Shown here: positions 1 to 64,000 of the stretch, piece by piece
Numbering within the stretch: the stretch's first letter is position 1
Layout of the letters: every line of letters starts with the position of its first letter
Source of the DNA: Podarcis erhardii
Lineage: Eukaryota
Length of the DNA: 64,000 bases
Assembly: GCA_964252035.1 (NCBI GenBank)
Contig: OZ176206.1
Direction: 5' to 3' (one strand)
The notes under the pieces: model-generated
Databases searched by the model: none
Seen by the model: the letters and a program-made list of their open reading frames with translations, nothing else
Told to the model about the DNA's origin: nothing
Translations under genes and position numbers: made by a program

Positions 1-35
1 GTGGAAGCCAGATCACACAGAAAAATTGTTTACCT

Positions 36-115
36 TCCCGTTGCAGCACTACCTGTTTATCTACTTGCACTGGTGTAATTTCAAACTGCTAGGTTGGCAG
101 GAGCTGGGACAGAGC
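36..115 (-). mobile_element. Sauria SINE fragment
   Basis: Reverse complement resembles 6655-6720 of the full SINE. Confidence 0.55.
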
Positions 116-1164
116 ATGACTAAACTGCTTCTGTTGGGGCGAGGTGCATAAAGTGGTGGAGGGGAAGTGCCCCCCCTTGCTGCATCATAGAACATGGACT
201 TGGGAACACCTGCCTAGATTGGGAACTTAGCAGGACTCTCCTGCTGAGGGCCCCGTTCCTGCCTCTCTCCACCTGGCCCAGGGCGGCACCTGACAGGCCT
301 CATAAGGACTGCTTCTGCTGCTACTGCCTAGGAGGTCTCCCCTGCTGAGAGCCAGCCACTCCACTGGTGCTTCCAGAGAAAGATGCAGGTAGAAGCTGCA
401 GATCCATTTCAGCATATTTATTCTGCTCCCTCCCTCTGCTTCCCTTGATGCCTCATCTTTTAAAACATTATGATGTGTCCAAGCACACTCAGTACACACC
501 CTTCACATAAGCATCAGGTTGGCCACTGTGAGAACAGTGGACTAGATGGGTCTGTGGCCTGATTCAGCAGGACTCTTAACATCCTTATTTGACAAACCAA
601 AGACAGTCATTGGGGCTTGGTAATTTTGTGTGTGTGAAAAAAATTATTGCAGAGACTGTATCCCCCCCCCCACTTCTTCTTCTTCCTAATTGTTTAAACC
701 AATTCCTCAACCAATAATTTATACCAAGAATGATATGTTGTAGACATTCTCCTCCTTTAAATTCCTGGGAGTTTACCTTAGTGGAGTTTACCTCCTCCTT
801 TAAATTCCTGGGAGTTTACCTCACTTGGAAAATCAACATAACTCAGGTAGCCAGAAAGGCCCATCAGAGACTCTATTTCCTCAGGGTCTTGTGAAAGAAT
901 AATGTTAAATCATGTCCTCCCTAAAAGAGGGCACGTGTTGCAGTGAGACCTGGAGACCGACCACCTGTGTTGTGGGTGGGTAAGATTGGTCAGCCACAAC
1001 ACCCGATTGTGTGCTTGGAGTGATCCAAAAACATCCTCTTGAGGACTGAGCATGCTCAGTGGCCATACTGCATTTTAAGTGGGTGGTGGTGAAAGAGAAG
1101 GGGAAGAGGAGTAGAATGGAATGACTGGAATCCTGAACAGCACCACTTCAAACTGAGACCCCAC

Positions 1165-1166
<2 letters not shown>

Positions 1167-1211
<45 letters not shown>

Positions 1212-1212
1212 T
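1167..1212. repeat. (TAA)n microsatellite (L2 tail)
   Basis: Direct reading. Confidence 0.95.
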
Positions 1213-1620
1213 TATTTATACCCCACCCATCTGGCTGGGCTTCCCCAGCCACTCTGGGCGGCTTCCAACAGAATATTAAAATACAATAGTCTATTAAACA
1301 TTAAAAGCTTCCCTAAACAAGGCTACCTTCAGATGTCTTCTAAAAGTCTGGTAGTTGTTGTTCTCTTTGACATTTGATGGGAAGGTGTTCCACAGGGCGG
1401 GTGCCACTATCAGGAAGGCCCTCTGCCTGGTTCCCTGTAACTTGGCTTCTCGCAGTGAGGGAATTGTCAGAAGGCCCTCGGTGCTGGACCTCAGTGTCCG
1501 GGCAGAATGATGGGGGTGGAGATGCTCCTTCAGGTTTAGGGCTTTAAAGGTCAGCACCAACACTTTGAATTGTACTCAGAAATGTACTGGCAGCCAATGT
1601 AGGTCTTTCAAGACTGGTGT

Positions 1621-2629
1621 TGTAGTAAAGTTAGTACTTCCCTAGTAGCTGTTGCTTTAATCTGTGGGCCTGTTGGCTCCCAGGGCTAAGGAGGACTACC
1701 ATGGGAAAGGAATTGTCGGGCTAAATTGAAGGCTTAACACCTGTGTTCCAAAGCTATGAGACCATACCCTCTGTAATGTTATCTATCCTTGATTGCTTGG
1801 GAATGTGCATCTGCCTAAGTTCCACTAGTCTCCATGGGAAGGGAGGAAACACCTTGATCTAGGTTCTGAAGGCTTAATTGGTTCAGCTGTCGCAAGTTAG
1901 AATTATTAGCCCACAAGCTGGTCATTGGAGAATTCAAATGTAATCAAGGGTTCTGATTGGGCTTGGGGGTTTCTGATTCCATGTACCAATTATGGATAAA
2001 AGATCTAGAGAATGGTTTGAAAGCACGCGCTCTGCAAAGAATCGACTGGCTGCTGATGTCCACCAAAGCAGCCGTCTTTTCGTCCTTTTGTGCTTTTGCA
2101 TTGAAGATTTCTCTGAGACCTTTGGTTGCGGATTTCTGAAAGACTCTAACTATCCTAGCTTTGCCTTGGAATATAGAAGTGAGTATATAGTCAGCTATAA
2201 TTTACAACGTTCTTATTTTTCTGGACTTGTAATTTACCAAAAGATGTGCCTGCTTATTAGCATGTTCTTTATGTTTTTAAAATAAATTTTAAGAAAGAAA
2301 TTTTCTTGTGTATTGTGTGTGCCTATGGCTAATTCTAACGCCTAGACTTCTTGGTTGCACTATATCAAAGGATTTCTGCCTGCAAGCTTGTGGAAGCAAC
2401 TTGTAGTTTGGGGTTAGCTGGTAACAAAGGAGCACAGCTGGCTCCCTTGAGTTGTGGCTTCTGGTAACCCTGGGTTGAGGGAGTGGTGGCAGCCTTACCA
2501 GTTCTATTTTGTCCTGTTTCTGGAAAAGTAAACGGGCTTGCCAGCCTTGCTCCAGACGCATGCTCTGGCTGGAGAAGCAAAAACAGGTGAAGGGGGGGGG
2601 GCCAAGTGGCTGGGTGCCCGATTACTACA
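1621..2629. mobile_element. Solo LTR (1009 bp)
   Basis: Ends TGTAGTAA...TTACTACA (8-bp inverted); 5-bp TSD GGTGT at 1616-1620 and 2630-2634. Confidence 0.85.
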
Positions 2630-3236
2630 GGTGTTATGTGGTCTCAGTGGCCACTCCCAGTCACCAGTCTAGCTGCCGCATTCTGGATTAGTTGTAGTTT
2701 CCGGGTCACCTTCAAAGGTAGCCCCACATAGAGCACATTGCAGTAGTCCAAGCAAGAGATAACTAGAGCATGCACCACTCTGGCAAGACAGTTCGTGGGC
2801 AGGTAGGGTCTCAGCCTGCGTACAAGGTGGAGCTGATAAACAGCTGCCCTGTATCACATATGCCCATGTTGCATGGGGTTGTATAAGTCTGTTTTAATGA
2901 TTAACCTTCTGGGAGCTTTCACTCAGAGCCAGTTATGTTAGCACCTTCTTCCAGGTGGGGGTGGGGGTCAGGTTTGCACAGACGTGCACAATATGGTCAT
3001 CAATGATACATATTTAAGAAGAAGTGGCTTAACACTTGGCCATTTGGTCCCATTGGACTGTAAAAATCTCAACCTCTCTGGTCAGTCGGATGACCACCCT
3101 CCGAATTCATATATAGAGTGGGTATGACATATATTTAATATAACTTAAGAAAAGGAAAGAAACATTTATCTTAGAAGGTCGATGAGCAGATGGTATATAC
3201 AAAATGCAGTAGGAAAACTGCTATATGACGGCTTAT

Positions 3237-3400
3237 CACTGGTGGAGGAAGAGGAGTGCGGGGGGAGTGCACCACCCCCGGCAGCACGATCCCAGTGGGG
3301 TGCCATCGTGGCTGCCCCCCTGCCCACGCTGGGCACCTCACCCCGCCCCACCTGCTCTCTGCCCCCCCCCCCGGTGCCAGAGCATGAAGCTCCAGCACTG
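3237..3400. mobile_element. hAT-like non-autonomous element
   Basis: 8-bp TSD cggcttat/cagcttat; imperfect TIRs; GC-rich. Confidence 0.6.
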
Positions 3401-3828
3401 CAGCTTATATGCAATATTTGTTCCCCAAATTCCCCACTACAGTATAGAAAGAGCCAAGGAAGGATTACAGATGAAATTGTTTTGGCAACATTTCACAGCC
3501 TGTTTTCTGGACACAGGGGGGCAGGGGTACCAAGCAACTGTTTGATGGACTTCTGGCATCTCACCTTGTACTTTATAGGCTATTGAGCTACGGTCACCAT
3601 ATTCTGAAGAGCAAAAAAAGAGGATGCTATGACGGCATTTCAAAGCAAATAAATGCAATTTGTCTCAAATTCAGCCCTGAAAAAGAGGACATGTCCTGGA
3701 AAAAGAGGACACATGGCAACCCTAATTTAGCTCATGCCCTAGTCATCCCATCTATTACTAAGAAACAAGTGTGGCCTTTTTGTGTTGATTTTCTCTGGTG
3801 TATGGTATGCAGCTTTGGCTGAGTGGGC

Positions 3829-3835
3829 TTATATA
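3829..3835 (-). promoter_or_regulatory. Candidate TATA box of gene C; decayed homologue near 30800
   Basis: TATATAA on the minus strand within a block (3790-4030) homologous to 30770-31010, each ~0.65 kb past the previous gene's polyA signal. Confidence 0.4.
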
Positions 3836-4489
3836 AAACTTTCCATTGTTATTTTTGGAAAACAAAGCTGCTTTCACACCAAGGAAATTAACCACACTAT
3901 CCAAAGGGTGGTCCTGCCCCTTTCACGAGCTCTACACATCTCCTAGATTTCCTCCTGTCTACTAGTTCATTCACCTATTCCTATAATTACTGTTTATGTG
4001 CACTTCCTGCTTGGGCCAGCTTGCATTGCTTCCATTCCAAATTAAATATTCCTCCCAGTTAAATATTCCTCCCAGTTTCCCCCTGTATTGGCACCCTCAG
4101 ATCTCACACTCTTTGTTACTTACTGCACTGGAGAACATCTGGGCAGAATGGATTGAATGTTCCTTCTGTCATTTTATCTCAATGAGCAACAGGCATCCTT
4201 TATTTATCCAAACTTTTTCTATATCTTCAGTGCTCTGGAACAATGATCCTAACCAGTGCTATTTTTCTAGAAAAACAGGTGCTGGAACTCACCATGAGCA
4301 CCTCCCTCATTCTCTTAGAATGGCAATGGCACCCATCTGGGAGGTGCTGGAACTGAGTTCTAGTGAGTTCCAGCTGGAAAAAAGCCCTAATCCTAACGCT
4401 AGTGACATGTGTGTCATATGAGTGGATCTTGTTTCAGCAATAATGAATTTTATGATTCCTTAGTTGGAACATGAAAAAAACAAGCAAAC

Positions 4490-4738
4490 CATGTGTTTGT
4501 AATTTTCTTTTATTTTTCCAAAGTTGGTGCCATCCTCCAGGTGGGTAGTGGGGCAGTTTTTAGTGTCCTCAACCGTCTATTACAAAGGCAGTAAAATCAG
4601 TTACAGAATTTCCTAGTATGATTAGTGATTGTCTGGTTTCACTTCATTGGATTTGGAGTGGCAATGTGAAACGTTCAGGAGCAAGAAGTCTTCATCAATC
4701 TGGTCCAGGAGTATAGGTATGTTCAGTCCATAGTACAA
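4490..4738 (-). other. Gene B non-coding last exon (3' UTR) with polyA signal
   Basis: Acceptor tttcttatttccag at 4739; AATAAA at 4509-4514 (minus); homologous to 31455-31715. Confidence 0.7.
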
Positions 4739-5220
4739 CTGGAAATAAGAAAATAAGTGTCATGGACTGGTTAGACATGGAGGGATGCTGGGAAGAACCA
4801 GCTGAAGTACCACAAAGGGAAAAATGCCCAGAGCCCAGAGAGTAGTGGTGGGACAATGGTGTGAAGATGAGGTGTCAGTAGCTGAATGGGTAATAGGGGA
4901 GAGTGAGTTGGGAGGGTTTGTGGCAGAGCACAGTTCAGAATCAGAGACAGAAACTGAAGCAAGAGGGTGAAAGGAGAGAGGCCAAGAGGCAGAGATGAGT
5001 CTGCTGCAACAAGCTCCCCTTCCTGCTCATCACTCAAACAGAAGAGGCATGAAGCAGGAGGAGCAAAGACAAACACACAGGCACAGCCTCAGATTGCTTG
5101 GGGGAAACCCTGGAGAGGAAGGGTCTTAAGCAGCTGTGAGGAGGTGGGGGGCCTTCAGTCTCAACAACTGCTTCATGGGGGGCAAACCTACCAGAAATGA
5201 GTTGCTGTGCTCATTAGGCC

Positions 5221-5775
5221 TACAAGACGTAACTGGCTGTACGTTTGAAAAAATAATATATACTATTCATTGTATTGAATTGTAGATTTCAACAGAAGTA
5301 ACTCAAAGTTCAATGAAAAAAGTAGAAGACCCAGTGGATCAGTTCATTCTCTATGCATAAGGTCCATATATGTGAAAGTGTCTATTCTACCTGTCTGTTC
5401 ACAAAGTCCAACAATCCACACGAAAGGTTGTTGCAGTTCCACAGAATCCTTTCACAGAGTCTAAGACAAGGATTTCCAGAATATTAGCCTTGTTTCACCA
5501 TCTTAGGCTTCATCAGTAGTACAAACTCATATATGACATCACAGGACAGTGGATCTTATAGCATAGTAGTAGATGCTGGACTTTATGAACAGACAGGTGG
5601 AATAGACACTTTCACATATATAGACCTTATGCATAAACTGATTGAGAATGAACTGATCCACTGGGTCTTCTACTTTTTTCGTTGAACTTTGAGTTACTTC
5701 TGTTGAAATCTACAATTCAATACAATGAATAGTATACATTATTTTTTCAAACGTACAGCTGGTTATGTCTTGTGT
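5221..5775. mobile_element. Long-TIR foldback/MITE inside an LTR-like insertion (~4758-5918)
   Basis: 5222-~5415 is the near-perfect reverse complement of ~5570-5772. Confidence 0.75.
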
Positions 5776-6551
5776 GTTTATTGAATATGTTTCACGTAAC
5801 AAGAGGTTTGTTGTTGTTTTGTGCTCATTAGGCCTGGCATTCTGCCATTTCTGTGCAGATCATGTTTTTGCTAATTCCAAGTTGCACAGTGTGATTTACT
5901 GTTGTCTCACTTCTGACAGCAAATAACAGAAATTAACCCCAAACATTCCCCAAGAACTAGTGATGAAAATCTTACTCAGTAGGGCATGGAGGGGGAAACT
6001 GCCAATGTTCCTGAACCCCAATCACCATCAGTCCTAGCTAGCAAGGTCAAAGACAATGGGAGTTACCATCCAACAATATCCGGAGGGCAACAGGTTCCCA
6101 ACCCTGACACAGAGACTAGTTCATTTTCTGCAGGCCTTTGGTAGGATTGAGGTGAAGTTAAGCACATTTGAGCCTCACTTAATACAAGAACCATGCTGTA
6201 GCATGTTCACATTTACCTGGGAGCAAGCCATATTGAACACAGTGGGACTTCCTCCCAAGTAAACATGTGCAGGATTGCCAACTTCCTCTAATTCAAGCAT
6301 TGTGGACTTGAGACCCTCCAGAGGTTGTGCTTCTCCCACTCTCATCAGCCTCAGCCAACATGGCCAAGGGTCAAGGATGATCAGAAATGCAATACAACAA
6401 CATCTGGTGGGACAGAGGATTCCCATCCCTGCTCTAATAGTGTAGGCCTTTTGGGGTCCATGGCTCCCTTGTCCAACTTCATTCTTTCAGGGTGTTGGAC
6501 TAGATGATCCTTGTGGTCCCTTCCTACTCAACTATTCTATGAGTCTATTCA

Positions 6552-6917
6552 GGACGCGGGTGGCGCTGTGGTCTAAACCACAGAGCTTAGGGCTTGCCAA
6601 TCAGAAGGTCAGCGGTTCGAATCCCTGCAACGGGGTGAGCTCCCATTGTTTGGTCCCAGCTCCTGCCCACCTAGCAGTTCAAAAGCACATCAAAGTGCAA
6701 GTAGTTTAATAGGTACCACTCCAGCGGGAAGGTAAATGGCTTTTCCATGCACTGCTCTGGGTCGCCAGAAGCAGCTTATTCATGCTGGCCACGTGACCCG
6801 GAAGCTGTCTGCGGACAAATGCCGGCTCCCTCGGCCAGTAAAGCGAGATGAGCGCCACAACCCCAGAGTCATCCATGACTAGACCTAACGTCAGGGGTAC
6901 CTTTACCTTTACCTTTT
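6552..6917 (+). mobile_element. Sauria (Squam1) SINE, full length
   Basis: ggacgcgggtggcgctgtggtctaaacc...(acctttt) tail; TSD atga(g/t)tctattcag; inserted in a CR1 3' end (~6480-6550). Confidence 0.9.
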
Positions 6918-7667
6918 ATGATTCTATTCAGTACTTTTTTTCAAGAATAATAGGTGCCAGAACTCACCACAAAATTGTTAGAGTAAGTCGCTGAGCAACT
7001 TGGGGCAGCCCTGAACAGATGCTGGTTTGACAACAGCCACGTTCACCACCTGTGGAGGTACTAAAAACTATGGTAAGCTGTCTCCACATGTGGTTTGGGG
7101 GTCACTCCTGGTTATGGTACAGGTCAGATAAATGCGCCCCCCGCTCCCTGGTTCTCTAAGGTTTGGGCAGATGGCTAGGGCAGCTAGGAAGGCCCTCGTG
7201 CAAATGTGTGCACATGCAGTAGTAGAGGTCTGGCTGGAAAGTGTAAAGCCCGCTGCTTCTACAGAAGAGGCAGATTTTTAAAAAAAGAAATACAAATTCG
7301 TCCCTCCCCACAGCTTGACCAATTGTGGCTGGGAGCAGCTAGCAGATAGGTGGAGTTATAGATCTTAAAATTGTGTAGACTCACACATGCTGGTCAGCTT
7401 CCATTCTGAATTGAAATGTTTGTTTTGGGCTCCTCAGAAGTATGTAAAAGCAAAAAGTGGACAGGGGGGAGTGCCGATTCACAATGGCTCCCACCTGATA
7501 GGTGCCAGAGCCATGCTCCAGCATGCTCCAGCTGAATAATGACGCTGATTTTATTAATTATTATTGATTCAATTTGTATACTGCCCTTCATCTGTAGATC
7601 TCAGGGCAGTTCGCAACATAATAACACAGATAAACCGTATGTAGATTATGTACATATAAATACTTAC

Positions 7668-7676
7668 AGGTCTTTA
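7668..7676 (-). CDS. Gene B 9-nt stop-codon exon
   Basis: cctgaacag|TAAAGACCT|gtaagt; flanks near-identical to 32257-32400. Confidence 0.65.
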
Positions 7677-10281
7677 CTGTTCAGGCGGATTATGGTTGAA
7701 AAAGAAGCAAAAGACACAAGTTATTTCTCTGTCTCCTTAGTGCACTAAGTAAGTCACTACAGGTCACTAAATGACTAGAAAACAAGAATTTCATTGAAAG
7801 GAAAGAGAGGCTCTCCAGATGAATGCATTAGGTATGCGGAACAGTCTGTTTAAGGCCCTAATCATTTTTTGAACCAGAATTCCTTTTCCCAGACATGCCC
7901 TCCCTTCTTTTTGGTACAATTCTTAAAAGCTGTTCACTTGAACTGCTCTGTCCGAATGCATTAACTACCGTACATCGGTTAATACATCCTTAAATGGGTT
8001 AATCTTCTATGAGATTTACTACATGCTTCTAGGAGCTGATCTTATATGAGAATGTTTTATGTCATAAGATGAAATGCAGACTTATAAGCCTATGGGATTT
8101 GCAGGTCTTTCTTGGCTGATTGCCAGTTCTCTTTGGTTAGCTCATAGTTTTGCTGTTTTAAGCCATAGGAATGGAAATGACTAAGCTTTGATAGAAGTCC
8201 CATGCCAATTCTGGAAAAGGGCAGCTGGCCAATGCTTTGGTGTACCTTGAAATGGTTTGGGAGGATGCCATTGGCTGACCTCAGAAACAGTGGCAGACTT
8301 TGGGCTCCCAAATTTAAGCAGCACCATGTGTGACGCTAAAGTCTGGCGGCATCCCTGTGTCTCATATTCCTCTCTACAGCATTGTTTTGGTGCCCCCTGC
8401 AGTGCAGCACCTAGGGCGACCTCACCCTCAAACCTTCTCTGAGGGCTCTTTGTGATGTTCCCAAGTGTGAAACAGAATAAATATTAGACAGGAGCACTGT
8501 TCCACAGAGAACTCAGCATAAGACCAGAAATTCAGACGTGTGCTTTTCCTCTGCTCTCATTTCTAAAGGGTTGTCCAAGAGAAGAGTTTTGCGCCAGAGC
8601 ATCGGTGGTGAAAAGCTCATTCTGAACCAGTCCAAACATAGGTTAGAGTTCAACGCTGAGCCTATCAAGTGGCAACAGTGACGGTGAAGAGGACTTTCTT
8701 CACCGCCTCTATTGTGTCTGTGGGCAACAGTACTGGGAGACTCCTTCAGGTGACTGGTAATCTAACAGATCCACCTTCACCATCAGGGCCTGGGGAGCAC
8801 CCCAAGATCTCCTGCAGTGATTTTGCAAAGAGCAGCCAAGGATGAGAGATAAGTCACAGTTCTGGACGAATAAATCTGAAGAGTGAAAAATGCTTAATTT
8901 CAGGATGCTGACAGCTGTGGTGGTCATGCATTAATATGTATGTTGACATTGCAAATGATCAAATAAAAGCATATTCATTTTTTAAAATAGAATTAAGATT
9001 GGCCATGTGTTCATTGGGGCAGTGTGTGTAGGATTAAAGTCTTATAGCAGGCATATCCAATGGGTCATGAAAAAATAAAAATAAAAAGGCTAAACAACTC
9101 TGGGGACTGTCCCCCAGATAAAAGAACAACAATTTTTTTGGCACTGTCCCCTTTAAAAAGCTCAACAACTTTGGGCAAATACAATGGGTAGATCAATGCC
9201 AGTTTTTTTATTATATTGGGAGTAGATCGTAGTCTCTTAGAAGTTGGACGTGAATGTCTTATAGCAATCAGAAGATCATATGAATACTTTCCAACAGTTG
9301 TAGGTGAACAGAAGAAGAGGATATGAACAGACCAGTTGACAAATAGAAAGATACAATGACAGATTCCTGTATTGATTCTATCCCTGCTTCTGACAGAACA
9401 CAGCCAACTGTAGGTGAATGAAATTTAGTGGACTATATCTCTGCGACCTTAAATCCTTGGTCTTTGACTGATGGGCGAAGGTCCACTACTGTAGGGATGA
9501 GGAATCAGTTGCTCTTCAGGTGGTGTTGGATTACAACTCCCAGCATCCCTGACCATTGACCATGCTGGTGGGGCTGATGGGATTTGGAGTACAACAGCTT
9601 TTCTGGCATTGCGTATATTGCAAAGAAAATGAAAATGCAGAAACCCACGAAAAAGAACATATACTTACAGGAGATCTCTTTTTTCGAAGTCCCTTCAGGT
9701 GAAAAAGCAAAGCAACATGACCAGTTAATACAATGGCAAACAGAGTACCACTGTAGTTGGTTTTTTCAGTCCACAAAGATACATAATTCCTGAGTCCCCT
9801 ACCCATCCATTTAAATTGTGCTTTCTTTGCAGTAAAATGGAAGGAGTGGAAATAACTATAACACCGATTCCTGAAATCTGTTAAATTGTAGGCGGAGATA
9901 CTAATAATGTAGCATTTTGCAGAGACCAAACTGCTGTGGAATAGAAACAGCACTCATTGTGATGAAGACATGTCAAAATGGAAAGACCGTAGCTGCCTTT
10001 GTTCGTCCCTAGTTCATACCAGGGACCTTCTTGATTCAGAACTCAGCCCTCTAGCACTGGTGCCAACTATAGGGGGCCATGGGGGCCTGAGCAACCATAA
10101 AAATGTTGTGGGTGCTTAGCACCCACATTGCAGGGTCTCCAATGTGACTTCTGGTGCCTCAGGAAGCACCAGAAGTCACTTCAGAGGCCTTGAGGGGCCT
10201 CAGAGGTGAAGTCTGAAGCCTTACAAGGCTGTAGAAATTGTTCTGAGGCCTTGTGAGTCTGGTGCCTCCGGTGGAATGCAA

Positions 10282-10317
<36 letters not shown>

Positions 10318-13300
10318 GAAAAATTAATATAAAAAATACCGCAGGAAAGAATGATTTAGCCATTATTATCTGTGGAAAACCATGACCAGGAACTTCTGAT
10401 TCAGAAATTTAAAATGCAAACAGAAAAAGCACATCTACTAGTGATGCATTGTGTGTGTGTGTGTGTGTGTTTCCACTGTTTAAATTTATTATCCACCCCT
10501 TGCCCTAAGGTCCCAAGTTGGGTTACAACAACTTAAACTTAAGTGATTGCTCAGTCAGAATAACTATTTTAATACACACAGGCAGATTAGCAGGAGAGCT
10601 CCCACCCCTGTAATGTAGAGTTCACAATTATATTTTGCTTTTATATAGCTCTGCTTCACATGATAAAAAGATTCCAAAAATAAATGGGAACAATGGGAAA
10701 TGGTTAGGAATACTCACTGGGAAAGGAGGAGAGGTAGGAAGTCCTCTTCCCTGAAATGAAGAAAGGCACAATTATATTTTACTTTTCTATACTTTTACCT
10801 CACACAATAAATGGATTCATGACATGAATGGACACCATGCAAGATGATTAAGAGCACACACTGGAAAAGGAGAAGGGGCAGGGAGGCCACCACCTCAAAA
10901 TGTCAAAGTGTACCGGAATTTCTTGTTCATATATTTTCTTGTCACGTAATAAACTAAACGGACCCCCATATCCAGCATAGAGGAGTGAAGTTGTTCATGC
11001 AAAATCATTGCCAATACCCACTGGCAAAGTTGTAGGAAAGTCTACTCCAGTCTGAATTATGGACCTATTGGATTACTTCTCATGAATTTTCTACATTTCC
11101 TATAATTTTTATGAAGGTGAACAGTGCATCTGAATTTTCATCAAGAGGCAATGCATTTTTAGAAATAGTAGTTCTTGAAAAAGAGAGTAACATACAAAGA
11201 TCATTAGCATGAGGAAATCTGAGGGAACCAAAATCTGAGGGAATCTGAGGGAACCAAGTCAAACAAAGGCTCCTTATATACAGTAAGTAGATCTAACTGT
11301 ATGACTTAGCTAGTTGCCAATATTAGCTTGTGGAAGTTCATTTCCCGTGCCGCCTATGAACTTGTCTTATAGTATACATTTTCTGATCACCAAGACAGAT
11401 AACCCAGTACTGTTTGCAGCAGCTCTCTAAGTTTTGAGGCTCTACTGCCTAAATTCCTGTCCCAGTCATTGTCCCATCATCCCCAATGAGCAAGGCCAAT
11501 GGTCGGGATTATGGAAGTCAGAGTCCAACATAAGCAGTTCCAATGAGGAACCTGTTCTACGTCAGATGTTGTTGGACAATTCCCAGTAGCTGCAACCAGC
11601 ATGGCTCATGCTCAGGGATAATGGGACTGAAAGCCCATCACATCTGGAAGGCCACAAATTCCCCACTAATTGATGTTGCATTTGGAGACATGCAAGCAAG
11701 CAAGCAAGCAAGCAAGCAAACAAACAAACAAACAAACACCCTGTTACTTTTCAGCAAAACTCATTTAATTCCACCAGAACCAGTGTTTCCATTCAAGATT
11801 TGGTGGTTTGTAGATCCCAAGCGGGACATGTCTAGAATTTTCATCAACAAGATGCCAAGCATTCACTTGCATGCCTGCTTTGCATTATATAAACCCTAGT
11901 CTAATGTAAATAATTGGGAGAAAAGCAATAACAAACCTAGACAGCATCTTAAAAAGCAGAGACATCACCTTGCCAACAAAGGTCCGTATAGTTAGAGCTA
12001 TGGTTTCCCCAGTAGTGATGTATGGAAGTGAGAGCTGGACCATAATGAAGGCTGATTGCCGAAGAATTGATGCTTTTGAATTATGGTGCTGAAGGAGACT
12101 CTTGAGAGTCCCATGGACTGAAAGAAAATCAAATGCATCCATTCTTAAGGAAATCAGCCCTGAGTGCTCACTAGAAGGACAGATCCTGAAGCTGAGGCTC
12201 CAAAACTTTGGCCACCTCATGAGAAGAGAAGACTGCCTTGGGAAAGATGGAGGGCACAAGGAGAAGGGGACGACAGTGGACGAGATGGTTGGACAGTGTT
12301 CTCAAAGCTACAAACATGAGTCTGACCAAACTGCGGGAGGCAGTGGAAGACAAGAGTGCCTGGCGTGCTCTGGTCGATGGGGTCACGAAGAGTCAGACAC
12401 GACTAAACAACTAAACAACAACAACAGTCTAATGTAAATAAAAAGAAACTCTCTACACAAAAGTAATAGGGTATACTCACTCTGGGAGGTGCCCCAACAC
12501 CAATAATCTAAAACAGAAAGCAAGAAACAATTTTTTCCTCATCATATCAAATTAAATGTTTTCTCCATGAACACTCTCTTCATAGCAGTTGGGGGGGGGG
12601 CGGAATTGTCAGGAAAGACTGCATTGTCAGGGGTATCCAATGCTCCTGTTCTGTCAGCACAAGGATTTATACTAGCGCAGTGGAACTTTCTCCCCTCCTC
12701 TCCTGCTGTGTTCCCTCCATACCCTTCCCAAATCCGTTCTGTTCAAGCCAGCCAACCCAAACCAATTAGGTAGGGGCAGGGGGAGTTGCATTGTGCAGAA
12801 TCGAAATGGAACCAGAGACTTAGCATTACTTTGGATATAAGCCATGGTTTTGACACTAAGATCTATGCTATGGGGGTTTTATGTTTGCATTATTCTGGAG
12901 GAGGGACTTAAGGAATTCAGAATCTGCATATTCCATTCAGTTATGCAGGAGAATTTCACTTGGTCAACTTTTAAAAGTGAACCAAAATTGATACTCACCT
13001 CCTGATCAGAATATAACTATATTTTGGATTTTCCACTTCTCCAAATTTGGCAATACTATTCTCAGCTTCAAAAAAATAATAATTCAAAGTTCATAAAGGC
13101 TTAGGATAAAATGGGTAGCATTTCACTAAGTTTTGCTCACAGCAGACACGATGAAATGATTGAACATTATTAACTTGGGTACATTAATCTCAATGAGTCT
13201 ACTTTGAGTAAACCTAGTTGAATGCTGCCCAGTGTGTTTGGAAACGTTTGCCCTGGGATAGCACATATCCTGAAATGCACAGCTTGTGACAAAATAAATA

Positions 13301-16300
13301 ATTAAAAGTGATTTTTCATACCAAAAATCCTGGATGGAACAGATATATGAACGAAGACATGGGAAACATGCACAGAAGGAGACAAAGCTGTCTACCCCTC
13401 ATTCTGATGAGTCAGTAACCTGATCCACACTTGTGCAGAATGGAATGTAGTTATCCATTACTTTTGCAGTTAAAAAAGATTCCAACAATGGCTCTCAAAA
13501 TGTACCAAAAGATATTTGACCACACCATTGGTCCATCTAGCTCAGCATTGTCGACACTGATTGGCTGCAACTCTCCAGGGTTTCAGACAATGGTCTTTCT
13601 CAACCTGACCTGGAGAAGCCAAGGGTTTGCACCCAAAGCTCTTTCAAAGTGTATGAGAATAAATAGGCCTTATACTTTGTTCCTCTAGAAACTTCAATGG
13701 GACTAGAATGCCTGTTATCATTATTGGTATAATTCATGTCATTTCTATACTGCTTGATATTTTAAAGGGGGGGAAATCTCAAAGTGGTTTGCAACATATT
13801 AAAACATCAAATAAAACAATCCAGAATAAAACATTGCCAAAGAAAGCCAGATATAAAGTTCAAGGCAACATTAATAGGAAACTGAAATATTAGCTTAAAG
13901 GTTTCAGAGCATTACAAATGAGGTCAACTAGAGAATGTATATTTAATGCAGCAAAGTTAACCAAAAAAATCTGTTGTTTTAACCTGTTTTGTGAGTGCGT
14001 GTGTAATTGTTTTGTATATGTTTTTATATTGTAAATAACATTGAAATGCCTCATGGGAAGCAATTAATAAATGAAATAAATAAAAAGCACATTTAAGAAG
14101 CATGCTATTTTCATTTCAAATGACCTATGGGTCTCAAGGATGGGGCTTCTAAGGGCTGTTGGGGGGGGGGCGTTATTTAAAAAAGTAGAGAACTCCAGTG
14201 ACCAGGAAAAGGTTAGATCTACAAAGCAAGATCAATCAGTCAACATCCAAATGATTCACAATACTCACATTCACAAGGCCACACCCACTGCCAGTAGCCT
14301 AAAGTTAAAAGCAATTTGTTAGTCTATCATCATCATCATCATCATCATTATCACCACCATTATTATTTTGAAACTGTCTGCTGCAAATCTTGCTTTCTTC
14401 ACATTGGCATGCAAAGTCTGGCACCAGACACTAAGCCCATACATTTGCAAATCAAACCATGCAGTTCATATAGCCTAAGAACATAGGAATAATCCATACC
14501 CTTCAAGTGTCACAATATCCCCGGGGCATTCCAAGAATTACAGAAGCCACCCTGGCTTCTGATTCGATCCTGGAATTTCCCTGGAATCCCATTTCCCCCC
14601 TCCAAGCTCATGGAGCTTACAGCCAGTACTGGCCCTTGCAGTGGTTCTGCACTCTTGCACAAGTCAGCTAGCTCCCGTGAAAGCACAGCACCCAAAGACG
14701 TGCACCCCAATTTCCATCAGAGGATTGTTGGAGGGTGTGAGAGTCCTGCTTTCCCAAGCCTGGTGCTCTCTAATTCCCATCAGCCCCCCAGCCAGCAAGG
14801 CCAATGGTCGGAGAATGATGGCAGCTGCAGGTCAACAGTCGCTACTCATTAGGCCAAAGCTCTCTCCTGCCATTGCTGCCCAGCAGCCGGTAGACAGTGG
14901 CATCCGTAGTGGCGAAAAGGGTGGCACAGGCAGAGTGTTGTTGCTCACCTGGCTTCCTTATGCTGCATGTCGCTTCTGGTTACAGAGAGGTGGAGGAGGA
15001 AGGCAACAGGGAGCTGCACCCACTCAGGGCCGTCTTACCCATAGGTGCGAGGGGTGCGGGGCACCCAGGCACGGGGCTCTCAGGGGTGCCAGGCTGAGAG
15101 TCTGGGGCCCGAGAATTGAGTCTGGGGAAGAGCCCGCCCATTGGTCGGAGCGCCGTGGCAGGCTCTTCTGCTGCGGGCAGCTCTGTGCTGTGAGTTTGGG
15201 GGCGACCAAGCCAGCGAGACTCTGAGGTGGCCGGCTGGCTCTGGCCTCCTGCGCTCCTGGGATTGAGCAACCTGGGGGGGGGCGCGCGCAGGGCGGATCT
15301 TTGCACCCCGGTGCCGCATATGCATAAGACAGCCCTGCACCCACTGCTGCAGCTGTGCCATGCCAAGCACCCCACAGCCATGTCTCTGCGCAAATGAACC
15401 ACCCATAAACATTAACTTCATCTTGCTGGGAGTCAGCTTCATTTACTAATCCCTCATCCAGTCCATCACTGAGCCCAAGCTTCATCAATAGCACTTCCAC
15501 TGCCTCATCTGAAGCTAATGAAAAGGAGAATCAGAGCTGGGTGTCACCAGCCTACTGATACTACCTCTCACCAAACCTCTGGATTATCTAGTTCAGTGGT
15601 TTCATGTAGATGTTAGTCAACATGAGAGACGGGATGAAAGCCTGTGGTAGCCTGAATACCTCAGGACCAACCCGTAGTTTTCCTGCATGGCTTTCTGGAA
15701 ACAGACACCCAGGTATGAGCAGAAACACTAGATCATAATACCCCATATCCCAGATAGCTGGTGCAGATGGTCAAATACTACACATAGCCCCTGAAAGGTC
15801 TAGAAGAATTAGCAAGGTCACTGGCCTTCTCCCAGTATGGATCTATTAAGGTGTCCAAGGCTGTTTTGGTGCAAAACCCAGACAAAACAGTATACAACTG
15901 AATCCAGAAAATGGAGGAAGAGCTTTCCACAGAAATATAATATGAAATACTTACCACTGTAGTCTGGAATCTAGCAATGCCACCTGCCTAAAACAGAAAA
16001 CAAGAAGTCATTGTCTGAAGACGAATCAGAATCAGTATTCAGGTTCTATCTGCAGAAGGCTTGATTGCACACCAGGTTTCAAATACAAGAACACAGACAG
16101 CAGTGGAATGCACTTGAAGAGAAAGATCAATGTGGCAGAATGGTGTTGCATGGCTCCTTTCAAAGCAGAAGTCACCTTACCGCAATGCGTTCCTGTGGGC
16201 AAAGGAGAAGGAGGAGAACGATAACCACAATCTGGGGAGTCATCTTGGCTTCTGCTTGGAAGTCTGTAAACTCTCTGGTGTGAGGCCTGGGTACCTTCAG

Positions 16301-19300
16301 CTGCTCTATTTATGGCTTGGCTCTTTCCAGAAATTGCAGCCCATGTTGCTCAGTGTAAAAGCTCCATTGTCAAGAGGACCAATCTCTTTAGGAATGAGGA
16401 AAGCATAACTTATCACAAACCACCATCAAATGGAAAGGTGTTGTAGATCTAAAAGACAGGGACCAACGGGGTGGCAAACAATAATGCAACCAAGTATTAA
16501 TCATCAGCTAAGCCAAGTTGCTCAGCTTGACCTTTTTCCAGGTATGTGCAGTGAGGTAAGTGCATGGTCCATACACACAACATCCCCCCTTCGTAGTACA
16601 ATTGAGGATTCTCTTGCAGAGTTGGAAAGGTTTGTGGAGGTAAAACTGCAGACAACTGTGCTGTGTCTGGAAATTAGAAATAAGCAGGCAAGAAGCAAGA
16701 TAAGCAGTTGTAAATAGGCCTCCTTGATTAACTATCCCTTAAGAATTTCTGAAGTGCCTAAGGGAAACGAGACCATGGGCAAGAACTGTACAAATCTTCT
16801 TTAAGGTTCCAAGGCCTGTTGTGACAGGGCAATCCCTTGTCAAGCTAATGTCAAGTAAACAGTGTGAACTTAGCTGACTACCATAGCTTCTCTGTGTGGT
16901 GGGCATGACCTTTGGAGCCTAATTCATACTGTAGTGCCAAGTAGGAGTAACTAACGGTGGGAACTGAATCATTTGGTTCATTGGTTTGGGTCACTTGGCA
17001 GCTGGGTCATGGATAGGAAGAGGTGGACACCAATGGTGAGATCCCTGAATCTTCCACCAAAGTATCCTGGGGACAGGATGGGACTTTTCTGTGGTTGCTC
17101 CCCATTTGTGGACTGGTCTCCCCAGGAAGGTTCGGCTGGCAGCTTCATTTAAGCTGCTCTTATGAAGGGTCAATACAGTCTAGGAATACGTGCAGAAATC
17201 AATCATTTGATATACGTGCAGAAATCAATCATTTGATTAGATATTAAAAGGGATTCACTTGGAATTGGACTTTGTCATAGCAAGTCCCATGGGTCAAAAG
17301 AATTCCCTCCAGAGAGATCATTGCAACTGGAAATGGCATTTCACCTCCTCAGGAGACTGAATACAGCTGTCTAGAAGTGTTATAACACTTTAAACCAGGC
17401 ATGTCCAAGTCAGTTTTGGGGGCAGTAGATGTCCTGAGGTAAAATCATAAAAAAAGCTCAGCAACTTCAATACAAGCTCAACAGCTTTGGGGTTAAATCC
17501 TTTAAAAAGCTCAACAACTTTGGGCAGACCTAACACATGTTCAGTTCACCAAATCTGGTTCTCTTTGAAAAAAGTTTGGGCACCCCTGCTTTAAACATTG
17601 TGGCTTTTCCCAAAGAAACCTTGTAGTATGTTAAGGGTAATGAGAGTTGTTAGAAGACCCCCATTTCCCTCACAGCGCTACAGTTCCAAGAGTGCTGTAA
17701 CAATCAACCTCTCTTCCCAGGGAACTTTGGAAACTATTGCTCTCATGATTGTTCAAACTGGTATGATAGTGCTTTAAATATATTGTTGCTGAAGTAGCTT
17801 AAACCCCAGCTCTCCACAAACAAAGGAGAATAACTGCTCAACCAACAGATGAGAATTTTGCAACATCTGCAAGCAAATCAGGGGGGATGTTCAATGAATA
17901 GGTCACCTGGAAACAACTGTAGCTTCAGACGTAGCGACATACATACTAGTCAGTAGACAAAAAGTATGCCTTGAAGGACAAGAGAAGCCACTTAGCTATC
18001 AGGTAGATGTGAAAATATTAAGGGATTTGCTACACTCCCCACTAAATTATATAGAGATGAATGGATGTAGGAAGTTACTTGCTGTAGCCATTTCAGTGAA
18101 AGATAAATATCCCACATGATGAATATCAAGTGAATTGCTTGAGAAACTGCTCCACTTGCACAAGCAAGTTTTGCTGCTATACAGACCATGCCACCAGCTA
18201 GGGAACTTTGGTTTGCCCACCTGGTTTTCTGCACTTCCAAAATGCCAGCCAATATCAACAAACTTAGATGGTTTGAATGTTCAAATACATTACCATCTGT
18301 GCTGCCACTTAAATAGAAATACTTACATGAGCTCCGCCGATTCCAGCAGTCAGCTAAAAACGCAGAAGCAAATTGTTACTTCCTTTGCTTAAAAAAGAAA
18401 AAGAAAAAGAAATGAAAAAACATTTTTTTCAGAAAGTTTGGCAAATGTTGTTTTTCTTCTGGATCACCAGTGGTCAGCACGCTTCAATCAGTCAGTCCGC
18501 TGCCTGTCTGTATTAAATATGCATATTGGTTTTAAAGTCTGACGGGGTGCAGGTGGGGATGGGGAGCCTTTAAAACAAGGCTTGAGTGTTTGGGGTCTCC
18601 TCATCTAAGAGATTCTCAATCTATCTTGCCAATGCAAAAAATAATTAGCAAAATATAAACAAACCATTGGCACAGTAGAAAGGACGTGAAATGTCAAAGT
18701 GCACAAAGTGTTTGCTTGCTTGCTTGCTTGCTTGCTTGTTTTTTTCTTCTACATAGCAACAAATAGAACCTCAATACAGTGGTACCTCGAGTTAAGTACT
18801 TAATTCGTTCCGGAGGTCCGTTCTTAATCTGAAACTGTTCTTAACCTGAAGCACCACTTTAGCTATTGGGGCCTCTTGCTGCCACCGCGCTGCCAGAGCA
18901 CAATTTCTGTTCTCATCCTGAAGCAAAGTTCTTAACCCGAGGTAATATTTCTGAGTTAGCGGAGTCTGTAACCTGAAGTGTATGTAACCTGAAGAGTATG
19001 TAACCCGAAGTACCACTGTATAAAATGGGGAAATTACCCATTATTAAGACAAACACAGCAATTTTACAGTAAGATCCAGTGCAATGAGCAAGCATAGGAT
19101 CTAGCTCAGGCAGTGTTGTACCAACATCTTCAGCTCATTCAGAGATCTACTACTATATCTCTTTCATCTTGGGATAGCCAGGACCCCATTTCCTCCAACA
19201 CTGAAACCAAAATCCAGGACACAATCTTTCAGGATGCGATCTTCCTGGTTTTTTTATCACAAGAGTATAAAGGTCAGTTTGTCATGAACTTGTGTGATCT

Positions 19301-22300
19301 TGCACCTTGGTTCCTCTCCAAACAGAAAAGTTATTTGGGGGGGGTACAGTGCCCATAAATGTGAATTTGGGGGTGTCGTGTGATATTGTCTCCCCCCCAA
19401 TTTTTAAAAGGGGATATCGTGCTGCAAAATCATTAAATATGATATCAACCAAAATGGCCACAGTTCTCTTGCATTAAATTACGGGGTGCCTCAGCTTATC
19501 CAGGGCACTTGCGAGTATTGCATCTTGCTTGCTGAATGTATAGCGGGGCAGAAAGTGCTCCTGATCTAAAAGATCTTAATCTATATTGCCATTTCAAAAT
19601 ATGTAGAAAACATAAACAAAACCATATGAATACTCACTGTCGAAATAGCAACATCCTGAAATGTCAAAGTGCAGAGTTATTTCGTGTTTGGTTGTTAGGT
19701 TGTTTACTTCACATTGTAACAAATGGAACCTCAGTATAAAATGGGGAAATTACCCATTCTTATCCAGACAAACACAGCAATTTTACAGTAAGATCCCCTG
19801 AGAAGAGCAAGCTTAGGATACAGCTGAGGCAAAAAGTTAATGGTTGAGCAGTGATGCACTAATATAACTCCCCATCCTCAGCGCTGTCCAAACTTTGCTA
19901 CTACAGTCAAACCTCAGCTCCCAAATGCCTTCGTTTTGGAACGTTTTGGCTCCCAAATGCTAAAAACCCAGAAGTAAATGCTCCAGTTTTCGAACGTTTT
20001 TCAGAAGCCAAACATCCGATGCGGCTTCCGCTTGAGTGCAGAAAGCTCCTGTAACCAATTGGAAGCCGCACCTCGGTTGTCGAACATTTCAGAACCCGAA
20101 CAGGCCTCTGGAATGGATTACGTTCGACAACCAATGTTTGGCTGTATATCTCTTTCATCTATGGACAGCCATCGCTCCATATACTCCAACACCTTGAAGC
20201 CAAAATCAGGACACATTATTTCTTGATTCCATCTTCCTGGGTTGTTGTTTTTTATAGCAAGGGCACAGTGCCAATAAATGTGAATTTCAGGGTGCCTTGT
20301 GATACTGTGGCTCCCCAAAAGCACTTTTTAAGGGTGAAATTGCATGAGATTACAGCAACCAAAATGGCCGCAGTTCTCTTACAATAAAAAGAACAGAATG
20401 CTCCAATTTTTCCAGGACACTTGCAGGGTATGATAAATTGCTAAAAACATAGCAGGGCAGAAGATGCTCCTGATCTAAGCGATTAATGCAAAATATTTAG
20501 CAAAATATAAAGAAAACCATGTGAATACTCACAGTCAAAGTAGCCGGGTCCTGAAATGTCAAAGTGCACAGTTATTTCATGGGATTTTTTAAAAACTTCA
20601 AAAAGTAACACTATAGTTTCCACTATGAAAGGGGAAATTTGCCCATTGTTAGCGAGACAAACAAAGTACTTTTACTGCATGGTCCACTGGGATGAGAAGG
20701 GGGGAGGGATTGAGGGGATCTCCACTGAACCAGAAAGTTCATGGCTCTGCCAATCTACCTGTAACTCTCAATCATCAGCTCAGCTGGAGATATGCTAAAA
20801 TATCCCCCTCATCCCAGGACACTCAGGACCCCATACCCTCTAACACTCTGAAGCCAAAATCTGGGACACCATCTTTCTAGAGGCCAGCTTCCCATTTTTC
20901 ATCACTAGAGCAGTCGGCCATTTTGGTTGCTATGAACTTGCATAATTTTGCACCATTGTTTCCCCTATCAAAAAAAGTGCTTTCTTGGGCATGGTCCCAA
21001 AAATGTGAATTTTAGGGTGCCACACAAGATACGAAACTGCTTTTGGGGGGAAATTGTGACATGTATTAATGCAAGACAACAGCAACCAAAATGGCCGCAG
21101 TTCGCTGCCAATAAAAAATGTGATGTCCTGGTTTTTCCAAGACGGTGGTGGGGTATGGTACCCTGCTGGCTAGCAGGGCATGTATTGTGGTAGTACAAAA
21201 TAATTAGTTGCACTCCTTGGGAAATATGTAAACTCAATCATGTGAATACTCACTGGTATAACAGCAGGTACAGCTCCAGCCTGAAATGTCAACATACACA
21301 GTTATTTACTGGCTTCTTATTTCACATATTATAAAACAGATTCTCAATATAAAATAGGGAGATTTCCTTTTATTCTTAGCAGACCACCAGAGCAATCTTA
21401 CAGGTAGATCCACTGGGATGAGCAAGGTTGGGATCCAGCAGCTCTCTAGGTGAACTAGAATGTTCTTGACTGAGCAGTGATGTGCCAACATAACTCCCCA
21501 TCTTCAGCTCAGCTGGGGATATGCTACCATATCTCCTTCATCCCAGGGCAACCAGGACCCCATACCATCCAACACCTTGAAACCCACATCCAGGATGGCC
21601 CCTTTCTGGATGCCATCTTCCTGTTTTGTTAATTGCAAGAGCCTGGTGGCCATTTTGACTGCCATGATTTCACACGGTTTCATATATTGACCCCCTCCCA
21701 ATGTGAAATTTGCGGCACTCTGTCAGGCGTGAGGAATTCTCTCCCTCCCCCAATGGCACCAAGAAGCAGGGAGGAAACAGGAAAGTTCTTAGTTATGATT
21801 TATTTCAGTATGACAGTGAAAGACAAAGAATCCAGTCATTCGTTAATGATGGTGTTGCTTGCACTGAGCTCCTCCTCCTTCCCTTTTAGCAACAACACCT
21901 GCCTCTATGGCATCTGTCCATGGTCAACTGCCTGTGCACCCTTTGTTCTTGCACATGTAACAAATGCCACATTTTAGGAATGCCACGTGTCAGCTAGCTG
22001 CTCTGCCTCCCCTCTTCCTTCTCCTAACATCTCCTAACTCTGCTGTTCGCCGGTCTCTGAGCTGTTATCTTCCTCAAAGCTCAGCTGTAACTCGAGACTG
22101 CCTTCCTCTTCTCTGAGAGCTACAAGAGAAATGGGGAGGGTCGATCTTCACCATTTCTCCTCCTCTTCAGTCCAGTCCCTGACACACAGCATGAGATTGA
22201 GCCCTGCTAAAAACACTTTTGGGGGGTAATCACACCACAAAATCATGCAAAATCATAGCAACCAAAATGGTCTCAGTTCTCTTGGGATAGAAAATGGGAT

Positions 22301-25300
22301 GTCCCTGTTTCTCTGGGTCACTTGGGGACATGGGACCCTGCTGGATGAATACATAAGAAGGCCAAAAGTGTTCCCGACCTGAAAGAGTTAGTCTATATTT
22401 CCAATGCAAAATAATAAGAAAAATATAAACAAAACTATGTGAATACTCACTGCTGCAGCAATAATACCCGAAATGTCAAAGTGCACAGTTATTTCATGCT
22501 TTTTTAAACAACAACAACAACTTCACATAGTAACAGTCTGCACACAAGGAGAAGCTCTCCAAATAGATGCCACTGAAAAACGAAATTCACTGCTGTAATT
22601 GAATTTTTGTTATGGTGAGAATAATATTGTCAGCTTGGGTGAAAGACAAACTGCAGTGGAATGCAAGCAGTGCAACAGGACAGAAATCAAGTTCAAGCCT
22701 AACCAGGCCTACTCAGAAGTAAGCCCTACTTAGTTCAAGGGGGTTTTCTCTCATACAAACAGATTTCAGAAAACAGTCTTACTCACTAGTGTTGTGCTGA
22801 ATTTTTCACCAAATTTTATTTTACCATTCTCAATCAGTAAGGCAGAAGCCTCTTCTGCAGGGCAAGAAAAATGTCAGGAAATTGGAGAAGAGGTTTCAGC
22901 CCACCAGTATTACTCACCAACAGGGGCAGAGAACCACCATTAAGGTGTACAGAGTAGAGAACCTGAAAATCCATCAGACAGCATTTCTTCCACCATCATT
23001 TCATTCCATTCCATTCTAAGGCCCTGAGCAATACCCAAACTTCCAAAGTATCAAAGTAAATCTGCTACATTTGTGTTGTATGTTATAGCATTTCTACAGG
23101 GAAAACATACACAATATAGCAAATATATATTTCCCCCACCTGCCATGGATGGTAGAGGTTGGTTTGGAGGGATGGATGCACTCTTCAACCAGATGCTGCT
23201 CATGCATTGATATACAGTGGTACCTCAGCTTACATACGCTTCAGGTTACATCCACTTCAGGTTACATACTCTGCTAACCCAGAAATATTACCTCGGGTTA
23301 AGAACTTTGCTTCAGGATAAGAACAGAAATCGGGCTCCAGTGGCGCGGCGGCAGCAGGAGGCCCCATTAGCTAAAGTGGTGCTTCAGGTTAAGAACAGTT
23401 TCAGGTTAAGAACGGAGCTCCGGAACGAATTAAGTACTTAACCCGAGGTACCACTGTATTGTGACTACACAAACTCTGCTCATTCAATGGATAGGATATA
23501 ACCCTCAAATTCTACATTCCAGTCATGAGTCTCATCCCAGCAGGTTTCAGTAATGCCTATTAGATCATCTTTGCCATCCGGTATTAAAAGCTCAAATTCA
23601 TCTTGCTTGTTTCCTATACTCTGTACCAGTGCTTTTTTCTAAAAAATGTTTAGGGGTACGCTCATTTTCCTACTCATATTGAAATACTGCCCCTCAATGA
23701 GGCCAAACTTAGATTCACAAAATGTTTAGGGGTATGCGTAGCCCGGCATCCCCCCAGAAAAAAGCACTGCTCTGTACATTAGGATAGAGGCAACTGAAAC
23801 CATGAATCATTCCCTCCAGCTGCTTCCTTCTTGCAGTTGCCTGCCCTTTAACAGGTTTCTGCAGCACCACCTCAGTTTCCTATGCATCACTGAAGCTATT
23901 GTCCCAGTACCAGGTGTTCCTATGTAATATGTAATATTGACAATGCCAAATTAATATGTAATATGTAATATTGACAATGCAAAATTATCAGCAATACTCA
24001 CAAATTTGGCAGGAATAATCTAGAAAGTAGAATATTGCAGTTAGTTATTGCTCTTATTTTACATCACATAACTACACCACCATGGGCACAACCATTGGTA
24101 TTTACTGTAATTTGCCGTATCATGAAGGTTCTCAGCACATTTCAGTGTAAAATAAAAATAAAAATCTTACTCCAGGAAGTGACAGTATAAAATTTCACAC
24201 AGGGGAGGCAACAGAGGGAGCAGAGGAAGGTAGAAGGTATGATAAAAGGAGTGCTGATATGAGGCGAATAGGTTCATTCTGTTCAGCTGCATGTTTTTAG
24301 ACTTGTGTTAATGGGGAATTTGTACCATGGGGCTGTGTCAAAGACTCCACAGACAATGGGTATTTTGAGGAGCAATTTGAACCAATAGGAGAGGAAGGCA
24401 ACAATAGGGAGACAATCCATCCATCAGGGAAGCAAGTTGGGAAAAGGGTAGAGTCACTGAACTGGGCAAGAGTCAGGCCTGGGCTGTGAGCATCAAACTG
24501 AAGTGAGCTATGAACTGGAAACTAGAATCCATGGGGCAAGTCACTACTCAAGACTACAAAGTAAGTAGGACCAGGGATGGAGGAGAAATTCACTATTATT
24601 TGCATTTTCATGAGAAAGTTCCTAATCTGTACCTCTTGAACCAATTCAAAAGCCTTCATAGAATTCACACATAGAATTTTCATGAGGTTCCCATCGCCCA
24701 CCCCAGATTGCAGCAGAAGTAAATAGAAGTGAATTTAAAGTTGTTAAATGGAAAACAGAGAGAAACCCACATTTGCACATTCATCCATCTCTAGGGAGAA
24801 CCATAGGACCACAACAGGAGAAATAATCCAGAGATTTGCACCAGTGAGTGAAAATTAGCAGATTGAAAATTACTTAATTTCATGATGCTCTTGCAGAACA
24901 TGCTGGCTGTGGTGGCAGCAATGCACCCCTCTGTACATTGACATTGCAAAAGATAAAATAAAAACATGACAGAATGCAGCCATATCTGTGGGTGAGTGAA
25001 ATTTAGTTCACCACATCCATGTGACCTTAAAGCCCTGGTCTTGGACTGATGGGTGAAGGTCCACTACTGCAGGGATAGGGAATCAGTTGATCTCCAAGTG
25101 GTGTTGGATTACAGCTCCCATCATCATTCCTGATCATTGGCCATGCTGGCAGGGCTGATGAGATTTGGAGTCCAACAACATCTGGGCAGCCACGGATCCC
25201 CCATTTCTATCCTACTATTCAAGTGTTGCTGAATTAAAGAAGAACATGGATACAGTTGATAACCAAGGCTCTTAAGGGAGTCCAGAGCTTCCATGGATAC

Positions 25301-26295
25301 AAAAGGCTTTCTGCTGCCGGACATCAGCCCTAAAGATGTGAGGGCAAGGAAGAATTGCATGACCTTGAAAGTAGGTCTAAATGCTAGACCTTCCAGCTCA
25401 TCTCTGGCATTGTGCATATTGGGGGGGAAAAGGAAAATACAGCAAGTCATGAAAAAGATCATATACTTACAGGAGATCTCTTGCTTCGAAGTCCCTTCAG
25501 ATAAAAAAAGCAAAGCAAAGTGACAAGTTAATGGAATGACAAACAGATGACCACTGTGGTTGTTTTTTTCAGACCACAAAGATATGTAATTCATGAGGTG
25601 CGCCCCCCATTTAAAACTGTGTTTCTTTGCAGTAAAATGGAAGGCGTGGGCATAATTATGGCATTGATTCCTAAATTATGTTTAATAGTAGACAGAGACA
25701 ATAATAATGTAGCATTTTTGCAGAGGCCCAACTGCAGCAGAACAGAAACTGCACTAATTGTGATGAAGACAGGATAAAATGAAAAATTATCCCTTCGTAC
25801 ATCCCCAGTTCACACCAGGGACTTCTTAATTCACAGCTCAGTCCACTGGCTAAAATGCTGCACTGCATTGTAGTGTGTATTCCTTGTGGGGGTTTACAAT
25901 GAAAAGTGGGATATTGCCAGGTCATTTCTGAGAATGAGCCAGGCCAAAATGGTTGCTTAACTGTGGAACAGCTTTATTGTAAAAAAGGAAAAGTCCAGAA
26001 GAAAAGTCACAAAAAGTTGGCTGGATGCCCTGGCAGAGACTGTAAGAGTGGTGTGATTTCACCATTTGCATGAATCCCTGTACAAAGAGCAAAACAACAA
26101 TATATGAATCACTGTTTGGGCACTGCTGTCTCCACATGGACATTTCTGATATTGTAGTAGGATTCTCTTATAATAGTCCTCAGGTACTGCTGAAGGAAGC
26201 ACATTCTGTCATCTACTTGAAGAGAAAGATCATTGTGGAAGAAAGGTGTTGCATGGCTCCTTTCAAAGCAGAAGTCACCTTACCGCAGTGCTTTC
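7674..26295 (-). CDS. Gene B: paralogous micro-exon gene (possibly a pseudogene because of its decayed 5' end)
   Basis: Phase-0 exons: 26284-26295 ESTA; 25471-25494 GLRSKRSP; 24002-24019 IIPAKF; 22918-22962 VLYSVHLNGGSLPLL (less sure); 21254-21280 AGAVPAVIP; 20533-20550 DPATLT; 19638-19655 DVAIST; 16181-16192 ERIA; 15955-15987 AGGIARFQTTV; 14269-14298 ATGSGCGLVN; 12999-13016 LYSDQE (weak acceptor); 12481-12507 IIGVGAPPR; 10718-10750 GRGLPTSPPFP; 9669-9692 GLRKKRSP; stop exon 7668-7676. Confidence 0.65.
9669..9692 (-). CDS. Gene B micro-exon GLRKKRSP (RKKR convertase site)
   Basis: cacctgaag|GGACTTCGAAAAAAGAGATCTCCT|gtaagt. Confidence 0.75.
10283..10320. repeat. (AAAG)n microsatellite
   Basis: Direct reading. 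Confidence 0.9.
11914..12425 (+). mobile_element. BovB/RTE LINE 3' fragment
   Basis: RTE RT C-terminal sequence, (caa)n tail; 16-bp TSD agtctaatgtaaataa at 11898-11913 and 12426-12441. Confidence 0.9.
15025..15337. mobile_element. hAT-family MITE
   Basis: TIR cagggccgtctta/taagacagccctg; 8-bp TSD cacccact. Confidence 0.85.
18777..19018. mobile_element. Tc1/mariner MITE
   Basis: TIR cagtggtacctcg; TA TSD. Confidence 0.9.
19904..20144. mobile_element. Tc1/mariner MITE (second family)
   Basis: TIR cagtcaaac/gtttggctg; TA TSD. Confidence 0.8.
22451..22468 (-). pseudogene. Gene B pseudo-exon GIIAAA (acceptor lost)
   Basis: gacatttcg|GGT... versus gacatttcag in sister units; donor gtgagt intact. 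Confidence 0.6.
23215..23456. mobile_element. Tc1/mariner MITE (same family as 18777, opposite orientation)
   Basis: TIR cagtggtacctc; TA TSD. Confidence 0.9.
23627..23770. mobile_element. hAT-family MITE
   Basis: TIR cagtgctttttt; perfect 8-bp TSD ctctgtac. Confidence 0.85.
25471..25494 (-). CDS. Gene B micro-exon GLRSKRSP (RSKR convertase site)
   Basis: atctgaag|GGACTTCGAAGCAAGAGATCTCCT|gtaagt. Confidence 0.75.
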
Positions 26296-28752
26296 CTGTG
26301 GGCAAAGGAGAAAGAAGAGAAGAACAGTAACCAAAATCTGGGGAGTCATCTTGGCTTCTCCTTGGAAGTCTGTAAAGTCTCTGGTGTGAGGCCTGGGTAC
26401 CTTCAGCTGCTCTATTTATGGCATGGCTCTTTCCAGAAATTGCAGCCCATGTTGCTCAGTGTAAAAGCTCCATTGTCAATGGAGGAAAGCATAACTTATC
26501 AGAAACCACCATCAAATGGAAAGGTGTTGTAGATCTAAAAGACAGATCTAAAAGACAGGGACCAACGGGGTGGCAAACAATGCAACCAAGTATTAATCAT
26601 CAGCTAAGCCAAGTTGCTCAGCTTGACCTTTTTCCAGGTATGTGCGGTGAGGTAAGTGCATGGTCCATACACACAACATCCCCCCTTCGTAGTACAATTG
26701 AGGATTCTCTTGCAGAGTTGGAAAGGCTTGTGGAGGTAAAACTGCAGACAATTGTGCTGTGTCAGGAAACTAGAAATAAGCAGGCAAGAAGCAGGGTAAG
26801 CAGTTGCAAATAGGGCCCCTTGATTAACTATCCCTTAAGAATTTCTGAAGTGCCTAAGGGAAACGAGACCATGGGCAAGAACTGTACAAATCTTCTTTAA
26901 GTTTCCTAAGCCTGTTGTGACAGGGCAATCCCTTGTCAAGCTTGTGTCAAGTAAACAGTGTGAACTTAGCTGACTACCATAGCTTCTATGAGTGGTGGGG
27001 GTGACCTTTGGAGCCTAATTCATACAGTAGTGCCAAGTAGGAGTAACTCACAGTGGGAACTGAATCATTGGTTTTGGTCACTTGGCAGCTGGGTCATGGA
27101 TGGGAAGAGGTGGACACCAATGGTGAGATTCCTGAATCTTCCACCAAAGTATCCTGGGGACAGGATGGGACTTTTCTATGGTTGCTCCCCATCTGTAGAA
27201 TGTTCTCCCCAGGGAACTTAGCTGACTACCATAGCTTCTCTGTGTGGTGGGCATGACCTTTGGAGCCTAATTCATACTGTAGTGCCAAGTAGGAGGAACT
27301 CCCCATTTGTGGACTGGTCTCCCCAGGAAGGTTCGGCTGGCAGCTTCATTTAAGCTGCTCTTATGAAGGGTCAATACAGTCTAGGAATACGTGCGGAAAT
27401 CAATCATTATGCTGACAGTCATTATGGAATACCTATTTCCCTCAGAAAGCAACAGTTCTCAGAGTGCCTTCGCAGTCAATCCCCCTTCCCAGGAAGCTCT
27501 GGGAAATGTAGCTCTGGGACGCGAATAAGGGTCTCCTGATGACTCTTAGCACCTTTAACAAACACACAGGATTCCTTGCAGGAAGCCATGACTGTTTATA
27601 GTGGCATCATATTGTTTTAAATATACAGTTGGATGCGGCCCAATTCACACAGCACAGCAGGGGAGGCTGGTCACTGTGTGTCAGGGACTAGCAGGATGCT
27701 GACAAGTGTTCACACTGGCAAGGGGGGTGTCACTGACTTGAGAGAATTTAGTGATTTGTGGGCTACTGTAGCAGCCAAGAGGCAAAAGCTGAAGGCAGGG
27801 GAAGCTTCAGAGCTGGAAGGTGGTCACAGGATGGGTCAGAAGAAGAGGAGGAAGAGGCATCTCAGGTAAGAGAAGGGTCTCATCTAATTTGACCCTGAGG
27901 TTCTATATCTTAGCCTGGTCCACCATAAAGAACCAGACAATACTGTACGAGAAAAAGCAGCATGTAACTTGCTTCAGTTGTTTGGTGAATGGAGTATCCT
28001 TTATGCCAAGGACAAGGAAATTAAGACAAGCATTGGTAGGTGACGTCCCAGCTAAAGCCATTCAATAAAATACACTTTGCTGAAGCTGCTATTGTGAAGA
28101 ATTAAAACATTGCAAAGTGTAGCTATTAAAAGAGTTGCACTTGGAATTTGACTTTGTCATAGGGAGTCCAGATAGTTGAAAGAATGTCCTCCAGAGACCT
28201 CATTGCAACCGGAAGTGGCACCTCACCTACTTGAGAGATTCAAGCAGCTGGACACTGGTGTTGTTATTGGATAATCACTGATCTAAGCTTTGCAAATTGA
28301 TTTAGGTGTTTTGTTATAAGTTTGCTGAAAGACTTGAGGGGAGTTAACTCTCTAACCCATAGTGTTTTTAATGGGGTTTACAAGTAAGATTTACAGGATA
28401 ATGGAAATGTAATAATAACATTTCAAAAACAGGTCTGATTTAGGCAATCCAGAGTTTGATTCTCCTCTGGATAGGATAGCCATGTAGGAATGCAGGAAGC
28501 TGCCTTATACCAAGTCACACCATTGATACATTTTAGCTCTATATTGTTGACACTGACTGGCAGCGTCCCTTCAGGATTTCAGACATCGGTCTCTCCCAGC
28601 CATCTCTGGAGGTTCCAGGGATAGTCCCTGGGAACTTCTGTATGCAAGGCAGCTGCCTGGTGCATGCTGCTTTGCAACTCAGTCCATTGCGGGTGAGTCG
28701 TGCAGAATTAAGAACTGGAATATTTCTGGAATATTTGTATCCATGTATTTAC

Positions 28753-29000
28753 TCATTTTTAGAAGGTTGGTGTGGTGGTGCTATACACAAAGCACAACAG
28801 AAAACTGCTAAATGCTGAAGGCTTACATGTAACTTCTGTACCCCAATTCCCAGGGAAAGGATTAGGGGTGAGGTTGTTTGGGTAAGGCTTCTCAGCACGT
28901 TTTCAGGACAGTAAGGGCACCAAGCAAGTGTTTGGCAGACTCCTAGCATCTCGTTTTGTGTTTTATAGACCATTTTGCTCATCCTGCTAACTCCATCAAT
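28753..29000 (-). pseudogene. Decayed putative 5' exons of gene B, including a signal-peptide-like segment (HLAVFCCALCIAPPHQPSK)
   Basis: Homologous to 3170-3603; hydrophobic stretch followed by gtaaat; no in-frame ATG (ATG is followed by TAA); upstream donor mutated. Confidence 0.35.
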
Positions 29001-29089
29001 TGCTGAGAAAGAAGTCTGGCAGCACCACTAGCAGCAGCGGAAGCCTGGGGAGGAACAGCTAATTGACCCCAAGGACCCAGAGATAATAA

Positions 29090-29705
29090 TAAATAATAAT
29101 TAAAAAAATTATTTATACCCCACCCTCCCCAGCCAAGACCGGGCTCAGGGCAGCTAACAACCAATAATAAAAACAAGTTGATTAAAATACAACTTAAAAA
29201 ACCCCAGGATTAAAATACAACATTAAAACATTAAGATGCAGCCTCTTCACAGGAGGAGAAAGGAAAAAAGAAAGAGGGGGAAGGAATCAAATTGATTCTA
29301 AGCCAAAGGCCAGGCGGAACAACTCTGTCCTACAGGCCCTGAGGAAACAAATCAGATCCCGCAAGGCCCTGGTCTCATGAGACAGAGCATTCCACCAGAC
29401 CAGAGCCAGTGTTGCATAGGCCCTGACTCAGGTTGAGGCTAATCTAACTTCCTTAGGGCCTTGGACCTCTAGGGTGTTGCTATTTATGGACCTTAGGATC
29501 CTCCGTGGGGCATACCAGGAGAGGCGGTCCCGTAGATACGAGGGTCCTAGGCCATGAAGGGCTTTAAAGGTCAAAACCAGCACCTTAAATCTGACCCTGT
29601 ACTCCACTGGAGTTTCTGGGACAGCTTCAAAAGCATCCCCGCATAGAGCTAATTACAGTAGTCCAGCCTGGAGATGACCGCCGCATGGATCACTGTGGCC
29701 AGGTA
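29090..29705 (-). mobile_element. L2-type LINE 3' fragment
   Basis: Same architecture as 1165-1620 (tttatttataccccacc...agggctttaaaggtca). Confidence 0.7.
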
Positions 29706-29988
29706 GAGATGCAAGCATATTCATTTCCACACTCTCCAGTTCCTCTGCCTACCCCTGCATCTCCTCAACCACTGCCAGCTGACATGCTCTGCTTTCATGC
29801 CTTCCATGGGCAAAAGCCTGGATGCTGAGACGAAGCTGCTGCTCCGAGTCACCGGTTGCAAGCTCATCAGGGCTGTCGGATCCTGCTTCCTCACTCAACG
29901 TCTTTCTCGCGGCCTCTCCCTCTTGCCTGGTGGACTCAACTGGCCACTCCACTTGCTCCCCTCAGCATCCACCTCCTCCTTCACCAAC

Positions 29989-30166
29989 TTGTCGGCCAGG
30001 GTGAGGCTGCAGAAGCTGGGGCAGCTGGTGGTGGACAGGACACAGTGCAGCGGGAACATACTGAGGTTGGAGGCACTGCTGGACTTCCTGGTCGGCCTCC
30101 ACACCAAGTCCAGCCATGACTCACTGCTCAGGAGGGACAGGCTTGTCTCAAACTTCCTCAAGTGGG
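29989..30166 (+). pseudogene. Orphan DMPK/MRCK (CDC42BP) family kinase exon-1 fragment
   Basis: (L)SARVRLQKLGQLVVDRTQCSGNILRLEALLDFLVGLHTKSSHDSLLRRDRLVSNFLKW resembles the recalled DMPK/MRCK N-termini (MSAEVRLRRLQQLVLD...LEPLLDLLLGVH...DKYVADFLQW). Start position is TTG instead of ATG; similarity stops at W+G with no GT donor. Confidence 0.8.
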
Positions 30167-31454
30167 AATTGACCTCCTGATTATCATGAGTGAGGAAGAC
30201 AAGTTCTTTGTCAACAATGCCTGGGCAGGCTACTCAGTCAATGCCCACCTTACCATTGGCAGTAGGCCCAGAGCCCCACTGTCTCCACCATGGTCCACTG
30301 CCCAGGGACCCCAGCATCTGGCTGAGCTGGTGTAACAATGGGCAGCATCTGTGTTTTATGTGTATTTTAATAAACTGACTAGAGTGAAATATTATGAGTC
30401 ATGAGGGCATGCAGTGTCTGTGTATAACCTTAACAGTGCTTTGCTTATTTTTAAAGTTGCTATTCTGTTGTCAATATTGTTTTATAGATTGTAAATGCTG
30501 TGTTGATTTGTTAATCATATGACCTTTACTGTAATTGTGATGTTTAGGCTATGTTCTTAGCTTTCTTAATAGCATTTTATAGGTTGTAATTGTTTTATTG
30601 ATGATTGGTTAATTGTTTTATATTATTTATGCTGTATTTGTAATGTTCTTTTATGTTTTATTACGCTATTGTTATTTATTATTTGTAAGGCACTTTGGGA
30701 TTCATTTGAATGAAACGCAGCATAGAAATACAACAAATCAAATCATTAAAATTGATTTTCTCCTGGCCTGTCATATGCAGCTTTGGCTGAGTGGGCATAT
30801 GATGAAATTTCCATAATTTCAGGAAAAGGAAGCTGTTTCTACACCAAGGAAGTTAACCACATAATCCTAACTAAGGTTGGCCCAGCCCCTGCCCCCAGTT
30901 CCACCCATCTCCTCCCCTAATTTTCCTTCTGACCACTAGTTTCTCCACTAATTCCCATAACAACTGCTTATATGCACCTCCAGCTTGGACCAGCTTGCAT
31001 TGCTTCCACCACAATTTAAAGAGAGGCAGGCCTGAGCAGAAGGAGGGAGCAGTCTGGCACACTTTTCCTGGACCTCGGAAGACTAAGCTGGCTAGGGGAC
31101 CCCACCAGGGACCGGCTGCTTTTTGGTTTGAGTTTATAACTTTATTCCAACGAGATTCCCAACCCGGGAATCGAACTGCAGGATGAAGTCATCATGTGCC
31201 CAGATTCCTGAAAGGGTTTGCAGAAAATTCATGAATAGGTGGAGTCCTGTGATTTTACTACCTCGTATTGAAAATGGGCCATTCTGTAGCGAGCCACTGC
31301 CTAGTTGCCATCAGCCCTGTATTTACTGAATTCATGTATCACAAAAGCAAACATATGTGGTGACATGTGTGACATGTGAGTGGATCTTGTTTCAACAGTA
31401 ATGAATGTTATGATTTCTTAGTTGGACCGTTAATAAAAAGCAAGCAAACCATTT

Positions 31455-31715
31455 CAGTGTCATTGCAATTTTCTTTTATTTTTGCAAAGCGATTGCCATC
31501 CTCCAGGGGGGTAGTGGGGCAGTTTTTAGTGCCCTCTGCCCTCTATTACAAAGGCAACAAAATCAGTTACAGAAATTATCTAAAGTGTACTAGTATGATT
31601 CATGATTCTCTGGTTTCACTTGATTGGCTTTGGAGTGGCAATGTGGAATGCGCAGGAGCAAGAAGTCATTGTCAATCTGGTCCAGGAGCGTAGGTATGTT
31701 CAGTCCGTAATACAC
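31455..31715 (-). other. Gene A non-coding last exon (3' UTR) with polyA signal
   Basis: Acceptor ttattatttccag at 31716; AATAAA at 31475-31480 (minus); homologous to 4490-4738. Confidence 0.7.
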
Positions 31716-32256
31716 CTGGAAATAATAAAGTAAATCATATAAATTAATCTAGTGATGACAATCTTATTCTAAAGGGAATTGAGGGACAACCTACCAGTGT
31801 TCTTGAACCCAATCCCCATCTTTCCTAGCCAGCATAGCCAATGGTCAACAATGATGGGACTTAGCATCCAATAATATCTGCAGAGCATCATTTCTCTGGA
31901 GTCCAGGCCCTGAGTGGTATCACCACAGGACCAACTTTAACTCTCCAGCTTATCATCAGCGTTGAGTACATTATCTAGTCAACAGAGCTGAAGTTTTATT
32001 AGTAGGGTCTTGATTTCATTTTGTATGACGAAGTATATATGTTATACTGTGGATTCGAGTGAAAGCATATTCAGTGGTGACAGGGTACCCATCCTACCCT
32101 CTAATGTGATAGCTTCTCTACAGACTAGAAAATATTTCACACATAGGAGGCTCTCAGAGAAAGGTAATACTTTCCCCTGAAGTATTTCAGTCCCACCAGG
32201 ATATTGCTAATGACACAGATGAACCATATGTAGACTATATACATAGAAATACTTAC

Positions 32257-32265
32257 AATTCTTTA
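32257..32265 (-). CDS. Gene A 9-nt stop-codon exon
   Basis: gagcag|TAAAGAATT|gtaagt; paralogous to 7668-7676. Confidence 0.65.
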
Positions 32266-35200
32266 CTGCTCAGGTAGATTGTTGTTGAAAAAGAAGCAAA
32301 AGACACAAGTTATTTCTCTGTTTCCTTAGGGCACTAAGTAAGTCACTACAGGTCACTAAATGACTAGCAAACAGGCATTTAATTGAAAGGAAGGAGAGGA
32401 TACCCAGAACAAAGATTTACTTATCACTGAGAAATATATATTTTGTTCATAGAAGACCGACTGAAATTAATGGACATGACTAACTTAGGTAATTAATTTC
32501 AATCGGTCTCCTCTGAATAAATAGACCAAGGAAGGCAACCATTTCAGCACAGAGGGAAGCTTTTGTAGGCTCATAGCTACTGTAAAATGTTTCTTACGAT
32601 TATTTATTTTTAATATATTTGTTATATACTGCCCTTAATCAAGTTGAAAATACAAGATAAAAATGCAAATAACGAGTCACCAATCTGCACATTTGTCTGT
32701 TTTCCATTCTAGGCTTGTGGTAGAAAACTCAGCCATGTAAGATATCAGAAGGCTAAATGGATTCTTGAATACCACTCCTTTCCCCAACCGCGCCTCCCTT
32801 GCCCCCAGGGGGTAAGATTTGCATTTCATGCTCAGTGCCATTTTTCCTGCCTTCCAGCCCTGTTTGGGGGGTGGGAAACGAGGCACTATTCTGAGGGGGA
32901 AGCATTTTGGGTCCCCACATGAAATGCAGCACTAGGGGGGTGGGAATGGGGTTAACAACTTTATGCAGGCGCTCAACCTGCTGCTTCTCTCCATTTCCAC
33001 TTGGAGAACCATAGTACTGCTATTACTCAGACCGCACTAATGTCACTAGGACCACAAGCAAAGATTACACACAAATGCAACAGAAGCTACTGGGTATCAT
33101 CTAGTTAAATAATATTAATAATAGTAATAATGCCCCTTTCATTGTAAACCAAAATATTGCTCATTTAAAAGTATCAGCAATACTCACAACTACACCAGTA
33201 ACACCCTGAAATATAGAAGTGTGTATATAGTTAGTCTTTCCTCAGCAGCTCAAGCATTCATCACTGAGGTGTATAAGGGAGAGGACCTCAACATCCAATA
33301 GGCAGCATTGTCCCGTATTTCCATGTGCTGCATTGCATGTCAAGGCCCTGAGCCTTCCCCCATTTGTTGAATAATAAAACACATGGACACCAGTATTTTA
33401 GGTTAATGGGCTAATAAAGGCCACAACTTAATTGGTCACAGAATGTGAGTGGTATTGGCTTAGGCACTGGAATTGAACCGACTATATCTGACTCCTGCCC
33501 GCCATGCAGCTAGTCCAGTAAGGGTCAACCACCAGTAGGGGGAGCCCTGTGGATGTTCTGAGGCAGGAACCAAGATGGAGAACAACCAGGCCGTGCGGCT
33601 GCATAAATGCTATAAGCCACGCCCTCGGCCGACTGGATTGGTCAGTGGGGGTGTGACGCGGCTGGGACTCCCCCATGATGTGGGGGCACTGCCACACCCC
33701 CGCTGAACACGGTGGGAAGAAGAAGAAGAGTTTGGATTTGATATCCCGCTTTATCACTACCCTAAGGAGTCTCAAAGCGGCTCACAATCTCCTTTCCCTT
33801 CCTCCCCCACAACAAACACTCTGTGAGGTGAGTGGGGCTGAGAGACTTCAGAGAAGTGTGACTGGCCCAAGGTCACCCAGCAGCTGCTTGTGGAGGAGCG
33901 GAGACGCGAACCCGGTTCCCCAGATTACAAGTCCATCGCTCTTAACCACACTGGCTCTCTCCCCACACAGGGAAGGGAGTGGCCTACTAAGATCCCAAGA
34001 GACACCTGAAACTCTGCGGGAAACTGTGAGTAACCTTGTTGCTTAAGTACCAAACTCTTCAAGATAGTATTTCTGGAAATGTGGACCAAATCTAATATAT
34101 ACCATGATCTAACACTACTATGAAGAAAAGAGATAATTCAGCTGCAAAGGGTTCCTTCTATAGTAGGCTGCTTAGAACAGAAGAATCGATTATTTGTCAT
34201 ATTCTTTTTTGGCTAGGATCATATTCTGAGGCAGAAAAGAACTTCCACCTTGCCTCCCTACTACCTTCCCACTACGGACTATATAAAAAATACAGAAAAG
34301 TTCCAGAATACTCACGCTCAGTAAGTTGTTCAAATCAAGACCCTAAATTGAAAAACAAATTGAACTTATTATGCTTTCAGGTGCCCTACATTACGGATGA
34401 CTGCCTATGAAAATAGATAACTATCACCAGACAGTCTTCAATTAAAATGTGTTCTCTTAGAGGGGATGCCTGGTCCAAGTCCAGTTCAACAATATGGAAT
34501 CAAGTCCAGGTTCATATTACATGCTGCTTGTTTGTTTCATATGCTTCCTTTCCTTCACGGATTCTTCCTTTTATTACAGCTGTTAGCAATACTAAGGGAC
34601 CTTTTCCAGGAAGGATATGTGAGATATGAACATTTTAATACAACTCAAATTACATGGGCTTCAAGAGACAGAGCACTAGGAGAATTCAGATACTCCAATT
34701 ATTCATGTGGCATTCACACCCCAATGTTCCCAAAAGCTTTACACCAACAGGAAACCCAAGACTTGTCATATGAAGTGACAATATACAGTACAGTAGATCT
34801 GCAATTGACATGGGCGTCATGTTTCGGGGGTTTACGTACAAAGGCAAAACCATGCAAAGTGAGGAAGGCCCCATGGAACCATTCGCTCAAGGCCTGCTAC
34901 TACCTTGCCAGACTCTGGGAAGGTTGTGCGAGGTCTCTGGAAGGCTGTGGGAGGCTCCTGAGAGATATGAAGGGATGTCAATCCAAGTCCAGTTACATAT
35001 TACACTATCTTGGAGACACCTACAATAAGACATCCCAGCTTTTATTTCCTTCATGTCAGCAATGAATGTAGGGAAGCAGCAAATGATAATCAAATGCTCT
35101 TCACAAATGCCTACCTTTAAAAAAGGGCAATCATATTAACTCTGTCTGTTCTTCCCTGGCTTGGATCATATTTTGAAAAAGAGAAGAACTAAATGGAAAT

Positions 35201-38200
35201 AACAAGTTGAACTTCCTATGTTTTTGTGCTAAATTTTATAATTCTCTCCTTGGGTATCAAAAGTTGGCTGCCTGTAACAAATGGCAAACATTATAGCCCA
35301 ATGAGTTCTTCCCTTGCTGGGATCATCCTCTGACCACCTCCTTCCTTCCCTTCCTGCTTTCCATTTTCACACTACATACAATATAATAATCATTCAAAGG
35401 TTTCACAATACTCACGCTCAATAGACCTTGCAAACCCTACAGTGAAAAACAAATAAAACTTGTTAGGCTTTCATGTTGTTTGCGCCCCTTATAATCTGCA
35501 ACACTTGACAGAGCACAGTTGTTTATTCTGAAGAACCATCAGTACACAGTCCACTATGTAAAAGTGTCCTTTGAGAGAATATGTGGCCAAAGTCCAGTTT
35601 AAGGATACAGGGCACAGCAGATTATATCTAAAATATAATCGTTCAAAATTCCTGCCTTTGGAAAGGCAATGCATTTTAGCTGTGTGAATTCTTCCCTGGC
35701 TGAGGTTATATTGTGACAGAGAGTAACTTTTCCTTTCTTCCTCATCTCCACTTTCCCACTAAAAAGAAAACAAAAAAATCTCAATACTCACTGCCAAGGC
35801 TCCATTCGCATCAGCACGCTAAATTGAAAAGCAGATTGAACTGATTAGCAAATGGTATGGGAGATCCAGTCACAGATATGACACGTAACACATAGTTGGG
35901 TCAATACATATCAAGTACTAACAAGAATTCTTTCAAAGCGTTAATTCTATCAGGCAACAGCAAGCTATAACTCAGCATTGGAACACATTTTTAAAAGAAA
36001 AGCCTGACTAGCTTTTCAGATATCTTTTAAATAAAAAACTTTTTAAAGAAATTCCTGAAGTAAGTGCTATTATAGTTTGAGGTCTTGTTTATTCTGTTAT
36101 ATTTTACTCCAAGAAGGCCCATTTATCCTAAATAGAACCCCATAAGGTGGAGATGTATGTAATGTGATCCCATTGAGATCCCAAGATGAAAGTTTGCAAG
36201 CAGCTCTTAGAAATATTAAATAAATACATTTTTGGAAATTTATATATATATATTATAATAATTTTTTATTACTTTTTAAAATTGAAACTCTAAAGTAAGT
36301 ACATCATATAACATATAATATTAAAAACCATGGCGTTCTGAAGAGATTGGTGTTTTTAGTTTTGATATATCTGAATTCTGGGTTGAGCTTTTAAGGTGTT
36401 TGTGTAGTCTGGCAAGGCCAAAAAATAATAGTGGAGTTGGAGCATACAAGGGAAATCTGAAAATATTTTCATGATATTGCTTGGAAGTTCAGCTATTCTG
36501 GTGCCAGCCAACTCCTGCTTGCAGAGGTTTCCTAAAAAGCCTCTCTTAAAAGCCCAGATTCTTCTTTTCAAGATAAAACTATTTTCTGAACAAAAGAGAA
36601 ATCAGCTGCCCAAAACAAAGATATATAGACGGAGCCTAGGCTGCAGGGATTTAGAAAGGCAATTTTAGACCCTGGATGGGCCTAGAATTGCATTTTGCAG
36701 GGGGAGGTTCAAACAAAACAGACCATATAGGTAGTACACAAAGACTTCAAAATACTCACTTCCAGTGTCGAATGCACCTCAGGATCCTAAATTGAAAAGC
36801 AAATGGAATTACTTGGGCTTTTATGTACTCTTAACACTATGTCAGATGCCCACCTATACAGAGGGAAATCATCTACTTCGAAGGGTTGTCAGCTATTTAA
36901 AAGTGCTCTCTATATGAAGGGTGATTAATCAAAGTCCAGATACATATGAAACACTGCTTGGGGAGATCTACAATGAGACACCCCAGCTTTCATTTCCTTA
37001 ATGGTAGCAATGAATGTAGGGGGGCAGCAAATGCTTTGACAAATGCCTAGCTTTAAGAAAGGGCAATCATATTAGCTCTGTTTGTTCTTCCCTGACTCGG
37101 ATTCTATTTTTTGGGGGGGGGCTACTCTTTTCTTCCCCGCCTTCATCCCACTTTCCCATTATGGACTACGTAGACAAAACAATGGTTCACAATTCAAACA
37201 TTCACTTTCTCAACAGCACCCTAAATGAAAATAAATGGAAAGTTCTCACTACAAACCATAGAACAACCATAGAAATGTTTCACAATACTCACTTTCAACA
37301 ATTGATCTACAACCTACAGAGAAAAGCAAATTGAACATATTAGGCTTTCATGTTCTTTGCACGACATATATTTTGCAATACTTGACACAGGACAATTGTT
37401 TATTCTGAAGAACCATCAGCACACAGTCCACTGTGTAAAAGTGTCCTCTGTTTGAGAGAATGTTTAGCCAAAAGTCCAGGATTTTAGCTCATTTCCTTCC
37501 CTGAATCATTCCATACATTCTGGAAAAGAGGGGTGGCAAATAATATTAGTTGCCAGCCAAATGGCAAATATTATCGTCTAATGAGTTCTTCCATGGTTTG
37601 GGGCATCCACTGAGTCACAGAAGAGTTCCTCCTTCCTTCTCTCTATTCCTCCCATTTTAATGCAACAAACCGTATCGTAAACACACTAAGCTTTCGCAAT
37701 ACTCACTTGCAGTTTTTCTGGCAGACGAAGGCTCTAAATAGAAAAGCAAATTGAATTTATTAGATATTAGTGTCTGGCCAAAGTTCAGTATACAGAAATG
37801 TAAAAAATGAGACGTGCAGGGGGCAGCAGATTATATCTGAATGCCTAAAAGAATTCATTGCTTTAGGAAAGGGCAAGCATTTTAGCTCTGTGAATTCTTC
37901 CCAGCATGAGGTTATATATTGTAACAGAGAATAACTTTTCCTCTCCCCACCCCGAACTCCCTTCCACTTTCCCACTACAAATCATATAGGAAACCCGCTC
38001 AAGAATCACAATACATTCATGGATGCATTCACATCAAGACCCTAAACTCAAAAGCAAATCGAACTGATTAGCAAATGGTGGGAGATCCAGTCCCAGGTTT
38101 GCCACCTAACACATAGTTTCATCCTCAAGCAAGAATTTTACCGTTTCATGTGGCAAAGAACAAAATATAAAGGCAAACAAACGAAAACTGATTCAGTCTC

Positions 38201-41200
38201 ATGTGTTGCACAGCTGCCTTCATTTTAGCCAATCTCCTTTCGTGAATAATTCCGTATCTTCCCAAAAGGAGGGTCCCTCTCTAACAGTCAGGCTGATATA
38301 TTTGGTGTGGAATTCAGTCTCCTATTCATTAAGGTTAGAAGAGTAGACTGTCCAACTTGAAAAGACAAAGTAATAGTGGAGATGGGGCATACATGGGAAA
38401 TGTGGAAATAATTTTATGAACTTGCTTGAAAGTTCTGCTATACTAGTTGCCAGCCTGCTCCTGCTTGCAAACATTTCCTAAAAGCCTTTATATTAAAAAA
38501 ACAAAAACCCAAGATTCTTATTTCCAGTAGAACAATTTTCTGAATAGAAGATGATGCAAGGAGATCCACTGCCTAAGACAAAGATATAGAGACTGAGCCC
38601 AGGCTGTGAGAGTGTAGAACTAAGGCAATTTTAGACCCTGGATGGGTTTGGCAAATAATATTAGTTGCCAGCCAAATGGCAAACATTATCACCTAATGAG
38701 TTCTTCCATGCCTTGGATCATCAGAAGAGTTCCTTTCTTCCCTTTCTTTCTCCCATTTTATTACTACAAACCATATAGCAATCACACAAAGGTTTCACAA
38801 TACTCACTTGCAACGTCTTTTGCAAATCAAGGTTCTAAATAGAAAAGGAAATTGAATTTATTAGACATTCATGTCTGGCCAAGGTCCAGGATTTAAGGAA
38901 ACAGAAGTGTAAAAAAGGAGACCTGCAAGGGGCAGCAGATTATATCTGAATGTTTAAAATTTAATTCCTGGCTTTGGAGATGGCAAGCATTTTAGCTCTG
39001 TGAATTTTCCCCTGGCTGAAATTATATATTGTGACAGAGAATAACTTTTCCTTTCCTCCTTTCCCCCATCTCCTTTCCACTTTCCTGCTATAAATCATAT
39101 AGGAAACCCACTCAAGAATCACAATACATTCATGGCTGCATTCACATCAAGACCCTAAACTGAAAAGCAAATCGAACTGATTAGCAAATGGTATGGTGGG
39201 AGATCCAGTCCCAGGTTTGCCACCTAACACAGAGTTTCATCCTCAAGCAGGAATTCTACCATTTCTTGTGGCAGAGATCAGAATATAAAGGCAAACCAAT
39301 GGAAGCTGATTCAGTCTCACGTGTTGTGCAGTTGCCTTCATTTTTGCCAATTTCCTTTCTTGAATTCTTCCATACCTTCTCGAAAGGAGGCTCCCTCTCT
39401 AACAGCCAGGCTGATATATTTGGTATGGAGTTCACTCTCCTACTCATTAAAGTTAGAAGAGCAGATAAAGGAGAGCAGACTGTCCAACTTGCAAATTCAA
39501 AGTAACAGTGGAAATATTTGTATGACCTTTCTTGGAAATTCCGCCTTCCTTCCCTCCTTTCCTCTCATAATACTACTACAGACCATATAGTAATCACACA
39601 AAGGTTTCACAATACTCATGTTCAACGTTTCTCCCAAACCAATTTTCTAAATAAAAAAGCAAATTGAATTTATTAGACAAGTTAATTGGACAGCTTATAA
39701 TTTGTGCTATTTTACAGAGGACATTTGGCTTTTCTGAGGAGCCATGAGTACACAGAACTCTATGTAAAGGTATCCTGGCCAAAGTCCTGTTTAAGGATAC
39801 AGAAATTGGAGAAGGGAGGCTTGCAGGGGCCTCCTGTTTTGTTTCTCTTTCTAGTTCTTGCCCATATTGAGGATCATATCATAGCATGAAAGGATGCTAT
39901 ATGAATATTTGATATTTCAAAGCCTACAGTGGAAAATGGCATGGTGGGAGATATAGACACTGAAATGGCACATAGCACATAGTTTCATTCTCAGGCAGGG
40001 ATTCCCTCTTTTCCTGAAGGAAAGATCAGAATAAATAAGCAAACGGATCTAAAGACAGTCTCACATGTCTTCATTTTAGCCAATCTCCTTTCCTGGGTAA
40101 TTCCATACCCTCCTGAAAGGAAGGTCCCTCTCAAGTAACCAGGCTGATAGATTTGGTGTGGACTTCACTCTCCTTTTCCATTAAGGTTAGAAAAGCAGAT
40201 GAAGGAGAGTTGAGTGTCCAACGGGCAAAGACAAAGTATTAGTGGAGATGGGGCATAACATGGAAAATTTGAAAGTGCTTTCATGAAACTGCCTGGAGGT
40301 TCAGCTATACTAGTTACCAGCTAGGTCCTGCTTACAGACCTTTCCTTTAAAAAACACCTTTATTAAAAACCCACAATGCTTATTTCCAGTACAACAATTT
40401 TCTGAAGAGAAGAGGATGCCTTTGCCCTAGGCGATCAGCTGCCCCCAAAAGGATATGAAATTAGAGCCCAGGATGTGGGGGTTCAATAAAACAATTTAAA
40501 TTCCTGGGTGGACCTAAAATTTAATTTATTAGCTAGTCCTTACTCAACAGCTAAATCATTCATCACTGAAGTGCCTGAAATAGGAGACTTCAGCATTCAA
40601 AAGGCAGAATTTTACCATATTTTCATAAACTGCGTAATAAGATCCAAAGAGATACCAGAACCTCTAACAAAAATGTGATCAAGCTTGTTGCTTTTGCACC
40701 AAACTTTTCAATATATTCTTTCTGGAAATATAGACTGAATCTAACACACACAAGGATCGAACAGTACTATGAAGAGAAGAGAGAACTCAACCAAACAAAG
40801 GTTCCTTCTGTAGCAAACTGATTAGAACTGGAGAACAGATTGTCATATACTTGCCAGGCTGGGATCATACTTTGAGGCAGAAAAGTACTCGCTCCCTCCC
40901 TCCCTCCCAGTTTCCCACTCCAGAGCATACAATAAATAAACAAAAGTTCCACAATACTCACATCCACTAAACCAGACACACCAAGACTCTAAATTGAACA
41001 ACAAAATGAACTGATTAGCAAATGGCATCGTGGGAGAACAGATTGTTCGTCATTTTCTTCGCTGGCAGTGATATCATATTTTGAGGCAGAAAAGCCCTCC
41101 CTCCCAGTTTCCCACTCCAGATCATACAATAAGTACAAAAAGTGCCATAATACTCATGTCCACTACATCAGACAAACCAAGATTCTAAATTGAACAACAA

Positions 41201-44200
41201 ATTGAAATGATTAGCAAACTGCATGATGGGAGCTCCAGCCACAAGTATATCACGTAACACAGTTTTATCTTCAGGCAGGGATTCTCCCACTTCATGGGGG
41301 AAAATGAGAATTTACAGGCAAACTAGGGTTAGAAGAGCGGATAAAGAAGAGCAGACCGTCCAACGTGCAAAGACAAAGTAATAGTGGAAAATGTGTAAAA
41401 CAACAACAACAAAAAGTAACTTATGTAAAATTTGAAAATATTTTCATGGAATTGCTTGGACATTCTGCTAGACTGGTTGCCAGCCAGTAGGATAAGATAA
41501 GTTATTGATGAGGCTAAAATTCCTTGGTTTGGAATTCAAACTTCCTTGAGTAATAATGACTGGCTTTCACAAATGGAAAACATTATAGCGTAGTGAATTT
41601 CCCCCCCAGTGGGATCATCCTATGAGCAACAGAAGACCTTCTCCCTCCCACTACAAATCTTAGGGTATGAAGATTTCTCAATACTCACGCTAGTTGCTCC
41701 ACCCAGAAGCTAAATTGAAAAGGAAATTCAACTTGTTAGTCTGCCATGTTCTCTTAACTGCTTAACATGTGGAAATGTCATGTAACACATATTTAGGTCC
41801 TAAGGCAAGGATTCCCCTATTCATCAAGGAAACATCAGAAGAGAAAGCAGAAGCGATCTGAACTGATTCAGTCTCATGTGCATCACAACTGCCTCCATAT
41901 TAGTCATTTTTCTTTACAGAGCAATTCCATAACAAAGGAGAGGAATCCAACCAAATTGCAAAGAGAAGGAAATAGTGGAGGTGGGGCATAATGCGGAAAA
42001 TCTGAAAACTCTTTTTAGAAAAATCATTGGGTAAACTATTTGCCAGCCAGATCCTGCTCCCATATGTTTCCTAAGAAACCTTCTGGATTTCAAATTATTG
42101 TAAATAATCTGTAATGTAACGCACTTTTTGTATGTTACTTTAACTAATAAACGCATATTTTTACCCTGCCCCATGCATTTTTGTACACACTGCTTGCCTG
42201 GAGAGCACCACTGCAACATTCAGTGAATGTTGAATTCAGAAGCGCTGATATGTTCCAGTTAGTACAGCATTTTGTTTCAGAAAGTGAGAAGTAGGCAAGT
42301 GGGGTTTAAAATGATAGCTGAATCTAATTTCTCCCTCATCTCTACATCAGACTGGATTTTTTCTTCCCCTTGGCTTTCTTCATCATTTCCTGAAGTTCCC
42401 CTCCCCAATATTTGGGGCTAATAGATTCAGTGAAATGTCTATCATCATTTGCCAAAAGGCTTAGGACAGAAGGTAAAGGAGAGGATATCAGACAGACCAA
42501 CCCACAGGGACAAAAATACAGCAGAGGGACATAACATCAAAAAGGTCTCTTTTAGGAAATAACTAGATGTTTTCCAGCCTACATCAAAGATATATTTTTT
42601 TTAATTGTGATTTCAGTTGCAGTATAAAAATTTCCCAAAGAGAAGGACAGGACCCCCCGCCCCACAAAAAACACCTCCCCAAAGAACAGTATAATGAAGG
42701 AGCCCAGAATAAATTCTACCCATGCCTGGGCTATTTGATTTAGTTTCAGATTCCCAGAAGACATGAACCAGAATCAATCAGGATACGACCACATGACTAA
42801 ATGTTAAAAAATAAATAATTCTTTTTTTAAATTGAAAAGTCACAATAAATACTGGATACTTACTGGAGATCTCTTCTTCCTCTGTTGTTGTTTTACAAAG
42901 GGAAACAATAGTGTTTTTTTAGTTTTTTGCTTTTTTGCTTTTCATATATTTTATCATCAAATATATTAAAAGAAAATACAGAAAAGATCAAATTGTTATT
43001 TATTTCTGTTATTTATTTATTTATGTTATTACCCCATTTCTGAGTATATTACAGGAGAAACACATTATACTTGTTTCTGTTCACATCTCTGTATTAGAAG
43101 TGACTCTCAACATACATGAGGGTTATGTTCCAGGGACAACGCATAAAGCCAAAATTTTGTATAATCAAAATACATTCTCCCTGCACCTCCAAACACTCTC
43201 CTAAGGTAGGGTTAACAAAGTTTCTCCCCTCAAACGTCCGCCCCCTTATTTATTTATGTTTAGCCAAGTGAGTAAAGCTGAACGTGCATAAGTTACGTTG
43301 TGAGTTACCAGTATGAGAAAGAAACTTGTGTTGCTATTGATGTGCACTTTGACCCCCGTGTACATTAACATGCAACTGAAGTCCTCAATTCCCACTAGAA
43401 ATCCAGATTTCTCCCTCTCCTGGCTGTTCTGCAAGCTGCAGTTTCTGGAGGCAGCACTACCTGCTCACATTATGCTGAAAACTGTCTCATTGCTATCCGT
43501 AATATATGCATGGTTATCAATCTATCAAAAATATGTATCAAATAGCATATTTTTTTACTTTTACCAATAGGCAGCATTTCCTCATATTTCCATATGCTAC
43601 ATATTAAGATCCAAAGAGACACCTGAAACTCTGAGGGAAACTGAGTAACTCTGTTGCTTTAGTACCAAACTCGTCAAGATCTAATACACACCATGAATCC
43701 AACACTACTACAGAAAGAAGAGATAATTTAGCTGCAAAGGCTTCCTTCTATAGTAGGCTGCTTAGAACAGAAGAATCGATTGCTTGTCATATTCTTCTCT
43801 GGCTGGGATCTCATATTCTGAGCGAGAGAAGAACTTCCTCCTTGCCTCCCTCCCACCTTCCCAATATAGACTATACAATAAATACACAAAAGTTCCACAA
43901 TACTCACGCCTAGTACTTTGGACAAATCAAGACCCTAAATTGAAAAACAAATTGAACTTATTAGGCTTTCAGGTACCCTACATTACAGATGAGTCTTTGA
44001 AAGTAGATAACTGAAAACAGTCAGTCTTCAATAAAAATGTGTTCTCTTTTGAGGGGATGCCTGGTCCAAGTCCAGATCTTTCCCAAAAATCCTTGTGTAT
44101 TTTCCCTTCCAGGACAATAGTATTTTGACACAAATTAAAAGAGGATGCCATGGAAATCAGTTTCCCAAAGCAAAAGGAAAGGAACAGAATCCAATCTGTG

Positions 44201-45973
44201 GTCACACAGTAAGACAATTTGAGACCCTGGACTGACTGGCCTTATGGGGGCACTGGGTCAGGAAGACATCTGAATCTCAGGAGGAAACTCACTTTGATCT
44301 TCAGAAAAGGCCTGGCTCTGGTTTGCATCACTAACTGTGTTATTGGTGGTGAGTGTGAAAGGAAGGGCCTTTTGGGTGGTTATGCCCACATTTCAGGAAG
44401 AGATAAGTTACTATGTCTTCCACGTTTCTCATTGCTGCTGTAGTTTTGGGGTTTTGTTTCATATGTTTCCTTTGCTTCACAGATTCTTGCTTTTAATATG
44501 GCTGTTAGCAATACTAAGGGACCTTTTCCAGGAAGGATATGTGAGATATGAACATTTTAATACAACTCAAATTACGTGGGCTTCAAGAGACAGAGCACTA
44601 GGAGAATTCAGATACTCCAATTATTCATGTGGCATTCACACCCCAATGTTCCCAAAAGCTTTACACCAACTGGAAACCCAAGACTTGTCATATGAAGTGA
44701 CAATATACAGTACAGTAGATCTGCATGCCCCATGGGCGTCATGTTTCGGGGGTTTACGTACAAAGGCAAAACCATGCAAAGTGAGGAGAAATATGAAGGG
44801 ATGTCAATCCAAGTCCAGTTACATATTACACTATCTTAGAGACACCTACAATAAGACATCCCAGCTTTTATTTACTTCATGTCAGCAATGAATGTAGGGA
44901 AGCAGCAAATGATAATCAAATGCTCTTCACAAATGCCTACCTTTTAAAAAGGGCAATCATATTAACTCTCTCTGTTCTTCCCTGGCTTGGATCATATTTT
45001 GAAAAAGAGAAGAACTAAATGGAAATAACAAGTTGAACTTCCTATGTTTTTGTGCTAAATTTTATAATTCTCTGCTTGGGTATCAAAAGTTGGCTGCCTG
45101 TAACAAATGGCAAACATTATAGCCCAATGAGTTCTTCCCTTGCTGGGATCATCCTCTGACCACCTCCTTCCTTCCCTTCCTGCTTTCCATTTTCACACTA
45201 CATACAATATAATAATCATTCAAAGGTTTCACAATACTCACGCTCAATAGACCTTGCAAACCCTACAGTGAAAAACAAATAAAACTTGTTAGGCTTTCAT
45301 GTTGTTTGCGCCCCTTATAATCTGCAACACTTGACAGAGCACAGTTGTTTATTCTGAAGAACCATCAGTACACAGTCCACTATGTAAAAGTGTCCTTTGA
45401 GAGAATATGTGGCCAAAGTCCAGTTTAAGGATACAGGGCACAGCAGATTATATCTAAAATATAATCGTTCAAAATTCCTGCCTTTGGAAAGGCAAGGCAT
45501 TTTAGCTCTGTGAATTCTTCCCTGGCTGAGGTTATATTGTGGCAGAGAGTAACTTTTCCTTTCTTCCTCATGTCCACTTTCCCACTAAAAAGAAAACAAA
45601 AAAATCTCAATACTCACTGCCAAGGCTCCATTCGCATCAGCACGCTAAATTGAAAAGCAGATTGAACTGATTAGCAAATGGTATGGGAGATCCGGTCACA
45701 GATATGACACGTAACACATAGTTGGGTCAATACATATCAAGTACTAACAAGAATTCTTTCAAAGCGTTAATTCTATCAGGCAACAGCAAGCTATAACTCA
45801 GCATTGGAACACATTTTTAAAAGAAAAGCCTGACTAGCTTTTCAGATATCTTTTAAATAAAAAACTTTTTAAAGAAATTCCTGAAGTAAGTGCTATCTTT
45901 ATTCTGTTATATTTTACTCCAAGAAGGCCCATTTATCCTAAATAGAACCCCATAAGGTGGAGATGTATGTACA

Positions 45974-46012
<39 letters not shown>

Positions 46013-49000
46013 CCCATTGAGATCCCAAGAAGAAAGTTTGCAAGCAGCTCTTAGAAATATTAAATAAATACATTTTTGGACATTTATATATATATAATAT
46101 AATAATTTTTAATTACTTTTTAAAATTTTAGAATTTGTAAATTAAATTGAAACTCTAAAGTAAGTACATCATATAACATATAATATTAAAAACCATGGCG
46201 TTCTGAAGAGATTGGTGTTTTTAGTTTTTATCTGAATTCTGGGTTGAGCTTTTCAGGTGTTTGTGTAGTCTGGCAAGGCCAAAAAATAATAGTGGAGTTG
46301 GAGCATACAAGGAAAATCTGAAAATATTTTCATGATATTGTTTGGAAGTTCAGCTATTCTGTTGAGAGCCAACTCCTGCTTGCAGAGCTTTCCTAAAAAG
46401 CCTCTCTTAAAAGCCCAGATTCTTCTTTTCAAGATAAAACTATTTTCTGAACAAAAGAGAAATCAGCTGCCCAAAACAAAGATATATAGATGGAGCCTAG
46501 GCTGCAGGGATTTATAAAGGCAATTTTAGAACCTGGATGGGCCTAGAATTGCATTTTGCAGGGGGAGGTTCAAACAAAACAGACCATATAGGTAATACAC
46601 AAAGACTTCAAAATACTCACTTCCAGTGTCGAATGCACCTGAGGATCCTAAATTGAAAAGCAAATGGAATTACTTGGGCTTTTATGTACTCATAACACTA
46701 TGTCAGGTAACACCTATACATAGGAAAATCATCTACTTTGAAGGGTTGTCAGCTATTTAAAAGTGCTCTCTATATGAAGGGAGATTAATCAAAGTCCAGA
46801 TACATATGAAACACTGCTTGGGGAGATCTACAATGAGACGCCCCAGCTTTCATTTTCTTAATGGTAGCAATGAATGTAGGGGGGCAGCAAATGCTTTGAC
46901 AAATGCCTAGCTTTAAGAAAGGGCAATCATATTAGCTCTGTTTGTTCTTCCCTGACTTGGATTCTATTTGGGGGGGGGGACCTACTCTTTTCTTCCCCGC
47001 CTTCCTCCCACTTTCCCATTATGGACTACGTAGACAAAACAATGGTTCACAATTCAAACATTCACTTTCTCAACAGCACCCTAAATGGAAATAAATGGAA
47101 AGTTCTCACTACAAACCATAGAATAACCATAGAAAGCTTTCACAATACTCACATTCACCATTTGATTCAAAACCTACAGTGAAAAGCAAATTGAACATAT
47201 TAGGCTTTCATGTTCTTTGCACGACATATATTTTGCAATACTTGAGAGAGGACAATTGCTTATTCTGAAGAACCATCAGCACACAGTCCACTGTGTAAAA
47301 GTGTCCTCTGTTTGAGAGAATGTTTAGCCAAAAGTCCAGGAATTTAGCCCATTTCCTTCCTTGAATCATTCCATACCTTCTGGAAAAGAGGGGTGGCAAC
47401 TAATATTAGTTGCCAGCCAAATGGCAAACATTATCGCCTAATGAGTTCTTCCATGATTTGGGTCATCCACTGAGTCACAGAAGAGTTCCTCCTTCCTTCT
47501 CTCTCTTCCTCCCATTTTACTGCAACAAACTGTATCGTAAACACAATAAGCTTTCGCAATACTCACTTGCAGTTTCTCTGGCAGAGCAAGGCTCTAAATA
47601 GAAAAGCAAATTCAATTTATTAGATATTAGTGAGCCAACAGTAGATATTAGTGAGCCAACATGAGCCAACAGTGTGACACGGCAGCTAAAAAAGCCAATG
47701 CAATTCTGGGCTGCATCAATAGGAGTATAGCATCTAGATCAAGGGAAGTAATAGTGCCACTGTATTCTGCTCTGGTCAGACCTCACCTGGAGTACTGTGT
47801 CCAGTTCTGGGCACCACAGTTCAAGAAGGACACTGACAAACTGGAACGTGTCCAGAGGAGGGCAACCAAAATGGTCAAAGGCCTGGAAACGATGCCTTAT
47901 GAGGAACGGCTAAAGGAGCTGGGCATGTTTAGCCTGGAGAAGAGGAGGTTAAGGGGTGATATGATAGCCATGTTCAAATATATAAAAGGATGTCACATAG
48001 AGGAGGGAGAAAGGTTGTTTTCTGCTGCTCCAGAGAAGCGGACACTGAGCAATGGTTCCAAACTACAAGAAAAAAGATTCCACCTAAACATTAGGAAGAA
48101 CTTCCTGACAGTGAGAGCTGTTTGACAGTGGAATTTGCTGCCAAGGAGTGTGGTGGAGTCTCCTTTTTTGGAGGTCTTTAAGCAGAGGCTTGACGACCAT
48201 ATGTCAGGAGTACTCTGATGGCGTTTCCTGCTTGGCAGGGGGTTGGACTCGATGGCCCTTGTGGTCTCTTCCAACTCTATGATTCTATGATTCTATGATT
48301 CTAGTGTCTGGCCAAAGTTCAGTATTTAAGAATACAGAAATGTAAAAAATGAAACCTGCAGGGGGCAGCAGATTATATCTGAATGCCTAAAAGAATTCAT
48401 TGCTTTAGGAAAGGGCAGGCATTTTAGCTCTGTGAATTCTTCCCAGCATGAGGTTATATATTGTAACAGAGAATAACTATTCCTCTCCCCACCTCCCAAC
48501 TCCCTTCCACTTTCCCACTACAAATCATATATTAAACCCACTCAAGAATCACAATACATTCATGGCTGCATTCACATCAAGATCCTAAACTGAAAAGCAA
48601 ATCGAACTCATTAGCCAACGGAAACTGATTCAGTCTCATGTGTTGCACAGCTGCCTTCATTTTAGCCAATTTCCTTTTGTGAAATTTTCTTTATCTTCCC
48701 AAAAGGAGGGTCCCTCTCTAACAGTCAGGCTGATATATTTGGCGTGGAATTCAGTCTCCTATTCATTAAGGTTAGAAGAGCAGATAAAGAAGAGTAGACT
48801 GTCCAACTTGAAAAGACAAAGTCATAGTGGAGATGGGGCATACATGGAAAATGTGGAAATAATTTTATGAACTTGCTTCGAAGTTCTGCTATACTAGTTG
48901 CCAGCCTCCTCCTGCTTGCAGACATTTCCTAAAAGCCTTTATATTAAAAAAAACAAAAACCCAAGATTCTTATTTCCAGTAGAACAATTTTCTGAATAGA

Positions 49001-52000
49001 AGATGATGCAAGGAGATCCACTGCCTAAGACAAAGATATAGAGACTGAGCCCAGGCTGCGAGAGTGCAGAACTAAGGCAGTTTTAGACCCTGGATGGGTC
49101 TGGCAAACAATATTAGTTGCCAGCCAAATGGCAAGCCTTACAGCCTAACGAGTTCTTCCAAGAAGTGTGCATGCACACGAAAGCTCATACCTAGAACAAC
49201 TTAGTTGGTCTTTAAGGTGCTACTGGAAGGAATTTTTTTTATTTTGTTTTGACTATGGCAGACCAACACGGCTACCTATCTGTAACAAGTTCTTGCATGC
49301 CTTGGATCATCCTCTGAGTCACAGAAGAGTTCCTCCTTCCTTCCCTTTCTTTCTCCCATTTTACTACTACAAACCATATAGCAATCACACAAAGGTTTCA
49401 CAATACTCACTTGCAATGTCTTTTGCAAATCAAGGTTCTAAATAGAAAAGGAAATTGAATTTATTAGACATTCATGTCTGGCCAAGGTCCAGGATTTAAT
49501 GAAACAGAAGTGTAAAAAAGAGACCTACAAGGGGCAGCAGATTATATCTAAATGCCTAAAAAAATTAATTCCTGGCTTTGGAAATGGCAAGCATTTTAGC
49601 TCTGTGAATTCTTCCCTAGATGAAGTTATATATTGTGACAGAGAATAACTTTTCCTTTCCTCCCCATCTCCTTTCCACTTTCCTGCTATAAATCATATAG
49701 GAAATCCACTCAAGAATCACAACACATTCATGGCTGCATTCACATCAAGACCCTAAACTGAAAAGCAAATCGAACTGATTAGCAAATGGTATGGTGGGAG
49801 ATCCAGTCCCAGGTTTGCCACCTAACACAGAGTTTCATCCTCAAGCAGGAATTCTACCATTTCTTGTGGCAGAGATCAGAATATAAAGGCAAACCAACGG
49901 AAGCTGATTCAGTCTCACGTGTTGTGCAGTTGCCTTCATTTTTGCCAATTTCCTTTCTTGAATTCTTCCATACCTTCTCGAAAGGAGGCTCCCTCTCTAA
50001 CAGCCAGGCTGATATATTTGGTATGGAGTTCACTCTCCTACTCATTAAAGTTAGAAGAGCAGATAAAGGAGAGCAGACTGTCCAACTTGCAAAGTCAAAG
50101 TAACAGTGGAAATATTTGTATGACCTTTCTTGGAAATTCCGCCTTCCTTCCCTCCCTTCCTCTCATATTACTACTAGGGACCATACAGTAATCACACAAA
50201 GGTTTCACAATACTCACGTTCACCGTTTCTCCAAGTTTCTAAATAAAAAAGCAAATTGAATTTATTAGACAAGTTAATTGGACAGCTTATAATTTGTGCT
50301 ATTTTACAGAGGACATTTGGCTTTTCTGAGGAGCCACGAGTACACAGAACTCTATGTAAAGGTATCCTGGCCAAAGTCCTGTTTAAGGATACAGAAATTG
50401 GAGAAGGGAGGCTTGCAGGGGCCTCCTGTTTTGTTTCTCTTTCTAGTTCTTGCCCATATTGAGGATCATATCATAGCATGAAAGGATGCTATATGAATAT
50501 TTGATATTTCAAAGCCTACAGTGGAAAATGGCATGGTGGGAGATATAGACACTGAAATGGCGCATAGCACATAGTTTCATCCTCAGGCAGGGATTCCCTC
50601 TTTTCCTGAAGGAAAGATCAGAATAAATAAGCAAACGGATCTAAAGACAGTCTCACATGTCTTCATTTTAGCCAATCTCCTTTCCTGGGTAATTCCATAC
50701 CTTCCTGAAAGGAAGGTCCCTCTCAAGTAACCAGGCTGATAGATTTGGTGTGGACTTCACTCTCCTTTTCCATTAAGGCTAGAAAAGCAGATGAAGGAAA
50801 GTTGAGTGTCCAATGGGCAAAGACAAAGTATTAGTGGAGATGGGGCATAACATGGAAAATTTGAAAGTGCTTTCATGAAACTGCCTGGAGGTTCAGCTAT
50901 ACTAGTTACCAGCTAGGTCCTGCTTACAGACCTTTCCTTTAAAAAACACCTTTATTAAAAACCCACAATGCTTATTTCCAGTACAACAATTTTTGGAAGA
51001 GAAGAGGATGCCTTTGCCCTAGGCAGTCAGCTGCCCCCAAAAGGATATGAAATTAGAGCCCAGGATGTGGGGGTTCAATAAAGCAATTTAAATTCCTGGG
51101 TGGGCCTAAAATTAAATTTATTAGCTAGTCTTTACTCAACAGCTCAATCATTCATCACTGAAGTGCCTGAAATAGGAGACTTCAGCATTCAAAAGGCAGA
51201 ATTTTACCATATTTTCATAAACTGCCTAACAAGATCCAAAGAGATACCAGAACCTCTAAGAAAAATGTGATCAAGCTTGTTGCTTTTGCACCAAACTTTT
51301 CAATATATTCTTTCTGGAAATATAGACTGAATCTAACACACACAAGGATCGAACAGTACTATGAAGAGAAGAGAGAACTCAACCAAACAAAGGTTCCTTC
51401 TGTAGCAAACTGATTAGAACTGGAGAACAGATTGTCATATACTTGCCTGGCTGGGATCATACTTTTCTGGGAGGCAGAAAAGTACTCGCTCCCTCCCTCC
51501 CTCCCAGTTTCCCACTCCAGAGCATACAATAAATAAACAAAAGTTCCACAATACTCACATCCACTAAACCAGACACACCAAGACTCTAAATTGAACAACA
51601 AAATGAACTGATTAGCAAATGGCATCGTGGGAGAACAGATTGTTCGTCATTTTCTTCCCTGGGAGTGGTATCATATTTTGAGGCAGAAAAGCCCTCCCTC
51701 CCAGTTTCCCACTCCAGATCATACAATAAGTACAAAAAGTGCCATAATACTCATGTCCACTACATCAGACAAACCAAGATTCTAAATTGAACAACAAATT
51801 GAACTGATTAGCAAACTGCATGATGGGAGCTCCAGCCACAAGTATATAACGTAACACAGTTTTATCTTCAGGCAGGGATTCTCCCACTTCATGGGGGAAA
51901 ATGAGAATTTACAGGCAAACTAGGGTTAGAAGAGCAGATAAAGAAGAGCAGACCATCCAACGTGCAAAGACAAAGTAATGATGAGGCTAAGTTTTATAAT

Positions 52001-55000
52001 TCCTTGGTTTGGAATTCAAACTTCCTTGAGTAATAATGACTGGCTTTCACAAATGGAAAACATTATAGCGTAGTGAATTTCCCCCCCAGTGGGATCATCC
52101 TATGAGCAACAGAAGACCTTCTCCCTCCCACTACAAATCTTAGGGTATGAAGATTTCTCAATACTCACGCTAGTTGCTCCACCCAGAAGCTAAATTGAAA
52201 AGGAAATTCAACTTGTTAGTCTGTCATGTTCTCTTAACTGCTTAACATGTGGAAATGTCATGTAACACATATTTAGGTCCTAAGGCAAGGATTCCCCTAT
52301 TCATCAAGGAAACATAAGAAGAGAAAGCAGAAGCGATCTGAACTGATTCAGTCTCATGTGCATCACAGCTGGAAATAGTGGAGGTGGGGCATAAAGCAGA
52401 AAATCTGAAAACCATTTTTAGAAAAATCATTCGGGTTTTCATTTGGGTATACTATTTGCTAGCCAGATCCTGCTCCCATATGTTTCCTAAGAAACCTTCT
52501 GGATTTTCACTTCCACTACAACAATGTTCTGAACAGAAGGAAAAGTGGATGCCAAGAAGATCAGCTCCCCCAAGCAAATACAGAGAGAAAGAGTTCAGGC
52601 CCTGTACTGAGTGGTCTTATTTGGGGTGGAGCACACAGGAAGACACATGAATATCCATCACCAACTGTGGTGTGCTTGGTGAGCATGGGTGATAGGGTCT
52701 TCTTGGTGGCTGTGCTCAGGTTATGGAACTCAGCCATGGAAGAGTTCCATCTCTTGGGCATCAGCTAAACACAACAAAATTTAAGTGTACATTTCGCTAC
52801 TAGATAAGTGATATTTCTCCCATGTCTGTCATTGCTGGCAGTTTGCATGGGTGTTGCTTCGTATGCTTTCTTGGTTTCAATGACTACTCTCCTTACATTA
52901 CTTCTTAGCCATCCTGAGGCACCTATTTTAGGATGGATCCCAAGTGCTTCAGTTAGATGTGGTTCACAGTTGCCATCAGACAGGGGATGGCCAAATAGGT
53001 CCCTTCTGGTTTCTCTCAGATCCTCATTTTCCCAAAGGAGAGGATACCAGACAAACCAACTCACAGGGACAAAAGGATAGCAGAGGGACATAACGTTTGA
53101 AAAGTCTCATTCAGGAAATAACTAGAATTTTTTTCTAGCCTCCATTCAAAATATTGATTTTCATTTCCAGTATAAAAAAATCCCAAAGAGAAGGACAGGC
53201 TCCCAATGCCCCTTAATCCCCCCCCCCCAATAACAGTATAATGACTGAGCCCAGAATAAATTCTATTGATTCAGGGGCTTTTTGTGTTAGTTTCAGATTT
53301 CCAGAATCAATCAGGAAACTACAACACAACTAAATGTTAATAAATAAATAAATAAAAATTTCAATTGAAAAGTCACAATAAATACTGGATACTTACTGGA
53401 GATCTCTTCTTCCTCTGTTGTTAGTTTACAAAGGGAAACAATAGTGGTTTTTTTAGTTTTTTGCTTTTTTGTTTTTCATATATTTTGTCATCAAATATAT
53501 TCCAAGAAAATACAGAAAAGATCAAATTGTTATTTATTTCTATTCACATCCCGTTACTAAGTATATTACAGGAGAAACACATTATATTTGCTTCTGTTTC
53601 TGCTCAATCTCTATATCACAGTGGTACCTCTGGTTAAGAACTTAATTTGTTCTGGAGGTCCGTTCTTAACCTGAAACTGTTTTTAACCTGAAGCACCACT
53701 TTATCTAATGGGGCCTCCCGCTGCCGCTGCACAATTTCTGTTCTCATCCTGAAGCAAAGTTCTTAACCCGAGGTACGATTTCTGGGTTAGCGCAGTCTGT
53801 AAACTGAAGCGTCTGTAAACTGAAGCGTCTGTAACCCGAGGTACCACTGTACATTCAACTGTCAACATAACATGAGGGTAATGTTCTAGGGACAACTCAT
53901 AAAGCTAAAATCGTGTATAATCAAAACACATTCTCCCTGCACCTCCAAACACTCTCCCAAGGTGGGGTTGCCAAAGTCCCCCCCCCCCAAAAAAAACCCC
54001 TCCACTCCTTATTTATTTACTTTTTGCCAAGTGAGTAAAGCTGAATGGTGCCGCATTCCTAGATGGCAGAGGCTTCACTGGGGGAAGGAACTCAACCTTC
54101 AGAGCTTTTCCTGCTGGACCGTGGGGCCATAAGCCCCCATGGCCTATCAGGAACCAAATCCTAGCCTGCACCCTGCTTTGGCAACTGCAGTTCCTGGAGG
54201 TAGCAGTATCTGCTAACATTATACTGAAAAAGTCTCATTTTTATCCATAATACAGACAGTTATCAATCTATCAAAAATATGTATCAAATAGCATATCACT
54301 TCAATCATTTGTCTCTGAAACACCAAGATTAAGAGCAAGGAAGCGGTCCCTGTTTTTTGGGGGGGGGGGTTAGCTTTTCAAATCTCCCTAAAGTTAATGG
54401 ATGTCGAAGAAAAGTAATACAATACTTACAGAAAGTCCAGGCAGGCCCTAAAATAGAAAACAGTGTGTTTTGTGAAAACATCATTTGAGACAAAATAAGC
54501 AAATCTGGGCATGCTTCCCAACACTACTATACAGATCTCCAGATTTAAGGGAAACAAAGTTCCTGAGAGCACATATGAATAGTTGAGCACAGTTAAATCA
54601 CAACAGCCACTTCTGTGGGACACTGTTATGAACTAAGGGATACTTCTCGACTTCATGATCACAATTAATATACCACATTTTTTCGTCTATAAGACACCGC
54701 CTATCTTGGGGGCCTCAAAATTTAGAAAATAGGTGGAGACTGAGCTTTTGGGAAGGATTATTTGGGGGGGGGATGCCAAAAATTGTTCACCCAACAGAAT
54801 GCAGCACACAACCCCTTGCATTGCTTACAATCTCCGCTTACAATCTCGGGCTCGCGCCAAAAAACATTCGCCCGTCCCCCCTTGGCACTACCCATGTATA
54901 AGACAACCCTAAATTTTGAACCTCATTTTTGGGTCAAAAAAGTTTGTCTTATACATGGAAAAATATGGTATAACATGTTTGATTACTAAAAGCAGTTGCA

Positions 55001-58000
55001 AAGATTAGGGCCCTGAACCAAATTTTCATACTTCTAAAAGGAAGAGCCAAGCTGTGGTGTTTTTCTATTCTTGTTAAAAAGGAAAAAGAAACTTTTTGGA
55101 TATCGCTAAGGCTAAATAAGACTAAAGGTAAGTAATGTCTAATACTCACAGGCACTGGCAGGCTATTCTAAAATAGAAAGCAAGAATCCATTTTAACATA
55201 ATCAATATAACATAATCAGTGTAATTAATAAATAAACACACACAAAAACACACATCCCCCTTCTTTTAGTAAAAGTACCTAGTGGCCATACAGTGTTATC
55301 AAAAAATATACAAAATAAAATAAAATGCACAATGAAAACATAAAACCAGTTTCTAAATATGCAGCATAAGGGCTCAGTTCCTCAGAGGTTAATGTAAATG
55401 GGAACAGTAGGCAATCACTCTGCAAAGCAAGGTGTTTCCTCAGTAGATATTCACAGTATCCTCATCGGACTGTAATCAGGCCAGCATAGTTCAGGCAGAA
55501 CCCTGCTATGAACAAAGGGATACTTCTCGACTGCATGATCACAATTAATATACCACATTTTTCTGTCTATAAGACGCCCCTATTTTGGGGGCCTCAATAT
55601 ATAGAATATAGGGGGAGATTGAGCTTTTGGGAAGGATTATTTGGGGGGGATGCCAAAAATTGTTCACCCGACAGAATGCAGCACACAACCCCTTGCATTG
55701 CTTACAATCTCCGCTTACAATCTCGGGCTCACGCCAAAAGACATTCGCCCGTCCCCCCTTGGCACTACCCATGTATAAGACAACCCTAAATTTTGAACCT
55801 CATTTTTGGGTCAAAAAAGTTTGTCTTATACATGGAAAAATATGGTATAACATGTTTGATTACTAAAAGCAGTTGCAAAGATTAGGGCCCTGAACCAAAT
55901 TTTCATACTTCTAAAAGGAAGAGCCAAGCTGTGGTGTTTTTCTATTCTCGTTAAAAGGGAAAAAGAAACTTTTTGGATATCGCTAAGGCTAAATAAGACT
56001 AAAGGTAAGTAATGTCTAATACTCACAACCACTGGCAGGCCATTCTAAAATAGAAAGCAAGAATCCATTTTAACATAATCAATATAACATAATCAGTATA
56101 AGTAATAAATAAACACACACAAAAACACACATCCCCCTTCTTTTAGTAAAAGTACCTAGTGTGGCATACAGTGTTATCATAAAAATATAAAAAATATAAT
56201 AAAATGCACAATGAAAACATAAAACCAGTTTCTAAATATGCAGCATAAGGGCTCAGTTCCTCAGAGGTTAATGTAAATGGGAACAGTAGGCAATCACTCT
56301 GCAAAGCAAGGTGTTTCCTCAGTAGATAATCACAGTATCCTAATTGAACTGTAATCAGGCCAGCATAGTTCAGGCAGAACCCTGCATAGGAGTGCTTGCA
56401 TAGTTCTTTCAGGCAATAGCCACATACCCTCCAACATTTCTTCAATGAAAATAAGGATGTCTCATTCCATAATGATCATTTTACTATTTATACCCCACAC
56501 ATTGTACTGGGTGGCCCAGCCATTCTGGGTGGCTTCCAACATATATTAAAAACATGAAACATAAAGAAAAAATCCCTCTACAGGATTGCCTTCAGACGGC
56601 ACAGGGGTCGGATGTCTCCACACCCTCCAACAATGATACAATGAATGTAGGGATGTCCTAAAGAAAAGTGGGACATTCCGGGATAAAATCAGAAACCCGT
56701 ATGGCTTCTCTAAATCAGGGACGTCCCTGGAAAATCGTTACACTTGGGGGGGGTCTGTAGCCATAACATAGAAAATACAGTACTGGATCACATCTACACC
56801 ATATATTTAAAAGACATTCAAGTGCTTTTAAAGCACAGGTCTTAATGAGCTTCTAAAGCACATGGATAATCATTGCCCAAAGGTTAGTAATATAGAGAAC
56901 TTATAAGTACTTCAGCTGGGAGGTTCTAAAACACAAAACAGCAAGTTATGTGAAAACATCATTTGGGACATAAAGAAGCAAAACTGGGCAAACCTCCCAA
57001 CACTAATATATCTATGGCTCTCCAGAATGAAGGGGAACATAGCTCCTGAGAGCATTTGTAAGCCCAGTCACCTTTTTATATATTGGACATCATCAGAAGT
57101 CACAAAAGCTTCTTTAAGTCTGTCTTTGATATCATGTACAGAAATGGTAACCTATGAGGTATATGGGGAAGTGTGCTATTTAAGACTAAAGGAATGTATT
57201 TAGAATTAGGGTTGCCATATCTTAAAGAGCAAAAAAAAGAGGACAGTCCAAGCCGGGGAAAGAGGTGCAGGTGTGGGGGGCGGCGACCACTGTGCCACTA
57301 CACCTCTTTCTGATCTCCCTAAAGTTAATGAATGTCCAAGAAAAGTAATTCAATACAATTACAGAAAGTCCAGGCACGCCCTAAAATAGAAACCAGTGTG
57401 TTTTGTGAAAACATTGTTTTGTAAAAACAGGTTGTGCACAACATATGAATAGTTGTGCACAATTAAAGCTTAAAGGTTTAGCCACTTTTCTCTTTCCATC
57501 GGCATGAATTTACTATTTAACTCATCAACATAATAAGACACCGCTGGGGAACACTTCAATGAAATGAGCTGCAAAATCTTGCAGTAAAGACAAGCCCCCC
57601 TGCCCCAACAAAGGATTAAGGCTTTACATAGAGGATTTCTAGTACTTACACCTCCAAGAAGGTTCTAAAAAGATAAAGAAAGCAATTATTCCATCATGTT
57701 TTCTGAACACAAGAATGATAAATATAGCAAACATTTTGATTATTTCTCACTGGTAAAGGTGGACCCCCACAGTGTGTATCTGAAGAAGTGTGCATGCACA
57801 CGAAAGCTCATACCAAGAACTGACTTAGTTGGTCTTTAAGGTGCTACTGGAAGGAATTTGTTTTGTTTTGACTATGGCAGACCAACACGGCTACCTATCT
57901 GTAACCCCACAGGAAGGTCACTGTTGTTTCTCTCTCCTACAGTTCACCCATATCCTCTCAGTCTGCTTTCCATGCTTCAGGTCATGGATTTCTTCAGAAG

Positions 58001-61000
58001 TGTACACATCCTTTACATATAATGCTACTCCTTCTCCATTCCTGTTTGGTCTATTCCTTTTAAACTGTATATACCACTCAGTTCCTACATTCCAGTCATG
58101 AGCCTTATCCTGCCAGGGTCCAGTACTGCCTGCTAGGTCACTTTTGCCAAGCTGAATTAAAATAAATTTTTAGACAATCAACATCTCTTTTAAGCAATGT
58201 TTCCTTAGTTTTAATGCCCTTTAATATATTTGTGGGAGTATAGAAAATCAGGCACACTTCTGGCATAAGCATCTCTTTCCCAGAAGTATTTGGTTACTTT
58301 GTGTAGTGAATGGCCAAAGTAGGGAAAATGGATCATTAAGGCATTACATAGGGGATTTCCAATACTCACAGTTCCGCCAGTAAGTCCCTCAGTAAGGCCC
58401 TAAAGAAGATAAAGAAATAAGTTAGTCCATGTTTTATGAAAATGATAAATATAGTGAACATTTTGATGATTTCACACTGGCAAATGTGGACTTGCTGCCT
58501 GTTCTATAAAGGTCTCACTTATGTCAAATTTCCACAATAGAAGGCATCATTGACTGGATATCCTACTGGGAGCATCTGGGGTGAGCTATGAGATTGAAGC
58601 CAGCTTCTCGCTCCACTAGGATGCTTTCCCTTACTGACATGGTGGTGCCCAGTGTCAGTCCTGTTCCTGCCACTGTGCAGGTTCAGGTAGTCTGGAACCA
58701 ATGCCTAAGCAACAACTCACATGATGTAATCAATAAAGTTGTGGCCAAAATTAATGCCAAAAAACCTTAAACTAAATTCTGTGTCAATTGTGACATTATT
58801 TTGGGGGTGGTTTTGGGGGTCTTCACAGGCAATTAAATCACAACAGCTACTTCTGTGGGACAGCTCTAGGAAATAAGAGACACTATCTGACTGTACAACC
58901 CTAATTAAAATATAAAATATTACTGTATATATTTGCTTTTTTAAACTTAGTTGCAAAGATTAGGGCCCTGAACCAAATTTTCATACTTCTAAAAGGAAGA
59001 GCCAAGCTGTGGTGTTTTTCTCTTCTAGTTAAAAAGGAAAAAGAAACTTTTTGGATATCGCTAAGGCTAAATAAGACTAAAGGTAAGTAATGTCTAATAC
59101 TCACAGACACAGGCAGGCCATTCTAAAATAGAAAGCAAGAATCCATTTTAACATAATCAATATAACATAATCAGTATAATTAATAAATAAACACACACAA
59201 AAACACACATCCCCCTTCTTTTAGTAAAAGTATCTAGTGTGGCATACAGTGTTATCATAAAAATATAAAAAATATAATAAAATGCACAATGAAAACATAA
59301 AACCAGTTTCTAAATATGCAGCATAAGGGCTCAGTTCCTCAGAGGTTAATGTAAATGGGAACAGTAGGCAATCACTCTGCAAAGCAAGGTGTTTCCTCAG
59401 TAGATAATCACAGTATCCTAATTGAACTGTAATCAGGCCAGCATAGTTCAGGCAGAACCCTGCATAGGAGTGCTTGCATAGTTCTTTCAGGCAATAGCCA
59501 CATACCCTCCAACATTTCTTCAATGAAAATAAGGATGTCTCATTCCATAATGATCATTTTACTATTTATACCCCACACATTGTACTGGGTGGCCCAGCCA
59601 TTCTGGGTGGCTTCCAACATATATTAAAAACATGAAACATAAAGAAAAAATCCCTCTACAGGATTGCCTTCAGACGGCACAGGGGTCGGATGTCTCCACA
59701 CCCTCCAACAATGATACAATGAATGTAGGGATGTCCTAAAGAAAAGTGGGACATTCCAGGATAAAATCAGAAACCCGTATGGCTTCTCTAAATCAGGGAC
59801 GTCCCTGGAAAATCGTTACACTTGGGGGGGGGGTCTGTAGCCATAACATAGAAAATACAGTACTGGATCACATCTACACCATATATTTAAAAGACATTCA
59901 AGTGCTTTTAAAGCACAGGTCTTAATGAGCTTCTAAAGCACATGGATAATCATTGCCCAAAGGTTAGTAATATAGAGAACTTATAAGTACTTCAGCTGGG
60001 AGGTTCTAAAACACAAAACAGTAAGTTATGTGAAAACATCATTCGGGACATAAAGAAGCAAAACTGGGCAAACCTCCCAACACTAATATATCTATGGCTC
60101 TCCAGAATGAAGGGGAACATAGCTCCTGAGAGCATTTGTAAGCCCAGTCACCTTTTTATATATTGGACATCATCAGAAGTCACAAAAGCTTCTTTAAGTC
60201 TCTCTTTGATATCATGTACAGAAATGGTAACCTATGAGGTATATGGGGAAGTGTGCTATTTAAGACTAAAGGAATGTATTTAGAATTAGGGTTGCCATAT
60301 CTTAAAGAGCAAAAAAAAGAGGACAGTCCAAGCCGGGGAAAGAGGTGCAGGTGTGGGGGGCGGCGACCACTGTGCCACTACACCTCTTTCTGATCTCCCT
60401 AAAGTTAATGAATGTCCAAGAAAAGTAATTCAATACAATTACAGAAAGTCCAGGCACGCCCTAAAATAGAAACCAGTGTGTTTTGTGAAAACATTGTTTT
60501 GTAAAAACAGGTTGTGTACAACATATGAATAGTTGTGCACAATTAAAGCTTAAAGGTTTAGCCACTTTTCTCTTTCCATCGGCATGAATTTACTATTTAA
60601 CTCATCAACATAATAAGACACCGCTGGGGAACACTTCAATGAAATGAGCTGCAAAATCTTGCAGTAAAGACAAGCCCCCCTGCCCCAACAAAGGATTAAG
60701 GCTTTACATAGAGGATTTCTAGTACTTACACCTCCAAGAAGGTTCTAAAAAAGATAAAGAAAGCAATTATTCCATCATGTTTTCTGAACACAAGAATGAT
60801 AAATATAGCAAACATTTTTATTATTTCTCACTGGTAAAGGTGGACCCCCCAGGAAGGTCACTGTTGTTTCCATGCTTCAGGTCATGGATTTCTTCAGAAG
60901 CAGTGGTGTAGCGTGGGTTGTCAGCACCCGGGGCAAGGCAAGTAATTTGCGCCCCTTAACCCGTGGATTTGCGCCCCCTAACCTGTGGATTTGCGCCCCC

Positions 61001-63597
61001 TAACCCGTGGATTTGCCCTAACCCCAGATGTTGTGCCCGGTGTGGCCGGCCCCCCCTGCCCCCCCACGCTATGCCACTGTTCAGAAGTGTACACATCCTT
61101 TACATATAATGCTACTCCTTCTCCATTCCTGTTTGGTCTATTCCTTTTAAACTATATATATACCACTCAGTTCCTACATTCCAGTCATGAGCCTTATCCT
61201 GCCAGGGTCCAGTACTGCCTGCTAGGTCACTTTTGCCAAGCTGAATTAAAAGCTGTAATTGGTCTTGCTTGTTTCCCATGCTCTGTTAATTTGGGTAAAG
61301 ACAACTGTCTTATCAAAATATCTTAGTGAGAACGTGGAAGTTCATCTGGACATAATACAATCATATTCAAAGCTCTCCAGCATTACAGAGAACAATGTCT
61401 CTGATACAACTTAAGAATAGTTGAACACATCAGAGTCAGTCTGGAGTGGCTAGATTTGTACTACGCATATTGCAATTAAATACCCTTGCCTTCAATGGAG
61501 CCCTGGTATAGCTCTGTGGATCTCTTCAGTCACGTGCAAAACACATCTAGGAACTGAGAGACACTTCTTAACTAGGCGACCAAATATAACACACATAATA
61601 GTTTTTCATTTTTATGCAAAGTAATAGGTCTTTACTCTCTATTTGACATAAGTCTCATCAACATTGAATCTCTTCACAATTTAGACAGCATCATTGCCTG
61701 GACTTCCAACTCTTCAAATGGTGGCCTGTTGCTGGAAAGACAACTACAGAAGTCCCAGATGATGCAGTCTGTTATTCTTTGTGGCCCTGTTGATATTTCA
61801 TCTGGTGTAAAGCTAAGCATCACTGTAACTGCATGCAAAACTTTGAAGCCAATGTCAAACTTCCGTCTGTGACCATACAGCCAGATTGTATCTGACATAT
61901 TCAGACTCTCTTTAAAAACAACAAGAAGTCTGATCATGGTTTGCAGAGAATGGCTATGCCCTTCCTCCTCTGTTGACCCCCGGTGACAATTAATAATGTT
62001 CCAATTAAAAGTAACTTGCAATACTCACGTCTAGTAAACCGCCATCCTGAAATAAAAAGGAGGAAATCAATTTTTAGACATCAACATCTCTTTTAAGCAA
62101 TGTTTCTTTAGTTTTAACGCCCTTTAATATCTTTGTGGGAGTATACAAAATCAGGCACACTTCTGGCATAAACATCTCTTTCCCAGAAATATTTGGGTTG
62201 TTTGTGCAGTGAATGGCCATAACAGGGAAAACGCAGCATTGGCATTCATAACCTACATGAGGTATCTTCAACCTTTTCTAGACCCAGGACTCACTAACTA
62301 GGTGATCAAATATAAGATACCTAACAGGTTTTTGTTTTTGTTTAGATTTTGTATGATATTATATACCTTCACATAATACTTTGGTTTACGTATTTGTTTT
62401 TCCAAATTATAAGGGCCATGTCATGCAGCCAGTATGCCTTAACCACTTCAATCACACAGCAGTATTGTGGCACAAATCTCATCAGCCAATACTGAGGGAC
62501 ACTTCAATGAACTAATCTGCAAAATCTTGCCCAAAACACAAGCCTCTCCCTGAGTGAAGGATGTTGTGGATCATTAAGGCATTACATAGAGGATTTCCAA
62601 TACTCACATTTCCACCAAGAACGCCCTAAAGATGATAAAGAAATATGTTAGTCAATCGTATTATAGGAACATGATAAATATAGTGAACATTTTGATGATT
62701 TCACACTGACAAATGTGGACTTGCTGCCTGTTCTAAATAGGTCTCGCTTATGTCAAATTTCTTCAATAGAAGGCATCATTGATCTTTCCCCTCTTAGGAT
62801 GCTAGTCCAGGGCCACCTACTCCTTATGTTTAAAACCACAGGCACATTTCATCTATCTTTGTGTGTTTGTGGGGGGGGGGGTGTTTTATCTGCCTTCAAG
62901 GATTGTTGCCATGGTACTGCTATGAGTATGCAAGGAGAAAGTAGGCTGTATACAAGGTCCTTTATCTGCTGTAAACCTGGGCATCACTGTAACAACATGC
63001 AGAACTTTGAAGCCTGATAGACCTACCAAATAACTCCTAGAGCTGTTGAATTTCGTTGGACCTGATGACAGAGCTTTGCAGCCAAGGAGTCTTGATGTTT
63101 CATTGGAACAGCATTTCTCAAAGCAACTTTGCAACTTCTACCATTGGGACTGCTTTCCATTTTGCAGCCATTGCTACTCACCCTTCACCAGTAATGATGC
63201 TGCTCCAGGACAAACTACTCCTTATGTTAAAGCCACAATAACATTTAATTTCTCTCACTCTTTCTGTTTCTCTGTGTTAAATATCTTGAAAGGTTGGAGG
63301 TATTTCCCTCTCTAATTAAAAGTAATATAAAATACTCACACTAGTAAACCACTACTATGAGATAGAAAGGAGAAAGGAGTACGCAGAACTTTGAAGCCAA
63401 TGTCAGACTTCCACCTGTGACCATACAGCCAGATTGTATCTGACATATCATTCAAACTGTCTTTAAAAACAACAAGAAGTCTGATCATGGTTTGCAGAGA
63501 ATGGCTATGCCCTTCCGCCTCTGTTGACTCCCAGCGACAATTAATAATGTTCCAATTAAAAGTAACTTGCAATACTCACGCCTAGTAAACCGCCATT
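32263..63597 (-). CDS. Gene A: micro-exon-encoded, probably secreted polyprotein (partial, 5' end beyond window); 34 coding exons of 15-30 nt, ~249 aa, two RKKR|SP sites
   Basis: Each exon has a pyrimidine tract + AG acceptor and a GT(G/A)AGT donor (GTAATT for the two GVPGLS exons), seen on the + strand as (a)atactcac/atacttac ... cta/ctg. All lengths are multiples of 3. Phase 0 is stop-free; the other frames hit TAG (exon 63580-63597) or TGA (exon 58370-58399). Joined translation: [249 protein letters not shown]. Confidence 0.85.
33188..41709 (-). CDS. Gene A peptide module 2 (10 micro-exons)
   Basis: 41689-41709 LLGGATS; 40962-40988 SLGVSGLVD; 38808-38834 NLDLQKTLQ; 37707-37733 SLRLPEKLQ; 37293-37313 VVDQLLK; 36760-36786 DPEVHSTLE; 35792-35818 RADANGALA; 35416-35436 GLQGLLS; 34316-34342 GLDLNNLLS; 33188-33205 GVTGVV. 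Confidence 0.85.
33719..33960 (-). mobile_element. tRNA-derived squamate SINE (Squam3-like)
   Basis: Reverse complement gagagccagtgtggttaagagc...tgaccttgggccagtcac...(cttctt)n tail. Confidence 0.8.
42864..42881 (-). CDS. Gene A micro-exon RKKRSP (second furin-type site)
   Basis: caacaacag|AGGAAGAAGAGATCTCCA|gtaagt, identical to 53397-53414. Confidence 0.85.
43908..52189 (-). CDS. Gene A peptide module 1 (10 micro-exons of 21/27 nt)
   Basis: 52169-52189 LLGGATS; 51559-51585 SLGVSGLVD; 50218-50238 KLGETVN; 49411-49437 NLDLQKTLQ; 47567-47593 SLALPEKLQ; 47153-47173 VLNQMVN; 46621-46647 DPQVHSTLE; 45618-45644 RADANGALA; 45242-45262 GLQGLLS; 43908-43934 GLDLSKVLG; all tag|...|gtgagt. Confidence 0.85.
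45974..46008. repeat. (TG)n microsatellite, absent at the equivalent site (~36160) of the sister copy
   Basis: Direct reading. Confidence 0.9.
47634..48302 (+). mobile_element. CR1 LINE 3' fragment, present in only one duplicate copy
   Basis: ORF 47661-48125 is a CR1 RT C-terminus ([16 protein letters not shown]); (attctatg)n tail; empty site at ~37765. Confidence 0.92.
49161..49286. mobile_element. Short Penelope-like retroposon fragment, copy-specific
   Basis: agaagtgtgcatgcacacgaaagctcatacc...; flanked by agttctt(c/g)ca; absent at ~38705. Confidence 0.6.
53397..53414 (-). CDS. Gene A micro-exon RKKRSP (first furin-type site)
   Basis: caacaacag|AGGAAGAAGAGATCTCCA|gtaagt; matches the R-X-K/R-R proprotein convertase consensus. 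Confidence 0.85.
53619..53849. mobile_element. Tc1/mariner MITE, absent from the sister copy (~43100)
   Basis: TIR cagtggtacctc. Confidence 0.85.
54430..63597 (-). CDS. Gene A N-terminal Gly/Leu/Pro-rich module (12 micro-exons, 74 aa)
   Basis: Exons: 63580-63597 NGGLLG; 62608-62625 GVLGGN; 62029-62046 DGGLLD; 60730-60744 NLLGG; 60443-60460 GVPGLS; 59105-59122 NGLPVS; 58370-58399 [10 protein letters not shown]; 57650-57664 NLLGG; 57363-57380 GVPGLS; 56027-56044 NGLPVV; 55150-55167 NSLPVP; 54430-54447 GLPGLS. Confidence 0.8.
54640..56390. repeat. ~877 bp tandem duplication (MITE + NxLPV exon)
   Basis: 55150/56027 offset 877; both copies carry the same MITE. Confidence 0.85.
54670..54970. mobile_element. 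Tc1/mariner-like MITE (duplicated at ~55550-55848)
   Basis: TIR taccacattttt...tataagac / gtcttata...aaaatatggta. Confidence 0.75.
57780..57905. mobile_element. Short Penelope-like retroposon fragment, copy-specific
   Basis: Same family as 49161-49286; absent at ~60848. Confidence 0.6.
60901..61079. mobile_element. hAT-family MITE, copy-specific
   Basis: TIR cagtgg(t/c)(g/a)tagcgtggg; perfect TSD ttcagaag; empty site at ~57995. Confidence 0.88.
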
Positions 63598-64000
63598 CTG
63601 AAATAAAAAGGAGGAAATCAATTTTTAGACAATCAACATCTCCTTTAAGCAATGTTTCTTTAGTTTTAACGCCCTTTAATATCTTTGTGGGAGTATAGAA
63701 AATCAGGCACACTTCTGGCATAAGCATCTCTTTCCCAGAAATATTTGGGTTGTTTGTGCAGTGATTGGCCATAACAGGGAAAATGCAGCATTGGCATTCA
63801 TAACCTACATCAGGTATCTTCAACCTTTTTTAGATCCAGGACTCACTAACTAGGTGATCAAAAATAAGATACCTAACAGGTTTTTGTTTTTGTTTTGATT
63901 TTGTATGATATTATATACCTTCACATAATACTTTGGTTTACGTATTTGTTCTGCAAATTATAAGGGCCATGCCATGCAGCCAGTATGCCTTAACCATTTC
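61845..64000. repeat. ~1.55 kb tandem duplication (xGGLLx exon unit)
   Basis: 62029/63580 offset 1551; 61850-62450 matches 63395-64000. Confidence 0.85.

Follow-up and report, generated by a model that had tools for sequence, protein, structure and literature searches.

On the minus strand of Podarcis erhardii contig OZ176206.1, positions 4490–26420 probably hold a structurally intact gene from a lizard micro-exon family encoding secreted pro-peptides, organised as one transcription unit with two alternative promoter/signal-peptide first exons, P1 (26.4 kb) and P2 (16.3 kb). Only two micro-exon genes, here called A and B, were identified within the window (the whole 64,000-nt stretch of DNA analysed), and no neighbouring gene was identified there. 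An earlier, sequence-only reading had described gene B as a second paralog of the family; it is indeed a structurally intact family member, but not a single simple paralog, since it contains two promoter/signal-peptide modules. The anatomy of gene B, its duplications and its pattern of conservation are visible directly in the DNA (Table 1).

A chain of symmetric micro-exons

The ten peptides quoted in the sequence-only reading are real: all are found in place on the minus strand as micro-exons bounded by an acceptor AG and a GT(A/G)AGTAT donor, each with a pyrimidine-rich acceptor. Micro-exon lengths of 18–33 nt are without exception multiples of three, and every micro-exon is open in the frame set by the upstream ATG. 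The gene has 11–12 exons of this size, separated by introns of 0.7–2.4 kb; two exons, the intact LTAGIGGAH exon and a dead sibling, lie beyond the original list. The minus strand has 52 GTRAGTA donors against 11 on the plus strand. Of acceptor-donor pairs 6–63 nt apart, it has 47 (40 symmetric), compared with one on the plus strand and 0–6 in shuffled sequence, a count that is partly circular because the scanning matrix was trained on these exons. This strand bias of both donors and pairs shows that the chain did not arise by chance.

Table 1. Features of gene B, in order of transcription
Feature	Position	Strand	Remarks
TATA-like box of upstream promoter P1, CATAAATAGAGC	26409..26420	-	~60 nt upstream of ATG
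First coding exon, signal peptide MTPQILVTVLLFFLLCPQESTA	26284..26349	-	22 codons; A at -3 of ATG; donor gtaaggtg; phase 0
Furin-site cassette exon 1, GLRSKR/SP	25471..25494	-	
Cargo micro-exon IIPAKF	24002..24019	-	
Dead sibling exon	22451..22468	-	acceptor AG lost (catttcGG); donor and flanks retained
Cargo micro-exon AGAVPAVIP, tandem-array unit	21254..21280	-	
Cargo micro-exon DPATLT, tandem-array unit	20533..20550	-	
Cargo micro-exon DVAIST, tandem-array unit	19638..19655	-	
Cargo micro-exon LTAGIGGAH	18327..18353	-	absent from the sequence-only list
TATA-like box of internal promoter copy P2	16303..16314	-	
Second signal-peptide first exon, MTPQIVVIVLLLLLCPQERIA	16181..16243	-	ATG 16243; in-frame 3-nt deletion vs P1; last 12 nt = 'ERIA'
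Cargo micro-exon AGGIARFQTTV	15955..15987	-	
Cargo micro-exon ATGSGCGLVN	14269..14298	-	
Cargo micro-exon IIGVGAPPR	12481..12507	-	IIGVVAPPR in a related species
Cargo micro-exon GRGLPTSPPFP	10718..10750	-	
Furin-site cassette exon 2, GLRKKR/SP	9669..9692	-	
Stop exon, 99 nt	7668..7766	-	opens with TGA; stops in all three frames
Terminal untranslated exon	4490..4738	-	AATAAA 4513-4508; GU-rich element 4492-4481

The reading frame is equally orderly. From the ATG with its hydrophobic leader to the TGA, the chain is open in frame 0 only, with no stop in the 115 codons of gene B or the 237 codons of gene A, whereas the alternative frames contain four and two stops in gene B and 15 and 20 in gene A. 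At the local stop frequency, the probability of meeting no stop by chance is 0.004 for 115 codons and ~1e-7 for the 330 cargo codons of A and B. The GLRKKRSP exon is followed by an exon starting with TGA, so the last RKKR precedes only SP and a stop, as proposed. The Ala/Ile/Pro/Gly-rich description of the cargo was also accurate (mature chain 17% G, 15% A, 14% P, 10% I and 10% T). The limits originally drawn around the gene need extension, because the upper boundary of 26295 takes in only the last 12 nt of the signal-peptide exon, whose ATG is at 26349.

Three candidate exons (22962-22918, 22828-22787 and 13060-12999) were kept out of the model, as their flanks are not of the family type. The second and third share an AKFGE/KFGE-like stretch and may for this reason be copies of one repeat. 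A conventional gene or transposon ORF was also considered and rejected, the seven long ORFs of the region matching no Pfam family, as was a structured RNA, with no Rfam family reaching gathering score in 1–32500.

Shared 3' modules, cargo evolution and gene integrity

The termination cassette is common to both paralogs. The stop exon of gene B matches that of gene A (32355-32257) at 90 of 99 bases (91%), and the terminal exons (4738-~4490 in B, 31715-~31455 in A) are 86–87% identical, each with a poly(A) signal AATAAA and a GU-rich element; the introns adjoining this 3' module, itself at 86–91%, are unalignable. The earlier claim of a shared stop exon and 3' UTR exon, forming a fixed termination cassette, is borne out. 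The processing cassette is likewise fixed within gene B, where the two RxKR/SP exons match at 22 of 24 bases and a trailing 'SP', useless before a stop, has been kept, which shows that the exon was reused whole. Between A and B, the supposed sharing of KR/SP exons comes down to a core of ~20 nt with unalignable flanks. An ORF that opens the terminal exon is open in frame 0 in both genes, with 79% amino-acid identity, but the rest of the exon, outside the ORF, is conserved at least as well. Neither Pfam nor a word search gave a match for the ORF, the one PDB match (E 0.77) was at chance level, and the hits among 1.84-billion representatives were all spurious repeat proteins, one of them a TPR protein and the other unrelated. 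A hidden C-terminal domain was set aside as a reading.

As proteins, the cargos of A and B are unrelated. New cargo exons originate locally: units of ~0.7–1.2 kb duplicate in tandem and then diverge, and one such exon has died. In the tandem array of gene B, exon bodies are 50% identical, the flanks within ±40 nt 74–78% and the deep intron 52–57% (Fisher tests on non-independent pairs: exon vs flanks, p=2e-7; flanks vs deep intron, p=1e-19). The same holds in gene A, with exon bodies at 47% and flanks at 74–82%. Overall, the splice flanks of 30–40 nt keep 74–82% identity, against ~50% for the diverged exon bodies. Between A and B, cargo-exon flanks are still up to 70% alike, a sign of shared ancestry and not of exchange. 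The idea that the family diversifies by swapping micro-exon cargo between fixed cassettes thus finds nothing in its favour; local tandem duplication and divergence are seen instead. The family probably evolves through tandem duplication of exon-plus-intron units, with selection keeping the splice modules, furin cassette, promoter and 3' exons while the exon bodies of 6–11 codons vary freely.

The same comparisons bear on whether gene B is alive. Gene B, or its upstream half, could be an unexpressed, decaying duplicate of an expressed gene A, its good splice signals owed to young or gene-converted duplication units. No sequencing run matching 7600-13600 is on record as RNA, and among proteins of 38–120 residues in a 5.8-billion-cluster set none shares three 5-mers with the ORF of the AGGIARFQTTV exon. 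Two runs labelled 'RNA?' do contain part of gene B, with paralog-like differences; their contig runs across the stop exon and both its splice sites, taking in intron and exon alike, and so appears DNA-like. Protein searches used exon-by-exon queries, and no orthologous ORFs were found in other assemblies for the intron-spanning ORFs around GLRKKRSP and AGGIARFQTTV. Decay would also agree with the dead array exon, a promoter duplicated into an intron and a stop position prone to nonsense-mediated decay, and gene conversion could account for the stretches of 95–99% identity within the promoter blocks. Against this, A and B introns have diverged past alignment, indicating an old duplication, yet frame 0 is open through all exons. 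AG and GT are kept in every exon but the dead one, the TATA box, Kozak context, furin sites, stop exon and poly(A) signal are all intact, and splice flanks in the old tandem array are far better kept than deep intron. On balance, a decaying duplicate seems unlikely.

Two promoter modules and the predicted precursors

A second copy of the promoter is sited in the middle of gene B, 16112-17126 matching 26215-27213 at 91%. Relative to P1, P2 is 95.4% identical in upstream sequence, 97.2% from the TATA box through the 5'UTR and 88.9% in the leader, where, besides the in-frame deletion, the core changes only by replacing one hydrophobic residue with another. The peptide 'ERIA' (16192-16181), originally listed as cargo, is present, but it represents the last four codons of this duplicated signal-peptide exon with its own TATA box. 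In both copies a TATA-like box lies ~60 nt upstream of the ATG, which suggests that no exon precedes the one with the ATG, although a possible acceptor (tttacag) 20 nt upstream of the ATG might mark an earlier exon boundary. A point against the model is that Arg occupies position -3 of the signal-peptidase site expected in the P2 leader. At about 5–11% divergence, moreover, the intactness of the 63-nt P2 copy says little about whether P2 is used.

The two modules could instead belong to separate genes: B1 (26.4-18.3 kb), whose 3' end would have escaped recognition, and B2 (16.3-4.5 kb), which is short and encodes a 70-residue precursor. TATA box, ATG and signal-peptide exon are indeed complete in each half, and B2 by itself makes a complete gene model. 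We nevertheless regard two genes as quite unlikely, for B1 has no terminator before P2: neither AATAAA nor ATTAAA was found between 18327 and 16314, no remnant of a stop exon or UTR exon was found in 16314-26284, and the last donor of B1 (18327) would need a downstream partner. Because the upstream half lacks a terminator of its own, one transcription unit is the best reading.

From this anatomy we infer transcription, use of both promoters, cleavage and a function as a secreted peptide. Initiation at P1 would yield a 115-residue precursor consisting of signal peptide, GLRSKR/SP, six cargo micro-exons, the four shared cargo exons, GLRKKR/SP and the stop, whereas initiation at P2 would yield a nested 70-residue precursor with cargo from the last four exons only, followed by the second cassette. 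In the long model the sole R-x-K/R-R sites, RSKR (residue 25) and RKKR (residue 110), bracket the cargo; together with the signal peptide, this is the layout of a proprotein-convertase precursor, and cleavage at both sites is predicted. The leader would be removed by signal peptidase and a furin-type convertase would cut after RSKR and RKKR, releasing a Gly/Ala/Pro/Ile/Thr-rich peptide that is hydrophobic and probably disordered, with ~81 residues in the long form and ~43 in the short form. The exposed N-terminal Ser-Pro could then be a substrate for an X-Pro dipeptidyl peptidase. GLRSKR itself forms a six-residue propeptide directly after the leader, with no obvious purpose. The TGA lies 96 nt upstream of the last exon junction, and under the usual 50–55 nt rule the mRNA would be prone to nonsense-mediated decay.

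Likeness to known systems

Micro-exon genes (MEGs) of Schistosoma encode secreted proteins from 10–20 exons of 6–81 bp. Most of these exons are multiples of three in length, and introns of 0.1–5 kb lie between them. The products carry an N-terminal signal peptide, show few conserved motifs and are hydrophobic and 'sticky', and the genes are easily overlooked in annotation (PMC10526429). Gene B has the same architecture of short symmetric exons, long introns and a hydrophobic leader, a likeness of architecture and not of homology, as MEGs are flatworm genes whose sequence relation to gene B is neither shown nor expected. Furin cassettes, a dedicated all-frame stop exon and duplicated promoter/leader modules, all features of gene B, are not described for MEGs. 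Splice-based variation is documented for MEGs. A bolder and rather speculative proposal, to which we give little credence, is that gene B belongs to a vertebrate counterpart of these genes: a lacertid-specific family whose conserved splice modules of ~30 nt carry freely evolving cargo of 6–11 codons, gene B secreting two nested peptides from its two duplicated promoter/signal-peptide first exons. The 99-nt all-frame-stop exon would then act as a regulated terminator or poison exon, its skipping adding the conserved tail of 38–41 codons that opens the last exon.

If expressed, gene B would be among the clearest vertebrate cases of a secreted peptide diversified via chains of tiny symmetric exons while the surrounding signals (promoter, leader, furin cassette, splice modules, stop exon and 3' UTR) are held fixed, a design otherwise known from parasite micro-exon genes and, loosely, caseins. 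No literature was found on a lizard micro-exon or secreted family of this kind. Gene B illustrates concretely why micro-exon genes escape annotation and offers a testable case of a promoter and signal-peptide module duplicated into its own gene; its practical value is modest until tissue and activity are known.

Casein genes have a purely untranslated last exon, and genes for secretory calcium-binding phosphoproteins (SCPPs) are grouped in a SPARCL1-linked cluster. SCPP genes have phase-0 introns, small symmetric exons and the SxE (Fam20C) phosphorylation motif (PMC9122587), with a non-coding exon 1 and the signal peptide in exon 2 (PMC4373244). The gene B model resembles SCPP/casein-type genes in its phase-0 introns, duplicated small symmetric exons, stop in the penultimate exon, untranslated last exon and secreted disordered product, and could thus be a divergent P/Q-rich SCPP (casein/enamel-type) gene of squamates. 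The SxE motif, however, is absent from both the 115- and 70-residue models. The composition is neither Pro/Gln-rich nor acidic (Gln is rare and not among the ten commonest residues, Pro is at 14% and net charge is +2), the TATA box lies directly upstream of the ATG exon, so that the leader is in the apparent first exon, and the furin polyprotein design with RxKR/SP cassettes is not an SCPP trait. SCPP membership was rejected on the motif test and is very unlikely. Elastin-like proteins alternate hydrophobic with Lys-Ala cross-linking domains, and this reading was rejected as well, the mature chain having a single Lys and no KA/KP cross-link motifs, with a likeness limited to its G/A/P/V/I composition.

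The concept of an 'export exon' comes from amphibian skin-peptide precursors. The Xenopus/Silurana clusters of these genes resemble gene B in forming a tandem cluster that keeps the signal/pro region and dibasic sites while the cargo diversifies by exon or gene duplication (PMC3731216). Their cargo occupies ordinary exons, in contrast to the chains of 6–11-codon micro-exons of gene B; they belong to another lineage, with homology to gene B not shown, and a defence function is known for them. In the REST (semenogelin/seminal-vesicle) family, a fast-evolving middle lies between two conserved exons, the first encoding the signal peptide and the last purely untranslated, but, unlike gene B, these genes have three exons, one of them large and variable, and neither micro-exons nor furin cassettes.

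Exon chain and reading frame of gene B

The ten peptides that the sequence-only reading had quoted for gene B, a minus-strand micro-exon gene, were all located on the minus strand at the implied places, in a window with no N runs. Each quoted micro-exon, 18, 24, 27, 30 or 33 nt long, follows a pyrimidine-rich AG acceptor and is closed by a GT(A/G)AGTAT donor. The strand bias of splice signals in the window is strong: the minus strand carries 52 GTRAGTA donors and the plus strand 11, and a scan with a family-trained matrix for acceptor-donor pairs 6-63 nt apart returned 47 pairs (40 symmetric) and one, respectively, against 0-6 in five shuffles. The pair scan is partly circular because the matrix was trained on the same exons; the raw donor count is not. 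Joined in order, the gene B exons give 115 codons that are free of stops in frame 0 (the other frames hold four and two), and those of its paralog in the window, gene A, contain 0, 15 and 20 stops per frame. With stop triplets at a local frequency of 0.048, a frame would stay free of stops with a probability of 0.004 in gene B and of ~1e-7 across the 330 cargo codons that the two genes have together. The joined protein model was used only inside the script, for stop counts, composition and motifs; external searches took single exons or single ORFs as queries.

Positions (minus strand) and properties of the main elements of genes A and B
Element	Position	Properties
P1 TATA-like box	26420-26409	CATAAATAGAGC
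P1 start codon	26349	gccaagATG; ~60 nt past the TATA box; A at -3
P1 leader		MTPQILVTVLLFFLLCPQESTA, then donor GCG/gtaaggtg
P2 TATA box	16314-16303	kept in the internal copy
P2 ATG	16243	open 21-codon leader MTPQIVVIVLLLLLCPQERIA and gtaaggtg donor
P1 vs P2, upstream sequence		95.4% identical
P1 vs P2, TATA box to ATG		97.2% identical
P1 vs P2, leader coding part		88.9% identical; in-frame 3-nt deletion
Gene B furin-site exons	25494-25471; 9692-9669	duplicates; 22/24 exon bases identical
Stop exon, gene B	7668-7766	
Stop exon, gene A	32257-32355	
Terminal-exon ORF, gene B	4625-4738	38 codons
Terminal-exon ORF, gene A	31593-31715	41 codons
Dead exon, gene B	22451-22468	acceptor AG -> GG; donor and flanks intact
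Gene A 21- and 27-nt exons	43908-52189	

Two putative first exons

The upper limit of 26295 first set for gene B cuts a larger signal-peptide exon down to its final 12 nt ('ESTA'). This exon and its TATA-like box, at 26.4 kb, are termed P1. Its predicted leader is a normal one, in which the hydrophobic core is 12 residues long and Ser and Ala occupy -3 and -1, and the exon sets phase 0 for all downstream exons. Self-comparison of the window aligned 16112-17126 with 26215-27213 at 91% identity over 1,031 nt, the homology extending to 17369/28250, and the second copy, P2, lies inside gene B at 16.3 kb. Every change in the P2 leader core relative to P1 replaces one hydrophobic residue with another, and the surplus of leader change between the copies is marginal (Fisher p=0.03).

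What had been listed as an 'ERIA' micro-exon corresponds to the last four codons of the P2 leader exon. Even so, a long transcript could include these codons as a separate exon of 12 nt: 22 of the 25 bases before the 'cccacag' acceptor are pyrimidines, supplied by a run of Leu codons. An equivalent pseudo-acceptor is present in the P1 exon, so the 'ERIA' acceptor arises incidentally from the leader sequence. The reading frame is intact either way.

A sensitive search found no stop-exon or terminal-exon remnants in 16314-26284, and neither AATAAA nor ATTAAA occurs in the minus-strand sequence from 18327, the last upstream donor, to P2. The upstream half of gene B (26.4-18.3 kb) thus has no terminator of its own, so a P1 transcript would have to continue into the downstream exons and their terminator. 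The locus is read as one unit with two alternative putative first exons; the long and short precursor models have 115 and 70 residues.

Shared 3' module and diverging cargo exons

Sharing of the 3' module between the paralogs holds up. The stop exon is identical at 90 of 99 bases, against 73-77% in its flanks, and at 91% is the best-conserved piece common to A and B. The terminal (3' UTR) exon is 86-87% identical, an identity that covers ~110 nt beyond the poly(A) signal, with the AATAAA and a GU-rich element kept in both genes; the intron directly 5' of it is unalignable (46%). In each paralog, a 76%-identical block (3785-4046 and 30752-31020) follows the poly(A) site at a distance of 350-450 nt; it is either part of the old duplication unit or a common repeat. 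The last intron of gene B holds an inverted repeat (5222-5413/5574-5773) of ~200 nt at 91.5% identity.

The 99-nt stop exon begins with TGA and is stopped in all three frames in both genes; an alternative 9-nt exon, cag/TAAAGACCT, likewise opens with a stop. This TGA lies 96 nt upstream of the last exon junction, a position at which nonsense-mediated decay would normally be expected. From its start, the terminal exon carries a stop-free frame-0 ORF in both genes; the two share 79% amino-acid identity, and each starts YYGLNIP. Skipping of the stop exon would append this conserved tail, and only then would the ORF be translated. Between A and B its conservation is not above that of the remainder of the exon, and external ORF-level searches found no relatives.

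The KR/SP (furin-site) exons had also been listed as common to both genes. Here only AAGAGATCTCC/GTAAGTAT is shared with the 18-nt RKKRSP exons of gene A, and the flanks are unalignable. Within gene B, the duplication that links the two furin-site exons extends into ~650 nt of flanking sequence, 80-83% identical.

The cargo exons are micro-exons of 6-11 codons. Gene B holds a tandem array of them at 22468 (dead), 21280, 20550 and 19655, with a period of 0.7-1.2 kb. Exon bodies in the array are 50% identical, compared with 78% in the upstream and 74% in the downstream flank (40 nt each) and 52-57% in deeper intron (Fisher p=2e-7 for exon vs flanks and 1e-19 for flanks vs deep intron, the pairs being non-independent). 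The 21- and 27-nt exons of gene A repeat the pattern, with ungapped identities of 47% in exon bodies, 82% and 74% in the 30-nt upstream and downstream flanks and 31-40% in deeper intron; they also conserve gtgagtattgtgaaac behind the donor and, near -30, a CTAAY box that resembles a branch point. Flanks far more alike than the exons they enclose indicate constraint on the signals by which tiny exons are recognized, and the 6-11 codons between them appear unconstrained or driven to change. Some gene B cargo-exon flanks reach up to 70% ungapped identity with gene A flanks (family median 47%), a likeness that fits an origin of every cargo exon in a single ancestral unit. Swapping of cargo between fixed cassettes, as first proposed, does not match the pattern, which is instead one of in-place duplication, divergence and exon death, as in the AG -> GG change at 22468.

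A dispersed element of ~250 nt, 85-92% identical among copies at 18772-19022, 23211-23461 (inverted) and 53618-53851, sits in introns of both genes. A very high-copy repeat (11821-12426; word depth 10^6 in related-species runs) stops 55 nt downstream of exon 12507-12481, which lies outside it.

Relatives and predicted product

No sequencing run on record as RNA was found to hold 7600-13600. In two runs marked 'RNA?', a 1.9-kb contig spans the stop exon and both intron flanks with paralog-type differences, which identifies these runs as DNA. Divergence in two related species, sampled by runs X6 and X8, is ~1.6-2%, too little for a test; in one, IIGVGAPPR reads IIGVVAPPR through one replacement change, accompanied by one silent change. 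Contig depth in run X8 is nearly zero at 10615-11217, adjoining exon 10750-10718, which could reflect a deleted or divergent stretch or a gap in the assembly. The AGGIARFQTTV and GLRKKRSP exon ORFs had no match in a set of 5.8 billion clusters, the long ORFs of the region no Pfam family, and the region no Rfam family.

Past the leader, the long form would read GLRSKR/SP, 79 further residues and RKKR/SP-stop, in agreement with the earlier remark that the last RKKR is followed only by SP-stop. RSKR and RKKR, the only R-x-K/R-R sites in the model, conform to the furin-type consensus. Cleavage would release a chain of ~81 residues, of which the short form would be the C-terminal 43. The chain had been described as Ala/Ile/Pro/Gly-rich, and its predicted composition agrees (G 17%, A 15%, P 14%, I 10%, T 10%), with a GRAVY of +0.57, a net charge of +2, one Cys and neither an N-glycosylation sequon nor SxE. 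In other secreted-peptide systems, dipeptidyl peptidases cut X-Pro dipeptides off the N-terminus, and Ser-Pro is a candidate for such trimming. The Ser-Pro that trails the last cut has no role at that place, which shows that the entire cassette exon is reused. Our best guess is that a gland or epithelium secretes the product as a disordered peptide of surface-active or matrix type.

The architecture matches that of flatworm micro-exon genes (PMC10526429), without any homology. In common with SCPP/casein genes, gene B has small symmetric phase-0 exons and a last exon that is not translated, but it lacks their SxE motif and their composition (PMC9122587, PMC4373244) and probably also departs from the SCPP rule of a non-coding exon 1 and a signal peptide in exon 2 (PMC4373244). 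Its conserved frame with variable cargo recalls the logic of amphibian skin-peptide clusters (PMC3731216).

Follow-up and report, generated by a model that had tools for sequence, protein, structure and literature searches.

A tandem cluster of micro-exon genes in a lizard, with a probable secreted polyprotein as product

Exons shorter than about 50 nt challenge both the vertebrate spliceosome, which defines them with difficulty, and annotation pipelines, which have trouble finding them. Frog skin peptide precursors, such as those of magainin, caerulein and PGLa, combine a signal-peptide exon with dibasic sites and with modules carried on separate small exons; they show very high glandular expression and diversify fast. 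The KRTDAP/DMKN/SBSN cluster comprises tandem, highly expressed genes for Gly-rich repetitive secreted proteins, encoded partly on small exons. P/Q-rich SCPP genes (caseins, enamel-matrix and salivary proteins) encode secretory products on numerous small phase-0 exons that tandem duplication has multiplied. Translation stops within a short penultimate exon, which leaves the last exon untranslated; these genes evolve fast and form tandem clusters. Phase 0 is the commonest intron phase in SCPP genes, whose listed features include SxE sites and a P/Q-rich domain (PMC9122587). The micro-exon genes (MEGs) of schistosomes carry symmetric micro-exons, mostly multiples of 3 nt, separated by long introns and flanked by a signal-peptide exon and a 3' exon; their products are secreted from gland-like tissue, the genes are hard for automatic annotation, and their diversity arises from exon skipping (PMC10526429).

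We describe here gene A, on the minus strand of a 64,000-nt stretch of Podarcis erhardii DNA (the window). Gene A is a real, spliced, protein-coding lizard gene and a member of a tandem cluster that occupies the entire window; its exon array passes the window end at 64000. As in schistosome MEGs, introns are long and symmetric micro-exons carry most of the coding sequence, bounded on one side by a signal-peptide exon, seen here in a paralogue only, and on the other by a 3' exon. However, MEGs are trematode genes of 10-20 exons with no homology to this one, which is a vertebrate gene of at least 34 exons with putative convertase sites (compare PMC10526429). Gene A shares with P/Q-rich SCPP genes the small phase-0 exons, their tandem duplication, the stop in a short penultimate exon, fast evolution and tandem clustering, but its exons are smaller and far more numerous (at least 34 of 30 nt or less).

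Micro-exons of gene A

The original prediction held that at least 34 tiny phase-0 exons lie on the minus strand. Rebuilding the exon set independently of that list, we recovered the same 34, as AG/GT-bounded micro-exons of 15-30 nt running from 63597 to 33188 (Table 1); the predicted coordinates were accurate, 63597 being the first base of the first visible exon. Twelve exons measure 18 nt and another twelve 27 nt, with seven of 21 nt, two of 15 nt and one of 30 nt. At the 5' side of each stands an AG preceded by a pyrimidine tract, and at the 3' side a donor of the GT(A/G)AGT type; two copies, at 60460 and 57380, have the weaker donor GTAATT. This count of 34 includes recent copies, in 10-kb blocks that are 95-97% alike and a 3-kb block that is 99% alike, so the exons do not represent 34 independent events. 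When only distinct sequences are considered, length is divisible by 3 in 27 of 27.

Joined together, the exons form a sequence of 747 nt, or 249 aa, which is 2.3% of the 32,143 nt over which the gene was followed. All visible coding sequence is thereby carried by exons of 15-30 nt, separated by introns of 269-2127 nt (median 922). That phase 0 alone is stop-free had been claimed from the start, and indeed frame 0 contains no stop while frames 1 and 2 hold 15 and 20, respectively; shuffled versions of the joined sequence contain 13.4 stops on average, and none out of 2000 was stop-free. The acceptor context common to the units has 48 matches on the minus strand versus 6 on the plus strand, and the common donor context 55 versus 26. 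Strand asymmetry, frame statistics and the RNA joints reported below rule out a chance or repeat artefact.

The 249-aa peptide lacks Cys, Phe, Trp and Tyr altogether, as the original prediction had stated for a product of about this length. It is rich in Leu (23.7%) and Gly (17.7%), with 5.2% Pro, 4.4% Gln and few acidic residues. Counted along the visible peptide, the motif RKKR stands at residues 75 and 163, both times on a separate exon at a module border. The two RKKRSP exons split the peptide into a Gly/Leu-rich head, with exon peptides such as NGGLLG, NLLGG and GVPGLS (Gly/Leu/Pro-rich), and two modules of about 82-84 aa each; the modules are acidic, with a pI of about 4.6. Leu positions are kept within exons, and a periodicity of nine residues, which is an exon length, stands out.

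Table 1. Features of gene A and of the downstream paralogue in the window.
Feature	Position	Strand	Basis or remark
Gene A head block, 12 micro-exons of 15-30 nt	54430..63597	minus	splice context, phase, translation; contains a 3-kb tandem copy, 99% alike
Head exons 1-6	63597-63580, 62625-62608, 62046-62029, 60744-60730, 60460-60443, 59122-59105	minus	
Head exons 7-12	58399-58370, 57664-57650, 57380-57363, 56044-56027, 55167-55150, 54447-54430	minus	
First RKKRSP exon, 18 nt, furin-type R-X-K-R site, first module border	53397..53414	minus	akin to paralogue exon 2 (GLRSKRSP)
Module 1, 10 live exons of 21 or 27 nt	43908..52189	minus	common splice context
Module 1 exons 1-5	52189-52169, 51585-51559, 50238-50218, 49437-49411, 47593-47567	minus	
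Module 1 exons 6-10	47173-47153, 46647-46621, 45644-45618, 45262-45242, 43934-43908	minus	
Second RKKRSP exon, second module border	42864..42881	minus	identical to first copy
Module 2, 9 live exons	34316..41709	minus	last five joined in RNA
Module 2 exons 1-4	41709-41689, 40988-40962, 38834-38808, 37733-37707	minus	
Module 2 exons 5-9	37313-37293, 36786-36760, 35818-35792, 35436-35416, 34342-34316	minus	
Predicted 18-nt exon GVTGVV, good splice sites	33188..33205	minus	prediction; skipped in relatives' RNA
Penultimate 9-nt exon TAAAGAATT, first codon the stop TAA	32257..32265	minus	RNA
Non-coding last exon, AATAAA about 20 nt before its end	31461..31715	minus	RNA contigs
Dead units, donor ATGAGT	start 51781, 41184, 39646	minus	intact acceptor; 39646 is the counterpart of live exon 50238-50218
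Dead units, donor ATGAAT	start 49752, 48584, 39154, 38041	minus	intact acceptor
Pseudo-exon, decayed donor GTTTGA	37200..37220	minus	copy ends at 47060; skipped in RNA
Downstream paralogue	4402..26421	minus	sequence only
Paralogue TATA-like box	near 26418	minus	
Paralogue exon 1, ATG, 22-aa predicted signal peptide	26349-26284	minus	
Paralogue exon 2, GLRSKRSP	25494-25471	minus	directly after signal-peptide exon
Paralogue GLRKKRSP exon	9692-9669	minus	
Second intact promoter and signal exon	16243-16181	minus	
Paralogue TAA exon	7676-7668	minus	same as the 9-nt exon of gene A
Paralogue last exon	about 4756-4402	minus	

Splicing and expression

RNA evidence comes from contigs of two related species (organisms A and B), in runs presumed to be RNA from a guessed label. 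In both relatives, six consecutive predicted micro-exons are spliced at the predicted borders. The joints 34342|35416, 35436|35792, 35818|36760 and 36786|37293 (GT..AG, minus strand) are found in runs X1, X2 and X4, and at 37313 a contig has a loose end whose letters match the end of exon 37733-37707. Joint 36786|37293 bypasses the decayed pseudo-exon. At joint 31715|34316, only a 9-nt exon lies in between, and the predicted exon 33205-33188 is bypassed; the letters inserted at this joint are the reverse complement of the 9-nt exon, and TAA starts every variant. The proposed exon use holds for the six consecutive micro-exons covered by RNA, but the relatives' transcripts leave out one of the 34, exon 33205-33188.

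The joints cover the last eight exons, that is, 8 of the 36 of gene A when the stop exon and the last exon are added to the 34; the remaining exons are presumably spliced as well. The original prediction had named two observations that would count against it, a lack of any spliced transcript and joints that break phase 0. The relatives' RNA joins the exons and preserves phase 0; it also carries the stop TAA in the penultimate exon of 9 nt, after which the last exon is left untranslated. Contigs cover the last exon and stop at 31461-31466, so that 31455 lies just past the poly(A) site.

Expression in one run is very high. Word depth over the last exon is 78,000-104,000 per bin and reaches about 250,000 in X4, whereas the adjoining intron has about 90; in X4, last-exon depth is about 1000 times intron depth. 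This is a dominant transcript in that one run. Many variant contigs are present in X4, which may be alleles, paralogues or isoforms. Furthermore, between 12% and 40% of last-exon words are present in 18 RNA-type runs of 10 related organisms. With at least 34 micro-exons in series and yet a dominant transcript in one run, gene A offers a natural test bed for micro-exon recognition, and it illustrates that ORF-based annotation can miss abundant secretory products of reptiles.

Duplication history and the splicing frame

Nested tandem duplications of intron-exon units gave rise to the array. Units of roughly 0.4-1.3 kb would have been duplicated in tandem, followed by duplications of 3-kb and 10-kb blocks. 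Every module unit has the same layout, with CTAAT..TTTAG ahead of the exon and GTGAGTATTG behind it. When the 11 units of one block are compared, similarity is 82% over the 30 nt upstream, 71% over the 30 nt downstream and 49% in the exon bodies. The same contrast is seen between the two 10-kb blocks, which diverge by 1.5% in the splice flanks, 6.3% in exon bodies and 8.7% in deep intron (flank versus exon, p = 0.0008; flank versus intron, p = 4e-10; exon versus intron, p = 0.18). Branch point, pyrimidine tract and donor flanks are thus far better conserved than exon bodies, and gene A is a clear case of introns more conserved than exons.

The near-invariant frame, composed of a CTAAT branch-point-like motif, a pyrimidine tract, TTTAG and the GTGAGTATTG donor, may be what allows exons of 15-30 nt to be recognized, and is a candidate micro-exon recognition signal. 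Exon bodies would meanwhile drift or diversify, save for the Leu pattern of nine-residue period. Of the 17 exon changes between the 10-kb blocks, 15 alter the amino acid, a share that is not significantly above the neutral one (p = 0.19), so exon bodies could be weakly constrained. In one exon, 21 nt contain 6 changes (p = 0.0007), which is suggestive of positive selection; taken over all exon bodies, the signal is not significant.

Seven dead units (38019..51781) keep an intact acceptor, but their donor now reads C|AT instead of C|GT. Units may be retired through this donor loss, and module content would therefore change fast.

The paralogue starts 5 kb downstream of gene A. Its micro-exons, of 18-33 nt, are rich in Ala, Gly, Pro, Thr and Ile. 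The TATA-like box and signal-peptide exon are present in two intact copies, 96% alike. The ATG exon looks like a first exon rather than an exon 2, since it stands about 70 nt behind the TATA-like box. The last exon of the paralogue was seen in none of the RNA runs searched.

The product and its possible relatives

Gene A probably encodes a secreted, convertase-processed prepro-polyprotein that originates from a tandem micro-exon gene cluster. A signal peptide, seen in the paralogue only, would direct the product into the secretory pathway, and furin-type convertases would then cut after both RKKR sites and set free the Gly/Leu-rich head together with a pair of acidic peptides, each rich in Leu and of about 8.5 kDa. 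Very large amounts would be made by a specialised epithelium or gland. The original prediction already spoke of a polyprotein, and the two RKKRSP exons argue for it: repeated modules are separated by R-X-K/R-R sites, at which the sequence leads us to expect cleavage. Between 31 and 64 kb, no signal-peptide-like exon was found for gene A, whose array continues past the window; the secretion that we infer for its product therefore rests on the paralogue. Gene A may add a new family of processed secretory peptides, with skin, oral or scent gland as candidate sites. A literature search retrieved no described lizard gene of this kind. A 50-aa piece of the joined peptide had no match among proteins of 28-87 aa and no family in a Pfam scan; long ORFs in the window contained no Pfam domain.

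With its putative dibasic processing sites, repeated modules on small exons, very high expression, fast diversification and the signal-peptide exon of its paralogue, gene A resembles the precursors of frog skin peptides. The frog modules are short cationic amphipathic helices. In contrast, those of gene A have about 84 aa and are acidic, and at 100 degrees their hydrophobic moment is no different from the value for shuffles; a membrane-active peptide with an amphipathic alpha-helix was rejected as a reading because no amphipathic signal exceeds the shuffles.

Gene A could instead be a divergent P/Q-rich SCPP member of the casein and enamel-matrix lineage, in which case its product would be an uncleaved, disordered matrix or mineral-handling protein, with RKKR incidental. 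This is the architecture that the original prediction had compared with SCPP genes, and here the likeness holds: all introns are in phase 0 (34 of 34 exons are multiples of 3, and RNA joints agree), small exons have multiplied through tandem duplication, and transcripts carry the stop in a tiny penultimate exon before an untranslated last exon. The likeness fails for composition and phosphorylation motifs, with Leu and Gly prevailing over Pro and Gln, few acidic residues, dibasic RKKR exons, and no SxE (Fam20C) site in the visible 249 aa or in a 115-aa model of the paralogue; moreover, the start codon of the paralogue apparently lies in its first exon. We consider such a membership unlikely. 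Still less likely is a place in an epidermal secreted-peptide cluster of the KRTDAP/DMKN/SBSN type, with a product made by keratinocytes in the outer layers of the skin. The repeats of DMKN and SBSN may resemble that of gene A, which is likewise Gly-rich, low in complexity and carried on small exons; gene A is also very abundantly transcribed in one sample and has tandem paralogues. However, the Pfam scan of the 50-aa piece gave no family, a literature search found no reptile record of the cluster, and Leu-rich modules and RKKR exons are, to our knowledge, not features of it.

We may also ask whether the abundant transcript yields any functional protein, the locus being non-coding or decaying, or its young copies keeping their frame by mere recency. 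Exon bodies diverge about as much as deep intron, many units are already dead, and the stop is separated from the mRNA end by more than one junction. Against this, all 27 distinct exons, including old copies about 49% alike, have lengths that are multiples of 3 and stay open in frame 0; within exons, Leu positions are conserved, and splice frames are strongly constrained. The usual decay rule needs a stop farther from the last junction than the 9 nt observed here, which is too near. A transcript devoid of functional protein is thus highly improbable.

A bolder version of the secreted-polyprotein reading would place gene A in a vertebrate equivalent of the micro-exon genes of schistosomes, a tandem cluster of secretory genes with an invariant intronic frame carrying interchangeable micro-exon cassettes and a peptide repertoire quickly reshaped by unit duplication, CpG donor loss and exon skipping. 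We regard this as rather doubtful. If true, the locus would provide a mechanism devoted to the diversification of a secretion that acts externally, and would hold possibly the longest known run of exons of 30 nt or less in a vertebrate gene.

The last exon contains a 41-aa ORF, which we considered as a relic or misannotated tail; a search of 1.84 billion representatives returned just TPR and repeat noise, and this candidate was dropped. Between the paralogues, the 41-aa ORF is free of indels.

Exon set and spliced transcripts of gene A

Admitting only units with both AG and GT intact, we obtained for gene A, the minus-strand micro-exon gene, 34 exons from 63597 to 33188 (12 of 18 nt, 12 of 27, 7 of 21, 2 of 15 and 1 of 30), which sum to 747 nt and occupy 2.3% of the span, with introns of 269-2127 nt. 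When joined, they encode 249 aa in a stop-free frame 0, against 15 stops in frame 1 and 20 in frame 2; shuffles of the joined exons contained 13.4 stops on average, and 0 of 2000 were stop-free. The peptide lacks Cys, Phe, Trp and Tyr and comprises 23.7% Leu and 17.7% Gly. The original prediction, a secreted polyprotein encoded by at least 34 tiny phase-0 exons, is matched exactly in its exon figures by the exon set, frame and composition counts; the phase-0 micro-exon gene is confirmed, and its interpretation supported. An extra minus-strand unit at 63340-63354, excluded from the exon model, has a good donor and, depending on acceptor choice, would yield either 15 nt containing an in-frame TAG or 12 nt encoding Trp and Phe.

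Gene A is a real gene, and RNA covers 8 of its 36 exons. Its last exon, from 31715 to ~31461, was found in 18 RNA-type runs from ten related organisms (12-40% of sampled words), and all last-exon words were present in runs resembling the genome's own DNA; none of the RNA runs found is from Podarcis erhardii itself. In four runs compared with 31440-37439, whose RNA label was guessed, the joints of related species coincide with predicted exon borders. A loose contig end at 37313 carries the end of the adjacent upstream exon; another, at 31715, carries the final codons of exon 34342-34316 and then TAA, which starts the 9-nt exon in all its variants in X4, one of the RNA-type runs. Joints and loose ends therefore establish the predicted splicing for six adjacent micro-exons together with the stop exon and the last exon, and show that the last exon, lying after the stop exon, is untranslated. 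The predicted exon 33205-33188 is skipped in RNA of relatives, and a decayed unit, 37220-37200, is bypassed. Word depth in X4 reaches 78,000-104,000 per bin on the last exon (~250,000 at single places), against ~90-110 on the introns beside it, so that this is a dominant transcript of the sample.

Within an intron, RNA contigs of all four runs cover ~234 nt at 33716-33949 to a depth of 9,000-135,000, and dozens of distinct contigs extend past both ends. This segment, which has no Rfam match, behaves like an abundant interspersed (SINE-like) repeat and not like a part of gene A.

Features of gene A, its product and the downstream paralogue
Feature	Coordinates	Strand	Details
RNA joint	34342/35416	minus	GT..AG; related organisms A and B
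RNA joint	35436/35792	minus	GT..AG; organisms A and B
RNA joint	35818/36760	minus	GT..AG; organisms A and B
RNA joint	36786/37293	minus	GT..AG; organisms A and B
RNA joint	31715/34316		nine letters between, the reverse complement of TAAAGAATT; 9-nt exon 32265-32257
10-kb block pair	34960-41891 and 44786-52371		95-97% alike
3-kb block pair	55871-57768 and 58949-60849		99% alike
RKKRSP exon	53414-53397	minus	18 nt
RKKRSP exon	42881-42864	minus	18 nt
Head			74 aa; Gly/Leu/Pro-rich
Module 1			84 aa
Module 2			83 aa; 77 aa without the skipped exon
Paralogue TATA-like box	near 26418	minus
Paralogue ATG exon	26349-26284	minus	22-aa signal peptide
Paralogue GLRSKRSP exon	25494-25471	minus
Paralogue micro-exons			18-33 nt; Ala, Gly, Pro, Thr, Ile, unlike gene A
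Paralogue GLRKKRSP exon	9692-9669	minus
Paralogue TAA exon	7676-7668	minus	same as in gene A
Paralogue last exon	~4756-4402	minus	80% alike to that of gene A

Duplication, constraint and decay of the exon units

Nested tandem duplications make up the upper half of the window, from 34 to 64 kb, the 10-kb blocks containing sub-units spaced ~0.4-1.3 kb apart and 70-85% alike. Scanning the minus strand for splice sites revealed short open segments whose flanks are nearly identical between units: upstream, CTAAT ~25 nt 5' of the exon and a pyrimidine tract that closes with TTTAG; downstream, GTGAGTATTG. In motif scans, the acceptor context has 48 matches on the minus strand versus 6 on the plus strand, and the donor context 55 versus 26. 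Many module units (for example, 47594-47623) also carry TTGC within the pyrimidine tract, ~15 nt 5' of AG. A UGC motif at such a distance from AG is a trait of regulated neuronal micro-exons, and by analogy TTGC may be a candidate conserved inclusion signal for module exons. A head-block intron holds a 22-nt tandem repeat (60945-61016; 3.3 copies, 94% alike).

Comparison of the two 10-kb blocks shows a divergence of 1.5% in the splice flanks (42 nt per exon), 6.3% in the exon bodies (p = 0.0008 against the flank) and 8.7% in deeper intron (p = 4e-10 against the flank). Within one block, the 11 older units have a similarity of 82% over the 30 nt upstream of the exon, 71% over the 30 nt downstream and 49% over the exon bodies. 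Judged from these comparisons, the constrained part is the splicing frame rather than the exon bodies. Of the 17 exon differences between the 10-kb blocks, 15 are residue-changing. One 21-nt exon carries 6 changes, compared with 19 over 400 nt of the intron belonging to it (p = 0.0007); overall, the non-synonymous proportion does not significantly exceed the neutral one (p = 0.19).

Seven minus-strand units at 38019-51781 retain an intact acceptor and have a donor changed from C/GT to C/AT, the change expected under opposite-strand CpG decay. The same vulnerable junction CpG is found in the 9 of 34 live exons that end in C. Because the unit starting at 39646, twin of the live exon 50238-50218, is dead, module 2 is one exon shorter.

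The downstream paralogue

A paralogous minus-strand micro-exon gene starts 5 kb downstream of the gene A poly(A) site, its micro-exon block bracketed by RSKR and RKKR exons. The promoter and signal exon recur as another intact copy at 16243-16181 (96% alike to the first). The paralogue (4402-26421) thus has two promoter/signal-exon copies, yet a single stop exon and a single last exon, which points to either alternative first exons or an internal duplication of recent date. Its last exon was absent from every RNA run searched.

In both paralogues the last-exon duplicate reaches ~0.7 kb beyond the poly(A) site (3785-4046 and 30752-31020; 76% alike); the gene-level duplication therefore took in the downstream flank. 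Both last exons begin with a 41-codon open frame downstream of the stop exon (31593-31715 and ~4630-4756, minus strand). This frame has zero indels between paralogues, and the paralogue copy reaches an in-frame TAA two codons sooner. The frame may be left over from a coding tail since lost; searching with it returned only spurious matches.

Predicted product and nearest architectures

The RKKRSP exons split the visible gene A peptide into a head and two acidic modules (pI 4.5-4.7, ~8.5 kDa each). Module exons are patterned on 9 or 7 residues, Leu occupying fixed positions in the exon, and autocorrelation peaks at 9 and 16 residues; no alpha-helical amphipathic signal exceeded that of shuffles. 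No signal-peptide-like exon of gene A was found at 31-64 kb, and the repeat array continues off the window end at 64000; the 5' end of the gene therefore lies outside the window. The product is most likely a prepro-polyprotein that is secreted and cleaved at its RKKR sites: dibasic exons stand at the module borders, the paralogue has a dibasic exon after its signal exon, and expression is very high, as is typical of a secretory product.

A 50-aa piece of the joined peptide had no match among short proteins or in Pfam, long ORFs of the window contained no Pfam domain, and we found no described lizard gene of such architecture in the literature. The closest architectures are those of P/Q-rich SCPP/casein genes and schistosome micro-exon genes (PMC10526429). 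With the former, gene A shares phase 0, exon duplication, tandem clustering and a stop upstream of an untranslated last exon. SCPP genes are characterized by phase 0, SxE sites and P/Q content (PMC9122587); gene A differs in composition, and its visible peptide contains neither SxE sites nor N-glycosylation sequons. Since it fails the composition and SxE tests, we do not file it as an SCPP gene.

Follow-up and report, generated by a model that had tools for sequence, protein, structure and literature searches.

A predicted secreted protein gene built of micro-exons, with two RKKRSP cassette exons, in the genome of Podarcis erhardii

Organisation of the locus

The window analysed, a 64,000-nucleotide (64-kb) stretch of contig OZ176206.1 of the Podarcis erhardii assembly GCA_964252035.1, carries three tandemly arranged paralogues that form a local family, here designated A, B, and C. 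Gene A is best read, from its sequence features, as a previously unrecognised and unannotated gene for a predicted secreted protein in a reptile genome. It lies on the minus strand and runs from beyond 64000 to 31590, with its 5' end outside the window, and it comprises 34 or more phase-0 micro-exons, symmetric and 15-30 nt long, separated by introns of about 1 kb and followed by a 123-nt terminal exon. The length of all 34 micro-exons is divisible by 3. When these and the terminal exon were joined, 290 codons were open in frame 0, and the other two frames contained 17 and 23 stops. Live cassettes have strong, uniform GTGAGT or GTAAGT donors and a conserved acceptor, and no competing or weak sites were seen. 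The N-terminal 74 aa contain 32% Gly and 24% Leu. A third signal-peptide exon, besides those of paralogues B and C, was sought at 54-64 kb and none was found; gene A extends upstream of the window. Its features are as follows.

54430..63597, minus strand: gene A N-terminal region, 12 micro-exons of 15-30 nt, 74 aa, continuing upstream of the window
63597-63580, 62625-62608, 62046-62029, 60744-60730, 60460-60443, 59122-59105, minus strand: N-terminal micro-exons 1-6
58399-58370, 57664-57650, 57380-57363, 56044-56027, 55167-55150, 54447-54430, minus strand: N-terminal micro-exons 7-12
53397..53414, minus strand: RKKRSP cassette exon 1, 18 nt, preceded by ag and followed by gtaagt
52169..52189, minus strand: unit 1 micro-exon, 21 nt
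51559..51585, minus strand: unit 1 micro-exon, 27 nt
50218..50238, minus strand: unit 1 micro-exon, 21 nt, splice donor gone in the unit 2 counterpart
49411..49437, minus strand: unit 1 micro-exon, 27 nt
47567..47593, minus strand: unit 1 micro-exon, 27 nt
47153..47173, minus strand: unit 1 micro-exon, 21 nt, 6/21 bases differing from the unit 2 counterpart
46621..46647, minus strand: unit 1 micro-exon, 27 nt
45618..45644, minus strand: unit 1 micro-exon, 27 nt
45242..45262, minus strand: unit 1 micro-exon, 21 nt
43908..43934, minus strand: last micro-exon of unit 1, 27 nt, its final Gly abutting cassette 2
42864..42881, minus strand: RKKRSP cassette exon 2, 18 nt, identical to cassette 1
41689..41709, minus strand: unit 2 micro-exon, 21 nt
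40962..40988, minus strand: unit 2 micro-exon, 27 nt
38808..38834, minus strand: unit 2 micro-exon, 27 nt
37707..37733, minus strand: unit 2 micro-exon, 27 nt
37293..37313, minus strand: unit 2 micro-exon, 21 nt
36760..36786, minus strand: unit 2 micro-exon, 27 nt
35792..35818, minus strand: unit 2 micro-exon, 27 nt
35416..35436, minus strand: unit 2 micro-exon, 21 nt
34316..34342, minus strand: unit 2 micro-exon, 27 nt
33188..33205, minus strand: last micro-exon before the terminal exon, 18 nt, flanks homologous to those of the paralogue B exon at 24019-24002
31590..31715, minus strand: terminal coding exon, 41 codons and stop, one Cys
31475..31480, minus strand: AATAAA polyadenylation signal, about 110 nt past the stop, conserved in paralogue C

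Junction exons and the paralogues

The first-pass annotation had described an 18-nt RKKRSP exon in two copies, and this was borne out by a pattern scan and by the ag and gtaagt flanks. The degenerate RKKRSP pattern has 3 matches in the 64-kb window against 0.01 expected, all on the minus strand (53414-53397, 42881-42864, and 9686-9670). Cassettes 1 and 2 account for two of these, as identical 18-nt units preceded by aacag and followed by gtaagt; the last match corresponds to the 3' part of the 24-nt GLRKKRSP exon of paralogue C. The cassettes look like genuine phase-0 exons, and the splice-site scan returned every exon that the first-pass annotation had used. Because both cassettes sit in a single recent 10.5-kb tandem duplication, the copies of which are 95-99% identical, they represent one event and not two independent observations. 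Independent support comes from the other two paralogues, which lie downstream of gene A and contribute the following features.

26284..26349, minus strand: paralogue B signal-peptide exon, 22 codons from the ATG, with a CATAAATAG box about 70 nt upstream
25471..25494, minus strand: paralogue B exon 2, GLRSKRSP, 24 nt
16181..16243, minus strand: paralogue C signal-peptide exon, 21 codons
9669..9692, minus strand: paralogue C exon 2, GLRKKRSP, 24 nt
4622..4738, minus strand: paralogue C terminal exon, 38 codons and stop, protein 76% identical to the gene A tail

In paralogues B and C the ATG exon is hydrophobic (ending in ...STA and ...RIA, respectively), the signal-peptide n-region contains no basic residue, and the junction exon comes directly next. 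The furin-type motif begins 2 residues past the predicted signal-peptide end. A TATA-like box, conserved in both, precedes the ATG by about 70 nt, which suggests that the ATG exon is exon 1; a possible weak acceptor lies 20 nt before the ATG. The terminal exon and polyadenylation signal are conserved between gene A and paralogue C, and no terminal (3') exon of paralogue B was recognisable within the window.

The four junction exons (two in gene A, one each in B and C) have the invariant AAGAGATCTCCnGTAAGTAT in common, and the motif reads RSKR in paralogue B and RKKR in the other three copies. Among these copies P3 alone varies (K or S), and the P4 Arg is retained through a synonymous CGA/AGG change. 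The optimal furin motif is R-X-K/R-R (PMC11735993), which RKKR matches as the first-pass annotation had stated, and variation at P3 is tolerated. Since in B and C a signal-peptide exon is followed by a GLR(K/S)KRSP exon, RKKR↓SP appears to be the propeptide junction of the gene A family. Furin removes hexapeptide pro-pieces from proalbumin and pro-PTH, and it tolerates Pro at P2' in BMP4, the site of which is RSKR↓SP. Paralogues B and C have a similar layout, in which a signal peptide is followed by about 6 residues with an R-X-K/R-R end, and the paralogue B site is exactly that of BMP4; the three proteins are unrelated to the gene A family and have the processing logic alone in common with it.

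Very improbably, RKKR could instead remain uncut and act as a basic patch that binds, for example, glycosaminoglycans or mineral, the protein being an intact, repetitive matrix or surface-active product of the SCPP/casein or PLUNC/latherin type. SCPP/casein genes form tandem clusters, encode fast-evolving secreted proteins, and have phase-0 introns, many exons of 18-30 nt, and intragenic exon duplication; the phase-0 introns, tiny exons (34/34 micro-exons divisible by 3), and tandem cluster seen here recall them. The Gly/Leu-rich composition (Leu 22-25% and Gly 9-32% across the pieces of the 290 aa) resembles that of surface-active PLUNC/latherin-type proteins, and the BPI fold was considered on that account. 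However, no SXE motif and no P/Q-rich or acidic composition was found in the 290 aa examined, and the LBP_BPI_CETP domain was absent from the Pfam matches of the 84-aa unit and tail at E<=10. SCPP genes have a non-coding exon 1 and the signal peptide in exon 2, whereas the ATG exon of B and C seems to follow the TATA-like box directly. The motif of B and C also stands at the classic position of a short pro-piece, and the substitutions track the furin consensus and not mere charge, since P3 goes from K to S.

Alternative splicing offers another, unlikely, account, under which the RKKRSP exons are alternative entry points or skippable modules and each mRNA carries one junction exon and one unit, giving isoforms and no polyprotein. 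Since all exons are symmetric, no combination of them would break the frame; in B and C the junction exon comes immediately after the signal-peptide exon, and the units are near-identical, so that their mutually exclusive use is conceivable. Schistosome micro-exon genes (MEGs) generate variants through exon skipping. They too are built of short symmetric exons (10.1101/2023.06.21.545858). Against this stand the strong, uniform donors and conserved acceptors of the live exons, among which no weak or competing sites occur, and nothing in the sequence enforces exclusivity.

Predicted products and homology searches

Joining the exons reproduced exactly the 84-aa product of the first-pass annotation (8 D/E, 5 K/R). 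The length and charges of its 83-aa sister (9 D/E, 5 K/R) were also recovered, but this is not the full second product, which is 124 aa and not 83 because the frame runs past the last micro-exon into the 41-aa terminal exon. The peptides are mildly anionic, as had been proposed, with computed net charges of -3 (84 aa) and -4 (83 aa). Both are rich in Leu (24%), and each has 13 Gly/Pro residues. The C-terminal Gly of the 84-aa peptide would, once the basic residues were trimmed, be a candidate amidation donor.

The two peptides had further been proposed, by analogy, to be dermcidin-like amphipathic helices with an antimicrobial, lipid-binding, or chemosignal-carrier role in skin or femoral glands, a view that we consider improbable. 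It is consistent with the net charges, with the Leu-rich composition and basic cleavage site before a Ser start, and with rapid evolution, which is typical for defence and communication peptides. The amphipathic alpha-helix itself did not hold: the maximum hydrophobic moment (0.385) does not exceed that of shuffled sequence (P 0.39-0.40), spectral power at 100 degrees falls short of the mean of the shuffles (P 0.93 and 0.90), and the hydrophobicity of the unit peptides has instead a strong period of 3.13 residues (z 6-8, peak at 115 degrees). The Gly/Pro content and the additional 41-aa tail of the second product also speak against it.

Dermcidin is encoded by a five-exon gene, releases one C-terminal peptide of about 47 aa, and has structures in the PDB. 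Like the gene A product, it has a Ser after a basic site, and the peptide set free is mildly anionic and contains Leu and Gly; the gene A peptides differ in having no detectable sequence relation to it and no 3.6-residue amphipathic period. A phmmer search of all PDB chains at E<=10 yielded no dermcidin chain and two unrelated chains only, and a Pfam search with the 84-aa unit and tail at E<=10 gave nothing significant, with one chance match to Calcipressin. No homologue of the gene A product was found among 1.84 billion protein representatives, the PDB, or Pfam. Kinship with dermcidin is thus not borne out by these searches, and the proposed antimicrobial role of the released peptides is not supported, there being neither a helical period nor a dermcidin match. 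The DNA reveals no tissue and gives no basis for expression in skin or femoral pores.

Exon turnover and interpretation

The locus consists of nested tandem repeats. All 23 of the 23 exon units in the flank family are divisible by 3 and free of stops. Between older units, the intron flanks (68-90% identical) are far better conserved than neutral intron would be, and the exons are about 45% identical; the AG/GTGAGT sites and a CTAAT branch-point-like motif are kept. Between units 1 and 2 the exons diverge faster than the introns, and dN/dS is about 1. For the terminal tail dN/dS is 0.67. At least nine sister exons no longer have a working donor, and decayed micro-exons lie at the following positions.

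51755..51781, minus strand: open frame, 27 nt, donor ATGAGT, twin at 41158-41184
39620..39646, minus strand: decayed in unit 2 only, donor G->A at a CpG formed by the exon-final C and the donor G

The dN/dS values would also fit a decaying gene, and a silent locus, that is, a young duplicated relic no longer or never expressed and open in frame only through recent duplication, was weighed as a quite unlikely explanation. The faster divergence of exons, the dead donors, the unrecognisable 3' exon of paralogue B, and the lack of a homologue or annotated protein in the large collections searched all agree with it. Against it, the older exons, at about 45% identity, are all still divisible by 3, open, and bounded by intact splice and branch-point motifs, and their flanks are conserved. 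The single open frame of 290 codons and the preservation of the furin motif through a synonymous change likewise argue against decay.

On balance, gene A probably encodes, at somewhat better than an even chance, an orphan secreted polyprotein that evolves fast and is cut by furin-like convertases, with the RKKRSP exons serving as processing-site cassettes. The exon order of B and C indicates an ancestral layout of signal peptide, hexapeptide pro-piece ending in R-X-K-R, and Ser-Pro product. Gene A would have grown by repeated tandem duplication of exon-plus-intron modules, and in the latest step a 10.5-kb block including the junction exon would have been duplicated, placing the cleavage motif twice in the interior of the gene. 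Furin-type convertases would then cut after each RKKR in the secretory pathway to give three pieces, namely a Gly/Leu-rich N-terminal piece, the 84-aa Leu-rich peptide (net -3, with the candidate amidation donor), and the 124-aa C-terminal piece made up of the 83-aa sister and the tail with its one Cys. The peptide bodies would be under no purifying constraint, with the splice signals and cleavage motif held. A lineage-specific secretion product, for defence, surface activity, or signalling, fits these features.

In the skin precursors of pipid frogs (magainin, caerulein, PGLa, and CPF), which are secreted and encoded in tandem gene clusters, RXXR-type convertase sites flank the peptides, single genes contain tandem duplicates of peptide exons, and constraint acts on the signal peptide and cleavage sites as the peptide bodies diverge (PMC3731216). 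Gene A is organised along the same lines, with RXXR-type sites around peptide exons duplicated in tandem. It differs in its reptile host, in having no sequence similarity to the frog precursors, in products of 84-124 aa that are each spread over about 10 micro-exons, whereas the frog genes have one short peptide per exon, and in peptides that are anionic and have no alpha-helical amphipathic period.

Schistosome MEGs are coded mostly in symmetric exons that range from a few to a few dozen nt and are divisible by 3, with a signal-peptide exon ahead of them and a longer last exon behind, and their products are secreted and rapidly evolving (10.1101/2023.06.21.545858, PMC4350168). The gene A family agrees with the layout so described, having symmetric micro-exons between a signal-peptide exon (in B and C) and a longer last exon; the likeness is one of design only, because no homology was found. 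To our knowledge, MEGs have been described from platyhelminths only, and we know of no MEG protein that is a furin-cut polyprotein. The flanks show, as a difference from MEGs, that the gene A exons arose by duplication of exon-intron modules. More tentatively, and with doubt, the locus may be a vertebrate counterpart of these genes: an orphan, lineage-specific reptile family that gains diversity by birth, hypervariation, and donor-site death of 15-30-nt cassettes, with one member turned into a furin-processed polyprotein through an internalised propeptide-junction exon and releasing, among others, a C-terminally amidated 83-residue peptide in which hydrophobicity has an unusual period of about 3.1 residues.

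On sequence alone, the released peptides should no longer be described as dermcidin-like antimicrobials. Annotation pipelines would be expected to miss gene A, if it is expressed, because its exons are 15-30 nt, its introns about 1 kb, and no protein matches it among the 1.84 billion representatives. The locus is a compact system for micro-exon recognition and exon turnover, given its conserved flanks, hypervariable exon bodies, and donors lost at CpG sites, and it records both the birth and the death of exons in one place. If gene A is expressed, secreted proteins can be encoded by long series of symmetric micro-exons in vertebrates too, and a polyprotein can originate from the duplication of a propeptide-junction exon into internal positions of a gene.

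RKKRSP cassettes and the layout of gene A

A back-translated RKKRSP pattern was matched three times in the window, each time on the minus strand, against 0.01 matches expected by chance. The double occurrence of an 18-nt RKKRSP exon described in the first-pass annotation was borne out by two identical units, each flanked 5' by an AG acceptor and 3' by a GTAAGT donor. An exon scan, which required AG...GT boundaries, the lack of a stop and a length divisible by 3, recovered all exons used in that annotation, and their joining reproduced its 84-aa peptide exactly (8 D/E versus 5 K/R) together with the sequence and charge count (9 versus 5) of its 83-aa sister; the observation itself was therefore correct. 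Both cassettes lie inside a tandem duplication of ~10.5 kb, the copies of which are 95-99% identical over long stretches, and they are therefore not independent occurrences.

Features of gene A, a predicted micro-exon gene extending past the window edge at 64000
63597 to 54430, minus strand: N-terminal part, 12 micro-exons (15-30 nt) encoding 74 Gly/Leu-rich residues
53414-53397, minus strand: cassette 1, RKKRSP, 18 nt, AG acceptor and GTAAGT donor
Unit 1: cassette 1 with 10 micro-exons
42881-42864, minus strand: cassette 2, RKKRSP, 18 nt, AG acceptor and GTAAGT donor, identical to cassette 1
Unit 2: cassette 2 with 10 micro-exons
31715-31593, minus strand: terminal coding exon, 123 nt, followed by a stop
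About 110 nt downstream of that stop, minus strand: AATAAA

The joined exons of gene A within the window gave 290 open codons in frame 0, with 17 and 23 stops in frames 1 and 2. The 21- and 27-nt exons of both units stand in a stereotyped context, in which a CTAAT branch-point-like motif leads to ...TTCAATTTGCTTTTCAATTTAG before the exon and GTGAGTATTGTG follows it, and 23/23 units of this flank-sharing exon family lacked a stop and had a length divisible by 3. When 12 different units of one block were compared pairwise, the 30 nt 5' of the exon were 68-87% identical and the 20 nt 3' of it 67-90% identical, whereas identity of the exons themselves was only ~45%. Gene A has therefore expanded through tandem duplication of modules that each comprise an exon and an intron; its splice signals have since stayed conserved and its coding part has diversified. 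A non-coding satellite with chance ORFs was rejected on the basis of the stop-free exons of length 3n, the conserved splice flanks and the 290-codon open frame.

Several sister exons have kept the frame and lost the donor, with ATGAGT, GTTTGA, GTGTTG or GTATTG in place of GTGAGT; in at least nine sister micro-exons the donor is mutated although the frame stays open and the length is still a multiple of 3. In the two kinds of exon with an ATGAGT donor, the lost G was preceded by an exon-final C, forming a CpG. One mutated-donor exon is dead in unit 2 only and is therefore younger than the 10.5-kb duplication.

Micro-exons with mutated donors
51755-51781, 41158-41184, 39620-39646, 47060-47080 and 37200-37220, minus strand
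Starting at 49752, 48584, 39154 and 38041, minus strand

An interspersed repeat of ~245 nt was also present at 18772-19022, 23211-23461 (inverted) and 53618-53851, in copies 85-92% identical. Compared with unit 2, unit 1 is interrupted by the last of these copies, which was thus inserted after the large duplication or lies outside it.

Paralogues B and C and the proposed propeptide junction

Two related loci, paralogues B and C, lie downstream of gene A on the same strand.

Features of paralogues B and C
26349-26284, minus strand: paralogue B leader exon, ATG and a 22-residue hydrophobic leader
25494-25471, minus strand: paralogue B junction exon, GLRSKRSP, 24 nt, next recognisable exon after the leader
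16243-16181, minus strand: paralogue C leader exon, 73% identical to that of paralogue B
9692-9669, minus strand: paralogue C junction exon, GLRKKRSP, 24 nt, next recognisable exon after the leader
24019-24002, 21280-21254, 20550-20533, 19655-19638 and 18353-18327, minus strand: candidate micro-exons of paralogue B
14298-14269, 12507-12481 and 10750-10718, minus strand: examples of candidate micro-exons in the first intron of paralogue C

A CATAAATAG box was located ~70 nt upstream of the paralogue B leader exon, and the promoter and 5'UTR of B and C (26350-26480 and 16244-16375, both minus strand) were ~98% identical, the box included. Just downstream, the signal-peptide coding parts differ by 8 bases and one 3-nt indel.

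Alignment of the four junction exons (two from gene A and one each from B and C) revealed an invariant AAGAGATCTCCnGTAAGTAT. The P4 Arg is encoded synonymously, by CGA in B and C and by AGG in A; P3 is occupied by K or S, and P2, P1, Ser and Pro are constant. RSKRSP, cut before the Ser, is the main cleavage site of BMP4. P3 is the position left free by the furin consensus, the optimal motif being R-X-K/R-R (PMC11735993). The succession of leader and junction exons in B and C, the pattern at P4 and P3 and the furin motif together thus argue that RKKRSP, cleaved between Arg and Ser, is the propeptide junction of the family. The predicted layout of B and C is a signal peptide, a pro-piece of about six residues and a product starting with Ser-Pro; in gene A the junction exon is present twice, internally. 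As a prediction from sequence, the furin-cassette reading of RKKRSP is strengthened by the two paralogues.

At its 3' end, paralogue C resembles gene A, with a homologous terminal exon and 3'UTR (83-88% at the DNA level, 76% in protein); a terminal exon of paralogue B was searched for in the window and was not found. The ORFs 25594-25124 and 9953-9531, which cover the B and C junction exons, were dismissed as chance, both reading through the splice donor and the former also being out of frame with its junction exon. Paralogue B appears to have a micro-exon set of its own, Ala/Val/Pro/Thr-rich, within 18327-24019 (minus strand), and most of these candidates share a ACTGTGCACTTTGACATTTCAG-type acceptor flank. 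The first intron of paralogue C (9700-16180, minus strand; 6.5 kb) also holds phase-0 micro-exon candidates, with GTGAGTATT donors, so that the minimal model of 67 aa may understate the length of this gene's product.

Predicted products of gene A

The first-pass annotation had proposed the release of two amphipathic, dermcidin-like peptides of ~84 aa, a claim that proved only partly right. The frame of unit 2 has no stop after the last micro-exon and continues into a 41-aa tail with one Cys, so that the C-terminal product is 124 aa with a net charge of -6, not 83 aa. Structure prediction of the tail alone was of low confidence (pLDDT 58), with one helix at residues 7-18.

Downstream of the last gene A micro-exon and ahead of the terminal exon, a 9-nt TAAAGAATT unit was noted at 32265-32257 (minus strand), preceded by cag, with a strong polypyrimidine/AG acceptor, and followed by gtaagt. 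A homologous site is found in paralogue C near 7640-7660 (minus strand), and the ~100 nt upstream are nearly identical in the two genes, exceeding the identity of the coding tail. This unit may be an in-frame stop micro-exon, at which the protein would end short of the tail, or else a conserved element of the intron; speculatively, an 83-aa C-terminal product would be possible only with TAAAGAATT spliced in, bringing an in-frame stop.

The last residue of unit 1 is a Gly directly before RKKR. A Gly exposed by convertase and carboxypeptidase action is a classical substrate for peptidylglycine amidation, and this residue is a candidate amidation site, possibly by chance, since Gly makes up 12% of residues.

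The suggested amphipathic alpha-helix was not recovered in the 84- and 83-aa peptides: the maximum 18-residue helical moment (0.385) was not above that of shuffled sequences (P 0.39; mean P 0.40), and at 100 degrees (P 0.93 and 0.90) the hydrophobicity spectrum showed no power. A strong spectral peak was obtained instead at 115 degrees, a 3.13-residue period (z 6.1 and 8.5, with P 0.025 and 0.002 when the maximum is taken over all angles); it mirrors the pattern x-L-x-L-x-x-x-L-x in the 9-residue exons and x-L-x-x-x-V/L-x in those of 7 residues. For a Leu-rich secreted peptide, such a ~3.13-residue period without one of 3.6 is unusual. Each peptide contains 13 Gly/Pro residues. The DNA gives no basis for assigning a tissue of expression.

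Divergence and relationships of the family

Across the 10.5-kb duplication, 6.1% of exon sites differ between units 1 and 2, versus 3.0% of well-aligned intron sites (Fisher P 0.004), with a Nei-Gojobori dN of 0.075 and dS of 0.070; the differences cluster in two exons, and several exons, among them the cassette, show none. Omega between the gene A and paralogue C tails was 0.67. Flanks are shared by the final gene A micro-exon and the corresponding exon of paralogue B, but only 7/18 exon bases match. As predicted from these exons, the pattern is that of rapidly evolving secreted proteins with a defence or communication role; relaxed constraint would also be compatible with it.

The 41-aa terminal exon, the sole contiguous coding piece of at least 30 aa, was compared with 1.84 billion representatives using phmmer without a protein-length limit, yielding four matches, all of them spurious TPR/repeat proteins. 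Word-indexed searches with the 88-aa unit and the putative 67-aa gene C precursor returned no homologue among proteins 0.55-1.75 times as long as the query, a range that a longer annotated protein could escape. The proposed relation to dermcidin gained no support, as phmmer against the PDB at E ≤ 10 gave just two unrelated chains and Pfam gave nothing. Apart from a chance Calcipressin match, no Pfam family was detected in the 84-aa unit or the tail of gene A at E ≤ 10, and no Rfam family in the whole window; other long ORFs in the window also matched no Pfam family and hence provided no transposable-element or taxon clue. A full-text literature search returned nothing relevant on the peptide strings or on vertebrate micro-exon genes.

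By design, vertebrate SCPP/casein genes are close to the gene A family, but they are unrelated in sequence, and their SXE motif and P/Q-rich or acidic composition are absent in gene A. Schistosome micro-exon genes are likewise close in design but unrelated in sequence. Among the closest known systems by design are the pipid frog skin-peptide genes, in which RXXR-flanked peptide exons are tandemly duplicated and the signal and cleavage sites are constrained (PMC3731216), although their sequence is unrelated to the gene A family. The larger point is the predicted existence of a hidden, orphan micro-exon gene family.

What the first reader, a model, noticed from the sequence alone, without database searches (positions are those of the whole stretch)
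38021..51781. Exons are switched off by CpG decay of the splice donor
Seen: all seven pseudo-exons in gene A keep their acceptor and reading frame but have GT>AT donors, and every one ends in C (GAC|at, AAC|at, GCC|at, TCC|at). The donor G was therefore part of a CpG. The pair 50218 (AAC|gtgagt, intact) and 39620 (AAC|atgagt) shows the change between duplicates. Established: methyl-CpG deamination gives CpG>CpA on one strand. Inference: with phase-0 exons this is a frame-neutral, mutation-biased way to delete peptide segments. Other C|GT donors that remain intact (LLGGATS, GLQGLLS, xGGLLx) may be under selection.
Basis: partly seen in the sequence, partly recalled or inferred. Interest (0 to 1): 0.7.

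Follow-up and report, generated by a model that had tools for sequence, protein, structure and literature searches.

The report
Broken splice donors in lizard mini-exon gene
A lizard gene built from dozens of tiny duplicated exons has seven copies that lack the normal splice signal, but these come from only about three mutation events. Only one or two of those events are clearly the common CpG-to-CpA change, so this is an ordinary, already understood way for such genes to lose segments.

Summary
The seven AT-donor units exist at the stated coordinates on the minus strand, each preceded by C. They sit in an unnamed lacertid-type gene of about 45 phase-0 mini-exons (15-33 nt).

A 13-unit block of about 10 kb is tandemly duplicated, and it contains an older inner duplication. 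The seven units therefore collapse to three lineages.
- **39620 versus 50218:** a clean CpG>CpA donor loss.
- **41158/51755:** a probable CpG>CpA loss.
- **GCC/TCC|atgaat family (four copies):** this aligns better as a 27-nt exon whose donor lost 4 nt (GTGAGTATTG>GTATTG). Its core is the best-conserved part of its duplicated segment, so it may not be dead.

"All end in C" is not beyond chance (hypergeometric p 0.09-0.18). CpG sites at this locus do change about ten times faster than other sites (26.8% versus 2.7%), so the mechanism is plausible. The one donor lost among four C|GT pairs matches the neutral CpG rate.

Casein genes already show donor mutations deleting short phase-0 exons without shifting the frame. 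This is a new instance of a known process, of low to moderate interest.

The parts
39620..39646 (-). Mini-exon unit KIGLGETLN with donor AAC|ATGAGTATTG. This is the one clean CpG>CpA donor loss.
   Evidence: A2. Its duplicate 50218 has AAC|GTGAGTATTG, all four other type-B paralogues have G at +1, and its acceptor and branch point are intact.
50218..50238 (-). Intact-donor duplicate of 39620 (KLGETVN, AAC|gt). It carries a 6-nt in-frame deletion relative to 39620 and the other paralogues.
   Evidence: A2.
41158..41184 (-). Unit NLGLSDVVD with donor GAC|ATGAGTATTA. Probable CpG>CpA loss that predates the block duplication.
   Evidence: The sister unit 40962 (196 nt away) has GAT|GTGAGTATTG.
51755..51781 (-). 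Block-2 copy of 41158, identical in the exon. It represents the same mutation event.
   Evidence: 0 of 27 differences.
38015..38041 (-). GLDVNAS unit. It aligns better as a 27-nt exon (…TCC ATG AAT) followed by the truncated donor GTATTG.
   Evidence: (A1).
39128..39154 (-). GLDVNAA unit. Same family and same ancestral lesion as 38021.
   Evidence: It lies in the 84%-identity inner duplicate of 37534-38347.
48558..48584 (-). DLDVNAA unit, the block-2 copy of 38021.
49726..49752 (-). GLDVNAA unit, the block-2 copy of 39134. Its donor remnant is GTGTTG.
56905..56925 (-). NLPAEVL unit with donor CTT|ATAAGT.
   Evidence: A4. It is homologous to 54430, which has TCT|GTAAGT.
59985..60005 (-). Recent copy of 56905, in a duplicate that is 99% identical.
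34087..43007 (-). Block 1 of the tandem duplication: 13 mini-exon units plus an RKKRSP mini-exon.
43675..53541 (-). Block 2 of the tandem duplication, 87-99% identical to block 1. It carries a block-specific CR1-like insertion at about 47640-48300.

Best explanation
The region is part of a minus-strand gene in a lacertid-type lizard. The gene is built from about 45 tandemly duplicated phase-0 mini-exons of 15-33 nt, each encoding a Leu/Gly-rich module of 5-11 residues. Each has a strong conserved branch point and acceptor and a near-invariant intronic donor, GTGAGTATTG. A 13-unit block of about 10 kb was recently duplicated in tandem.

Within this array, ordinary germline mutation now and then destroys a donor. 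Two lineages (39620, and 41158 with its copy 51755) carry a +1 G>A transition in a C|G context. This is the expected product of methyl-CpG deamination, and it occurs at about the neutral CpG rate for the locus. Lacking a usable donor, these units are most likely ignored by exon definition and skipped. Skipping removes 9 residues without shifting the frame. This step is inferred, not shown.

The four-copy GLDVNAA family is a different case. It is best read as a 27-nt exon whose donor lost 4 nt (GTGAGTATTG>GTATTG). Its core is unusually well conserved, so it may still be used weakly or may serve some other role.

Nothing suggests a special mechanism or selection beyond CpG hypermutability acting on a gene where an unusually large share of donors follow C.
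For: - **Architecture:** 25 matches to the donor motif against 0.6 expected; unit lists.
- **Duplication structure:**
- **CpG hypermutability:** CpG sites differ at 26.8% against 2.7% elsewhere, 27 of the 37 CpG differences are transitions, and CpG o/e is 0.20.
- **Clean CpG>CpA event:** 39620 against 50218 and four other paralogues.
- **GAC|at against sister GAT|gt:**
- **Alignment of the GLDVNAA family:** 27-nt exon plus a 4-nt donor deletion. Its 70-nt core shows 2-3 differences where about 11 are expected.
- **Rate check:** one of four C|GT block pairs has changed, against about 27% expected. None of six non-C pairs has changed, against about 5% expected each (from the rates).
- **The gene is under selection:** intact exons differ between blocks more than non-exon DNA does (17/225 against 216/7090, p=0.0008), with 11 non-synonymous and 3 synonymous codon changes.
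- **Known parallel:** donor mutations cause frame-neutral loss of 24-33-nt exons in casein genes (PMC12470106).
Against: - No RNA evidence could be obtained, so both skipping and expression of the gene are inferred.
- No outgroup species could be examined. Ancestral states rest on paralogue comparison only.
- For 41158/51755 the ancestral -1 base could have been T.
- The two alignments of the GLDVNAA family differ only modestly in cost: one 4-nt gap with 9-11 mismatches, against two gaps with 7-10 mismatches.
- The gene is unidentified.
Confidence: 0.55

Rival explanations
1. All seven units, in three lineages including the GCC/TCC|atgaat family, lost their donor through CpG>CpA. CpG decay would then be the dominant, mutation-biased route by which this gene deletes peptide segments.
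For: - All seven units have C at -1.
- CpG sites mutate about 10 times faster than other sites here.
- From those rates, a C|GT donor is about 5 times more fragile than other donors.
Against: - MAFFT places ATGAAT opposite exon codons (GTG GAT / TTG GCA) with a single 4-nt gap in the donor.
- A non-CpG AT donor exists at 56905/59985.
- The enrichment for C gives p=0.09-0.18.
Confidence: 0.22
2. Some 'pseudo-exons' are not switched off. The GLDVNAA family would be a functional 27-nt exon (GLDVNAAMN) using the weak in-frame donor GTATTG, or a conserved decoy or regulatory pseudo-exon. Unit 39620 might use the in-frame GTGAAA donor 9 nt downstream.
For: - The 70-nt core, from branch point to GTATTGTGATTC, has 2-3 differences between duplicates that are otherwise 16% diverged (binomial p about 0.0005-0.003). 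It is the best-conserved stretch of the 840-nt segment.
- Acceptor, branch point and frame are intact in all four old copies.
- In-frame GT dinucleotides are present downstream.
Against: - GTATTG and GTGAAA both lack +5 G and have no -1 G. They pair with U1 over only about 4 positions, against 6 or more for GTGAGT (read directly from the sequence).
- A local gene-conversion tract would also explain the conservation.
- Unit 41158 has no downstream in-frame GT nearby (attATGg).
Confidence: 0.2
3. The whole array is a decaying, untranscribed relic, and the AT units are just the first visible lesions.
For: - No RNA evidence was obtained.
- No first exon with a signal-peptide-like sequence was found in the window.
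- The long ORFs give no Pfam hit.
Against: - The donor GTGAGTATTG and the branch point and acceptor are kept across about 30 units whose flanks are only 75-85% identical or not alignable at all.
- Exons evolve faster than the surrounding DNA, with an excess of non-synonymous changes. Neutral decay does not predict that.
Confidence: 0.06

Closest known systems
Casein genes CSN1S1 and CSN1S2 (SCPP family): constitutive exon skipping caused by donor-site mutations
   Same: Their coding region is split into many 24-33-nt phase-0 exons made by intragenic duplication. Single-nucleotide or small-deletion lesions of the donor switch off one exon and delete 8-13 residues in frame (PMC12470106).
   Different: The lizard exons encode Leu/Gly-rich modules, not phosphoserine or acidic ones. 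No signal-peptide exon or SxE motif was seen, so membership of the SCPP family is untested. The casein cases are allelic variants confirmed at the mRNA and protein level, whereas here only genomic paralogues were compared. The review does not mention CpG context (0 occurrences).
CpG hypermutability at splice donors in human disease genes (+1 G>A after an exon-final C)
   Same: The chemistry and the outcome match: deamination of 5-methylcytosine on the antisense strand turns C|GT into C|AT and abolishes the donor. This comparison rests on established knowledge, not on a test made here.
   Different: In typical vertebrate genes only a few percent of donors follow C, because -1 G is preferred. 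In this array 9 of 40 intact donors follow C and only 1 follows G, so exposure to this route is unusually high.
Schistosome micro-exon genes (MEGs)
   Same: These are secreted-protein genes made of many symmetric micro-exons (3-81 bp) separated by long introns. They evolve fast and vary by exon skipping (PMC10526429, PMC4350168).
   Different: They belong to flatworms, not vertebrates, and no homology is implied. MEG variation comes from alternative splicing, not from fixed donor lesions.

Membership tests
Exon inactivation by donor-site mutation in an array of short symmetric exons (casein type) | Exons are short, a multiple of 3 nt and phase 0-0, so skipping keeps the frame. | tested here: met
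   All units are 15-33 nt, divisible by 3, and open only in frame 0.
Exon inactivation by donor-site mutation in an array of short symmetric exons (casein type) | The lesion lies in the donor GT, with the acceptor and branch point intact. | tested here: met
   Units 39620, 41158 and 51755 have +1 A in an otherwise perfect xTGAGTATT donor. In the GLDVNAA family the donor is either mutated or truncated.
Exon inactivation by donor-site mutation in an array of short symmetric exons (casein type) | The exon is absent from mature mRNA. | not testable with these tools
Methyl-CpG deamination event (CpG>CpA) | A G>A change immediately 3' of a C that was already present in the ancestor. | tested here: met
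   This holds for 39620: both duplicates share AAC, and 50218 and all paralogues have G at +1. It is inconclusive for 41158/51755, whose sister has T at -1, and for the GLDVNAA family, whose alignment is ambiguous.
Methyl-CpG deamination event (CpG>CpA) | The locus shows CpG depletion and a raised CpG transition rate. | tested here: met
   CpG o/e is 0.20. Between the blocks 26.8% of CpG-involving sites differ, against 2.7% of other sites.
Methyl-CpG deamination event (CpG>CpA) | The site is methylated in the germline. | not testable with these tools
   No bisulfite data are available here. Methylation is inferred only from CpG depletion.
   Hypergeometric p is 0.09 for three lineages, 0.18 for two, and 0.12 for the whole array including the T|AT lineage.
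SCPP / casein gene family | A signal-peptide exon followed by phase-0 exons carrying SxE phosphorylation motifs, at the SCPP locus. | tested here: inconclusive
   The phase-0 architecture is met. No signal-peptide-like first exon lies in the window, and no SxE motifs appear in the listed modules. Synteny is unknown.

The most novel reading that the evidence does not exclude
The array may be an undescribed, fast-evolving squamate micro-exon gene, a vertebrate counterpart of schistosome MEGs. Each super-repeat of about 10-17 kb carries one R(K/S)KRSP furin-type mini-exon, which suggests a polyprotein cut into Leu/Gly-rich peptides of about 90 residues. The oldest 'pseudo-exon' family would then be kept by selection, either as a weak-donor exon that is included only in some transcripts or as a decoy that tunes splicing of its neighbours. 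Donor CpG decay would be one of several routes that vary the peptide set.
Probability: 0.15. Interest if true: 0.55.

Novelty: new member of a known kind. Interest (0 to 1): 0.25.

Why it matters
If transcripts confirm the inference, the 39620/50218 pair is a tidy natural example. It shows a single CpG transition removing a 9-residue module from a modular secreted-type protein shortly after a segmental duplication. It would also show that a gene whose donors rarely have -1 G and often have -1 C is especially exposed to this route.

That illustrates known principles rather than revealing a new one. The more interesting open question is the gene itself. It is a large lizard micro-exon array, its exons evolve faster than its introns, and it could not be identified here.

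Tried and rejected
- **Gene identity:** every exon is 5-11 residues, too short for any protein tool taken exon by exon.
- **Pfam:** a scan of ten long ORFs of the window gave nothing.
- **First exon:** a scan for an ATG-initiated, hydrophobic, phase-0 exon with a strong donor found none.
- **Earlier scan notes:** look-ups by place and by words found nothing on this locus.
- **Literature:** searches found no paper on a lizard mini-exon gene or on evolutionary exon loss through donor CpG decay.
- **U12-type AT-AC introns:** rejected. The donors read ATGAGT or ATGAAT, not ATATCC, and the next acceptors are AG.
- **A-to-I editing of the AU donor to IU:** considered, but nothing supports it. The units are direct repeats, not inverted ones.
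- **Relaxed constraint on the pseudo-exons:** the block-to-block comparison is uninformative (2/69 differences).
Full report
**What is there.**
The window is vertebrate DNA: GC is about 40% and CpG o/e in the region is 0.20. Earlier notes of this scan call the genome wall-lizard-like or lacertid. I did not test that myself, although a CR1-type LINE tail typical of squamates lies at about 47640-48300.

On the minus strand the motif AATACTCAYR, the reverse complement of a donor GTGAGTATT, occurs 25 times against 0.6 expected. Exon-like units were extracted and searched with an nhmmer profile built from 18 of them. Together these show about 45 mini-exons of 15-33 nt. All are multiples of three and open only in frame 0. 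Each is preceded by a CTAAT/CTAAC branch-point-like motif, a T-rich tract and TTTAG, and is followed by GTGAGTATTG.

The encoded modules are Leu/Gly-rich, for example [32 protein letters not shown] and NGGLLG. Only 1 of 40 intact donors has G at -1, and 9 have C.

**Duplication structure.**
Self-BLAST shows that 34.1-43.0 kb and 43.7-53.5 kb are tandem duplicates at 87-99% identity, each with 13 units in the same order. Inside each block, the segment 37534-38347 duplicates 38649-39465 at 84%. Further recent duplicates lie at 54.6-60.9 kb (96-99%).

**The observation.**
The duplication structure reduces them to three lineages:
- the GCC/TCC|atgaat family (38021, 39134, 48564, 49732);
- GAC|atgagt (41158, 51755);
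- AAC|atgagt (39620).

An open frame over 7-9 codons is expected about two times in three, so it adds little.

**Lineage by lineage.**
1. *39620.* In alignment A2, 39620 and its block-2 duplicate 50218 share AAC at the exon end. 50218 and the four other type-B units have G at +1, and 39620 has A. This is a clean CpG>CpA change that postdates the block duplication. Unit 39620 keeps the ancestral 27-nt length, while the intact copy 50218 has a 6-nt in-frame deletion.
2. *41158/51755.* These read GAC|ATGAGTATTA. The sister units 196 nt away (40962/51559) read GAT|GTGAGTATTG. An ancestral GAC|GT would give both states by one CpG transition each. An ancestral GAT|GT needs two ordinary transitions. 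Given the roughly 15-fold CpG transition bias measured here, the CpG route is the more likely one, but it is not proven.
3. *The four-copy family.* MAFFT (A1) aligns …GCC ATG AAT with the last codons of the 27-nt paralogues (…GTG GAT, …TTG GCA) and places one 4-nt gap in the donor (GTGAGTATTG>GTATTG). I favour the deletion reading at about 60:40. Under it, this family is not a G>A event and still has an in-frame but weak GT donor.

Units 56905 and 59985 read CTT|ATAAGT and are homologous to 54430, which reads TCT|GTAAGT (A4). This is an AT donor in a non-CpG context.

**Is it more than chance?**
The tests count lineages. Three of three dead lineages ending in C, among 12 block lineages of which 6 end in C, gives p=0.09. 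Two of two gives p=0.18. Three of four across 19 lineages of the whole array gives p=0.12. None is significant.

**Is the mechanism plausible here?**
Yes. Between the blocks, 37 of 138 CpG-involving sites differ (26.8%), and 27 of those differences are transitions. Among other sites 198 of 7246 differ (2.7%). From these rates a C|GT donor is roughly five times more likely to lose GT than another donor.

Of four C|GT donor pairs shared by the blocks, one has changed, where about 1.2 would be expected. Of six non-C pairs none has changed, where about 0.3 would be expected. Donor loss therefore runs at about the neutral rate. There is no sign that the remaining C|GT donors are protected, nor of any excess loss, though the numbers are tiny.

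**Are the units really off?**

From the sequence, +1 A abolishes U1 pairing. The nearest in-frame alternatives lack +5 G and -1 G: GTGAAA lies 9 nt after 39620, and GTATTG lies 6 nt after GCC in the four-copy family. Unit 41158 has no such alternative nearby. Skipping by failure of exon definition is the likely outcome.

The GLDVNAA core, 70 nt from the branch point to GTATTGTGATTC, shows only 2-3 differences between duplicates that are 16% diverged overall (binomial p 0.0005-0.003). It is the best-conserved stretch of the segment. The neighbouring intact exon core has 13-14 differences in 75 nt. The low divergence of the core points to constraint or to gene conversion, and it argues against treating this family as long-dead.

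**Is the gene real?**
Splice signals are retained across units whose flanks are 75-85% identical or not alignable. Intact exons differ between blocks more than non-exon DNA does (17/225 against 216/7090, Fisher p=0.0008), with 11 non-synonymous and 3 synonymous codon changes. That pattern fits a functional, fast-evolving coding sequence, not neutral decay.

No signal-peptide-like first exon is in the window, so the 5' end probably lies beyond 64000.

The gene could not be named. Every exon is too short for exon-by-exon searches. The joined model was not searched, folded or scanned. Pfam on ten long ORFs gave nothing.

**Comparison with what is known.**
The closest parallel is the casein genes CSN1S1 and CSN1S2. 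Donor-site lesions there cause constitutive, frame-neutral skipping of 24-33-nt exons that arose by intragenic duplication (PMC12470106). That review does not discuss CpG context.

CpG hypermutability producing +1 G>A donor mutations is established in human genetics; this rests on my own knowledge. In architecture the gene resembles schistosome micro-exon genes (PMC10526429, PMC4350168), with no homology implied.

The finding is therefore a new instance of known processes.

**Verdict.**
There is one clean and one probable CpG-decay donor loss. There is no rule, and the enrichment is not significant. Skipping remains untested. Interest is low to moderate. The unidentified micro-exon gene is the more interesting object.

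Noticed in passing
window 9669-9692, 25471-25494, 42866-42883, 53397-53414 (minus strand): Four homologous mini-exons encode (GL)R(K/S)KRSP, each followed by GTAAGTAT. There is one per super-repeat of about 10-17 kb (A3). The RxKR motif is a furin-type site, so the product might be a polyprotein. The two copies inside the 10-kb blocks have poor acceptor contexts.
   Followed up: partly
window 34316-52189, intact mini-exons of the two blocks: Exons differ between the duplicated blocks 2.6 times more often than the surrounding DNA (p=0.0008), with 11 non-synonymous and 3 synonymous codon changes. The changes are concentrated in 34316/43908 and 37293/47153. This suggests diversifying selection.
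   Followed up: partly
window 38000-38090, 39110-39200, 48540-48630, 49710-49800: The core of the supposedly oldest pseudo-exon family is the most conserved stretch of its duplicated segment: 2-3 differences in 70 nt against 16% overall. Constraint and gene conversion could not be told apart.
   Followed up: partly
They follow T, not C.
   Followed up: yes
window, about 47640-48300: A CR1-like LINE 3' fragment with a (gattctat)n tail is inserted in block 2 only, so it postdates the block duplication. The ORF 47661-48125 on the plus strand gave no Pfam hit.
   Followed up: partly
whole array, window 10718-63597: Only 1 of 40 intact donors has G at -1, where vertebrate donors usually do. The donors appear to rely entirely on the intronic GTGAGTATTG.
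   Followed up: no
window 22451-22468: A unit of the 18-nt exon family (GIIAAA) reads …catttcg|G where its paralogues read …catttcag|G. It may be a pseudo-exon inactivated at the acceptor rather than at the donor.
   Followed up: no
window 34466-35065 and 44337-44891 (plus strand): Long duplicated ORFs of 199 and 184 residues lie on the strand opposite the gene, inside an intron. They have no Pfam match and their origin is unknown.
   Followed up: partly
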